A program made the position numbers and the translations under genes. From Mobula birostris (Eukaryota), in NCBI RefSeq assembly GCF_030028105.1, contig NC_092374.1:197279345-197343344 (forward strand): a stretch of DNA of 64,000 bases. Reading direction: 5' to 3'. The notes beneath the pieces are model-generated. The model ran no database searches and was not told where the DNA came from. It saw only the letters and a program-made list of their open reading frames with translations. Shown one piece after another: positions 1 to 64,000 of the stretch. How positions within the stretch are numbered: position 1 is the stretch's first letter; each line of letters starts with the position of its first letter.

Positions 1-2305
1 TCTCAGGGAAAGGTATGGAAGAAATATGGCAAATGTTCAGGGAGTATTTGTGTGCAGTTCTGCACAGGTACGTTCCAATGAGACAGGGAAGTTATGTTAG
101 GGTACAGGAACCATGGTGTACAAAGGCTGTAGTAAATCTAGTCAAGAAGAAAAGAAAAGCTTACCAAAGGTTCAGAGAGCTAGGTAACACTCACAACATG
201 CTGGAGGAACTCAGCAGGTCGGGCAGCATCCATGGGAAAGATCGGTTGACGTTTCGGGTCGGAACCCTTCCCGAAACGTCGACCGATCTTTCCCACGGAT
301 GCTGCCCGACCTGCTGAATTCCTCCAGCGTGTTGTGAGTGTTGCTTTGACCCCAGCATCTGCAGATTATTTTGTGTTCAGAGAGCTAGGTAATGTTAGAG
401 ATCTAGAAGATTATAAGGCTAACAGAAAGGAGCTTAAGAAGGAAATTAGGAGAGCCAGAAAGGGCCATGAGAAGGCCTTGGCGGGCAGGATTAAGGAAAA
501 CCCCAAGGCATTCTACATGTATGTGAAGAGCAAGAGCATGAGATGTGAAAGAATAGGACCTATCAAGTGTGACAGTGGGAAAGTGTGTATGGAACCGGAG
601 GAAATAGCAGAGGTACTTAATGAATACTTTACTTCAGTATTCACTATGGAAAAGGATCTTGGTGATTGTAGTGATGACTTACAGCAGACTGAAAAGCTTG
701 AGCATGTAGATATTAAGAAAGAGGATGTGCTAGAGCTTTTGGAAAGCATCAAGTTGGATAAGTCTCCGGGACCAGATGAGATGTACCCCAGGCTACTGTG
801 GGAGGTGAGGGAGGAGATTGCTGAGCCTCTGGCAATGACCTTTGCATCATCAATGGGGATGGGAGAGGTTCCGGAGGATTGGAGGGTTGCGGATGTTGTT
901 CCCTTATTCAAGAAAGGGAGTAGAGATAGCCCGGGAAGTTGTAGACCAGTGAGTCTCACCTCAGTGGTTGGTAAGTTGATGGAGAAGATCCTGAGAGGCA
1001 GGATCTATGAACATTTGGAGAGGTATAATATGATTAGGAATAGTCAGCATGGCTTTGTTGAGAGCAGGTCATGCCTTACGAACCTGACTGAATTTTTTGA
1101 GGATGTGACTAAACACAATGATGAAGGTAGAGCAGTATATGGATTTCAGCAAGGCATTTGATAAAGGTAACCCATGCCAGGCTTATTGAGAAAGTAAGGA
1201 GGCATGGGATCCAAGGAGACATTGCTTTGTGTATCCAGAACTGGCTTGCCCACAGAAGGCAAAGAGTGGTTGTAGACGGGTCATATTCTGCATGGAGGTC
1301 GGTGACCAGTAGATTGCCTCAGGGATCTGTTCTGGGACCCTTACCCTTCGTGATTTTTATAAATGACCTGGGTGAGGAAGTGGAGGGATGGGTTAGTAAA
1401 TTTGCTGATGACACAAAGGTTGGGGATGTTGTGGATAGTGTGGAGAGCTGTCAGAGGTTACACCGGACATTGATAAGATGCAAAACTGGGCTGAGAAGTG
1501 GCAGATGGAGTTCAACCCAGATAAGTGTGAAGTGGTTCATTTTGGTTGGTCAAATATGATGGCAGAATATAATATTAATGGTAAGGCTCTTGGCAGTGTG
1601 GAGAATCAGAGGGATCTTGCGGTCTGAGTCCATAGGACACTCAAAGCAGCTGCGCAGGGTGACTCTGTGGTTAAGAAGGCATACAGTGTATTGGCATTCA
1701 TCAATCATGGAATTGAATTTAGGAGCCAAGAGGTAATGTTGCAGCTATACAGGACCCTGGTCATACCCCACTTGGAGTACTGTGCTCAATTCTGGTCGCC
1801 TCACTACAGAAAGGATGTGGAAACCATAGAAAGGGTGCAGAGGAGATTTACAAGGGTGTTTCCTAGATTGGGGAGCATGCCTTATGAGAATAGGTTGAGT
1901 GAACTCGGCCTTTTCTCCTTGGATCGATGGAGGATGAGAGGTGACCTGATAGAGGTGTACAAGATGATGAGAGGCGTTGATCGTGTGGATAGTCAGAGGC
2001 TTTTTCCCAGGGCTGAAATGGTTGCCACAAGAGGACACAGGTTTAAGGTGCTTGGAAGTAGGTACAGAGGAGATGTCGGGGTAAGTTCTTTTACTCAGAG
2101 TGGTGAGTGCGTGGAACGGGCTGCTGACAACAGTGGTGAAGGCAGATACCATAGGGTCTTTTAAGAGATTTTTGGATAGGTACATGGAGCTGAGAACAAT
2201 AAAGGGCTATGAGTAAGCCTAATAATTTCTAAGGTAGGGACATGTTCGACACAGCTTTGTGGGCCAAAGGGACTGTATAGTACTGTAGGTTTTCTATGTT
2301 TCTAT
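1..2305 (+). mobile_element. CR1/HER1-type LINE, ORF2 (RT) 3' part, frameshifted, with 3' UTR and (TTTCTATG)n tail
   Basis: ORFs 334-1161, 1158-1559 and 1667-2164 give CR1 RT motifs KSPGPD, YRPVSLTS-like, PQGSVLGP, FADDTK, PHLEYCAQFWSP and RGDLIEVYK. The tail repeat is at about 2290-2305. Confidence 0.93.
188..374. mobile_element. Penelope-derived fold-back insertion inside the CR1 LINE
   Basis: Long inverted repeat flanked by an 18-bp target-site duplication GTTCAGAGAGCTAGGTAA at 170-187 and 375-392. Confidence 0.85.
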
Positions 2306-2309
2306 GAAT

Positions 2310-2725
2310 CATTGAATGTGTGTTTTTAGGCTTCTGTACCTCCTTCCTGATGGTATCAATGAGTAGAGGGCACGTCCTGGGTGATGGGGGCCCCTAATGA
2401 TGGATACTGCCCTTTAGAGGCACCACTTCTCGAAGATGTCCTGGATACTCTGCTGCCCATGATGGAGGTGACTAATTTTACAACTCTCTGCAGCCCATTT
2501 CAATCCTGTACCTAGCCTTTCTTCCCTATACCAGTCAGTTAGAATGCTGACCATGGTACATCTGTAGAAATTTGAGAGTGTTTTTGCCAATATACCAGAT
2601 CTCCTCAAACTCCTAATGAAATACAGCCACTGTCTTTCCTTCTTTATAGCTGCATCAACATGTTGGGACCAGATTAGATCCTCAGAGATCTTGACACCCA
2701 GGAACTTGAAATTAACTATTTGCAT
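2310..2725 (-). mobile_element. L2/CR1-group LINE 3' fragment
   Basis: ORF 2414-2725 has FKFLGVKISEDL-W and LSNFYRCT motifs, typical of the RT C-terminus. Related fragments lie at about 3785-4350, 10890-11440, 25110-25440 and 36885-37250. Confidence 0.75.
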
Positions 2726-2999
2726 TATGACTGTCGATAAATGACAATTGATGATGTGCTAATGTCAACTAAAAAACAACATGCACATCAAGAAAACAAA
2801 TATCTGAAAACTGACTTCTTTCCCCATCTGTCCCAGATCTGTGAAATATTAACTGTTTCTTTCTCCATGGGTGCTACCTGACCAGCAGAGTGTTTCCAGA
2901 CTCAAAAGTAAGAACATGCTTGCGAGATGGAAAATGAAGGCAATGGTTCTGAAAGACAAAATACTAAGTGTTAAAGATTCCCCAGACTCACAGAGGGCA

Positions 3000-3360
3000 A
3001 CAGTGTGGAGATATGTCTCTATAAAAGAAGGTGTAAGATGTCCCTCCCTGCAGGTCACCTTTGGGCAAGGTACAGCACCTGCTTATCCCCCAATCAGGGT
3101 CACATGAAGACGTGGGAGCAAGGGTTGGATGGTTGTATGAGGAATTGCTGCATATCACAAGTCCTGGTTATGCAACCACTGACGCCAGGCAGACAATCTC
3201 TGATGAGCACTGATAATGGCTGGCATCACCCATCTTGTAAAGTCTCTGCTCAGAAGAAGGTAATGGCAAACCACTTCTGCAGAAAAATTTGTCAAGAACG
3301 ATCATGGAATGGAAAGACCACGATCGTCTACAACATGGCACATAACGAACGAGCGAATGA
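3000..3360 (+). mobile_element. SINE-like element with RTE-type 3' tail
   Basis: The tail GAAGGTAATGGCAAACCACTTCTG...AAGACCACGATCG resembles RTE LINE 3' ends. A similar tail is at 41780-41870. Confidence 0.5.
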
Positions 3361-4781
3361 CCAGACATAGTGACAGACACAGTTAAAGTGAACTAAGGAA
3401 CAGGTCCCTTGACCACCCTGGTGAAGACTGGATGTCTGTTAACAAGCAAAGCGTCAGAGAGTGTCCATTTTCAGATGCAGGAGGTGGACCTCACTGAGCC
3501 AATTTGTACCAAGTACATCAGCAGATGGTCAATCATTTAAATGTCCATGCAAACATCAGAAAATGAGTAAAATTGTTATGACTAGGGAAGTGTAGAGGTT
3601 CCTCAAGAATGCAGTTACTCAGTGCCTAGCCTGTGAGATATGCAATGCTCTCGAAAAAGTTTATACCACAAAATAATAACAGTCGTACACTACTTCAACA
3701 GCACTGTTCCAAAACGTCTGTGACACCTGATGTTTTCCCTGCTTTATTCCACAGTATCAAACCCAATCTGCCATCTGGTCCCTCTTCAAAGTTCAAAGTA
3801 AATTTGTTATTAAAGTACACACAGTATATCTTACCATATACTACCCCAAGATTCATTTTCTTGAAAGCATTTACAGGGAAAAAGGAAATTCAATAGAATT
3901 TTATGAAAAAACTATATACAAACAGATGAGGACGGATAGCCAATTCGCAAAAGAAGAAAAATAAAAATAATATTGAGAACTTAAGTCTGCAGTTGTGCAA
4001 TCAGTTCTGAGTAGGTGTTTGAAGTTTTCACCAATATGGGAGCCTGATAGTTGAGGGGTAATAACTGTCCCTGAATCTGGTGCTGTGGGACCCAAGGCTT
4101 CTGTACCTCCTGCCCGATGGTACTAGTGAGAAGAGAGAATGGACGAGATGGAGGGAGTCCTTGATGACGGATGCTGCTTTCTTGTGGCAGTGTTCCATGT
4201 AAATGTGTTTAACAGTGGGGCGGGATTTCATTGTGATGCACTGGACTGCATCTACTATTTTCTGCAGCCTTTTCAGTTCCTGAGCATTGGTGTTTCAATA
4301 CCAATTGAAACCAGTTAATATACTCTGCATTTACAGAAGTTTGTCAAAGTCTTATTAGTCATCCTGTTATGACAACACCTTGTAATCATTCCATCAGGTC
4401 AGGTGTAATCTAGGTGTTACAGAACTCCACACGATAAAAACAAAATAACCGATTAGACCTCAACTACTGTTTTCTGACACTCATTGGAAGTGTTGCAGGG
4501 TTAAAATCATTCCATTTACATCAAGTATGTCAATATCAAGACTAATTTGTGAGTTTGAAATACCATATGTCAGTTTATTCTAAAAAGGAAACAGTAATTT
4601 CATGGACAGAGATAAGGGAGATTCTGCAGAAGCTGGAAGTTAAACAATACACACAAAATGCAGGTGAACTCAGCAGGTCGGCAAGATCCACACAGAATGC
4701 TGAGGAAATCAGCAGGCCAGTCAGCATCTATGGGAAAGAGTCATCGACGTTTCAGGCTGAGATCCTTCATCATTAGTCTGG

Positions 4782-4782
<1 letters not shown>

Positions 4783-4838
<56 letters not shown>
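4783..4838. repeat. (TG)n microsatellite inside a Penelope-derived element (about 4615-4875)
   Basis: Perfect TG run seen directly. Confidence 0.95.
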
Positions 4839-4840
<2 letters not shown>

Positions 4841-7800
4841 GCTTTGGATTTCCAGTATCTGCAGATTTTTTTTGATGTTAGCAAGATCTATGGAGTGAAA
4901 CGAACAGTCAATATTTGTCGTCAATAACTCCAGATATTTCGCATTCCTCCTCCTTTCAGGGAACTCCAAAATAGTGGGTCATGGGAGTTTCAATTTGCCA
5001 AGTTTTTTTTTTAAAACACTGGTCATGACCCCAGATACAAGGAAACTCCAACAATCACCTGGACCTTTATACAGTCAAACAGGAATTATTGCATCACAAA
5101 GGAAACCATTGGTTAGAAAGTCTGTTAAAAGTAAATTCATCTTAACGTGTTCATTGTGAGTCATCACACAGGTTTAACAGCTCTGCAGGAGCACAACGTG
5201 CATTCCATTTACTTACGATATTAAGAAATCATAGCTTGAGTATCATTACATAAAACAGGAGGACTGTGACAAGTGCTTTCCCTTACAGGAGCATGGGGCA
5301 GTACATCACATGCCAATGCATCTATGTCCAGATGACAGAACTCAGTGCCCATTAAATGGATGAACATCTGATGGTGTACTATTGCCCAATTCATCGTAGT
5401 AACATGAACAGAGATGGTAAAGTCTGTTCCGCCTACAGATTGAAGATTCAAGATTGTCATCCTCCAGTACCCCATTGTAAAGGAGAATGAAATGATCATT
5501 ACTCTAGATCCGATGCAGCTTAAAAAAACACAAAAGCACAAAGAACGCAATAAAATAGAAAAAAATACAATAAATCTCAATATAAAAGCAATCCTATAAA
5601 TCACACAATGTATGAATAACTGTTTAAGTGTAACTATATATGATATGTTTATATACATAGACAGATTGTATGTACATAAAGTGATGCCAGGTAGTGGTGG
5701 GGGGGGGTATTGATGGAGGGGTGGCCTTTAATGGGTGGAGATGTTGATCAGCCTGATGGCTTGGAGTATCTCACCCTTTCATTTCCAGTTCTGATGAAGC
5801 GTCTTGACCCAAAGCATCAATGATTATTCATTTCCACAGCTGCTGCCTGTCCTGCTGAATTCCTCCAGCATTTTTCATGTGTAGCTCTGGATTTCGAGCA
5901 TCTGCAGGATCGCTTGTGTTTGTGGCTTGGGGGAAGTAACTGTTTTCAAGTCTAGCGGTCTTGGCATGGATGTTGTGTATCCTCTTCCCTGATGAGAGTG
6001 AAGCAAACAGTCCATAAGCAGGATGATATTTCTGGCCTTTTCCTGTATATTTGTCCTTAATGGCAGGTAGGCTCATGCCAGTGATCCTTTGGGCAGTTCT
6101 TAACTACCTGTTGTAGAGTCCAAGGATACTCACACAAGGATCACTCCCTTTAATGAGATTAAGGCGACGTAAGCCTCACAAATAAACATGATTAAACACT
6201 GCTTTGAGGACAGCTTTAACTTCAACCCACCTGTCAGGAAACTGAGATATAGATTGTAGCTTACCAATTTGCTCTCTGCTGAAGTCATTGGAGTGACAGT
6301 AGGTGGTCTTTCTAGTAAAATTGATATTTCATCCGATTCCACAGGAATCTCACTTGGCTTAACACTATCCACGACCAAGAAAATAGGGAATTATGAGAAC
6401 AAAACCCATTGTCAACTGTGTTGGGGATTATCATGTTGCCAAACCAACTTTTAAAAGACATTATGGCATTAATAATTCCACATTAAAGATACACCAGAGC
6501 AACTAAAGCTATTTTATTGTAGGAATAAGCCATAGACAGCATGGTACATTCAGCAATATCTGGAATCCTAGTATCTAGAAGCATATGATATTGGTATTTT
6601 TGTAGGGTTATATTATGAACTGAAAACATTAATTTTCCAATATACTTACCATATTTTAAAACATGTAAATTTTGTCTTATTGTACAGTGCAAGTAAGGCC
6701 TGTGTTGCTATTAAAGCAGAACTTCTGGAAATACTCAGCATGTCAGACAACATCTTTGGAGCAAAAATCAAAGGTCAATGTTTTCAATAAATGTCCCTGA
6801 GTACTTGCATCACTGGCTTCAATTCAGATTTTCAGCATTTTTAGTTCATTTTCCATTACTTGTATTAATAATGTTCTTTTCATCTCCAAATGTCACTAAG
6901 TATGTTTATATCAGTCTCATTAGTTTACAAATGTAACTCATATTTTCAATGCCTAAATCCGAAGCCACTTTATTTCCATCCAAGTTCAAACAGTGTTAAT
7001 TCAGAGTTAATAATGGCCAAGATATTAAGAGAGTTCAGCAGTTCTTCTATAAAAAGGACATGTGAGCATTTACCTCCAGAAGAGAGAGTAGATAAGATCT
7101 TGTTTCATATTAAGGAACACACGTTCAACCATATAGTACTCCTGTTACACTACAGTGAAACACATCCCAGGTATCATGGAACTAAACCTGTTTTACTAAA
7201 GAAAATTAGATTTCACCATGAATAATTATGGTGGTAGAGAATTATTGAACTTAATTGTTCTGAATTGGATGGTGAATACTACGAGAGATGATCACAATGA
7301 GTTCAATTTTGAGGCTCTTTCTTTGGAGAAAGCCAATTCATTTATAGTTAAGCTTTATGGGGATTCAATATAATCAATTGGAAATGTTGAGACCTTTTAA
7401 ATATTATTTTGAACAGAAACACGATAATAATGCTTTAAGTACTTTGGGCTTATTATTGCACAAAAGGTCACTCAGTCCATCGGGTCCACGCCTGCCACTT
7501 GCAGAGTTCCGTTCACCCTCTTCTTATTTTCTCTATACTCATACCACTAATGATCTCACGTGCTCACCAATTACCTGATTAAGGCATTTCAGTAGTTGAG
7601 TTTAATAGAGAGATTATTTTACACTATTGATGAGGAAATTAAATTGTCTCAAGGTTGACAAGACCTTTAAAACTTCAGGAGTGGAATAACATTCACTGGC
7701 TCAGTCCCAACAGACTGCAAGTAACAGTGCTAATTGTAATCAAGAGATTCAATTAAAGGGTTTCAGCTTACAAAAAAATTAACTCTTTATTCCTTTCCAT

Positions 7801-9125
7801 CGATGCTGCCTGACCTGCTGAGTTCCTCCAGAATTTTGCGTGTGTTTCTTTAGATTAGATCATTGTGAAATTCCTTGATCAGACAAAGTTCACAGAGTAA
7901 GGTGTGTACATGGTAATAATAAATACACAAAGCAACAGAGTGGTGGAAAGATTGTAGAGCAAGATAAAAATACGACAGTGACAGCATCAGAATAACTGGG
8001 AGTTTGGACTAAACATTCCAGTAAAAGAACATGGCGACACCTTCAAAAAAAGGTGTGTGAAAGAGCAGATTGAATCTGAAGACACAAGAGACTGCAGATG
8101 CTGTAGTTTGGAGCAACAAAGTGTTGGAAAACTATTGATGTTTTGGGTCGAAATTCTGTATTAGGACTTGGGATTATGTTCCGATAGCAGTGAGGAATAA
8201 TATGTTTGCAAATTTGTCGAAGTTCAAAGTAAATATATTAAGTAATCATGAATAGGTCATCATTCACTACCCCGAGATTCATCTTCTTGCATACATTTAC
8301 AGTAGAACAAAGAAATACAAAAGGATCAATGAAAAAGTACAAATACTGACAAACAACTAATATACAAAATATGACAAACTGTGCCAATACAAAAACTAGA
8401 TAATACTGTAGACATAAGTTGTGGAGTCATTCAAAGTGAGTGCAGGATTATGGAATCAATTCACTGTTGAAGTGAGTGGAGTCATCCGCGGTGGTTCAGG
8501 AGCCTGATGTTTGGTGTTTTAATAACCGAGCTTGAGCGTGTTGGTTTTCAAACTCTCCTACATTCTCCTAGAAGGGAGAAAAGGGAATAGCGAGAGTTGA
8601 AGGGATCCCTGACGATATCTTTGTGCATCTCCACAGTCCCGAAGCATCACAGGGTGAAGATACACAAAGCACTCGGGAAACTCGGCGGGACAGGCATGCT
8701 GGAAAATGGACAGTCGACCCCTCGGAACCCGAAACATCGACTGTCTATTTCCATCTACAGATGCTGCCTTGCCCGCTAGGTCATTTTAGCTTCTTGTCTA
8801 TCGTGCGAGAGCCAAGTATTTTCAGTGCTTTGTGCCTGAAATGTGAAATTGGACTGGTTGGAAAGAAGGAAGAGACAAGTTTTGCGATATCTGTGTAACC
8901 CAGGAAACCAACCAAATAAATCAGGTTGGTATATTTACAGCCAGGATTAGGTGGGAAGCCCCAGCCCGTGCTAAACCGGGTCAGGTAACCCCGGGGGATC
9001 CGGGCTTTGTCCACGTCTCCGCTCTGCGCCGACGCGGCGAGCTGCCTCCACAACGTCCGCTTTGGGTCTCTATAAGGGGGAGGTTGCGGGGGGCGGCTTC
9101 ATTTGTTACGACGTTGTCGGGAGAT

Positions 9126-9662
9126 ATGGCTGACAGTGCAGATATGCCCAAGGCGGACTTGCCGTCCGCTGCCGTTGACGCCGTCACTGTATTCGGGCCT
9201 CCTGTCTCTCCGGCGACCTGCATCACGTTACCACCCGTGACCAAGAAGAAAAGTTCCTATCGCCCGGCGCAATCCGGTTCGGCGATGGCCGAGCAGATAC
9301 TGGAGGCGGTAGCCGCCACCAAAGAGCGGCAAACTCCCAAGCTGGGCGCTGTCAAGAAGGTCATCTCGGCAGCCGGCTACGGCGCGGAGAAAACGGTTGC
9401 TCCGCCTGGACAGTCGGCGAAGTCGTACGCCAGCAAAGACTCGGCGCAATGTGGCGCGGAGGGTAGCCTGGCAACCTCGTCACAACAAAAGGTTGATGGG
9501 GCCTCCCGAGAGAAGTCACAGGCCAGGAAAAGGCCGGCCAAAAACACACGCAAAAATGCCAAAGGGCGAAAAAAGGCTGAAAAGTTGACGCCGATGCTGA
9601 GAAGACCACGAAAACGCCGTGCCGTGTCCAGGACTGTGAGGGGCAGGGCTCGAAGAAAGTAG
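9126..9662 (+). CDS. Divergent histone H1-like protein (178 aa) with Arg-rich C-tail
   Basis: Intronless GC-rich ORF MADSADMPK... with H1 helix 1/2 motif AEQILEAVAATKER...VKKVISAAGY. TATAA lies near 9071 and a histone-type stem-loop is at 9688-9703. Confidence 0.8.
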   Translation: MADSADMPKADLPSAAVDAVTVFGPPVSPATCITLPPVTKKKSSYRPAQSGSAMAEQILEAVAATKERQTPKLGAVKKVISAAGYGAEKTVAPPGQSAKSYASKDSAQCGAEGSLATSSQQKVDGASREKSQARKRPAKNTRKNAKGRKKAEKLTPMLRRPRKRRAVSRTVRGRARRK

Positions 9663-9687
9663 ACGTCAAGTCAACATCGATGCCAAC

Positions 9688-9703
9688 GGTTCTTGTCAGG
9701 ACC
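9688..9703 (+). terminator. Histone mRNA 3' stem-loop (variant loop TGTC)
   Basis: GGTTCT-TGTC-AGGACC, 25 nt after the stop and preceded by CCAAC. Confidence 0.7.
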
Positions 9704-10319
9704 TCGCAATTTTACTTTTAAAAGCCGTTTCTCATTAATTTTCACTGGAGCCTGATTAATTATGGAATTTATCTTAGCAAAGTACTAGCAAGTTTAATTT
9801 ACTTAAAAATAGGTTGCTGCAATAAACCTAAGATGATGCTCCTTAACGTGTAAGAGTATTTCTGATTTTATTGGGTGGTTGTGTACATTCTGACATCTCA
9901 GAAAACCAATACATAATAGAAGTGAGATCAAAATCACAACAACGTTTTCAAACATTTTGTTTCAATTTCCATCGGTTATACAGTGCACATTTAAAATAGA
10001 TCAGAATGAGGAAAATGCTACGTATACGGGAATCAAAATATCAAACAGGATTGGAAGGGGGGAATACCATTCGAGTGATATAAATTATCATTTAAAATTG
10101 ATGTCTACAATGTCAATTCACACTTGAAATCTGGAAAGGTAAATCATTTTTTAAAAGTTGGGAGTTCTGTGAATGCTTTCCTGAGCATTTTAAAAGCAAA
10201 ATTAATATTCCGTAGTGGGCGAGATGCTACGCTGACGCGAACAAGACGCTACTCGCCGCTGATTGGAGCGCGCCTCCAAATGAAACCGCAAAAGACAATT
10301 GGCTTAAATTTGGATATTA

Positions 10320-10510
10320 GCCAATAGAAACATCTGATGGCTGAATCCTTCATTAGCATGAAACAGCCTACAACTAGCATAACAACGACCTTTTGTTGAA
10401 GTCAGCAGTATGTGGGGGCTGTAGAAGGTGACGGTGAAGGGTATCGTGTCTAGAAAGGCATCGAAGCAGTCAACAAAGTCATCAAAAACTTTGAAAGAAA
10501 AGATATACAG
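10320..10510 (+). pseudogene. Relic of H2B promoter and 5' coding end
   Basis: CCAAT (10321) and octamer-like CATTAGCAT are present. The leader AAGTCAGCAG matches the H2B leaders at 50330/52052. ATG 10410 is followed by an early TAG, then KGIVSRKASKQSTKSSK. Confidence 0.45.
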
Positions 10511-10639
10511 AGCGCTGTCTCAGGTTCCAGCTCTCTGGCATTACCTGCAATTTCAAAGAATTTGTTAAAATCTGTTGCAGACATAATGAAATGAAATATT
10601 GGATTACCATCCTTCCCTAAATCTCCCATCTACACTTCA

Positions 10640-10890
10640 CTCATTGCAAATGGAATGTTAGCATTCATTTCAAGAGCTCTAGAATACAGGAGCAGGGATG
10701 TGATGCTAAGGCTTTATGAGACACTGGTGAGGCCTCACCTTGAGTATTGTGAACAGTTTTGGGCTCCTCATCTAAAGAGATGTGCTGGCATTGAAGAGGG
10801 TTCAGAGGAGGTTCACAAGGATGATTCTGGGTTACACGAGGAATTTTGATGGCTCTGGATCTGTACTCGCTGGAATTTAGAAGGATAAGG
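10640..10890 (+). mobile_element. CR1 LINE fragment
   Basis: MLAFISR...LVRPHLEYCEQFWAP. Confidence 0.85.
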
Positions 10891-11954
10891 GAATCAGAAT
10901 TAGGTTTATTTTCACCGTCATGTGTCGTGAAATTTGTTAACTTAATAGCAGCAATTCAATGTAATACATAATACATTATAGAAGAAAAAAATAAATAAAA
11001 TAATAATAAATAAGAAAATCAATTAAATAAATTAAAAATCATGCAAAAACAGAAATAATATATATTTAAAAAGTGAGGTAGTGTTCATGGGTTCAAAGTC
11101 CATTTAGGAATTGGATGGCAGAGGGGAAGGAGCTTTTCCTGAATCACTGAGTGTGTGCCTTCCTGCTTCTGTACCTCCTACCTGATGGTAACAGTGAGAA
11201 AAGGGCATGTCCTGGGTGCTGGAGGTCCTTAACAATCGATGCTGCCTTTCTGAGATAAGGCTCCTTGAAGATATCCTGGGTACTTTGTAGGCTAGTACCC
11301 AAGATGGAGCCGACTAAATTTACGACCCTCTGCAACTTCTTTCAGTCCTATGCAATAGCCGCCCACACAAACACAGCCCCTCCCCACCCAATACCAGACA
11401 GTGGTGCAGCCGGTAAGAATGCTCTCCACGGTATATCAGGGTGGTGAATTTGTGGAATTTGTTACCACAGGCAGCTGTGGATGTCGTTGGGTTTATTTAA
11501 GGCAAAGATTGATACGTTTTTGATTGGATAAAGCATCAAAGGCCTTGACCACTAAAATCTGATCTTTTGGACGCATAATATCCTACCAGCCTGAAAAGAC
11601 TGTCATCTGTGATATAAGCACTCAGTTGGATTAGCACATGAAGGCTGGTATAGAACTGAAGCTCTTTATTGTTTACTGGTATTTGTCTCAGTCAGCTTAG
11701 TCTCCTACTACCCCGAAAACTTCCCAGTGCTGTACTTACTGTACTTTCTCATTTTATAAATCAGAGGTGTAAATGAATTACTGCTGCAATGCATTATTTT
11801 AGTAACTAATAAGAGACACACTTCAGTCAAAGTCAATTGTGCACGAATTCTCCAAGGATGTGGATAGTCCGCAGACGGAGGTGCCATGAGAATGATCGAT
11901 TCTGATTGGACCGAATCACTATGCATAGTGCTTTGAAGATGAAGAATAGCAACA

Positions 11955-12450
11955 GAAACTAGCCTATTTAACAGACAGTTTTCATCATATGAACCAGTTA
12001 AACAAGTCTCTGCAAGGCCCTGGAGAAAATGTTTTCACTTCAAGTGACAGAATTCCTGGATTTAAAAGGAAACTCAATTTTTTGAAAGAACATATTGCGA
12101 AAGAAAATCTTGAAATGTTTCCACTGCTGCTTGGGTTTGAGAGTGAGGAAGGATTAGAAAGTCTCGAGTCTGATTGAAAACCTCCAAGATATGTAGAACA
12201 AAATTGAGCAGTACTTTTCCTCCCTTTCAACATAAGTATGACTGGGTGAGGGAATCTTCCGAGAACTGTGCTTCTGCTGTTTTCTTGTTGACCAAGCAAC
12301 AAGAGCAAGGATACAGATTGTCTCATTTCAGTTGAAGGTGAAATCCGCCTGTGCTTATCTCAGGTTCGACCCAGAACTGCGTATTTGTGCAGCAAAAAGT
12401 AGATTTCACATGCTAGGCCTATATGTGAACCTGATCATGTCACTTAGTAA
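11955..12450 (+). mobile_element. hAT (Charlie-like) transposase C-terminal fragment
   Basis: LAYLTD-F-HMNQLNKSLQG...FKRKL...LEMFP motif of hAT transposases. Confidence 0.7.
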
Positions 12451-12940
12451 GAAAGTTCTTTCAGTCTCGCACAAAATTGTCTTAGGCTATATTTTCATTC
12501 ATATTGCCTTGGTTTATGGCTTTTAGTAACCTTACTATTCAATGTTGTCAATACATTTTCATAATCAAAATCAATTTACAACCTTAATCTACCTTTAGAA
12601 AGAATTAAATTCCATTTTGCTTTAATAGTTATTTAACAGAAATCTGTTTGCCTTATTAGTTTTTAAATCTTATGAAAGGGGAGGATTAATTTCAAGGTAA
12701 ACTAAGCTTAAGTACGTTTTTTCAAGGTCGGCTAATAATTTCTTCTCTACTCAAAAGCATTGACAATAAATTTCGGATTATTTTATGTACAATTTACGTA
12801 CCAAGAGCTGTTTTTTTTTAAACGCAGGGGTTCCTCCCGGGCAAAAAGGTTGAGAAAGTTTACACTTTAGATTAGAATGATAAACAGCGGCAAGATTGAT
12901 CAACTTCGTATTACAGCAACTTTCGTCTCAAGAGTTCGGC

Positions 12941-12956
12941 GGCTCTTAAAAGAGCC
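12941..12956 (-). terminator. Histone 3' stem-loop of H3
   Basis: GGCTCTTTTAAGAGCC on the minus strand. Confidence 0.95.
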
Positions 12957-12987
12957 TTTGGGTTTTTCAAACATCGACCTCAGAAAT

Positions 12988-13407
<420 letters not shown>

Positions 13408-14949
13408 CTACAGTCAACATCAACACCCCGTTCGTCGATGTGGCTTTTATAGGAACCCCAACCGATGCGCGTCTTGTGATTGGGCCCCTGATTGGCCCAA
13501 CCACTCAAATATTGCAACATATTTGAAAAAAACGAGAGAAATCTAACGTCGACAGAAAAACGCTAATAAAATCACAACACATTTCTGTATCACAAATTAG
13601 AATTATGTCGGCCGCTGGGCGTCAAATCAAAACATACTAAAAGGGAGTACTCGGTATGTCACGTAGCATCCGTGAAGGAATAACATTTCAAATGGCAGGT
13701 CTTCTGGCAAAACCATTTTATGCAATGACAAATGATTAATTAGTCTTTTAAGAGGGGCATTAAAGTAAGAGTGGCCATAAAATGACATTTCTACGACGTG
13801 GTTCAATCCGAAAACGCTTTGATAACATACAGATCACATAGACAGTCTTTTTCTAGGGGAGACCTTAGAACATAGAATATCAGAGGTGCAGATAGAGTTT
13901 ACCTTAGAAAATAGAACAGCACAGGGTCAGTCCATTGTGTTGTGCCGGAATAAAATAGTAATTAAATGCCTAACCCCTTCTGCTTAAACAAGTCCATAAC
14001 TCTCCATTCTCTGCATATTGATTTGCGTATCCTGGAGTCTTAAACACCTCTTTTATATTTGCCTCCGTCACCACCTTTGGCAGCGCGTTCCAAGCAGACA
14101 TCACTCTGTGAAAATATCTTTTGAATTCTGTTATCACTGCTGTCGTCAGGACATTAAAGCAAAAGCGGCAAATATTTAAGTATTTCCCTAACTGCCTTGC
14201 TTTTAAGGGGTGTATTTTTTCAGCCTAGGATTATATATTCGGTGCCCCGTGGCAGAGAGACGATTGTAACTGGAAACTGTCAACTTCAAACAGCAGCTCC
14301 CCTCCACAGCGCGCCGCCCCATTCAGCACTTTCCGATTTTACCACACAAGATGACAGCAGAATCACGCAATTCGGCTCATCCAATCTGCTCCACCATTCG
14401 ATAATGAAAGATTTATTTTCCCTCTCGTCTAAATTGATCAATCAGTCCCCAGGATCTGCTTCAGCGTTCTATGAAATTGTGGCTGTTTCGAAGTTAGCGA
14501 ATCAAAATACATCAGGCGCAATTTTATTGAATTCGCGTTAAATTGATCCCCGCTTTTGGATTTCTATTAACAGCCGAATCTTAAATCATGTCTCTGAATG
14601 AATCTACTGATCCTAAATGTCTATATTGCATTTTAAGATAGGCCCTTGGTTTTGATTCCTCCACTAGAGGAAATATCCTTTTAACTTGCCTAGCACTCTG
14701 AAAGACGTCCTTGAATCCATGTCAGAGTTCATATTTTTTCTTCAGATATAGGAACTATATGTGATTCTAAATACAGGCCCAAAACAGGGAAACCAATTGG
14801 CCAATGAAAGGTCAAAATCTAATTGATATTGTTCCAATTTCGAGGGATGTTGTTTTCCTTCATCTTCCACGTTACTTCACATGTACTTATTTTGAATTTA
14901 GAAAGCTTTAAACAGGAAAAACGGAAAACTCCTTTTGAATATATTTGGT

Positions 14950-14965
14950 GGCTCTTAAAAGAGCC
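14950..14965 (-). terminator. Histone 3' stem-loop of H2A
   Basis: GGCTCTTTTAAGAGCC then ACCAA on the minus strand, with a purine-rich downstream element. Confidence 0.95.
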
Positions 14966-14992
14966 TTTTGTCTTAATGTTTTTTTGCGTCTT

Positions 14993-15590
<598 letters not shown>

Positions 15591-16469
15591 CCGCTTGAGA
15601 CGATGCCTCTTTCTTCGGAGTGATGCTGTGTATCTTTCGTATTTCCAATTAAATTAGGTTGTTTTGCCGACCATCGGAGAACTCATGCATAATTGATTTC
15701 GACTTGTCTCTCTGAAATTATTTACAGAAATAATGCATTGCGGCAGTAATATATTTCCTGTGTAAAAAAAACTTGCCTCGCACATTTCCCTAAACTTAAC
15801 CCTCTCTCCTTCAAAGCATCACTGCTGGTATCAGACCTCTTGAATCGGGGAGTCTGCCCCATCTATGCCTCTGATAATTACTATCAGGTCTCGTGGGGAA
15901 GGACCCCGGTATATGGCTCTTCTCGTACTGGAGAAGGGGAGGGGAGCCCCTCAATGATTGTAGTATTTATTATAAAGCTGCAGCGTGCCGCATGAGTGGC
16001 AGCAGTGCTATCGATATATATGGATGCAACAAAGCAGTACAGAAAGTATTGACTATAAGTAATGAAAACACATCGAATGTTTTATTCTTGTAAATAATTT
16101 TATTATGAATAATACTTATTTTGACTTTAAAATTGCAATCAGGTCTTCACTCAGCCTCAGCCACTCCAGGGAAATCAATCTCTTCGCTTAGGACATGCAC
16201 TCCAATCCAGACCTGCATCCGGTAGACCTCTTCTGTCCCTTTCCACAGCTTTCATATAATGGGGCAGCCATCACTGAATTGGCAGTGAGTCTAAAATTTG
16301 AGGTTTCTAGTGTCATATAGCACAGAATTTGGTCAAATTTGTCCATTCTGGCACACCCAGGCTGATCCCATTTGCCCAAACTTCACCCACATCCCTCTAA
16401 CCCTAAGCATACACCTAGCCAGAGGGGAAAGATTGAAGGAGATCTCAGGGGCAGGCTTTTCACAAAGAG

Positions 16470-17300
16470 AGAAACATAGAAACATAGAAAACCTACAGCA
16501 CAACACAGGCCCTTCGGCCCACAAAGTTGTGCCGAACATGTCCCTACCTTAGAAATTACTAGGGTTACCTATAGCCCTCTATTTTCCTAAGCTCCATGTA
16601 CCTATCCAAAAGTCTCTTAAAAGACCCTATCGTCTCCGCCTCCACCACCGTTGCTGGCAGCCCATTCCACGCACTCACCACTCTCTGCATAAAAAAAACT
16701 TACCCCTGACATCTCAGTACCTACTCCCCAGCACCTTAAACCTGTGTCCTCTTGTGGCAGCCATTTCAGCCCTGGGGAAAAGCCTCTGGCTAGCCACACG
16801 ATCAATCCTTCTCTTATACACCTCTATCAGGTCGCTTCTCATCCTCCATCACTTCAAGGAGAAAAAGCCAAGTTCACTCAACCTTTTTTCATAAGGCATA
16901 CTCCCCAATACAGGCAACATCCTTGTAAATCTCTGCACCATTTCTATGGTTTCCACATCCTTCCTGTAGTGAGGCAACCAGAACTGAGCACAGTGCTCCA
17001 AGTGGGGTCTGACCAGGGTCCTATATAGCTGCAACATTACCTCTTGGCTCCTAAACTCAAATCCACGGTTGATGAAGGGCAATACACCGTACGCCTTCAT
17101 AACCACAGAGTCAACCTGCACAGCTGCTTTGAGCATCCTATGGACTCTGACCCCAAGATCCCTCTGATCCTCCACACTGCCAAGAATCTTACCATTAATA
17201 CTATATTCTGCCATCATATTTGACCTACCAAAATGAACCACCTCACACTTACCTGGGCTGAACTCCACCTGCCACTTCTCAGCCCAGTTTTGCATCCTTT
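16470..17300 (-). mobile_element. CR1/HER1 LINE 3' fragment
   Basis: ORF 16849-17391 has LVRPHLEHCAQFW. The 3' UTR and tail match those of the element at 1-2305. Confidence 0.92.
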
Positions 17301-18152
17301 TGCATCCAGAAGATGTTAGAAGGAAAGAAAGCTTAACTTTATTTGTCACATTTACATCGAAGCATTCAGTGAAGTGCATTGTTTCCATCAATTCGGATCA
17401 GTGAGGATTGTGCTGGGCAGCCCACAGGCAACATCCATCATTGAAAATCCCCCCCATCCAGGCCGCCGTTTCCTCACAGTGACTATCAGGCAGAAGGCAC
17501 AGAAGCCCGAAGTCCCACACCACCAGGTTCAGGAATATCTACTTCCCTTCAACCATTTAGTTCTTGAACCAACTGATACAACCTGAATCATCCTATCATT
17601 CAGCAACACCTTGATCACTTTTATCACTTTTGTTATTGATCTAATTGTGTTTTATTTCTTGTAAGATTTCTGTACAATTATTCATGCTTTTCTTGTGAAT
17701 GTCCACGAGAAAATGAACCTCAGGGTTGTTTGTGATGACATATATGTACTTTGAGAATAAACTGCACTCTGAACTTTGAATGCTGGTTATATAATTCAAT
17801 GTGCCTGTGATGTTGCTGCAAGTAAGATTTTCATTTCACCTGTGCAGACATACACATGGCAATAAATTAGACTTGGCGTTGGCTTTGGGAAGGCAGGACA
17901 GAATACCACTATATTCTAGCAAGTAGCGTTAAAATAGACGGCAGGGTCTTAGAGTGTAATTGTGGATCCTTTTATATACAGGTGAAATTTCTATAATGGA
18001 AAATAAGAAAATTGAAGAGGAATTAACTAACTACTTAGTCTCGGCATCACAGAAGAAAATGGATCGCGCCAGGTCAACTCAAGGTCCAACCAGGTTCATC
18101 CTTTACATCTTTCTTATGATCATAAGATGCCGCTGGATATTGAGATGTTTCT

Positions 18153-18698
18153 NNNNNNNNNNNNNNNNNNNNNNNNNNNNNNNNNNNNNNNNNNNNNNNN
18201 NNNNNNNNNNNNNNNNNNNNNNNNNNNNNNNNNNNNNNNNNNNNNNNNNNNNNNNNNNNNNNNNNNNNNNNNNNNNNNNNNNNNNNNNNNNNNNNNNNNN
18301 NNNNNNNNNNNNNNNNNNNNNNNNNNNNNNNNNNNNNNNNNNNNNNNNNNNNNNNNNNNNNNNNNNNNNNNNNNNNNNNNNNNNNNNNNNNNNNNNNNNN
18401 NNNNNNNNNNNNNNNNNNNNNNNNNNNNNNNNNNNNNNNNNNNNNNNNNNNNNNNNNNNNNNNNNNNNNNNNNNNNNNNNNNNNNNNNNNNNNNNNNNNN
18501 NNNNNNNNNNNNNNNNNNNNNNNNNNNNNNNNNNNNNNNNNNNNNNNNNNNNNNNNNNNNNNNNNNNNNNNNNNNNNNNNNNNNNNNNNNNNNNNNNNNN
18601 NNNNNNNNNNNNNNNNNNNNNNNNNNNNNNNNNNNNNNNNNNNNNNNNNNNNNNNNNNNNNNNNNNNNNNNNNNNNNNNNNNNNNNNNNNNNNNNNNN
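18153..18698. other. Assembly gap (546 N)
   Basis: N run. Confidence 1.
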
Positions 18699-19069
18699 TT
18701 GCACCTAGGCTCCAGCTGTTTCGTTTGGCTGTATTCATGTGATAGCTGAATGACAATCGAAGTTGAACTTGAATAAAAAAAGAAATACTGGAGATCAAGG
18801 GTCTGACCAGTGTGGGGAAATGCAGAACTTAGTATTAGTTTAAAAACAGGACTGGCAAAGTTGACAAGTCAAAATGTTGAAGAATTGCAAAGGACCTGAC
18901 AATCTGCAGTTCACACTTTTGTGACTTGGCTGTTGAAGTATCTTCCAAAATCCGATAGATGCTGAAGTTATCCCTGTTAATTTGAGGATAGCAAATATGA
19001 CCCCACTATTTAACACAGGGGTGGGGTGGGGGAAGAAGGATGACAGGGAACTATTTACCTCTTCGTCCG

Positions 19070-19252
19070 CACACACAAAATACTCTGCAGATGCTGGGGT
19101 CAAAGCAACACTCACAACAAGCTGGAGGAACTCAGCAGGTCGGGCAGCATCAGTCCTGACGAAGGGTTCCGGCCTGAAACGTCGACCAATCGTTTCCACG
19201 GATGCTGCCCGACCTGCTGAGTTCCTCCAGCGTGTTGTGAGTGTTGCTTTGA
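19070..19252. mobile_element. Penelope-derived fold-back insertion with hammerhead motif (19152-19186, +)
   Basis: Inverted repeat containing AGTC-CTGACGA-AGGGTTCCGGCCT-GAAACGTC-GAC. An approximately 11-bp TSD CTCTTC(G/A)TCCG flanks it. Confidence 0.8.
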
Positions 19253-19844
19253 CTCTTCATCCGGTGTGTTCACCAGTCTCCAGTGCGGGACTTCACTGAG
19301 AGCCTTCCACAAACAAAAGCATCGGTTCCTCCTAATCTTTCTACTAATCACAACCTCAAAGAACTCCAATTAGTCAAGCATGATTTTCCTTCTTAAGTGC
19401 ATGCTGCCTCTCCTGTTCCATTATTCACATTGTGTTCTGCAATTTCATTCTTTCGTTAGATTCCAGTTTTATGAGATGGGAGGGAGTCAAAGAAAACTAA
19501 AGGGAAAAAGATGTTGACGGAAGTCACTTTATATATTTGATCCATCATGAATACTTAAGGAATTGTACTTAATCAGTGGATCCCTAGGTAAGATCTGTAG
19601 AGGATGATGGTAAACTTTTGAAAGATTTCATCCCTTAAGCAATGTTGTCTAAAAAGAGATAATTTTCCAGTCAGGAGCTTAAACAAATGTAACTATTTTA
19701 TTGTAAAAATCAGAATTAGAGCAAATCCACATGGGGTTAAAGTGGTTAAATGGTCTGAACAGAGTTCAAACCAATCTAGTAAGTTTTATCCATATCCATA
19801 TTGTCGCCAACAAAAACAGAAGCGTAAGTCTTTTCTCATTAAGT

Positions 19845-19860
19845 GGCCCTGAAAAGAGCC
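19845..19860 (-). terminator. Histone 3' stem-loop of divergent H2B
   Basis: GGCTCTTTTCAGGGCC on the minus strand. Confidence 0.92.
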
Positions 19861-19889
19861 GTTGGATTAAGTAGCATGAAACAGAGGAT

Positions 19890-20261
19890 TTATTTGCAGC
19901 TCATGTACGTTGTAACTGCCTTTGTTTCTTCGGGGATGGCGTGCTTCTCCCGCAGCAGCAGGCGGACGGTGGTCTGGATTTCCCGGAATGAAATGGTGTG
20001 CCGTTTGCTATATCGGACGAGGTGGGAAGCCTCACAGGCGATGCACTCGAAGATGTCATTGACAAATGAGTTAATGATGCTCATGGCCGAAGAAGAAATG
20101 CCTGTGCCCGGGTGAACCTGCTTCAATACTTTGTAGATGTAGATGCTGTAACTCTGTTTCCTCGCCATTTTACGTTTCTTTTCACCTTTCATTCGCTTTT
20201 TAGTGGCTGCTCTCTTTGGCCCCTTTTTAAGCGCTACACCCTCAGAGCTCACTTCAGGCAT
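19890..20261 (-). pseudogene. H2B: Divergent H2B with open ORF (123 aa), probably non-functional
   Basis: MPEVSS...[15 protein letters not shown] is H2B. It has a 3-aa deletion in [10 protein letters not shown], many CpG-type changes, and a promoter displaced by a LINE. Confidence 0.75.
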
Positions 20262-20287
20262 TATCAGAGATATTAATTGTGAGGAAA

Positions 20288-22869
20288 CTTCTTCTTCTTT
20301 TATGGCGGTTGGCACCCAGCTTAATGGTGCATTACCGCCACCTTCTGCTCCGGTGTGTGCAATAGACTTATATTCTAAATCCCTTTACCAAATCACACAC
20401 ACACACACATACCCTAACCTACGCCTTATCCTTCCATCTTTGACCATCCTAGTACCCTATTCCTGTTTATCCGTCATATCCTATAAAAAAATCCCTGTAC
20501 CCCTTAAGAAAGCTAAAAATACCCCAACTTTTGCTCTCTCACTCATGCCCAGCAACCCTTTTAATGTGAATTCCTGCATCCCCAACTCCCTGAGATTGAT
20601 TATCATCATCTCTCTCTGTATCCCATACTTTCTGCAACTCAGAACTACATGTTCTACTGACTCCTCTTCCTGACATTCCTCACACAATCCTGTCTGGTGT
20701 TTCCCTATCATTTTCAATGTTTTGTTTAATGCACAGTGCCCCAGCCTTAACCTAGTCCACACAGTTTCCTCTCTTCTGTATCCACTACCTACCCTAGTAC
20801 CTTCAACATTCTTTTGTATTTGATATAAATGCCTCCCTTTCCCCTCCCTGTCCCATCTTTCTTGCCACATTTGGTTGATTTTTTCCCAGATTACACACTT
20901 AACCCCTGCTTTACTGATACTAATGTGCATTTCCACATTTTCTTTCTTTAACGTCCTCTTTGCTACCTAATCCACTCTCTCATTCCCCTTCACCCCTACG
21001 TGTGCTGGAACCCATAGAAATTTTACCTGACCTCCCTGATTTGTAATTCTTGTGACTGACTGAAGGACTTCATAAAGTACATCTTGCCGACTGTTTGAGT
21101 GAAAAGACCTTAAACTTGCTAGGACTGAGGATGAATCTGAACATATCAACACTTTGACTTGTCTAGCTTTCTCCACCCATCGCAACGCAGCCAACACTGC
21201 CAGCATCTCCACTGTAAACACCCCTAATTTATTAGGTGTTCTTCTGCTGATTCCAATTTCTTTTGCTGATATAGCCACCCAAAACCATGTCACTCCTGTT
21301 TCAGGTTCCTTCGCACCATCCATATAAATGTGAATATAATCACTATACTTATCCATCACATGACAGTTAAATGCACTTACCAAATCAGTTTCATATTTTC
21401 CTTTCCTTTTTACCTCTAACAAATGCCAGTCTATGTCAGGCCATACAAGCTTCCATGGAGCTACAACCGGATAAACTACTGAAGGACTTATCCTCAGATC
21501 AAACACTCCACATTCTTTAGCAATATCATTCCCTACCCGACTTAAGTTATCCCTTTGAAACCTCCCATTATCCCAGCACTCCTGCAACACTCCTTTTGCA
21601 GGGTGAGAATCATTGTATCCCTGCAAATTCGCCCAGTAGTTTGCCATCAATTGCATCCTTCTTAGTTCCAAAGGCATTACTCCCATTTCTACCTGTAGGG
21701 CTGACACTGGTGACGTTTTAAAAGCCCCACTGCACACTCTCAAAGCCTGAGCCTGAATTACATCCAGTTTCCTTTTAAGAGACCTAGCTGCTGATCCATA
21801 TACTATATTTCCATAATCCAATACAGATCTCACTAAAGCCACATACATTCTCTTCAACGCTGAACAACTTGCTCCCCATTCCCTCCCGGTCAAACATCTC
21901 ATCATATTTATTACTTTTTTACATTTCTCCTCAACTTTCCTGATATGGTCTGCCCATGTTAATCGTGAATCAAATACAACTCCCAGAAATTTTCTAATTC
22001 AATCCCATACATCTTTAACATCTTTAACTTCTTCCCTACCTCAATTCTTTTCCTGGCGAAAAATACAGTTTGAGTTTTTTTCTACCGAAAATCTACATCC
22101 CCAATCATAACCCCACTCCACCACTTCATCAATTTCTCCTTGTAGTTTCCTGATTATATGGTCCATGTTCCTGCCTCTTTTCCACAAGGTCCCATCATCC
22201 GCAAACAGTGACCTACCTATATCCACTGGTACCTTTGTGAAGACATCATTGATCATAATGATGAAAAGTATCGGGCTAATCACACTACCTTGAGGTGTGC
22301 CATTTTCCACTATGTACTGTTTTGATAATTCTGATCCGATCTGAACTTGAATTTTTCTACCAAACAAAAAATCTTTAATCCAATTAAAAACTCTCCCACC
22401 AACCCCCGTCTTGTGCAGTTTAATTAATAATCCACATCATATCATAGGCGTTTTCAATGTCAAAGAACACTGCCACTACTGACTCTCTATTTGCCTGGGC
22501 CTTCCTTATTTCAGTCTCTAACATAATCACTGAGTCCATGGAATTCCTTCCCTTTCTAAAACCACTCTGGTAATTTGCCAGCATTCCCCTTTACTCAAGC
22601 TCATTCGATAACCTTTCTGTTATCATCCTTTCCATTATCTTACATATATTTGATGTTAATGCAATTGGTCTGTAGCTCGTGGGTTTTGATGGATCTTTGC
22701 TAGGCTTCCTTATTGGAATTACTACTGCTTCTTTCCATGCACTTGGTAATCTTCCCTCCTCCCACACTCTGTTATAAAAATGCAGCAACTTCAAGAGCAC
22801 TCCTTCTCCTAGATTTTTTTTAGCATCACAGAGCATATCAGATCTTTCCCTGGGGAGGTTGGTCTCGAC
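20288..22869 (-). mobile_element. 5'-truncated RNase H-containing LINE (I group, Nimb/Ingi-like)
   Basis: RT motifs YRPIALTS, GTPQGSVISP and LFADD; RNase H motifs CSDS and WVPAHVGVKGNE; CCHC knuckle CEEC..HV..C. The 3' end has a GGCGGT..CCGCC hairpin and a (GAA)n tail. Confidence 0.92.
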
Positions 22870-23045
22870 CTCTCGCGGGAGCTCCTTTTATTAGTTCACC
22901 ATATGCAAATTAGGAATAGGAAAGTGAAGGATTTCTATTGGTTCCTGGCTCCTGTTTTGTCGCAGCCATTGACAGTTGGGAAACAATTGGTGCCAATTGG
23001 CCAATCAGGGTCAACGAATGTTTTTTTTCTCTATTTAAATAACTT
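22870..23045 (-). promoter_or_regulatory. Displaced H2B promoter
   Basis: On the minus strand: CCAAT 22937-22941, octamer 22903-22910 and TATA-like AATAAAAG 22885-22892. Opposite-facing CCAAT boxes lie at about 22985-23006. Confidence 0.75.
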
Positions 23046-24502
23046 TATTTTGTAATATTTTTGAATAAAGTATATTTTTGGGGAAAAAAATTTTAATTAT
23101 TCAGTGGAATTTTCTAGCACAAGGTGCAGTTTATTTTGCACTATTATCCAGAACTAACAGGTGCTTACATGTCTTCCTATGAATGGCAGTTTTTAAAGAC
23201 TATATAGTTAATTCAAGCATCAATCTCTAACAGCTGGCCTTTCTTAACTGTGTTTTGCTTTGATCTAACAGTTACAGCATTTTTTTTCTCATCTATTTCC
23301 ATTCACCTGGTTCAATATACATCTCCACACAGATGAGCTGCAACATACAAACCTCTAGCTCCTTCTATCTGGCAGAAGTTTAAAAGACAGACTTTCTTTT
23401 TAATCACTTTTCCCTCTAAGGTGCGCAGAGGCAGGGCCGCATAGTAACTGAAATTCTCCCGCATACAAAGACTTTGTTGCTGCACAGCTGGAATTGGACG
23501 CTGCTAGAACAATTTTAAGAAACATGAAAGATTTTCTTTATTGTACTTAATTTCATTATGCCCTACATATTAAATAAATAAAACTAAAATATGCCATCTT
23601 TCAATCTTCATTCTAAATATTCAGAGTATGCATATTGTAAAAAAATACAAAGGCTGAACCAAAGTATGTATGTAGAATACAAACTCTGAGATTCATCTTC
23701 TCCAAATAGCCATAAAATACAGAAATCCATAGAAGCAGTTGAAAGAAAGATATTAATTTTCCTCCAAAAGAAAGAAAAAGAAACACAAACTCGCAAACAC
23801 CAAACCACCCCAACCCCTCCCTCGCACAAAGACTAACAGATCGCCCACATGGAAAAACAACAACAACAACAAACCCCAAACCCCCAGCCTGCCAAGCGAG
23901 AGCATTGACTTGAACCAGCAGCCCCAGCAGGGGCAGCGACTCGAACCAGCGGCTGCTCCAAGGTCAGCAAGTCTCTCCATGCCATTTTCAGGCTATGTAC
24001 AAAATTCCTGCTCAGACAATGGTTGGTCCATGCAGCTGTGTTAAAAATAAAATCACTGGAACATTGTTGTAGACAGCCCCCTTGTTCGCTCCACCTCCAC
24101 CACTTCTCTTCAATTTAAAACAGCTTTGATTTCAAACCCTTCCTCCTTCCGATGAAAGAAATCAACCTAATTTTTATGTCTCCACAAATATGGTCTGACC
24201 TGCTCCATATTCTCAGCATTTTTGGATCTTCCAGCTTCTGCAGATTTTATTTTTGTTCATTAGTTGTATTGGTTTGCTTCACTATCACAAAGCCAAGTAC
24301 TAAAAGTTTTTCAAATTTCCTGTGGACATTAGTATTCCATCTCAGAATCAGAATCAGGTTTAATATCACGGGCATGTGTTGTGTTTTTTTTTTGTTTCGC
24401 AGCAGTACATTGCAATACACAAAAACTATAAATTACAGTTATTTTATATATATATATAATTAATTAATTAAGTAGTGCAAAAAGGGAGGGCTGTGTACAT
24501 AC

Positions 24503-25100
24503 ATCTATTGATGCTTCTGGACACATCTTCAGTGATGTTCCTGGAATCATCGGGTGTTTCGGGTCTTTCAACATCATACAACCTCCTCCAGGTGACCCAG
24601 CCGGGGCTGATCAGACCCCAGCTTGTGTCCAGATGGCTAGCTACTTATGACTCCATGGCTCCCCTCTTTTGAGCCACAGCCATCTTGAGGCCCTCTCTGC
24701 TGCATCAGTGGTACTGCGAATGGCTCTCCTCTTCCTCTCTCCCTCGATGCCCAAAATGCTGAAGGCTCTAACTAAAGTACGGGCTACGAATCCCCTACAA
24801 CCAGCCTCCACTGGGACAATAATTGTTGTCATGGCTTGCAGCTTCCTGTCAACCCCTCCCTTCGCTGTTGCCTCCAGAATTTGGTTAACATCTTCATCAA
24901 ACTGCTTCCACAGTGAAGTCATGTTAGCTGCAGGCCATTTGATCCGCCTCCTGTAAGACTTCATGTTAGCGGGATTAGTTTGCAACACTTGGAGGTTCCG
25001 GACGCTATGGGGTGACTCCGGGCCTGGCCCCTCCTTCGGCTCACCAGGTTGGATTTCTGCGCGTTGTGCTGCTCCTGCTCCCGCCAGACACTTCGAGGGG
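24503..25100 (-). mobile_element. Internally deleted RLE-type non-LTR element (HERO/NeSL-like), nested in an L2 fragment
   Basis: ORF 24641-25141 joins the N-terminal RRIKWPAAN..WKQFDED segment to the C-terminal PVEAGCRGF..AAERASRWLWLKR segment. Confidence 0.65.
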
Positions 25101-25835
25101 AAAATATTCAGGTAATGTTCAATGGTGTGTTTATTGTCCATTCAGAGATCTGATGGCAGAGGGGAAGAAGCTGATGTTGAAACATCTAGTGTATCTTCAG
25201 CCTCCGAAGACTCCTCCTTGACTGTAGCAATGAGAACAAGGCACGTCCTGGGTGATGGGGGTCCTTAATGGATGCCGTCTTTTTGAGGCATCACGTTTTG
25301 AAGGTGGGGAGGCGAGTGCCCACAATAGAGCTGGTACAGTTTACAACTCTCTGCAGCTTTTTCCGGTCCTGTGCGGTGGCCCCTCCACACCCGACAGTGA
25401 TGCAACCAGTAAGACTGCTCTCCATGGTTACAGCTGTAGAAATTTGATACTAAATTATTAAATTATATAGAAAGAACGTTATCAAATTGGCCGCCCCTTT
25501 CGTTATCATTGATTGGTCGAATTAATTCTATTAAAATGAATGTTTTACCTAAATTTAAATACCTCTTTCAGGCTTTTCCCGTTTTTATTCCTAAATCCTT
25601 TTTTGACTCTCTGGACTCTATTTTATCCTCCTACGTATGAAAAAATAAACGTCCTCGATTGAATAAAGTCCATTTCCAGAAAGTTAAAAAGAATAGAGGT
25701 TTAGTTTTACCAAATTTTAAGTTTTATTACTGGGCAGCTAATATACGGAATCTCACATTTTAGTTATACTATATTAATCATGAGGACTGTCCCGGGCGGG
25801 TTTCTTTAGAAGCAAACTCAGTTAATAAATTTTCT

Positions 25836-26371
25836 GTACTGTAAAGATGAAGCCACACTCAGGTTGGAGGAACAACACCTTATATTCCGTCTGGGTAGCC
25901 TCCAACCTGATGGCATGAACATCGACTTCTCTAACTTCCGCTAGGCCCCACCTCTCCCTCATACCCCATCTGTTACTTATTTTTATGCACACATTCTTTC
26001 TCTCACTCTCCTTTTTCTCCCTCTGTCCCTCTGAATATACCTCTTGCCCATCCTCTGGGTCCCCCCCCCTTGTCTTTCTTCCCGGACCTCCTGTCCCATG
26101 ATCCTCTCGTATCCCCTTTTGCCTATCACCTGTCCAGCTCTTGGCTCTATCCCTCCCTCTCCTGTCTTCTCCTATCATTTTGGATCTCCCCCTCCCCCTC
26201 CAACTCTCAAATCCCTTACTCACTCTTCCTTCAGTTAGTCCTGACGAATGGTCTCGGCCTGAAACGTCGACTGTACCTCTTCCTAGAGATGCTGCCTGGC
26301 CTGCTGCGTTCACCAGCAACTTTGATGTGTGTTGCTTGAATTTCCAGCATCTGCAGAATTCCTGTTGTTTG
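25836..26371 (+). mobile_element. Penelope-like element 3' fragment (GIY-YIG end plus pLTR with hammerhead motif 26237-26272)
   Basis: DEATLRLEEQHLIFRLGSLQPDGMNIDFSNFR* is followed by the pLTR. A 13-bp TSD TAATAAATTTTCT is at 25823-25835 and 26372-26384. Confidence 0.88.
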
Positions 26372-26917
26372 TAATAAATTTTCTATTATCTCTCTTTTGG
26401 GATCTTCACTTCCTTTTTCCTTAAGCAAGATAACTGAAAATCTGGTAGTCAAACGTACTTTGAGGATTTGGATACAATTTAGAAAACACTTTGGTTTATT
26501 GAGAGTCTCCCTTTCTAGTCCCATTTTTTAAAATAATCTTTTTAAGCCTTCTATGACTGATGTAGTTTTTAAACAATGGGATGGATTGGGCATTACATGT
26601 TTCCAGGATCTGTATGTGGAGGAAGTCTTTCTTCGTTCGAACAATTGTCAACTAAATATAGTTTACCAAAAACCCATTTTTTTGGTACTTACAAATTAGA
26701 GATTTTCTGCGATCTCAATTATATACATTTCCTAATAGTCCTGATAAGAACGCATTAGATGAAATTCTTAATATGAAATCATTTTATAATGATATGTTGT
26801 TGTAGATGAGAAATGATTCTTTAGACAAAATCAAAAATCTTTGGGAACAAGATTTATAGACTTCAATTTCTGAAGAAACTTGGAATGAGATTTTTAAATT
26901 GGTTAATATTTCATCAT

Positions 26918-27187
26918 AAACAACAGGAATTCTGCAGATGCTGAAAATTCAAGCAACACACATCAAAGTTGCTGGTGAACACAGCAGGCCAGGCAGCATC
27001 TCTAGGAAGAGGTACAGTCGACGTTTCGGGCCAAGACCCTTCGTCAGGACTAACTGAAAGAAGAGTTAGTAAGAGATTTACACTTTCAAATCTTTTACTA
27101 ACTCTTCCTTCAGTTAGTCCTGACGAAGGGTCTCGGCCTGAAATGTCAACTGTACCTCTTCCTAGAGGTGCTGCCTGGCCTGCTACC
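26918..27187. mobile_element. Penelope-derived fold-back insertion with two opposed hammerhead motifs
   Basis: Inverted arms with motifs at 27016-27051 (-) and 27116-27151 (+). A 14-bp TSD TAATAT(T/C)TCATCAT flanks it. Confidence 0.85.
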
Positions 27188-27879
27188 TAATATCTCATCA
27201 TTATGTACTCGTCATTCCCTCCTACAATTTAAAGTAGTTTACAGGGCTTATATGACCAAGGATTTCGTTTTTATAGAGATATATCCCCCTACTGTGATAG
27301 GTGTAACAATGGAGAAGCTTCACTTATTCATATGTTTTGGACGTGCCCAAATCTTGGAAAACATTGGAAGGAAGTATTCCAAACTTTTTCTGTACTCTTT
27401 AAAATAATTTTTAAGCCTAATCCTTTGACTGCCCTGTTTGGTATTGTTGGAAGGAAAAATATCATTTTGAAAACATCTGATCTGCCCATTCTGGCTTTTA
27501 TCTCTCTCAAGGCTGGGAGGGTGTTTTTGTTCAAATGAAGGATGCTGTTCTGCCTCATCATGCTTAGCGGTTATGGGATGTTATGTCATGCCTAAATTTA
27601 GAAAAGATTCGTTGTTCAATTTCTGAATCTAACCAAGATTTTCAAAATTTGTGGGGGCCGTTTTTAAATTATTTTCATAATCATTGACTTCTCGTTAAAG
27701 TACAGAGGTTGGTTAATAGCATATTTTATTATCTGATAAGGTTTTTTTTCTTTTTTTTTTACCCAAACGGCTTCGACTTTGGTAGCGGGTGTAGTTCTTT
27801 TTTTTAATAAAATTCTAATATACAAATTAATCTAATCTATTTGAATACAGAGTATAAGTAATTGATTAGATTACATTAT

Positions 27880-28540
27880 GAAGACACACAGTCCTCTTTT
27901 ATTGTAATTTAGTAATGCATGCATTAAGAAAAGATACAATGTTCCTCCAGTGTGAAATAACAGAAACACAAGACAGACCAAGACTGAAAAACTGACAAAA
28001 CCACATAATTATAACACAGAGTTACAACAGTGCAAGCAATCCTGTAATTTGATAAAAACAGACCATGGGCACGGTAAAAAAATAGTCTCAAAGTCTCTCA
28101 AAAGTCCCAATCTCTCATGCAGACGGTTGAAGGGAGAAACTGTCCCTGCCATGAGCTTCCAGCGCCTCAAACTTGCCGATGCAGCACCCTGGAAGCACCC
28201 GACCACAGTCCGACTCTCAGTCTGTCCGAAAACTTCGAGCCTCCGACCAGCCCTCCGACACCGAGCACCGAGCACCATCTATGCCGAGCGCTTTGACCCC
28301 AGCCCTGGCCGCCAGCAACAGGCAAAGCCGAGGATTTGGGGCCTTCCCTCCGGAAATTCTCGATCGCACAGTAGCAGCGGCAGCGAACCGGGCATTTCAG
28401 AAATTTTCTCCAGATGTTCCTCTGTGCTTCTCACATCCGTCTCCATCAAATCAGGATTGTGCACGGCCCCCTATTTAACAAATACGATATAATTTCACCA
28501 GAGAGGCCGCACGCACTGCGTCGCATCACCATCTTCTCCT
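27880..28540 (-). mobile_element. Unclassified non-autonomous retroposon (GC-rich head, AATAAA tail)
   Basis: The minus strand starts near AGGAGAAGATGG and ends with AATAAAAGAGGACTG. It has no credible ORF. Confidence 0.45.
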
Positions 28541-28544
28541 AATT

Positions 28545-31500
28545 GATAAGGTATATATAGAGTGGTAAGAATTTACTTTAACAGTTAAGCCCTGAAGTAA
28601 AAGAATGGGAAATAGAAACGGTAAGTGTCAGCCCAGGGACTGAAGAGGGACGCCCAGAGGTGGGTGGTCCACCCGGGACCTCCAGCTAACCAAGGCTAAT
28701 GGACAAGAATATGCAAAGAAAGGCTAAAAATTATAAGAAGAGTCAACAACTCCTAGGTGACCCATTGGTTCCCCCAGGTTCACCTGCCAACAAGATTTGG
28801 TTGGAAACAGGGACAGCAGGTACTCTGGAACGCTCTCAAGTGATTTGTGGTGACTGGCCATACGGTGGGTCTTTCAGTCTGAGGAAAATTCAGTACTGGA
28901 AACACAAAACAGAAGTTGGGAAAGGGGATCGAAACTGGGATTTAGAATATATGATGTGGTGTAAACGTAAATGGGAAGAGGCATCAGCCACTTAAAGGTT
29001 AAAGCTGAGAAAGCAGAAAACCTGACCCCCCTCAGAAGGCTCTATATCTTCCTTATCCGGAACTCCCGATGACGTGGAAATAATAGAGACGGTGTGGGCC
29101 TACCTCAGTGTCGTGACCGCCAGCGGCAGAGGCAGCAACAGCTACTGCAAGGGGGGCCAGAATCAGAACAGGGGCAATGGTCAGAGCCACGTGACTCCAG
29201 AACAGATGCTTCAGCTTGGACAGAAGATGGCTCTGCTAGCAGAACTCGATCAAAAGAGGAAGACAAATGACCTGCCTACTCCACAAATCGGGGGTTGGGT
29301 CGGTATCCCAGGTTATGGTGGGAAATGTGCCCATATTAAAAACCCTGGACCCCAGCTGAGGTACGAAACATAACTGAAACCCGCAGAGTGCTACGAAAAC
29401 CAATGGCTCTCCACGACTGGTTGGTCCAGACCTGTCAAATTTTTAACCACTTGCCAGGAGAGATTCAGGCACCTTTAAAAGTAATGTATGGGACCTCGCG
29501 GCAGGGGGTAAGTAGTAGATTTCCGGAGATTTGCAAAGGACTACGAGGGGTCTGGGCCCCCCGGCAGGGCAAAAATGGGATGAGGATGATGGGAATCCCA
29601 CTGTGGAAAGAGACCAGTGGCTAGAAAAGGCAAAGGATGCTATTCTTGCAGGAGCTAGACTGCACAATGAAATTGGAGAAGTCACTAGCAACAGAAAAAA
29701 GAAGAGGTTATTACCAATTTTAATGCGAGATTTAAAGACACCTGGGAGTCCAGTGCGGGAATACCCCTGGCCGGGAATGGCCCGCTGGCTGTACTGACCC
29801 TCCTGAACTGTCTCCAGCCAGAGGTAACACACTCCTTTAAATTGACCAATTTAGAATGGCAGCATAAAGGATTTATTACATCTTCGGGGGAAACCTATAC
29901 AACATGCTTAAGAATTTGTTGCAAGCAGTGCAGTTGCCCAAGCTAATTGCTGCCATTCAGTACGAAGCTCACACTAATGCTTCAGACCCCAATGCCCCGG
30001 GTAATGCAGCCGCCGATACGGCTGCTAACAGGGCCGCCATGGATGAGAGAGCAATGCAAGCACACGTGCAAGTGCGATGCACTCCAATAGCTCCTACTCC
30101 CGCTTTTCAAATCTGGTTGTGGCTCAGGAAGGGGCTCCAGAAAACGCAGGAGAAATCTGGATCATAGGGATCCAGAAGGGGTATGGAGTCATTCTGAGAG
30201 CCACCCTGTATGTCTGAGAAATTTCCTACATGCCCTTGTACGAGTAAGCCACGGGAAAGGTCATGTAGGAAAATGGGGAATTATATATCAAGTACAGCTG
30301 TGGCTCGCACCAGTGGATTGACAACTTAGGCCAGGCAAGTGGAGAGAAGCTGTGAAATAACAGAGGAAAATCACCTGCTAAATTTGATCACTTGCCACTA
30401 GCTGAGGTGCCGTTTGCTAATTTACAGATAGATTTTGTACACATGCCTGCTACTGGGGGTTACCAGTACCTACTAGTAATCGTGGGTATGTTTTCCAAAT
30501 GGGTAGAAGCCTGTCCATCTAGGAAGGATGATACGGGAACTGTGGTAAAGACCTTGATGAAAGAGATCACTCCCAGGTTTGGGGTGCCATAGACATTTGA
30601 TAGTGACCGGGGGACTCACTTTACAATTAAACTAACCAAGGGATTGGGCCAAGCGTAAGGCTTTACTTGGGAGTATCATCTCCCATATCAGGCCCAGTCC
30701 TCAGAATTAGTAGAAAAAATGAATGGAGTATTAAAAGGTACATTAACTAAAGTATGCCAGAAAACTGGGCTAAAGTACTATGATTTTACATACTCTGAGG
30801 AATCAAGTGAATCGGAAATCTAAATTTGGGGCCTCCGTCGGTCAGAGTTGACCATGGGTATTGCGTCTTAGCGGTCTAGATACACAAGCCTGGGCTGTAC
30901 AATATGGAGGGCAACCTGTTGCCCATGTAGCAAGCTCTCCCTCTCCATGTATCAGATCAACACAAAGGTACGGCAGAGACCGATACAGTTTGGTGCTAGC
31001 GGTGTCGCAGGAGTTGCCGGTCAACATTGAACTCAATGCAGGACTACCTCAGGGACTCCAGCTCTGGATTTGTCCCTCAGGGTTTACGCCCAAAGCCTTC
31101 CCCATGAGCGGGTACAGCCACAAGGCAGCGGAGGTTTGAGATCAGAGCTTTTCTTCTAGATGAGCTGCCAACCACGACCAACGAGCACCATCTGCCCAAA
31201 GCGACTGGTTTTAAGGTGCCAGTAACCCACTTTTACCCTTCTTCTATCAGTAGAAACAGTTCTGCCGGGCTTAGTAGCTAAGCCACACGTGAAGGTCAGG
31301 AGTTGGACTTGGTTGTCAGAGGCTATTAGAGGCGCACGCCATTGGAAGCATTTTATAGGCAGTGGGAACTTGTTCCCATTATCACCCCTGGCTATAACAA
31401 CCATAAGGAGCCACAACTAAATTGTGGTTAAATTACGCCATTCTAAGTGTTAATGGGACAATGAAAGCCAGCCGGATCCTGATTATCTTTAACAAGTGCC

Positions 31501-33229
31501 CAAACCTCCCTTGTCTACACCGATGAGAAAAGTGTTGAAATTGTTAATTCTTGGGCAAAGCCACAAGATTGAATCAGGGGCAAGTGGCTGCTGAACTACC
31601 TCAGCCGGGAGAAGAAAATACTCGTCTCTCTAAGCCGGGAGACTATGTGTATGTGAAAATGCTTAAGAAAGGCTCTTTCTTCTAGGTGGAAGGAGCCCTA
31701 TCGGGTGATCCTGGTAACAAGAACTGCAGTGCAGGTGGAAGGGAAGCCCGACTGGATAGACGGAACCAAGTGCAGGTTTTCTTCTCCTGAGGAAAAGAAG
31801 ATGAAAGTCTGACTCAAGAAAGCTTCGTTGTTGACATTCAGACTGTTGAGTGTATTAAATTGGGAACAGCTTATAATACTTACCTAAACTTAGATTATGA
31901 ATATCCTAGTTGGAGTAATGTGCCTAGTTGGGTGTGGATGGCCATACGCACCCATGCTGGGTTAGGAGATAAGGGATATAAGAAGGTGCTGCAAGTTTTG
32001 GATACCACAATGTGGGGCTATAACTACTCTATACATGGCCCCAGATGGGCACAGTCAGGGGGATGGATTGTTTGTGATCTGGGGAAGAAAGGCACGAGGA
32101 ATACTACTGATATGGGTGGAAAGTTCTTTAATACTGTCTGGAATTGGGCTAACAAGGATACACGGAATTCTTATTTCTCCTGTTAACCGAACACAACCCA
32201 TCCCCCTAGACTTACGATGTACAAAACACAGGGTAGCGCCTGTTGGTGCAAGGAGAAGGGAACGCGGGTGGCAGGGAGAAGTGAGTGCGACACCAACAAA
32301 ACTGATTGGACCTGCTCTGCTCCCACTACAACGACCGCTCCTCCCTCGCCAAACAACACCTAGCGGATATGCCGAAGAGGAGAATATCCCTGGTTGCCCG
32401 TTGACTGGTGTGGGTGCTGTATCCAGGGTACGTAGTACCAATTATTCGATTGATAACTCAGCTAGAAGAGCATCCTCCTAGAAGGAGAGTGTGAAACAAA
32501 TACGCAAGTTAGGAGAGGAATTCCATGACTATAATCCTCCTGACAACAGTGGTGCAATACAGACTGATACTGGTATTGAACGTGTGTCCCAGCCTGAACC
32601 CACAGGGATGTTTCCAAAGGTGAAGTTGGAATCCTTTGATCCTGAGTATGAAGATGCTTGTTTAAACATACTGCCTCTGCCCCCAGATTTTGAAGCCCTT
32701 TATCCGGAAGCAGTGAAGCTGATCGGGCGATCAGTCAGGAGGGAACTGTGGCAGACAGTGAAACCTGAGGGCGAAGGGTCGACCGAATCATGGGGGTAGT
32801 GTGATACAAAGTAGAATGGGTCTGTCTTACCTGCACTAACTAAAAACGGATCTTGTGGTTAGTGGGCAGCCGCTGACCTTCTGCCTGGAAGGCCTCAGGA
32901 CTAACGGTTTGTTTCCGTGGTTAATGTGGAACTGGCTGTGTACGTGGGAATCCCAGGTCTAATTTTGTGTAAGGTACGGGAAATCTGCTGATACCTAACA
33001 GGTCTGAATGAGAGCTGTGACCTCTGCAAACTGCTGAATTCCACGTACCCTAATGTATAGAAGACCATGCTTATACTTGCTTCGGCAGAGCCGTAGACCT
33101 TGTAAGGGACAGCTCTCCGTGATCACGTAATGAAGTAATTAAACCGAATACCGGGGTCTGAGTCTTTGTTAAAGTCTGACTGGCGGCTGCAGTTTCCTCT
33201 GACGACTCTCAATCGGCAGTGTTTTTTCA
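28545..33229 (+). mobile_element. Degraded endogenous retrovirus (gag, RNase H, integrase and env remnants, probable 3' LTR)
   Basis: gag start MGN at 28605; RNase H GNAAADTAA; integrase PFANLQIDFVHMP, RFGVP, DSDRGTHF and a GPY-like motif. Env-like YPWLPVDWCGC follows, then a purine tract and a TG...CA segment at about 32800-33229 with ATTAAA. Confidence 0.85.
30827..31416 (-). mobile_element. RTE-type non-coding insertion splitting the ERV integrase
   Basis: The integrase resumes after the insert, with a 7-bp TSD CTAAATT. Family assignment is by resemblance only. Confidence 0.55.
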
Positions 33230-33694
33230 CTTTTAAGGTAGGACATACCTGGACATCTTGTACAGTTCTGGGTCGCTGGTCTTGAACGCCACAGATCTAG
33301 CCCTCAGCAGATGACAAATCTCCTGGTTCACCCCGGTTAAGGTGTCGCCATTAAGGGGGCGACTGTGTGCAGCTCCAATGGAAAGCAGCAAGTATTCCCA
33401 TTTAGGACTACTGCAGCTGAAATCTGCTTCACCTCACCGCCTTTTGAAACACATTCTATTACCACAGATAATTGGACCCAAACTCAATTGATAACCAGTC
33501 AGATCGATAACTGTGTTTGTGACATTGCATGACAAAGACTTTTCTCACCCTGGACATTCCCAATTTTCCTCCCTCCCATCAGGAATAAGACACAAAAGCC
33601 TGAAAACATGTACCACTCAAGGACAGATTATATCCCACTATTTAAGACAATTGAACATCCCCAATGAACTCTTAACCTCACAATCTGGCCTATA

Positions 33695-34860
33695 ATTTCC
33701 TTTCTTTTGCCTTCCTTCCTTCTTAAAGAGTGGAGTGACATTTGCAATCTTCCAGTCCTCCAGGACCATGCCAGAATCAAGTGATTCTTGAAAGATCACG
33801 ACCGATGCATCCGTTATCTCTTCAGCAACCTCTCTCAGGACTCTGGGGTGTAGTCCATCTCATCCAGGTGATTTATCATAGAAACATAGAAAACCTATAG
33901 CACGATACAGGCCCTTCAGCCCACAAAGCTGTGCCGTACATGTCCTTACCTGAGAAATTACCTAGGGTTACCCATAGCTCTCTATTTTTCTGAGCTCCGT
34001 ATACCTCTTAAAAGATCCTATCATATCCGCCTCCACCACTGTCGCCATTCCATACACTCACCACCCTCTTCCTAAAAAAGTTACACCTGACATCTCCTCT
34101 GTACCTACTTCCAAGCACCTTAAAAACTGTGCCTTCTCGTGCTAGCCATTTCAGCCCTGGGAAAAAGCCTCAGACTATCCACATGATCAATGCCTCAAAG
34201 ACCTGTGAGTTTACCTGGCACTTTTACCTTTATAATAACAATGGCACTCATTCTTGCTCCCTGACACTCACGGACCTCTGGCACGCTGCTAGTGTCTTCC
34301 ACAGTGAAGATTGATGCAAAGTACCCATTAAGTTCATCTGCCATTTCTTTGTCCCCCATTACTACCTCACCAGTATCATTTTCCAGTGGTCCAGTATCAA
34401 CTCTCACCTCCCTTTTACTCTTGATAATACTGAAAAATCTTTTAGTATCCTGCTTTACATTATTGGCTCGTTTGCTTTCATATTTAATCTTTTCCCTTCT
34501 AATAGCTTTTTTTAGTTACCTGGTGTTGGATTTTAAAAGCTTCCCAAGCATCCAACTTCGCACTCACTTTTGCTACCTTATATGCCCTTTCCTTGGTTTT
34601 TATGCCATCCTTAACTTCCCTTGTCAGCCACTGTTGTCTAGCTCTGCCATTTCAAAACTTCCTCTGTGGGACAGTCTATCCTGTGCCTTGTGAACTATTC
34701 CCAGAAACTTCAGCCATCTCTGCTCTGCCATTATCCTCCCCAGTATCCTCCTCCAATCCACCTGGACACTCCCATGCCTCTGTAATTCCCTCTATTCCAC
34801 TGTGATCCTGATCCTGATATATGTGAGTTATGCTTCTCCCTCTCAAATTGCAGTATCCAG
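33695..34860 (-). mobile_element. CR1 LINE fragment with nested CR1 3' end (about 33877-34197)
   Basis: GPLENDTGEVVMGDKEMADELNGYFASIFT, plus a nested tail CATAGAAACATAGAAA. Confidence 0.8.
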
Positions 34861-36104
34861 ACAACACAACTAAAGCTGAAGAACTTAAGGTGACTGGAAA
34901 TATAAATTTTTGTATAGCCAATATATTCTTGGCAGCCAAGCTATATCAAATCAAATCAAGTGTATTTGTCATTCGATTGTCATGGATATAGCGGAACGAG
35001 ACAGCGTTCCCCTGGGACCAAGGTGCAAAAACATACACATGCATTCAAAACAACGAGAAAGGAGGGAAAAAGAACATAGTCAAGTAAGAAAACAAATTAT
35101 TGGTCCCAGTTCCTGAGTGCAAATTGATGGTTCCCAGCTGTACAGCGTCATGCTCGTGAACACTGGACCTGTCAAGTCCAACAAGACACCTATGTGTTGG
35201 GTTAACACAGAGCACTGGAGTAACCCAGCAAGTCAGGCAGCATCTATGGAGGGGAACTCAGGCTGTCCTGTAACTAGTTACTTAGGGTTATGTCAGTACC
35301 CCTGACCAGGGTTACCTCAGTGTTTTGGAGTAGATGGAATAATTTAAATAAGAAAAAAAAACACACTTATTTCAGAAAATCTTGTAGAAATGAATCAGGA
35401 GTGTTTTGCTGCACTTTGATCACAGTTCTGAACTCAGAATCAGAATCGGGTTTACCATCACCGGCATATGTCGTGAAATTTGTTAACTTTGCGGCAGCAA
35501 CTTTGCAATACATGAGAAAAAAATAATTACAGTAAGTGTGTATGTTAGAGGGGAAGAAGCTGTTCCTGAATTTTAAATATAGCTGACAATATATTAGGAA
35601 TTTTCCTCTAATATCAAACAAATGTGCAGTTTGAAATTGTCCTAGTAACCGGTATTTAGGATATATTAATGTCATTTAAGGTCATTCAAATGGCTGAGCG
35701 CTTTGACGATGTCATTTGATCTCATGGCCAGGTTTGTGAATTCATACTGGCCAACGACCGACAAAAACCGTTTGTAATAAAACCGCAACCCTCATTTGCA
35801 TAGAGGGATTGAAAATACACCCTCGGGTTACAGCCAATCAAAAGACAGCATTTTAACCAATGGGCTTAAAGCATACCGATGACGATCCTCTGCCATACTC
35901 ACAGCGACACACCGGGCTAATCGGAGAAAACAAAAGGTGGTTTGCATTAAGACCTCATTGGAAGATGGTCTAGGTTTAACAAAATACAGAAACAGCAAAA
36001 ATAATCAATTCGCACGTGTTAGTTTATTATTTGGCGTCCTTCCGCGCCTTGTCTTTTTATTTTGTTGAGGCTACGGTGCACCTAATTCTGTAACAAGTCT
36101 TCTT

Positions 36105-36296
36105 ATCCCTTCCCCTCCTGTCTTCTCCTATCATTTTGGATCTCCCCCTCCCCCCCCCCAAATTTCAAATCCCTTACTCACTCTTCCTTCAGTTAGTCCT
36201 GACGAAGGGTCTCGGCCTGAAACGTCGACTGTACCTCTTCCTAGAGATGCTGCCTGGCCTGCTGCGTTCACCAGCAACTTTGATGTGTGTTGCTTC
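36105..36296 (+). mobile_element. Penelope pLTR fragment
   Basis: Nearly identical to 26150-26337. Confidence 0.85.
36195..36230 (+). ncRNA. Minimal type I hammerhead ribozyme motif
   Basis: AGTC / CTGACGA / AGGGTCTCGGCCT / GAAA / CGTC / GACT corresponds to stem I, core, stem II, core, palindromic minimal stem III and a GUC cleavage triplet. Confidence 0.7.
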
Positions 36297-38755
36297 TTTC
36301 CAGGATTTTTTTTAAATAGACGGAAAACCGGTAACCCTATTCCAGTACCTTTAGTCCGACTGAATTTAGAATGTTGCTTGGGCACAATTGGCTTTTTATT
36401 TGAAATCTCAAATTTATCTCTGCAATGTTGAAACACCATAGTTTAGCCTGGGAATGCCTATCAACCGGGTTTAGATTTGATCGTAACAATAAACACATAA
36501 AATAAATCTGTCTAAACCTATAGGTTTTAAACAACTTTTATTCCATTCTTGGCTCAGAAAATATTCTTCAGAAACTAGCCAAACGATCTTTTAACTGTGG
36601 GCAACGTGCACAAAGTGCTGGCGGAACTCAGCAGGTAAGGCAGCAACTATGGAAATAAATAAACAGTGAAGACCCTTCACCGTGAACCACTTTAGAATTA
36701 TAGTGGTTTTTGTAGTACAAACTGTAAAATTACGAGGCGATATGTGTAGCCATTCTGAGAATCATGGCCTTTCACAGTTTTGTCTAATCAACGCATTAAT
36801 AAAATACTTCAGATGCACGAAGTTGAATTAAGAGTCCATCATATCCGACAATGACAGGAAACCAGTGCGGGAGAGTTTTTATATCAGAATCAGGTTTATT
36901 ATCACTGGCATGCGACGTGAAATTTGTTAATTTAGCAGGAGCAGTTCAATGCAATACATAATCTAGCAGAGAGAGAAAAAATAATAAACAAGTAAATCAA
37001 TTACGTATATTGAATAAATTTTTTAAAAAATGCAAAACCAGAAATACTGTATATTTTAAAAAGTGAGGTAGTGTCCAAAGCTTCAATGTCCATTTAGGAA
37101 TCGGATGGCAGAGGGGAAGAAGCTGTTGCTGAATCACTGAGTGTGTGCCTTCAGGCTTCTGTACCTCCTACCTGATGGTAACAGTGAGAAAAGGGCATAT
37201 CCTGGGTGCTGGAGGTCCTTAATAATGAACGCTGCCTTTCTGAGACCTTTGAAGTTTGGTTCCTGTGGTACCAAGAAGAGTCACAAACTTGGTTGCAGTC
37301 GAAGACAATGACGTCTTCTGTGCCTAGTCATGCTCCTCTTTCTCCACGAAACGATGCACTGCCGCTTTCCTGGCCGTCGGATCGCACTGTAGATCTTACC
37401 CACCCAGTTCGCCGGAGCTGGGAGAGGTCTGCCACTTTTTCACTGGGTACGAGACCATCGGATATCCTCGCCTGGTTTAGCTCGCCTGTCGAAGCGGTAT
37501 ACCGGGGTGCAAACAGGTGCTTGGCGCTTCAGGTGAGAGCTGAGTGACCGGCGGGGACCAAACGTGAGTGAGCTGCCCCGGAATGGACACAGCAGGCCCC
37601 TGCACCAGAGGCGTTACCTTTCGATGGACAACCCATACGCCACAAAATAAAGAGTACGTGCATTCAGGTTTGATCTTATTTCCAATCTGAGGAATCTGGT
37701 CACAAAACCGTTAATTTGAGTGTATTTTCATTTAATTAATTAATTTATTGAACGATTCTAATGACTTCGGAGCTTGCAACTTTATAACTTCTTAACACTA
37801 ACTTTAACCAATGCCTAACTTAACTTTAATTCCAAATCCAGCTATTATATTTCCCCATCTTCTAACCTTCATAGCCCGGCCTCACACATTAACCTTGCAT
37901 TCTAATCTTTGACCTTAACTCAACTCCTAATCGCATGACGTCAAAAGCGCAGTGCAGGAGCAATGGTGGTTACATTTCAGTTCTGTGTTTCACTCGTGAT
38001 TTATTTCACAAATGTATTTGTCATATCGATCTTCCTAAATTTAAGGGTGGGGTTGCGCATTAAACAGTGCAGCGAACTGTGAAAAATAAAGTTATAGATC
38101 GTGTTTTAAGGCCAGAAATCTGCCAAGGCAAAACCCACGTTAGCAATAATTGATTTGCCCAGTTGTTTTCATTTCAAACGATCCTCTCAGCCTGTTAAAC
38201 AAATTTAAAAGCTATCGTAGATGTAAAAACTAGCGTGATGTAATTTTTAGGCGAGGAAGAATGCGTTGTTGGACAGAAAATAGACGGGGATAAATAAAAA
38301 TCAGAACCACGATGTGTTAAATTTCATCCCTAAAACCCTAAGGTTCGTTATTTTCCTATTGAGAGTCATTTAAAAACGTTAAGTGGATGTCGTTCAAAGT
38401 GAGTCGGAATAAATATATAACGAAGTTACGCGTTTTACTTGAACATTATTTTGAGCTTAAACAAATCATAGCTGGAAAGCAACTCAGCACACACAAAATG
38501 CTGGAGGAACTTAGCAGGCAAGGCAGCATCTATGGAAAAAAGTACAGTCGACCGGCATCTGCGGATTTTCTCTTGTTTGAAAGTGCATGTCGTTTGTTTA
38601 CCACAAATGTTTCCGAACTATAGCGTTGCCGAGTCCTTTGACACCCCTCCCCACCCCGCCGTTCACGTTCTTCAACCAGGTCCGGAAGATTGATATCAAA
38701 TCGAGACGGTGTGATGTGCTGTTTTTTTTTTGCAGAATTCAGTTACTTTATTTGT

Positions 38756-39060
38756 ATGACTGTAAGAGGCAAAGATGCTACCGTAAAGTTGTTGAATTAC
38801 CTACTCATCTGCGTCTGGCTTGCCGCGAGGGAATTAGATATATTTCTGACCTTATATATGAGGAAACGTGGTTTCTTGAAAGTTTTATTTTCGAAAATGT
38901 TTTTAGGGGTTCAGTTACCTCCACCGAACATGCCAAATGCAGAACAGTCATTGCAATGCTTGTGTCTGCTTTAAAGTTTAGGCAAAGGCGTTTGGTAGTT
39001 AAAATAACAAATAAAGCAAGAATGCCATTCGTAGAAAGGGTCTTTTTTTTTCAAGAGCTG
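38756..39060 (+). pseudogene. H4: Histone H4 pseudogene
   Basis: MTVRGKD start, then a frameshift to RLACREGIRYISDLIYEET...ENVFRGSVTSTEHAKCRTVIAM. Upstream are a GC box and an H4-type TCAACCAGGTCC element; a degenerate stem-loop is at about 39038-39058. Confidence 0.85.
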
Positions 39061-40173
39061 AGTTCGAGTTAACATGCGTACCTTGTAAATTATGCCGCCC
39101 GGCGGTATAGTGGCATCATCACTGGACTTTTCGGCGTATGAACTTGGAATCCGGCCGCTCCTTGACTGCTTTCCATCCGAGTAGTTGCCACCTTAATCGG
39201 AAGTGCGTGATCCATCTTTGTTTCTAGTGTCCCTACTGTCGTCGAAAAGGCTGTATTGATCACGTGCTTCAGAAGTTCTTACTGACAGCAGCAGGTATTT
39301 TCAACATGTCCATCTGGGGATGAAGGTGGATACTTTGTCGAAAACTTGAGAACCATTGGAATGAAAGGCTGTGATTTGTGCGTATAATGTCCACACCACA
39401 GTTGCTATTGGACTTAAATGAATCTTCAACTCATCAGGTTAATTTAGGACTTTTCGGTTAAAAGGGTAGTTGCCATGCCCGAGCTAAGATGTGGAACTCT
39501 CCAATCGCGAGGGAATCACAAGAGTTGAGAGATTCGCCCTAGTTCAGGCCGTTGTGACCTCTTATAGCGTCCATTAGTAAAATATTGATTGGGGGTGGTG
39601 GTCTTATTATGAAAACAGCAAAATATCTTTGGTTGCGGCAGGATCCTCCGATTTACTCAGCTTTCATGTCGCAAAGTTGGTGTGTTACTGAGGCTATGCT
39701 TAGCAGGAGATTTCCCGGTTGCATACGATTTTAAAACAATAGGTCCCTGTGGAATATGAGTCTCAACTCTTCCTCTGCAAGTCTGAGGCTTAACAGGAGA
39801 CGAAGTATCGAAAAGGTGCGACATTCTAACCGGGAAAATGGGAGGAGCCTATTCCTTTGAGGTGTCACAGCGCAATGATGGAGTGTTAGGAAAGACACCA
39901 GAGCGTTTCTAAACTCCAAATCATGGCTTAGTCGACTAATTGTGCAGGGTGGGAAGTGTACGACAGGCGCGGCTTTCTGAGTGCTCGATTTTGAGCTGAA
40001 CGCGAGCCACTTTCGGAGAGGAAAAAGCACAACCGCGCCGCTTCGGGCTGTACCGGGAGGCCGGTTGTGTCTACCGCGTCCGCGCCGCCGCTTTAACCGC
40101 CGCCCCGCCGGGGCGGTGCCGTCATTGGAGCCGCAGCTGCGGGGCGGAAGCAACGCGAGTGGGCGGCTACTGA

Positions 40174-40827
40174 ATGGCAGATTCGGAAGTGGTGGGCACC
40201 GACGTCTCTGCTGCGACGGCCCCGGCACCGCCACCACCTGCTGTCCCGTCTCCTTCCGACGAGGCAGCGGTGCTGGACATTGCGGCGGCCGTGAAAAAGA
40301 AGCGGAGGCAGTACCGGCACAGGAAGTTTGGCTGTACGGTGGCCGAGCATATCATGAAGGCAGTGGCATCCACCAGGGAGCGCCGCCGGGTCTCGGTGGC
40401 CGCTATGAAGAAAGCGCTGTCGCCCAGCGACTATAACTTGGCCCGCAGTAACTCGCGGGTTAGTCGAACTGTGCGCAGCCCGCCCAGCAAAGGACCGCTG
40501 GAGCAAACGGCGGGCTGTGACGCCTTGGGCTCGGCCAAGCTCGGCAACAGTCCGGAGGAAACGACGGCAGCCACCCCCAAGGTGGCCAGGAAGTCCCGAA
40601 GACCGAGGGCAACAGGCAGGAAGAGGTGCCAGCGGGTGAAGAGACTGGACAGGCACCGTAGAAAGTACGGCGCCGTGAAAAAGTCGACCCGCTGGAAAGG
40701 CACCCGGGTGAAGAAAGTGTTGGCGAGCCGCCGGGGCTCGAGAAAGCCCAGGAAGTCTGCGAAGAGCCCATTAGAGTGCGAACCCAACAGATTTGGATCT
40801 GAAACCGACTCCATCCAAACACAATGA
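40174..40827 (+). CDS. Divergent histone H1-like / protamine-like protein (217 aa)
   Basis: Intronless ORF in a CpG island with H1 globular motifs TVAEHIMKAVASTRER..SVAAMKKAL and QTAG..ALGSAKL. The tail is Arg/Lys-rich and AATAAA occurs at 40905 and 40916. Confidence 0.82.
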   Translation: MADSEVVGTDVSAATAPAPPPPAVPSPSDEAAVLDIAAAVKKKRRQYRHRKFGCTVAEHIMKAVASTRERRRVSVAAMKKALSPSDYNLARSNSRVSRTVRSPPSKGPLEQTAGCDALGSAKLGNSPEETTAATPKVARKSRRPRATGRKRCQRVKRLDRHRRKYGAVKKSTRWKGTRVKKVLASRRGSRKPRKSAKSPLECEPNRFGSETDSIQTQ

Positions 40828-43269
40828 CTCAGACAAGAGCTGAAACAGTTTATATTATGTTAACCTGACGTAACCGACATATGTGCTAATGATTTTTTTG
40901 ATCAAATAAAAAGAAAATAAATCGTGTATAGTTGTTTACTTGTGTTTAGAAACACCTAACAAAAATGATTAAGGTTCACTCCACCTCTCCCTTCTCTTTG
41001 CAGACATAAATTATCAAACTTGCTAATTATCGCTTCTCAGTAACCTTACCAATTCTATCTCTACTGCACGTTTCCTGTGACTATAATTTCCCTTTTACTG
41101 CTTGGGTCTTCATTACGAAAGTAGGTTCAAATTAAGGAAAGGAAAATTCAGAACTATTATGAAATGCTTCAACTGAAGGGATTTTAATTTTTTATTGAAT
41201 AAAGAATAAACCAATAGAGGTTTTAAACTCAATCCATGAAAGCTCTTCAGAATAACGCTGAAATTTTCCTTTCCGAAATTGGAACCAACCTTTGTAATGA
41301 AGATTTGAGACTGCAGAAGCTGGAAAACTCGAGCAACACACAAAACGCTAGAGTAACTCAGCAATATAGGCAGCATCTATAGAGGGAAATGGGGAGTCGA
41401 CGTTTCACGCCAAGACCGTGCCGATCAGGATCTCGGCCCAAAACGTCCATTGTCCATTTTCCTCCACAGCTGCTGCCGGATCTGTTCCTCCAACAGTTTT
41501 TTTGTGTGTTGCTGCCTTCATATGATTCAGGTTGAAATATTAAATGTACAATTTCATAAGTTTTCACTGCATTTCAATCTAATATGATTCGTTTATGTTG
41601 AATTTAACAATTTTCTAGACATGTTTAATTATACACGACGCGTTAAGTTCTCAAATTGATTTTTTTTTAACCCGTGTTACCCAGCTGCATCTGCACTCTT
41701 CCAGTAAGAAAGAGTCGCTGATTTAAAATAAGATGGGCAGATTCTGAATTGTGGTCGTACTGTTCCTCCCCCCCCCCATAGAAAAATTTGCCAAGAACAA
41801 TCGTAGTCGTGGAAAGACCATGATCGCCTACGTCATACGAGACGGCAGATACAGTAACGAAAGACGAACAGTTAATAAGTTTCATCAAATCCAGAAGACA
41901 CCCACATCCATACATAAAAGTTGCTTCCATTAGACTTTCGTTTGATCTGCACTATGACCGAGTAAGTTAGAACAAAGCGTTTTGTCCCCGAATATTTTGT
42001 ATCTCGTACAAAGAAATGAGCTGGATATACAAGAGATGTGGATGCTAGCGTCTTGGGGGCGGTTAATAAAAACAAACTGCTTTAGTGCCGCGCCGATTGA
42101 GCAGCATCTGCGGAAGGAAATAGATAATCAACGTTTAGTTAGAAATTAGATGCAGTTTTTATGAACAGGCCACCCGAGTTGGAAAATGGCGGGATTTAGT
42201 CTTGGATATCATGAATGCAGTCAAATTTTGTTCGTGACGAGATCTGATACAGACACGGTCCAAATCAGAGTCCAGGGATGGCTCCTTTATGTTGACACAT
42301 TCGCTTTAGTTGTTGGATACCTGCGGCATATTGCAGAGCCGGCAGGAAAATGTTTCGGGACGTCTTGCTGTAGCCATTCATTGATGCACAACTGCTTTCG
42401 CCTTTCGACCATAAAACCATAAACAACTTAAGCATCGGTCTCCCCAGCGCTGACGTGATTGAACTTGCGGGCGGCTCGAGTTGGTTCATCGTGGCTCCAT
42501 TAAAGGCAGACGGGAACGGTGCTTAAAAAAAAGCTTGATTTGTCAAATGTAGGTCGAAACTTAAAGTGAAATGCGTCGTTTCCGTCAGATCATAACAGCG
42601 AGGATTGTGCTGGGGCAGCTCGCAAGTGTCGCCAGGCTGCCAGCGCCACAACTCACGAATCCTAGCAGTAAGCCTTTGGAGTGTGGGAGCATCCGGAGCG
42701 GTCCAAAGACGAGTATTTTCTACGAACATACAAAAGATGATTCACTTATAAAAATACATACAGTAAGAGGGGGTCACAAAACTAGCAACGATTTCAAATT
42801 AAAATAAAGATCTTCTTCTTCATGTGCCCTGCGCGTTACACGCTTGGGTGATCATGGCTCTCCGCATCGAACGATCCCTCGCAGCGTCAGTGATATCTCG
42901 CACACTTAGTTAGATCTGTTAGTTAAAATAAAAATACTATTTCAGGACATTCAAGCGCTTGCGGGGGCCCATTGCTGACGGAACTTCCCCCTAACCCCGT
43001 GCCCATAGAGACTGCATGCTCCTTATCCAAGTGCTGCCTGGCCGTGCTCGAATCTCGCCCCCAGATACTTCATTTTCTCCAATATAAGAATGAGGGACTT
43101 TATTAATTTAAATTAGTTGTTGTCTGTTTCAATCAAATAAAACTAACCTGGCGCTGCTTTAAGTGTATTGAAAAGTTTAATGTGGACAAAGTGCCTTGTC
43201 TCTTTTAAAAGTTTTTTTTTAAATTTTGAACATATGACATATGTTAGCACATTTAAATAAGATTTTTAG

Positions 43270-43760
43270 AAATTGGGCCCTTTTCTAAGGAAGGATGAAT
43301 TGTCCCTGAAGAGGGTCCAAAGGAGGTAAACGGAAATGAAAAGCTTAACATGTTCTATGCGGAGTGTTTAATGACCCTGGGCCTGTATTGGATGGTGTTC
43401 AGAAGAAGAGTGGAGTCTCCTTGAAATCTATTGATTACTGAAAGGCCTGGATAGACTGGACGAGGAGAGAATGTTTCCATTATTAGAAGTCTAGGATCAG
43501 AAGGCATAGCCCCAAAATCAAAAAGTGTCCTTTGGAATTGCAACTAGCAGGGATTTCTTCAGACAGAGCGTGGTGAATCATAGAATTGATGGCTCCAGAG
43601 GCGAAGACGTTGGGTTTATTAAAGTCCGAGGATGATGGATTCTTCATTGGTAAGGAGGTTAAGGGTTACATGGATAGAGAGGAGAATGGGTTGATTCAGT
43701 GTTAGAGCAGATTCAATGGGTTGAGTGGCTTGATGATGCTCTGATATCTCACCGCTTTAT
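43270..43760 (+). mobile_element. Old CR1 3' fragment
   Basis: Degenerate CR1 RT C-terminus and 3' UTR. Similar fragments lie at 44350-44610 (-), 45160-45770 (-) and 60755-61230 (+). Confidence 0.65.
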
Positions 43761-45927
43761 AATCTGTTTTTGACATCAGGCTTGCATTCATTCCACTTAT
43801 AGTGACAGCTAAAGATCTGTCTGCTTTGGGTTCAGATGTCCCGGCCCAAGGGCGACACGGTAGCATTTTATTTCTTACATCCATCTCACAAGACGAGGGA
43901 GTAAAAATCTTCATGTTGTGTCTCTGTCACAACGTACAAGCAATAGGGAAGAGAAATGTGGGAGGGTATTGCCCAACACTAGGATTGTTTCGTATTCATG
44001 TATGTACAGTCAGACACAATGTACAGATGGACACACAATCAGATCACTGTGCTTTGATAAATCTGATGGCTTGGTGATAGAAGGTGTCCTGGCCTTCATG
44101 CTGCGGTACCGTTTGCCAGATAGAAGCAGCTGCAACAGTTTGTGGTTGAGGTGACTGGAGTCTCTCATGATCCTCTGGACCCTTTTTACCCGCAGCTGCA
44201 CATGTTTCGATGTAAATACAAATAAATCTATAAAGCTTAACATCAAGCGTTTTTTTTAACCTTTGGTCATTTGCCATCTAGTTGCTTCTCCTTTAAAACA
44301 GATGTACAGAATTTGTCTATAAGGTATTGTCCTGTCCAATTCCTATTTACTAAGACCATAAGACAAAATGGCAGAATTATGCCATTCGATCATGGCAGAT
44401 TTTTATATTCCCCATTCTCCTCCTTCTCTCTGTGACGCCTGACACCCTCACTGATCAAGAATCTATCAATCTCCGCTTCAAATATGACCAGTGACTTGGC
44501 CTACAGAGCCACCTGTGGAAATTAACCACCACCCACTAGCGAAAGAAATTCCTTCTCATCTCTGTTCTTAAGGTATGTATCTCCATCCTGAGGCTCTGCC
44601 CGCTGGTTCCGAACATAATTAGTGAGAATCGCAACACCTTTTTAACAATCGTAACTGCAATACTAATCAGAATCAGGTTTACTATCACTCAGATACTGTA
44701 CATCAGGATATTTGTTGTTTTGCAGCAGCAGTACAGTGCAATACTTAAAAATACTATAAAATATAATAGGAAATACAGTATATATTCAAAACGTAAATAA
44801 ATTGAGCATTATTTTCATGGGTTCATCGCCTGTTCAGGAATCTGATGGCAGGCGGGAAGAAGCTGTTCCTAAGATGTTGAGTGTGTGTCTTCAGTCTCCT
44901 CCTGATGGTAATAATATGAAGATGGTGGTGGGGGGTCCTTCGATCGTAGAACGGTACAGCAGAAGAACAGGCCCTTCAGCTAGCAATCAAATGGCCAACT
45001 AAACTAATCTTTTCTTCCATTTTCCTCACGTTCATCTGCCTATCTAAATGTCTCTTCAAAATTCCCTAATGTTCCATACCTGCCTTCACCACCACCCCAG
45101 GCAGCGTTTTCCAGGCATCCACCACTCGCCCACTATAGAAAAAAAGTGCCCCTCGCACCTTAAGACCATAAGGAACAGGAGCATTTGGCCTGTAATTAGG
45201 CCATTTGGCCCATCGAGTCTGCTCTGCCATTTCATCATGGCTGATCCAATTTTCCTCTCAGCCCCAATATCTTGCCTTCTCGCCCCCCGTATCCTTTCAT
45301 TACCTGACCAATCAACAATCTATCGATCTCTGCCTTAAATATACATAAAGACTTGGCATCCACAGCTTCCTGTGGCAATAAGTTCCTCAGATTCACTGCT
45401 CTCTGGCTAAAGGTATTCCTCCTCATCTCTGTTCAAAAAAGGACACACCTCTGATCTGAGGCTGAGTCCTCTGGTATTAGATTCTCCCACTATAGAAAAC
45501 ATCCTCTCCACATCCACTCTATCAAGGCCTTTCACCATTCGATAGGTTTCAATTAGGTCATTGCTCATCCATCTGAATTCCAGCGAACTTCTTTGAAATT
45601 AACCCCTCTCACCTTAACTGCAATGCCCTCTGGTATTTCAACCGGGGGGGGGGATATTTTCTGTCTATCTGTGTCTCTCATAACCTTATAAACCTCGATC
45701 AGATCTCCCCTCAGCCTCCGCCACTCCAGAGAAAACAACCCAAGTTTGCCCAACCTCTCGTTATACCAGATGAGAAAGGCGGTGGGGGCGCGATGGAGAT
45801 GAAGGTAGATGTCAATGCCAGGAGGAAATAACAGTCAGGAACAAAGATAGATACGATGGGGCAGATAGTTTGAACTTTGTTTATTTTAATGCCAGGAGTA
45901 TTATAGGTAAAGGTGATGAACTATGAT

Positions 45928-46355
45928 CTTCTCCGTGGATTGTCGCCTTGTCGTGGTGGAGAAGCTTGTGTGGTTCTGAGATCCCAAGAGCGATGCCATC
46001 TGGAGCTATGCTCCTGGTAGGGTCACCCATGGCGGTAAGGTCGAGGGTGAGGTCCCTGACAAAGAACAATCCAACCAAGACCTCAATGGTGGAACAGGCG
46101 GATGAAGTTACTTCGAACTCAACGGCTGTGAAGGCGGATGAAGACTACAACAAATCCATCAGCTCCAATCGTCGTGGTTTCCGTGCCATTGGAATCAGTT
46201 GGTTGATTTGTGAAGTATTGTGTGCTTCTTGGAGTGCAACATCAAGTACAAGTTAAACAAATACACGCACAGGCGTCTTCACTATGTGGGCCACTTCTTC
46301 AGAACGAAGACCATCATCCTCGACCTCGAGGGACAGCCACGACGACGACAACGAC
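45928..46355 (+). mobile_element. RTE-derived non-autonomous element
   Basis: RTE 5'UTR-like GCCTTGTCGTGG...AGGGTCACCCA...CTGACAAA, an (ACG)n tail, and a 10-bp TSD GAACTA(T/C)GAT. Confidence 0.65.
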
Positions 46356-47029
46356 GAACTACGATATTGAGACCATTACATGTAAGTATTTTCTCATTGG
46401 TTTAATTGGAAGGAGCTTGTACTCCTTCCCCTCTATAAATAGGAATGGAGTTTTTCTAATTTTGGGGTATAAATCAGAAACGGGCTTATTACCACCAGCA
46501 CATGTCGTGAAATAGGTTTTCTGTGCAGCAGCAATACATTATAATAGAAAGAAACTGTCAATTACAGTAAATAGTGAAATTAAATAAGTTTGTAAAAATA
46601 GAAGTAAGGAAGTAGTGAGGTAGAGGGGGAAAGGCCATCCTGAATCGTTGAGTGTGTGACTTCAGGTTTCTGAACCTCCTTCCTGCTGAGTAATCAGAAC
46701 AAGGCAGAAAAGTAGTTGGTTTATGCTAGGTGGCATCTTTCATTTCTCTTTCCTTCAGGTAGTAGACCCCGTCACTGTTCTGTTCCTGTTCTATCAACTC
46801 TTAATAAACAATCATGACATAACAAGTTTTATACCTCATTCATGACTTCTTAAATAACATTGGATTTAAACACCAAAATCTATCAAGCACAAGCAGCAAC
46901 AGCAAAGCAAACCCTGCCTCTCCCTCCTATATGCTAATGTATACACAAGGACAGTTGTCCAAACCCAGCACAGGCTATCTTCAGCCTATAGCCTCCAGCG
47001 GACTTGGACTTGCAGACATTAGGCATCAC

Positions 47030-48135
47030 GCGAACATCGATTTCTCCAAATTCTGGTAATTTTCCCGCTCCCCTTTCCTTTTTCTCTGGACACCGCTTAC
47101 CTCTCCTCTTCTCCTCGTCTACCTGTCACACCCCCTTGGTGCTCTTCCTCCTTCCCTTTCGCCATGGGCCATACTCCACTCCAGCCCTTTACCTTTTCCA
47201 CCTACTACCTCCCCAGATTCTTCCTTCACACCCCGCCCCCACCTTGCCTCACCTATCGCTTTCTAGCTTGTACTCCTTCCCCTCCGCCCATCTTCTTATT
47301 CCGGCCTCTCCCCTGTTCCTTTCCAGCCCTGAAGAAGGGTCTTGGCCCTAAATGTCGACTGTTTATTCTTCTCCATAGATGCTGCCCCATCTGCTGAGTT
47401 CCTCCAGCGTTGTGTGTGTGTTGCTCTGGATTTTCAGCATCTGCAGAATCCCTAGTGCTGCTTTAATACTTTGATAATCTTACAGCACGATTAGCGAGCT
47501 ATGAAATTACAGAGAAAGTGTAACCTGAGCCCGCAGCATGTCCAAACTGAAGCAACGAACACAAAATGCCGGGGAAACTCAGCAGGCCAGGCAGCATCTG
47601 TGGAAAAGAGTGAACAGCTCCAGGCTGAGGCCCCTCATCAGGACTGGGAAAAAAAGATGAGAAGTTTGAGCAAGAAGGTTGGGGCGGGGGGGAGAGAAGT
47701 ACAAGATGGTAGGTTAAAGGTGAGGGGGGAATGGTGAAGTAAAGAGCTGGGAAGCTCACAGCTGAAAGAGATAAAAGGCTGGAGAAGGATCTGATAGGAG
47801 AGGGTAAAAAGACCATGGAAGAAAGCGAAGAGGAGTTGCGCCAGAGGGAGGTGGTGGGCAGGTAAGGAGATAGGATGAGCGACTGAAACAGGAGTGGGAA
47901 AGGTGAGGCGGGGGGCAATTGCCGGAAGCTCGAGAAATCGACGTTCATGTCTTCAGGTCAAAGGGTATCTAGACGGAATATAAGGTGTTGCTCCTCCAGC
48001 CTGAGCGTGGCCTCATAGCGGCAGTATGGAGGTGATCATGGACTGACATGTCGGAATAGGAATGGGAAGTAGCATTGATGTTGGTGGCCTGTCTGCTGCT
48101 TGGAATTCCAGCATCTGCAGATTTTCTCGTCTGTG
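47030..48135. mobile_element. Two older, oppositely oriented Penelope 3' fragments (47030-47450 +; 47550-48060 -)
   Basis: GIY-YIG end motifs (LEEQHLIF, MNVDFS) and decayed hammerhead motifs. Confidence 0.75.
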
Positions 48136-48401
48136 TCCAAACTGAAGATGAGGTGTTGCTCTTTGAACGATGAACGGCAACCACACACAGACAGCCGGGA
48201 GTGCGAGTGGGTGTGGGGCTTCCCACCTCCCGGAAGCACGTGACATTCGGCCACGTGGCACCGTGGAGTTGTTTCCATGGCGTCCGCTTTGAGGGCTGAT
48301 AAGAGGCCGCTGCCGCCGGACGGGTTCGGTGGTGGCCCCGGTTAGGCGGCGTCGGTGTGGCGTCTGTAAGCTCTGTGGATGCGCCACTCGCACCTTTGCT
48401 A

Positions 48402-48972
48402 ATGGCTGCGGGTCAGCAGCCCCGAGGCAGCAAGGCAAAGCGAAAGGAGAATCGCCCACGTCCCGGTAAGGGAATCCGTCGACCGTGGCCGGGCACATCA
48501 TGGACGCTGTCCAATCAACGCCACGGTGTCTCCCTGCTCGCCGTCAAGAAGGCGCTGTCGGCCGCCGGTTACGATGTGCCCCGCATCAATTCACGGGTGA
48601 ATCAAATGGTTCGGAACCTGGTGGCTGATGGCATGTTGGTGCAAACGGCTGGCACGGGGGCCTCGGGTTCTTTCAAGATCAACTGGCAGCTCCAGGTAGT
48701 TAAAGGGGCGGCGGGTAAGTCCTTCCAGACCCGAAAACGTGGTGCGCCCACCTCGAAAGTTAAGGGTGCGGTGCGCAAGCCCTGGAGGAAGAACGCCCTT
48801 CGCAGAGTAAAGCCTATGAACCAAGGCCGGTGCTCATAAGAGACGAACCGGCAAGGCGACAGTTCCCAAGGGTAAACAGCCAGGGAGGTGTCTAAAAATG
48901 CCCCGTCTTCTGACGGTCGGCAACACGGCCGAGAAGAGCAAAGCTCCGAAGCGGAAACATATCCAAGAATGA
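48402..48972 (+). pseudogene. H1-like gene with multiple frameshifts (a 145-aa ORF 48402-48839 remains open)
   Basis: GVSLLAVKKALSAAGYDV...LVQTAGTGASGSFKIN is in frame, but helix 1 (STVAGHIMDAV) and the distal basic tail are in other frames. Confidence 0.8.
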
Positions 48973-48982
48973 ACGCCAAAAC

Positions 48983-48998
48983 GGCTCTTTTAAGAGCC
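48983..48998 (+). terminator. Histone 3' stem-loop
   Basis: GGCTCTTTTAAGAGCC. Confidence 0.95.
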
Positions 48999-50349
48999 AC
49001 TGTCTCTTTCGCACAGAAATTGCCCTATGGGTTACAGATACATTTCTATAGGAAGAAGCACATTTAAAGCAATAAAATATACGAAACCAAAATAAATATG
49101 CCCAGTTTACTCAAACTTACGTCACCATTCACTATATTCTGTGCAAGCTCACTATAATTCTGATCTTTATGTAGTTAAATATTTGGCCTCCACCCTCAGA
49201 GGATTTCAGAGAAGCGTTGTGCTGAAGATTGTGCGTAGCTCTATTAAATGCCCAGCCACAGAAAACTTCGTGATTCCCACAAGTAATAACTCAGCATCTA
49301 CCCTGTGAAAGATACTGTATATTTCGATATGGTTATTTCCCATTCATCTGAGCGTTAAGGAGTACAAGCCCAAACTGCCTAGATTTCACAGGACAAAGCT
49401 CATACGATGAAAACGGCTCTAAAAATGAAGCTAAGGGTCTCGGCCCAAACGTTGTATGTACCTTCTTTTCCATAGATGCCGCCTCCAGCATTTTGTGCGT
49501 GTTCCTAATAAATTGATGACGTTAATGGTTCAGTTTAAGGAGTCGCACAAATTGAAATGATTCTTGAATACATCATTTTCATGCTAACCACCAAGCACAA
49601 ATTTACACTAATCCTAAACCAATCTCACGATTTTCTCCACTCTTTGCTCTAAATTCCCTTCAATTCTTTCGACTACTTATGACGAGGGCAATTTCCAGTG
49701 ACCAATTAATGTACCAATGTCTTTGGCACATTGGAGGAAACAGGATCACCGGGGGAGGGGGAGGGGGAGATCTCGTGCAGTGAAGCGAAGAATATATAAA
49801 ATCCTCATCGATTTCGAAAGGCCAGGATTGAACCTGGGTCTCTAGAACTACGAGGCAGCAGATCTACTAGCAACATCACTTTTATTACCCTAAGATCGAT
49901 TACCGAAAAACCTGAATATTCCTAAACAACTTTAATATTTACAGTATTCTCGGATATGTTTCCAGTCACAGCCTTCGCAATATTTTGAGCTTGGAGTAAT
50001 TTTAGTAGGGGGTTTCTGAAGGATTTAAACTGTATTGGTTAGAGAGGCCGTGATCTCTCCCTCTCCCCCTCCCCCTCCCTCCCTCTCTCTCTCTCTCCCT
50101 CTTTCTCTCCCTCCCTCTCTCCTGAGATTCTTTCACACCGAATTTCTTACAAAGCAAACGCTATCGGACGGGTGAAGTAGTGACACCAGAGCACGTCCGT
50201 TCAGAGGTTTGCACAAAGTAACCAATCGGAACGGACAATCTGCCATCCTTCATTTGCATCGTGCTTTGATTTTTACACAGCTCTGTAGAGAGAAGCAGCG
50301 GACTGAGTATTGCTTGATTTTTGGTGTGTAAGTCAGCAAGATATACGCA

Positions 50350-50760
50350 ATGCCAACTGCTGTTTCAGGTTCTACCAGCGTTACGGCAGGCGGAGGTAAA
50401 GGCGCCGTTTCGAAAAAGGACTCTAAGAAAACTGCTATGAAAATGAGCAAGAAAGGCGATAAGAAGCACAGGAGGAGCAGGAAGGAGAGCTACAGCATCT
50501 ATATCTACAAAGTACTGAAGCAGGTTCACCCAGACACTGGTATTTCTTCCAAGGCTATGAGTGTCATCCACTCATTCGTCAGCGACATCTTCGAGCGTAT
50601 TGCGTCCGAGGCTTCCCGTCTGGTGCATTACACCCGTCGCCAGACCATCTCCTCCCGAGAGATCCAGAGCGCCGTCCGTCTTCTGCTTCCTGCGGAACTG
50701 GCCAAACACGCCGTCTCTGAAGGCACGAAAGCCGTCACCAAATATACCAGCTCCAAGTAG
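50350..50760 (+). CDS. H2B: Histone H2B variant copy 1 (136 aa; TATA and stem-loop damaged)
   Basis: Intact H2B fold. The stem-loop at 50795-50810 reads GGCTGTTTTAAGAGTC. Confidence 0.85.
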
Positions 50761-51929
50761 CTTACCCTTGAAAGATACGATTAAATCGCCAAACGGCTGT
50801 TTTAAGAGTCACTCATCCAGTCCAAAACGCGGCTATACCTACAGTATGAGTAATACATATTTAAGCATCGATTCCTGGAGTCAAACGACAGGCCTGATCA
50901 AGGACAAACAATGAAATTTTCTGAAAATTCACGACGGCCAAATGCTCTATTTAAAAAAACTGGATGTTTGTAGTTCAGTGAGTTAATTGATAAAAATGTA
51001 TTGGTTGGAGAGGCAGTGACGCGAACTGTCACAAATTTAGTTGGGATCGTCTAAAGGAGCAGTTAGTCTATTGATTAGAGAGTTAATGACGCAGACGGAG
51101 GAGATTAACTAACTGAATATTTCCAATATGTTCCTTCTTTAGAATCCATCATCAGTATCCTCTGCACAGAAGCTACCTGGTCGAATCATAAGACACGTTG
51201 ATACCCTTCAGGCGATAAATGACATGAGTTTGATTGTAACTTCCAAAAAGGATTTGAATAGAGGGGAAAAAATGCAGAGAAAGTAGCATCTATGACAAAT
51301 TGCAGCACACCATCACAAGCCAGTATCGTCATGATTGGCCAAAGGGCCGTTGCTTTGTAATTCCATATCCGTAGTCAACTCCAGTGGAGCGATAAGCAGA
51401 CAGAGAGAAGACAATGTACAGTTTTTATTTATTAAATATTGTCCTTTGTTGTATTTTCTGTCTAAGCACTGTGAATTGGTTACTGTCGTATCTTTCCATT
51501 ACGCAGATTTAATTAAAATTCATCGTACAACAAAGTATTACAGTTGCTAGATTCTGAAATAAAACAGAAAATGCTGAAAGTACTCTTTTGCTGGTTTGAT
51601 CTCTCTTGACTTAACTGCTCCTTTTTTGCTCCCTTCTTTCCCCTCACCCACAGCCCCCTCACTATTCCTCATCTTAACCCAGTTTTCTCTCCAAACATTC
51701 TCAATTCATGTAAAAGGCCATCGATTTAAACAAAGTGTTTTCATCTCCCAATGTTAGTATTTCTTTTATTTGTAATGTTAGCTCACTGTAAAGACGGTCA
51801 GGGGGTGTATTTTCGTCCTAAACATTATTTTAAAATGTTTTTCCCTCTCTCTCTTGCTCTCGCATTCCCAAACGCTATCGGGCGGGTGAAGTAGTGACAC
51901 CAGAGTCAGTCCATCCAGAAATTTGTACA

Positions 51930-52010
51930 AAGTAACCAATCGGAACGGACAATCTGCCATCCTTCATTTGCATCGTGCTTTGATTATTTGCATAGCTCTG
52001 TATATATAAG
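51930..52010 (+). promoter_or_regulatory. H2B promoter (CCAAT, two octamers, TATA); same layout at about 54290-54365
   Basis: CCAAT 51936, ATTTGCAT 51966-51973 and 51986-51993, TATATATAA 52001-52009. Confidence 0.85.
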
Positions 52011-52071
52011 AGAGAAGCAGCCGATTGCGTGTTACTTGATTTTTGGTGTGTAAGTCAGCAAGAGTTACGCA

Positions 52072-52482
52072 ATGCCAACTGCTGTTTCGGGTTCTACCAG
52101 CGTCACGGCAGTCGGAGGTAAAGGCGCCTTTTTGAAAAAGGGCTCTAAGAAAACTGCTATGAAAATGAGCAGGAAAGGCAGTAGGAAGCGCAGGAGGAGC
52201 AGGAAGGAGAGCTACAGCATCTATATCTACAAAGTACTGAAGCAGGTTCACCCAGACACCGGTATCTCTTCCAAGGCCATGAGTGTCATCCACTCATTTG
52301 TCAGCGACATCTTCGAGCGTATTGCGTCCGAGGCTTCCCGTCTGGTGCATTACACCCGTCGCCAGACCATCTCCTCCCGAGAGGTCCAGAGCGCCGTCCG
52401 TCTTCTGCTTCCTGGGGAACTGGCCAAACACGCCGTCTCTGAAGGCACGAAAGCCGTCACCAAATATACCAGCTCCAAGTAG
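52072..52482 (+). CDS. H2B: Histone H2B variant copy 2 (136 aa)
   Basis: Intact ORF and promoter, with stem-loop GGCTCTTTTAAGAGCC at 52517-52532. Confidence 0.95.
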
Positions 52483-53350
52483 CTTACCCTTGAAAGATGC
52501 GATTAGATCGCCAAACGGCTCTTTTAAGAGCCACTCATCCAGTCCAAACAGCGGCTATACCTACAGTATGAGTAATACATATTTAAGCATCGAGTCCTGG
52601 AGTCAAATAACAGCGCCCGATCAAAGACAAACGATGCAATTTTCTGAAAATTCACGACGGCCAAATGCTATTTAAAAAACTATGCAGTTCCGTCAGTTAA
52701 TAGATAAAAAGCATGCTTTCAAAATGCCTTGCTTTTCGTGCGAATGGTTTCTTTAGGGTCCATTGAACCTCAAGTTAGATCATGCCGTTCCCTCGACAAC
52801 CGGAAAAAAAAGCGGAGCAAGGTATTCACTTATGTTTGCTGAGTGATTTTTATTTACCTGACGTATGATTTAAAATGGATTTGTTGGTATGGAATTTGAA
52901 AAATATCGGTTTTGATTTTATTATTTTATAATATTTATTATGTTATAAATAGCAGTGGACAGGCATGCGCAAAATTAATCGGCTACTGAATTCATTGATG
53001 TCCTCATCCAGGTCCGCTGTCGTATTATGTTACATTGATTCGTAACAGATTTACAATGGGCTGCAATTACTTAACTAGAGAAAGAAAATTTCCGACCAGT
53101 TCCTGCAATTTCGACCTTCTCAATCTTTGCAGAGGGCAAGATTGCCCATATTGCCAGTACAGCCTTCGCAATATTTTGAGCTTGCATTAATTTTAGTAGG
53201 GGGTTTCTGAAGAACTTTAACTGTATTGGTTGGAGAGGCAGTGACGCGAACTGTCACAAATTTAGCAGGGACCGTCTAAAAGAGCACTTAGTCTGTATTG
53301 ATTAGAGAGTTAATGACGCAGACGGAGATTAACTAACTAAATATTTCCAA

Positions 53351-53429
53351 GCAACACACACAAAATGCTGCTGTGTGTGTGTGTTGCTTGAATTTCCAGC
53401 ATCTGCAGATTTCCTCGTGTTTGCGTTTT
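53351..53429. mobile_element. 79-bp Penelope-end fold-back insertion
   Basis: 13-bp TSD TAAATATTTCCAA; the paralogous site at about 51115-51126 is empty. Confidence 0.85.
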
Positions 53430-54427
53430 TAAATATTTCCAATATGTCCCTTCTTCAGAATTCATCATCAGTATCCTCTGCACAGAAGCTACCTGGCCGA
53501 ATCATAAGACACGTTGCGGCCCTTCAGGCGATAAATGACCTGAGTTTGATTGCAACTTCCAAAAGGGATTTGAATAGAGGGAAAAAATGCAGGGAAAGTA
53601 GCATCTATGACAAATTGCAGCACACCATCACAAGCCAGTATCGGCATGTTTGGCCAAAGGGCCGTTGCTTTATGATTCCATATCCCGTAGTCAACTCCAG
53701 CGGGGCGATAAGCAGACAGAGAAGACAATGTACAGTTTTTATTTATTAGGTATTGTCCTTTGTTGTATTTTCTGTCTAAGCAATGTGAATTGGTTACTGT
53801 CGTATCTTTCCATTACGCAGATTTAATTAAAATTCATCGTAAAACAAAGTATTGCAGTTGCTAGATTCTGAAATAAAATAGAAAATGCTGAAAATACTCC
53901 TTTGTTGGTTTGATCTCTTTTGACTTAACTACTCCTTTTTTGCTCCCTTCTTTCTCCTCACCCACAGCCCCCTCACTATTCCTCATCTTATCCCAATTTT
54001 CTCTCCAAACATTCTCAATTCATGAAAAAGGCCATCGATTTAAACAAAACGTTTTCATCCCCCAATCATGAGAAATGTTAGTATCTCCCAATGTTAGTAT
54101 TTCTGTTATTTGTAATGTTAATTCATTGTAAAGATGGTCAGGGGTTGTATTTTCGTCCTAAACATTACCTTAATTTTTCTCTCTCTCTCTCCTGAGATTC
54201 TTTCACACCGAATTTCTTGCAAAGCAAACGCTATCGGGCGGGTGAAGTAGTGACACCAGAGCACGTCCGTTCAGAGGTTTGTACAAAGTAACCAATCGGA
54301 ACGGACAATCTGCCATCCTTCATTTGCATCGTGCTTTGATTATTTGCATAGCTCTGTATATATAAGAGAGAAGCAGCCGATTGCGTATTGCTTGATTTTT
54401 GGTGTGTAAGTCAGCAAGAGTTACACA

Positions 54428-54838
54428 ATGCCAACTACTGTTTCGGGTACTACCAGCGTTACGGCAGGCGGAGGTAAAGGCGCCGTTTCGAAAAAGGGCT
54501 CTAAGAAAACTGCTATGAAAATGAGCAGGAAAGGCGATAAGAAGCACAGGAAGAGCAGGAAGGAGAGCTACAGCATCTATATCTACAAAGTACTGAAGCA
54601 GGTTCACCCAGACACTGGTATTTCTTCCAAGGCCATGAGTGTCATCCACTCATTCGTCAGCGACATCTTCGAGCGTATTGCGTCCGAGGCTTCCCGTCTG
54701 GTGCATTACACCCGTCGTCAGACCATCTCCTCCCGAGAGGTCCAGAGCGCCGTCCGTCTTCTGCTTCCTGGGGAACTGGCCAAACACGCCGTCTCTGAAG
54801 GCACGAAAGCCGTCACCAAATATACCAGCTCCAAGTAG
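54428..54838 (+). CDS. H2B: Histone H2B variant copy 3 (136 aa)
   Basis: Intact ORF and promoter, with stem-loop at 54873-54888. Confidence 0.95.
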
Positions 54839-55605
54839 CTTACCCTTGAGAGATGCGATTAAATCGCCAAACGGCTCTTTTAAGAGCCACTCATCCAGTC
54901 CAAACAGCGGCTATACCTACAGTATGAGTAATAACGTACTCGAGCATCGACTCCTGGAGTCAAACGACAGCGCCTGATCAAAGACAAACAATGCAATTTT
55001 CTGAAAATTCACGACGGCCAAATGCTCTATTCAAAAAACTAGTTCAATGAGTTAATTGATAAAAATCATGCTTTCAAAATGCTTTAATTTTATTTGCTTT
55101 TCCCGCGAATGGTTTCTTTAGGGTCCATTGAACCTCAAGTTAGATCATGCCGTTCCCTCGACAACCGGAAGAAAAAGCGGGGCAAGGTATTCACTCATGT
55201 TTGCCGAGTAATTTTTATTTACCTGACATGATTTAAAACGGATTTGTTATGGAATTTGAAAAATATCGGTTTTGATTTTATTATTTTCTAATATTTATTA
55301 TGTTATAAATAGTGGACAGGCATGCACGAAATTAATCGGCTACTGAATTCATTGGTGTCCTCATCCAGGCCCGCTTTCATATTATGTTACATTGATTCGT
55401 AACAGATTTACAATGGGCTGCAATTACTTAACTAGAGACAAAGAAAATTTCCGACCATTACCTGCAATTTCGTCCCTCAATCTTTGCAGAGGGCGAGATT
55501 GTCCACATTGCCAATACAGTATTTCGATAGAGCGGTTTCGTTTAGTCACAACTGATAAATCTTTAAAATCCTTAGGCGTGTACATTTTGTTTAAACGTGT
55601 CTTAA

Positions 55606-56256
55606 TTACCTAGAACGGGGTTCCTTTGCCTTGCCATTGAGTCCTTGGTATTTCTTTAAAGCCCTTCCCACCGCCTTGTGTAGTTGTTTCTTTATCCTTT
55701 GTAAGGGACCTTGCAGCCTGTTTTTCCACCCCAGTTTACCCGGATCTTCTTCCCCGCCAGTGTTTCCCGTATGTCCATTTAAACAACGTGCACATCCCCC
55801 GTTCTCCAAAGATAACACCTGCCCCAGTCTGCAGTTCAGACCCGGCTCTCCATGATCAGAGCCATGGTCCATTTGGCCTTCGCTTCCGCCCTTGTGTGCT
55901 GTTTCCACCACGTCGCCAGCTGACAGACGGTCACTTCGGGAGTCTGGATCACTTTCGCTGGGAATGACTCTGAAGTCGGCCGGGTAATCGATTTTTGTAA
56001 AACCGGCAGAGGAAATGTGCTCCCAGGCACCTTGCACGCCGTCAGCGAAGGCACTGGTTTCGTTGTTAAAGTTGTGCTCGGCTCTCCGGCTCGCACTCTC
56101 TTTTAGATTGTGAAGCACGATCCTCTCCGTCTCCTCAATGTACATTTGCTGATACTCCCACCAGTAGTAAGGCTTTCCGCAACAGCGCGACACGTGGCAG
56201 CAGCTGATGCAAACCGCGATGGCCACCAGTACCAGCAGGAGGCTCAGTCCGATAAG
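55606..56256 (-). CDS. CALHM/FAM26-family channel, exon 2
   Basis: Polypyrimidine acceptor TTTCCCTTCTCCTCTGCCCTGCAG in phase 0, then TM4 LIGLSLLLVLVAIAVCISC and YQQMYIEETE..AEHNF..WEHISS as in the CALHM C-terminal helix. Confidence 0.8.
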   Translation of the reverse strand, partial: LIGLSLLLVLVAIAVCISCCHVSRCCGKPYYWWEYQQMYIEETERIVLHNLKESASRRAEHNFNNETSAFADGVQGAWEHISSAGFTKIDYPADFRVIPSESDPDSRSDRLSAGDVVETAHKGGSEGQMDHGSDHGEPGLNCRLGQVLSLENGGCARCLNGHTGNTGGEEDPGKLGWKNRLQGPLQRIKKQLHKAVGRALKKYQGLNGKAKEPRSR

Positions 56257-57244
56257 CTGCAGGGCAGAGGAGAAGGGAAATACCCGGGGAACTTAATCAG
56301 GAAACGTGATAAGCCAAACACCGGAGGAAGTCAGTGACTTTCAACTGAATGGAAATAGCGAAAACATGCAGGCGCTAGAAATCTGAATTTTTTTAAAAAA
56401 CACAGAAAATCCTAGAATAATACACATAAAGTGCTGGAGGAACTCAGCAAATCAGGCAGCATCTATAGATAGGAATAAAATGTCGACATTTTGGGCTCTG
56501 TTTCCTCACACATTCCAAAGATGTTAAGGTTAGGCTTAGTAAGTTTTCGGCATGCTTTCTTGGCGCCGGAAGTATGGCGAAACTTGCTTGGTCCTTGGAC
56601 TGTGGTTACGATGCAGACAATGCATTTCACTGTATGCTTCGATGTTTTAAAATACAAGTAAAGCTATTTTTTTAATCTCAGACCATAAAACATAGGAGCA
56701 GAAATAGACCGTTCGGCCCATCGACTCTGGTCCGCCATTTTGTCAAGGCTGATCCATTTCTTCATATTCTTCTGCCTTCTCCCCGTAGCCTTTTACGCCC
56801 TGACTAACCTGCCAATTAAATGATCGTGATTGATGCACCAGATATTTTAAATCCTAAAGTAATGGAGAGATCGCTAAAGTTCACAAACGGCATGCAGCAT
56901 TCTCCTTTAACTTGCATAAGGCAAAAAAAAAAATTTTGTATTATTCTGCACGGAAACTGCCCCCTCCCTACAAGTCTTTAAACAAATTATGCATGGACAC
57001 ACCAAGATCCCGCCAACCCAACCCATCTTTTCTAATGGAACATTGGCTCTGGTTGTGTGAGAGGTTAAAGTTAGTGTCTTTGTCAGCTGCCAAACTTCAT
57101 GCCATTATGTAAGGCTGCAGAACGTATGAGAAACGTTGATACCCAGAACGTGTTAGCGTGGAAAAGGCATTGTGTCTTAATTTTATGGGGCTCTGACATC
57201 GCTGACAGTGCCTATTTACAAATAGAAATGGAAATTAAACATTC

Positions 57245-57815
57245 TGGTGAGACCACACCTGGAGTACTGTGTGCAGTTTTGGTCTCCAAAGTTGAGGAAG
57301 GACATTCTTGCTATTGAGGGAGCGCAGCGCAGGTTCACAAGGTTAATTCCCGGGATGGCAGGACTGTCATATGTCGAAAGATTGGAGCGACTGGGCCTGT
57401 ATACTCTGGAATTTAGAAGGCTGAGAGGGGATCTTATTGAAACATATAAGATTATTAAGGGATTGGACACGCTGCAGGCAGGAAGCATGTTCCCGCTGAT
57501 GGGTGAGTCCAGAACCAGAGGCCACAGTTTAAGAATAAGGGGTAGGCCATTTAAAACGGAGTTGAGGAAAATCTTTTTCACCCAGAGAGTGGTGGATATA
57601 TGGAATGCTCTGCCCCAGAAGGCTGTGGAGGCCAAGTCTCTGGATGTTTTCAAGAAAGAGATGGATAGAGCTCTTAAAGATAGCAGAATCAAAGGTTATG
57701 GGAATAAGGCAAGAACTGGATACTGATTGTGGATGATCAGCCATGATCACAGTGAATGGCGGTGCTGGCTGGAAGGGCCGAATGGCCTATTCCTGCACCT
57801 ATTGTCTATTGTCTA
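57245..57815 (+). mobile_element. Young CR1 3' fragment in the CALHM intron
   Basis: ORF 57247-57726 RPHLEYCVQFWSP..., with a (CTATTGT)n tail. Confidence 0.92.
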
Positions 57816-58369
57816 TAATTCACTTTCGAAAATCTCTCTTGAAAGTACTCCAGCTGTCGGGTTTGAGGCCAAAGGGTTTAAACTCTGCACCGACGAAGGT
57901 CCAAAGATATATTTCCAGCTCAGTTTGGTATTGGACTTTAAGCGGAATTTGCGATCGGCCGTTTTCCCGTGCGCCCCCCGCTCTTGCACATCTTGGAGGG
58001 AGAGGTTGGGAGACACATAGGTGCACCAGGCAGAGTCAATACCCCACATCCCCCCCCAAAAAGAGAGGGAAATCGGTAGGCTTATTTGCCGTTGTAAATT
58101 GATGGGAATGTGTGCCTTTGGCGGAGAGGGGCGATTAAGTCATTCGGTGAAACATGATGTGCCGAAACGGACTCGTTTAGCGACATATAGAAAATTGGTA
58201 GACGCTATTGGGGTAGTTAAGTTAGTAACATTTTCTCGTGGGAACATACTGCGGCCGCTTAATAGATGTTGAGGCTAGTGAATGGGAGCCAATCAAGTCC
58301 TTCTGTATATTATGAATGTGTGAGGGTCAGTGAATGTGTGGGAGAGGGGGAAAACTGCGAGCTTTTGTA

Positions 58370-58690
58370 ATCTGATCAAAACCTCGACATGAGGAGATTC
58401 AACTCCAACATTCTTCCATCGAAATTACTTCGTCTCCAGCCCTTCAGCTCTCAGTTTCTCACCATCCACCTCCCCAGCTTCCCCCCCCCACCACCACGCC
58501 TTTACCTGTCACCTTTTAGACTGTGCTCCTTCCCCTTCCCCACCTTCTTCCCCTTGCTTTCTAGTCTGAAGAAGGTTGTCGGCCCGAACCGTCGACTGTT
58601 TGTTCATTTCCATCGATGCTGTCTGACCTGCTGAGTTCCACCTGTATTTTGTGTATCTTGTTCCAGTATCTGCAGAATCTTTTGTCCTTA
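58370..58690 (+). mobile_element. Old Penelope 3' fragment
   Basis: Decayed hammerhead motif at about 58563-58597 and a pLTR tail. Confidence 0.6.
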
Positions 58691-58854
58691 CGACTGGCTA
58701 AATTCTGATGTGTGGGGACGTTGTACGGCCGGTGGGAGTAGAAAAAAAAACTAATTAATTGAGCAGTTCCTGCAAAGACCGGTTTACATCGGTAATAGGA
58801 TCAGAAGCTAAGATGTTGCGAGTCCCCTGGAGGCCTGTCCCGAAGTTGGAGGAC

Positions 58855-58898
58855 TGTGTGTGTGAGAGAGGAGAGAGAGTGAGGGAGAGTGAGATAGT

Positions 58899-58946
<48 letters not shown>

Positions 58947-59265
58947 GACAGTGAGAGAGAGAATGAAAGAGAGAGAGTGAGACAGTGAGAGAGAGTGTGT
59001 GTGTGTGTGTGAGAGAGAGGAGAGAGAGAGAGGGAGAGTGAGATAGAGAGAGAGAGAGAATGTGATAGAGAGAGTGAGACAGTGAGAGAGACAGTGTGTG
59101 TGACAGAGATAGTGAGAGAGAGTGTGTGTGTGTGTGAGAGAGTGAGTGTGTGTGTGAGAGAAATAGTGAGACAGTGAGAGAGTGTGTGTGAGAGAGAGTG
59201 AGTGTGTGTGAGAGAGTGAAAGTGTGTGTGTGAGAGATAGTGAGTGTGAGTGTGTGTGTGTGTGT

Positions 59266-59303
<38 letters not shown>

Positions 59304-59328
59304 GAGTGTGAGAGTGAGAGTGTGTGTG
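58855..59328. repeat. Compound (GA)n/(GT)n simple repeat
   Basis: Seen directly. Confidence 0.95.
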
Positions 59329-59687
59329 TTTTGATGTTGTGTCCTTGTCTTGTTCTGCTGAACATTGCGGGCAGGACTGGAATTTGCGACGGCACTTGCG
59401 GGCTGCCCCCAGCACATTCTTGGGTTGTGTTGGTTGTTCACACAAACGACGCATTTTACGGTATGTTTCCACGTACACGTGATTGAATAAATGAATCTGA
59501 ATTAAAAACTAAATGTAAATGTGTCTAATGAATTATGGTGACAGTAAGCTTTTAATTCTAGATTTATCTATGGTAAAGTAGCTTCACTCATGAGGGAGTG
59601 ACTATTATTGCCGGGGTGAGATGGTACATGACATGTGTGGCGTAAATTTTTAATGTTGTGCTCAGCAAAAAGAAAAGAGCAACTCAC

Positions 59688-60227
59688 CCGGGACTCAAAC
59701 TTCAAGATGCGGATTAGTTCCGAGTCGTCCTTCGGCGGCTCTCGACCCTGGGAAGTGTCTGAGTGGCCCATCACGGCTTGGTTGGAAGGAAGTCTGAGGA
59801 AGTAGTGGATGCAGGCGTAACAGTCCCCGTCCAGGAGCACCACGATAACCCACACCCAGCCGTGGTAGAAGACCTTGAGGAACGCAATTAGCTGCCACGA
59901 CCCAGAGCGCTGGTGGCGAAACTCGGGGCCAGCCGAGTCCTCGATGCGTTTGGCAACGTCTCTCCGTTCACATCTACAGCACATTAGGCATTCCCGATGC
60001 AGGAATACGCTCAGCAGGGTGAGCACCACCGCGGGCACGAAAAGGAAGGAGATGCCATAGACCTGGTTGTAGACATCGAGCCAGGGACACTGGCAACCGA
60101 TCTCCGCCATTTCTTGCAAGCCCCAGAAAATGGTCGCCACCACTAGGGACCCGATCACCTTGAAAAGGGGCTTCCCCACCAGGGCGAGCTTGTCCTGCTC
60201 TGACAGCTGCAGAAGGTGGAAGGACAT
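59688..60227 (-). CDS. CALHM/FAM26-family channel, exon 1 (alternative upstream ATG at 60284)
   Basis: CP..YNQVYGISFLFVPAVVL, WVIVVLLDGDCYAC and ILKFESR, then donor GTGAGT in phase 0, the CALHM intron position. The spliced product is 396 aa. Confidence 0.88.
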
Positions 60228-63200
60228 TGCGGCTCGACAGCCCGCTTCCCTTCCTCTGACGGCGGGGAGCCTCCGCGTCCCCATTTGAACGACGCTCTGA
60301 CGGTGACTGACAGCGTTCGTGTTTGCTTTGCAACGCGTTCCTTCAGCCTCAAGCAACGCAAATTCGCCACGCTCTCCGGTTTCTAGAGTTCATTCAGTTC
60401 CCCTGGGCAGAATTTCATTGCGTTTCGGTGAAAAACAAAAGGCAAAATGTTCTGGATGGAAACAGTTACTTTCCCCAAGCAGCAAGGCTGATCAACACCT
60501 CCAGCCACGAACTGACCACTCCATGCCCTCAACCACCACTACTTTACCATTTCCAGTCAGTCACCTTATGTACAGACACTCGTGTACTTTATGGGCGTAC
60601 AAACAATTTACGCAAATTATGTATTCATATTTATTGTGTTTTTGTTATTGTGCTGCAGCAAATCCGGAATAACAATAATTTCGTTCTCCTTTACACGTGT
60701 GTACTGGAAATGACATTTTCCCTTCAGCAGTCGTCAGTTCCAAAGAAAGGTTCACAGTTTTAGACCCCTTGTCTAAGAAAGGACGTGCTGGCTTTGGAGA
60801 TGGTCCAGAGGAGGTTCACAAGAATAATCCTGAGAATGAAAAGGTTAACATGAGGAGCTTTTGATAGCTCTGGTCAGGTACTCACTGGATTTTAGAAAAA
60901 CGAAAAGGGACTTTACTGAAACCCAAGGTAGATTGGGCGTGGAGAGGATGTTTCCTATAGTGGGAGCGTCCAGGACCAAATGACGTTTCTTTAGAACAGA
61001 GGCAAGAAGGAATTTTAGGCAGTGGGAAGTGAATCTGTGGAATTCATTGCCACAGACAGCCATGGAAGACGAGTCATTTGGGTATATTTAAGGCAGAAGT
61101 TAATAAGTTCTTGATTAGTCTGGGCATCAAAGATTACAGGGAGAAGGCAGGAGGATGGGGTTGAGAGAGAAAACAAATCAGCCATTGAGCAAACTCAATG
61201 AGCCGAATTTCTGCTACTATGTCTTATGGTCACAGAGCAAATCGTTAATGTTAATTGAAGAAGTTTTCAAGTTTCCTTTTTTATATAAAGTAATTTTCCT
61301 TTTCAATATTGCATTGCTCTTAAGTCAGGTACACAAGAATGGGAACATGTCCTTTGCCCCATGTTGTCTAAGTTAATCTGAGCTAGTCCCATTGGTCCTC
61401 ATTTGGCCCAAATCCAAATAATCCCTCCTATCCATGAAACCGTCCAAATGTCTTTGAAATGTTGTCATTGTACCTTGTTCACTTGCCTTAGCAACTCGTT
61501 CCATTTTACCTACCACTCTCTGCAAAAGGGTTGTCCCTCAAGGTCCTTTCAAGTCTTTCCCTTATCACCCTAAACCTATCCCCTCTAACTACTTGTGTAG
61601 CTGGTTTTTATATGTTGTTAATATGTCTGAGTGCCTCAGTCAACACACTTGCGAGTATTGTGCGCAGTTCAGATCTTCCATCTTTAGTTTTAGATTCCCC
61701 TACAAGGTTGGATAGATTTTTGCATAGTAGGGGAGTTAAGGCTTATGGGGAATAGGCAGGTAGGTGGAGATGTGTCCATGGCCAAATCAGCCATGATCTT
61801 ATTGAATGGTGGAGCAGGCTCGACGGGCCAGATGGCTCCTATTTCTTATGTACCCTGGGAAAAAGATTGTGGCCTCTTTACCTATGCCCCACATTTTGTA
61901 AACCATGTTAAGGTCACCCTCAGATGCTCCAGAGAAACAAGTCCCAGCCTCTCCTTTTAATTCGAGCCTCAGTCCCGACAACATCCTGGAGAATCTCTTC
62001 TACATCCTTCCCAGCTTAATAGCATCATTCCTACAATTGGATGATCTGAACTGCGCACAATACTCTAAGTGTGGTCTCATGAAGGCTCCCGGGCACTCTA
62101 ACTATATATAAATTGGGTTCTGCAAACCTGTCTTTATTGACGCTTGAGTGCTTGGTGGAGGGCGCTGATGCTTTTTTTCTGGTGGGAGTGGGGAGTTTGT
62201 TGCCTTGGTGCTGCTTGTGTGTGGGATGGGTGAGTGGTGGGGGGGCTTGGCTTTGGGGTTCTAATGGGTAACTGTCATTCATTCTCTGGGGCTCTCCTGA
62301 AGAAAAAGAATTTCAGGATGTGTATTGTATATTAAATGTACCTATTGAAACCTAACTGAAAACAGAAGTACATATACAGGAGGGGGCATAGGTTTAAGCT
62401 GAGAGGGGAAAGACTTGCAGAATCCAAGGGACAACTTTTTTGCACGGAAGGTAGAGGGGATATGGAAAGTACCAGAAGTGACAATGGGTACTACAACCTT
62501 TAAACGTGCCATCTCACCAAAGTATTCGGGCACATTAGCAATATTTAAAAGCCATCGCTGTGCAGTGAGCTAGTCTCATCTGCTCCTGTTTGGCCCACAG
62601 TCCTTCAAACTGTTTCCTAGATACAAAAGATGCAAGACACGTTGGTTTGTGTCGCTGCCCTCTGAGGGGCCGCTGGTTCAAGTTGTTGCTGGGTCCTGGT
62701 ACTCACGGAGATGTTATCAAACTTCTGAGATTGACTGATTGGACTGTAGTTCAAACTAACTGTAGTTCAGATTGGCCTCTTTCGGTCCTACATTTTTCTC
62801 TCATGTTCTTGCCTATTCTTTCTTGTTGCTGACTGGTGGGCTAGGGGTTTGGAGTTCGATGTTCTTGTTGTTTCTCCATGTGGGTGAACTGTTAAGTTTT
62901 ATTTTCTTCTGCAGGGGGAGGGAGGATTACAACTAGATGGCAGGAGGATTGATGTCTTTCTTTCAACTACTCCTATGATTTTCTGCGTTTCATGGCTATC
63001 TGGAGAAAACCTTATACAAAAAACACCTGCTTCGGAATAACAAAATGAAGAATTTCAGGGATTGCAACATCACTCAATGTCAACAATACTAAGAGCTGAT
63101 TACTGACCTCAACCTTTTCAAGGCTTCTGCAACTCACGTTCTCTGTATTATTTTTTTTTACTGTTTGCAGTTCATCCGCTCGTGCACTGGATATTTGTCA

Positions 63201-63419
63201 GTCTTTGTCATGTAGTTTTTCATAAATTCTATTGTATTCCTTTAATTTCCTTTAAGTGCCTGCAAAATGTATCTCAAGGTAATAGATGGTGATATATCTG
63301 TACTTTGATAACAAATTTACATTGAACAGGGAGTGCAACAGCCTTAACATCGATTTTAATTCATGAAGCATTCAATTACCGAAAGTAATTTATTTTTTTT
63401 TTAAAGAATACTTTTGAGC

Positions 63420-63900
63420 TCCAAATTTACTAAAATGTTGCCTGGGTTTCATCTCATAAGTTACAGAGAAAGGTTGAACAAGTTAGGTCTTTATTCGTTG
63501 GAGTGTAGAAGGTTGAGGGGGGACTTGATAGAGGTATTTAAAATTATGAGGGGGATTGATAGAGTTGACGTGGATAGGCTCTTTCCATTGAGAGTGGGGA
63601 AGATTCAAACAAGAGGACATGAGTTGAGAGTTTAAGGGCAAAAGTTTAGGGGTAACATGAGGGGGAACTTCTTTACTCAGAGAGTGGTAGCTGTGTGGAA
63701 TGAGCTTCCAGCAGAAGTAGTTGAGGCAGATACGATGTTGTCATTTAAAGTTAAATTGGATAGATATATGGACAGGAAAGGAATGGAGGTTTATGGACTG
63801 AGTGCAGGTTGGTGCGACTAGGTGAGAGTAAGAGTTCGGCACGTACTAGAAAGGCCGAGATGGCCTGCTTCTATGCTGTAATTGTTACATGGTTATATGA
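63420..63900 (+). mobile_element. CR1 3' fragment
   Basis: SYRERLNKLGLYSLE..RGDLIEVFK, with an (ATGGTTAT)-like tail. Confidence 0.9.
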
Positions 63901-64000
63901 ATTCCTCTTAGAGTCATGTAGTACAAACTCATTTCATCTTTACTGTCCAAGTTACCTGCCTGAGCTAATCCTATTTATGTATATAGCTAGGTTGCCTAAG

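Follow-up and report, generated by a model that had tools for sequence, protein, structure and literature searches.

This locus raises the question of whether a cluster of histone genes without a single canonical member is a chromatin module in its own right or the worn remains of an ordinary array. It lies in a stretch of 64,000 nucleotides from Mobula birostris (contig NC_092374.1, positions 197,279,345 to 197,343,344; hereafter the window), and none of its ten histone loci is canonical, as the original prediction had stated. The block is real, ancient and apparently undescribed, a variant-histone module of elasmobranchs with a probable role in spermatogenesis.

The canonical histone arrays of this genome are found on contigs C33, C34, C9 and C13, and approximately 66 canonical-type H3 genes with equal scores all reside on contigs other than that of the window. 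Every histone gene read at three sites on the MHC contig C6 (193.7, 196.4 and 197.3 Mb) is non-canonical. The block reaches ~27 kb beyond the left end of the window, which adds three H1 genes, including the broken H1f, and exons of valyl-tRNA synthetase follow directly to its left. MHC class I matches are concentrated on C6 (22 of 24, at 174.9-180.2 Mb), and the class II search gave two weak matches only, both on C34. Histone matches were absent from the 100 kb searched to the right of the window and to the left of H1f, searched to 150 kb from the window. These empty flanks, together with intact core orthologues, led us to reject the notion of a graveyard at the edge of a cluster. A search for LSM genes gave no match near the window, where short exons may escape such a search, and the right flank holds a CALHM-like exon rather than LSM2.

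Table 1 Features of the variant-histone block and its surroundings (window positions).
Feature	Position	Strand	Description
H1a	9126..9662	+	Intact, 178 aa, H1-derived; TATA at -55; stem-loop with 2 mismatches, 9688-9703
Variant H3	12988..13398	-	S86I, M90V, A95G, I119V, Q125H; TATA, two CCAAT; perfect stem-loop 12941-12956
Variant H2A	14993..15382	-	TATA, CCAAT, octamer at -201; stem-loop 14925-14970 (Rfam Histone3, 43.6 bits)
H2B-prime	19890..20261	-	Copy, in decay, of the second elasmobranch H2B variant; 3 aa deleted and promoter displaced; intact stem-loop at 19845-19860
LINE with RNase H	20288..22873	-	PF00075; copies in L062, L063 and L096 match at 88-93%
H4 remnant (pseudogene)	38800..38994	+	53% identity over 66 aa, covering only H4 residues 33-98
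H1b	40174..40827	+	217-aa Arg-shifted H1-like ORF; PF00538 27.4 bits; no TATA or stem-loop
H1c	48402..48839	+	Frameshifted, early stop; helix 1 in another frame; perfect stem-loop 48983-48998, 143 nt downstream
Long-tailed H2B E1	50350..50760	+	TATA lost, one of two octamers lost, stem mispaired
Long-tailed H2B E2	52072..52482	+	CCAAT, two octamers, TATA; perfect stem-loop 52517-52532; Arg-shifted tail
Long-tailed H2B E3	54428..54838	+	Full promoter; perfect stem-loop 54873-54888
CALHM-like coding exon	59568..60284	-	PF14798, E 5e-15; right-hand neighbour, outside the module

In general, the window genes display the stem-loops and promoters of replication-dependent histone genes but not their nearly invariant proteins. 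A perfect stem-loop is located 3' of six of the nine open reading frames (H3, H2A, H2B-prime, H1c, E2 and E3), two mismatches are present in those of H1a, which still pairs, and E1, which is mispaired, and H1b has none; one stem-loop attains the Rfam gathering score. TATA and CCAAT elements were found for H3, H2A, E2 and E3, octamers for E1-E3 and H2A, and promoter elements are absent or displaced in H2B-prime, H1b, H1c and E1. The expectation that most intact genes keep both promoter and stem-loop thus holds for H3, H2A, E2, E3 and, with its imperfect stem-loop, H1a, but fails for E1, for H1b and for H2B-prime, where the 3' end of a LINE lies ~25 nt upstream of the ATG.

The variant H3 differs from canonical H3, represented by 18 of 18 identical copies from other contigs, by exactly five substitutions, the number given originally, with a dN/dS against the canonical copies of 0.017-0.020. 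The H2A does carry the odd tail noted before; it ends in GHPSKVYA, a type shared with skate P0159 and with a paralogue at C6:196.425 Mb. Between the window gene and this paralogue, synonymous sites are near saturation (Sd 67/104.6), with just six amino-acid-changing differences (Nd 6/279.4; dN/dS near 0.015). Although the best full-length PDB matches of this protein are H2AX, that identity was rejected because the tail lacks an SQ motif. The description of H4 as dead is correct for the 66-aa remnant in the window but not for C6, where two intact variant H4 genes are located ~0.85 Mb away.

The window encodes two lineages of variant H2B. The three extended copies described originally are each 136 aa long, 12-15 aa beyond the 121-124-aa canonical H2Bs of this genome, and the fourth gene, H2B-prime, which was missing from that description, belongs to a different variant lineage. 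The fold of E3 is identical to those of 11 shark and ray orthologues at 84-90 of 92 positions. Between E2 and E3, the fold has accumulated nonsynonymous changes at 0/206 and synonymous changes at 4/70 sites (Fisher p 0.004), whereas the dN/dS of the three copies over the whole gene is 0.59-0.74. Purifying selection therefore acts on the H2A, the H3 and the fold of the long H2B. H2B-prime in the window matches its orthologues at 97-100 of 123 positions, and those orthologues themselves agree with the sawfish copy at 117-121 of 126. Phylogenetically, the long H2Bs form a clade of 16/16 members (support 99/94, 54-row tree) and the H2B-prime sequences one of 7/7 (98/99, 35-row tree).

Two Arg-rich H1-like reading frames had been announced; the window contains three H1-like loci, of which that at 48402 is frameshifted. 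The arginine share is raised, with R/(K+R) of 0.37-0.58 in the block H1s, or 0.37-0.59 when their orthologues are included, versus ~0.11 in partial canonical H1 reading frames, but total K+R is lower, at 22-29% versus 32-33% in canonical H1. This lower overall basicity was counted against a sperm reading. H1d, H1e and H1b exceed the curated PF00538 cut-off of 22.4 bits (54.3, 57.0 and 27.4 bits, respectively), and H1d matches include teleost 'protamine-like' H1s. H1a has no PF00538 match (0 of 11 family members do), but a profile comparison recovers the H1 globular domain with 99% probability, so its H1 ancestry is clear despite an incomplete winged helix. A structure model of H1a contains one helix only (mean pLDDT 52), compared with three helices and a hairpin in the H1d control (pLDDT 81-92), and a proline inside helix 3 is invariant in the family (12/12). 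The H1a family thus has an eroded winged helix that has lost its recognition helix, and it is nevertheless retained in elasmobranchs. H1b, of uncertain status, has AATAAA signals at 40905 and 40916 and relatives in P0254, P0255 and P0259. Read-through of its stop into a decayed stem-loop was considered and dropped, because the C-ends of these relatives are similar and no stem-loop-like sequence is present.

The block recurs, largely in the same order, in other elasmobranchs. In sawfish, eight named histone genes lie between smx5 and vars1 on chr34, i.e., in the LSM2-VARS1 interval of the MHC class III region, in nearly the order seen in this ray. The same interval on white shark chr19 holds 12 short loci, nine of which fit the order and strand of this ray, gene identity there being assigned from length and strand alone. 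Sequence tracing, which covered the H2A, long H2B, H2B-prime and H1 members, found orthologues of the long H2B in at least 20 other sharks and rays, of H2B-prime in 14 and of H1a in seven named species, and relatives of H1d in seven; in six species several members apparently share one contig. Variant residues and tails are preserved in intact reading frames across sharks and rays. The proposal of a lineage-specific variant module in cartilaginous fish is therefore supported, the lineage being all elasmobranchs sampled rather than one species.

This conservation bears on the reading that the block is merely what is left of a former canonical cluster, orphaned, wearing away slowly and without special function, which we regard as very improbable. 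Decay is evident: H4 is dead, H1c and H1f are broken, H2B-prime and E1 are losing their promoters (E1 is probably decaying as a whole), H1b has no stem-loop, the sister block at C6 196.4 Mb contains broken H2A and H2B, and dN/dS among the E copies is high. Histone copies are thus born and die in this ray. As four to five of the ten window loci, about half, are decaying, part of the apparent divergence (H2B-prime, H4, H1c and E1) reflects recent degeneration. However, a remnant would not be expected to keep identical variant residues and tails across sharks and rays, H2A paralogues so restrained at the protein level, or a gene order largely preserved in sawfish and white shark. Disrupted orthologues and a dN/dS near 1 were looked for as signs of such decay and were absent for the core members. 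The remnant reading is largely refuted for the long H2B, H2A, H1a, H1d and, outside this species, H2B-prime.

What, then, is the set used for? On present evidence, this ancient shark-ray block, a neighbour of the valyl-tRNA synthetase gene on the chromosome that carries the MHC, likely supplies chromatin to the germline, probably to spermatocytes and spermatids. Hints of germline use are the shift towards Arg in the H1 tails and a processed copy derived from the sister H2A. Transcripts from the TATA/CCAAT/octamer promoters, ending at the 3' stem-loops, would be non-polyadenylated and made around premeiotic S phase. Somatic histones could then be replaced by the variant H2A, H2B and H3 together with the H4s of the sister block. 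The resulting nucleosomes would likely be looser, given where the changes fall in H3 (86-90, 119 and 125) and in H2B (the end of alpha2-L2), positions which we take to influence nucleosome stability. The Arg-shifted H1s and the H1a family, devoid of a recognition helix, may function in condensation or transition as largely disordered proteins, and protamines would take over after this H1-derived stage. The ESM clusters nearest to sawfish H1a carry the names protamine-like and spermatid-specific H1 (0.93), although ESM and NCBI protein names are automatic.

The processed copy derives from a paralogue outside the window, the variant H2A at C6 196.4 Mb. It begins ~32 nt past the TATA box and is flanked by a 13-bp target duplication, and it represents one event, now present as five segmental copies that are 99% identical. 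It fits expression in mitotic germ cells or early embryos equally and is not specific to sperm. Canonical-like H2B has likewise left dispersed copies (L108 and L109), and no processed copy of the long H2B was seen in this genome. Dispersed copies of H2B-prime occur in white shark and basking shark.

A conserved variant set could therefore also serve a purpose other than sperm, in the chromatin of oocytes or early embryos, in nucleated erythrocytes or in immune tissue, an explanation we consider less probable. The results on conservation and selection apply to it equally, and the processed H2A requires only germ-cell or early-embryo expression. Mammalian H2B.K and H2B.N are described as ovary-expressed and H2B.1 as expressed in testis and ovary (PMC8857922), and Arg-enriched H5 is described as associated with erythrocytes (PMC11607694). 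Against such uses, the closest look-alikes that carry a name are of testis or sperm type, and a variant set of five classes with an eroded H1 would suit sperm chromatin better.

The long H2B also resembles mammalian H2B.1 (TH2B), as its best PDB matches are H2B type 1-A, ranking after a tandem construct. The block could descend from germline histones that were already linked to the MHC in the ancestor of jawed vertebrates, a set comprising a full alternative nucleosome (H2A, H2B, H3 and H4) and H1s evolving towards a protamine-like state, whose H2B variants would be orthologues of TH2B. This appears improbable. The N-tail patterns MPExxSKG of H2B-prime and KG-x-x-SKKG of the long H2B both occur in H2B.1, and mammalian H2B.1, like the block, sits on the MHC linkage group. 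Furthermore, 12 vertebrate canonical H2Bs group (92/90) without H2B.1 or the shark variants, and uniting the latter two comes at a cost of no more than 2.9 log units (p-AU 0.144 with 35 rows; 0.115 with 31). These two further trees were built from selected rows, with long or redundant ones dropped, among them the H2B-prime of the window; the H2B trees used two metagenomic H2Bs as outgroup and a set without full-length mammalian canonical H2B. Yet H2B.1 and the shark variants are unjoined in all three best trees, and several of their shared fold residues occur in outgroup rows too and may therefore be ancestral. No H2B.1-like tail came from non-mammalian bony vertebrates or chimaeras among the best 120 of 511 matches, or among all 48, and in reedfish no histone entry was found near vars1. 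The block also lacks a head-to-head H2A/H2B pair: its H2A is in tandem with H2B-prime, not divergent from it, and ~35 kb separate this H2A from the closest long H2B. Finally, H2B.1 is reported from eutherians only and dated to ~105 Ma in PMC8857922. Orthology to TH2B is thus unlikely, and an independent origin of the shark-ray set, as originally proposed, seems the more likely reading, although AU tests leave all three of the alternative topologies for H2B standing (35 rows: variants with H2B.1 as above; H2B.1 with bird and tortoise canonical H2B, 0.176; variants with shark canonical H2B, 0.149). If the ancestral set were nonetheless real, the origin of TH2B would shift from ~105 Ma to before the split of sharks and bony fish.

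Mammalian TH2A/TH2B (H2A.1/H2B.1), H1t and H3t are likewise divergent, intronless, cluster-type genes. Unlike these, the shark-ray block is entirely variant, occupies the class III LSM2-VARS1 interval and does not pair H2A and H2B head to head; the long H2B has an N-tail pattern similar to that of H2B.1 but a tail ~9 aa longer and fold residues of its own (VI[N/H] among them). PL-type sperm proteins and spermatid H1s of the H1T2/HILS1 kind share with the block H1s an H1 origin, a shift from Lys to Arg and erosion of the winged helix, and PL precursors without a C-terminal hairpin are noted in PMC11607694. The block H1s differ from protamine-like proteins in their modest K+R content, in replication-type stem-loops (except H1b) and, for H1a, in the invariant helix 3 proline. 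Sea-urchin sperm/late histone sets and the male variants of Oikopleura are also lineage-specific, span several histone classes and include an extended H2B tail, whereas the shark-ray set is from vertebrates, is fixed in order inside the MHC and has an H2B tail without SPKK-type pentapeptide repeats.

RefSeq models of elasmobranchs named 'histone H2B type 1-A-like', 'H2B gonadal-like' and 'H1-like' are the orthologues, named by similarity; examples of orthologues are XP_038671865, XP_038671868, XP_032903201, XP_051899446 and XP_051899491. The sawfish genes appear as rows in the supplement of PMC10751288, but are not discussed in its main text, where 'histone' has 0 occurrences. Our literature search, which did not reach earlier, subscription-only work on the sperm proteins of dogfish, found no paper describing the block, and the text of a catshark testis proteomics paper does not mention histones. 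With this block, the ancestral MHC class III region gains a member that had been overlooked.

Most of what is known about histone variants of the germline comes from mammals, in which they are isolated single genes regarded as young. A variant set of five classes, kept in near-fixed order across sharks and rays, would allow the nucleosome changes favourable to spermatogenesis to be tested independently and on an older system, and the H1a family, as a vertebrate linker histone retained after loss of its DNA-recognition helix, bears on the H1-to-protamine hypothesis. The catshark testis is zonal, and stage-specific expression is therefore directly testable.

The histone block is made only of variants, linked to the MHC, conserved in order and under purifying selection, with birth and death of copies in this ray. 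As originally observed, none of the histone loci located in the window is canonical (0/10; Table). The ordinary arrays lie elsewhere in the genome, with ~66 H3 matches of equal score on contigs C33, C34, C9, C13 and C12, and the canonical protein was identical in 18/18 H3 and 14/14 H4 copies fetched. Relative to it, the window H3 carries S86I, M90V, A95G, I119V and Q125H, the five substitutions counted earlier. A TATA box, a CCAAT box and a perfect stem-loop are present in H3, H2A and the long-tailed H2B copies E2 and E3, the last two with two octamers each.

Table. Histone loci and neighbouring features on C6. The ten window loci (first ten rows) were located by six-frame translation and tblastn with the canonical histones of this genome as queries.
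Feature	Position	Strand	State
H1a	9126-9662	+	TATA; stem-loop with 2 mismatches, still pairing
H3	12988-13398	-	
H2A	14993-15382	-	
H2B-prime (second H2B variant lineage)	19890-20261	-	LINE ~25 nt upstream of ATG; 3-aa deletion
H4 remnant	38800-38994	+	
H1b	40174-40827	+	stem-loop absent; two AATAAA
H1c	48402-48839	+	frameshifted
Long H2B E1	start 50350	+	TATA and one octamer lost; stem mispaired
Long H2B E2	start 52072	+	
Long H2B E3	start 54428	+	
CALHM-like exon	59568-60284	-	right neighbour of block
H1d	L061:1039-1707	-	intact, with stem-loop
H1e	L062:8688-9317	-	intact, with stem-loop
H1f (H1a type)	L063:~3530-4085	-	stop and frameshift
Variant H4, 196.4-Mb block	L092:5936-6247	-	changed at T54; A69S
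Variant H4, 196.4-Mb block	L095:1909-2223	+	changed at T54; A69S
193.7-Mb mini-cluster	L071:8512-8922	+	
193.7-Mb mini-cluster	L072:4007-4384	-	
193.7-Mb mini-cluster	C6:193724903-193725310	-	
LTR-retroelement or provirus-like remnant	~28000-32800	+	degraded
Integrase core match PF00665	30356-30589		E 3.7e-7, below cut-off
CA-rich and CT/CA-rich microsatellites	L066:3290-4650; 58800-59400		long tracts on both sides of block

The window spans C6:197279345-197343344. To its left, the block continues with H1d and H1e, both intact H1 genes, and with H1f, a broken gene of the H1a type, followed by valyl-tRNA synthetase exons whose 5' end faces the histones. The same arm of C6 carries two sister blocks. 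The one at 196.41-196.45 Mb contains a pair of variant H4 genes, both intact, together with a second variant H2A, an Arg-rich H1, two genes of the H1a type and a broken H2A and H2B; H4 variants are rare. The other, at 193.7 Mb, comprises two variant H3 genes and a third H2B variant, which corresponds to three sawfish genes in the order H3-H2B-H3 at 6.16 Mb of chr34. These searches scored the best 150 of 168-203 candidates, so a canonical gene on C6 might have been missed. Most MHC class I matches (22/24) also fall on C6, at 174.9-180.2 Mb, the other two being on a small contig.

Sawfish chr34 is an MHC chromosome, on which the supplement of PMC10751288 gives the order HSP70 x3, smx5, H2B 1-A-like(-), H1(-), H4(-), H2B 8-like(+), H3(+), H2A(-), H2B(-), H1(-), vars1(+) and SAPCD, with a second histone block beyond SAPCD. 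Read towards VARS, the manta block runs long H2B-, H1c-, H1b-, H4-, H2B-prime+, [H2A+, H3+], H1a-, H1d+, H1e+, H1f+. Between smx5 and vars1 on white shark chr19, the same supplement lists 12 short loci, nameless in the sheet (410-, 675-, 735-, 351-, 357+, 411+, 393-, 387-, 654-, 1138+, 627+, 639+); by length and strand only, these fit the manta block in 9/12 slots, the middle three differing. From this synteny we infer that the adjacent synthetase is VARS1, not VARS2. In reedfish, vars1 lies at 57.9 Mb, and rows 20-49 of the 72 for the core-histone cluster fall at 338 Mb. On sawfish chr34 a CALHM6-like gene sits at 6.48 Mb, ~2.2 Mb from the histone block, and the presence of a CALHM-like exon beside the manta block suggests that the region was rearranged locally in this ray.

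Relatives of the long H2B occur in 20 further shark and ray species, and its fold is identical to that of E3 at 84-90/92 positions in 11/11 orthologues compared, with KTAMKM and VI[N/H][15 protein letters not shown] in common. H2B-prime is intact in 14 species and accelerated only in this ray, the H2A tail type also occurs in skates, and relatives were found in 7 species for H1d and 7 named species for H1a (97% in Mobula hypostoma). The orthologue searches gave no chimaera match among the matches listed. Different block members fall on contigs of one and the same length in Heptranchias, Heterodontus, Pristis, Mustelus, Carcharodon and M. hypostoma. Sharks and rays split ~270-300 Ma. The E2 tail (52072-52203) is Arg-shifted and lacks the Ser before KKG typical of most long-H2B orthologues; M. 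hypostoma P0125 has similar changes.

The best named PDB match of the long H2B is H2B type 1-A, the mammalian TH2B (H2B.1), and the tails of the shark variants and H2B.1 look similar. Trees give clades for the long H2B (99/94), for H2B-prime (98/99) and for the shark variants as a whole (88/82), while H2B.1 is placed with canonical H2B (81/76) when rooted on two metagenomic rows; none of the topologies tested was rejected. H2B.1 has been dated to the eutherian ancestor (PMC8857922). We favour convergence from an old MHC-linked cluster over TH2B orthology, which would need many losses.

By the Nei-Gojobori method, the window H3 against four canonical copies gave dN/dS of 0.017-0.020, a figure that includes the canonical branch and is compatible with recent relaxation. 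The window and 193.7-Mb H3s have I119V and a changed residue 125 in common (dS ~0.7). Between the two variant H2As, 67/104.6 synonymous and 6/279.4 nonsynonymous sites differ, and the tail is the same in both. Whole-gene dN/dS of the recent E copies is 0.59-0.74; between E2 and E3, the fold differs at 0/206 nonsynonymous and 4/70 synonymous sites (Fisher p 0.004), and the tail at 10/102 nonsynonymous sites, near the 3' flank rate (9/113).

The linker histone domain PF00538 matched 0/11 H1a family members, whereas the family profile aligned along 84 columns with the H1 globular domain (probability 99%). Proline is invariant at the helix 3 position (12/12), and AlphaFold2 gave H1a one helix (mean pLDDT 52; shallow alignment, low confidence) and the control H1d a winged helix. 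The ESM clusters closest to the sawfish H1a orthologue bear the names protamine-like and spermatid-specific H1 (0.93), which is a lead and no more. The H1s of the block are Arg-shifted, yet their overall basicity is below that of canonical H1.

Stem-loop mRNAs produced at about premeiotic S phase could supply variant nucleosomes, which would be easier to remodel, presumably because the changed residues have structural roles. Arg-shifted or helix-less H1s might then help condense spermatid chromatin (for H1-to-protamine background, see PMC11607694). No description of the block was found in the literature searched, and papers and supplements beyond that search may bear on it.

Five C17 loci (L099-L103, 1.7-24.0 Mb) are copies of the 196.4-Mb variant H2A and represent one insertion, since the segments, with a tandem repeat array inside, are 99% identical over ~5 kb. 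Relative to the parent gene, the copy begins ~32 nt downstream of the TATA box and breaks off within the 3' UTR, short of the stem-loop; a 13-bp target duplication flanks it, and its reading frame remains open despite two in-frame deletions. Such a processed copy indicates, from its sequence, that the variant H2A was probably transcribed in cells passing DNA on, spermatocytes not being specifically implied. Canonical-like H2B has dispersed copies in this genome too. In white and basking shark, many different contigs carry H2B-prime copies (P0011, P0189-P0195, P0267-P0278), a scatter not seen in most other sharks listed; the copies on 7 contigs of white shark and 9 of basking shark may, like the H2A copy, be processed ones.

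Within the window, the integrase core match lies inside the LTR-retroelement or provirus-like remnant. The 100 kb to the right (L053-L060) are highly repetitive, possibly through tandem duplication, with self-matches of up to 99% in L054-L056.
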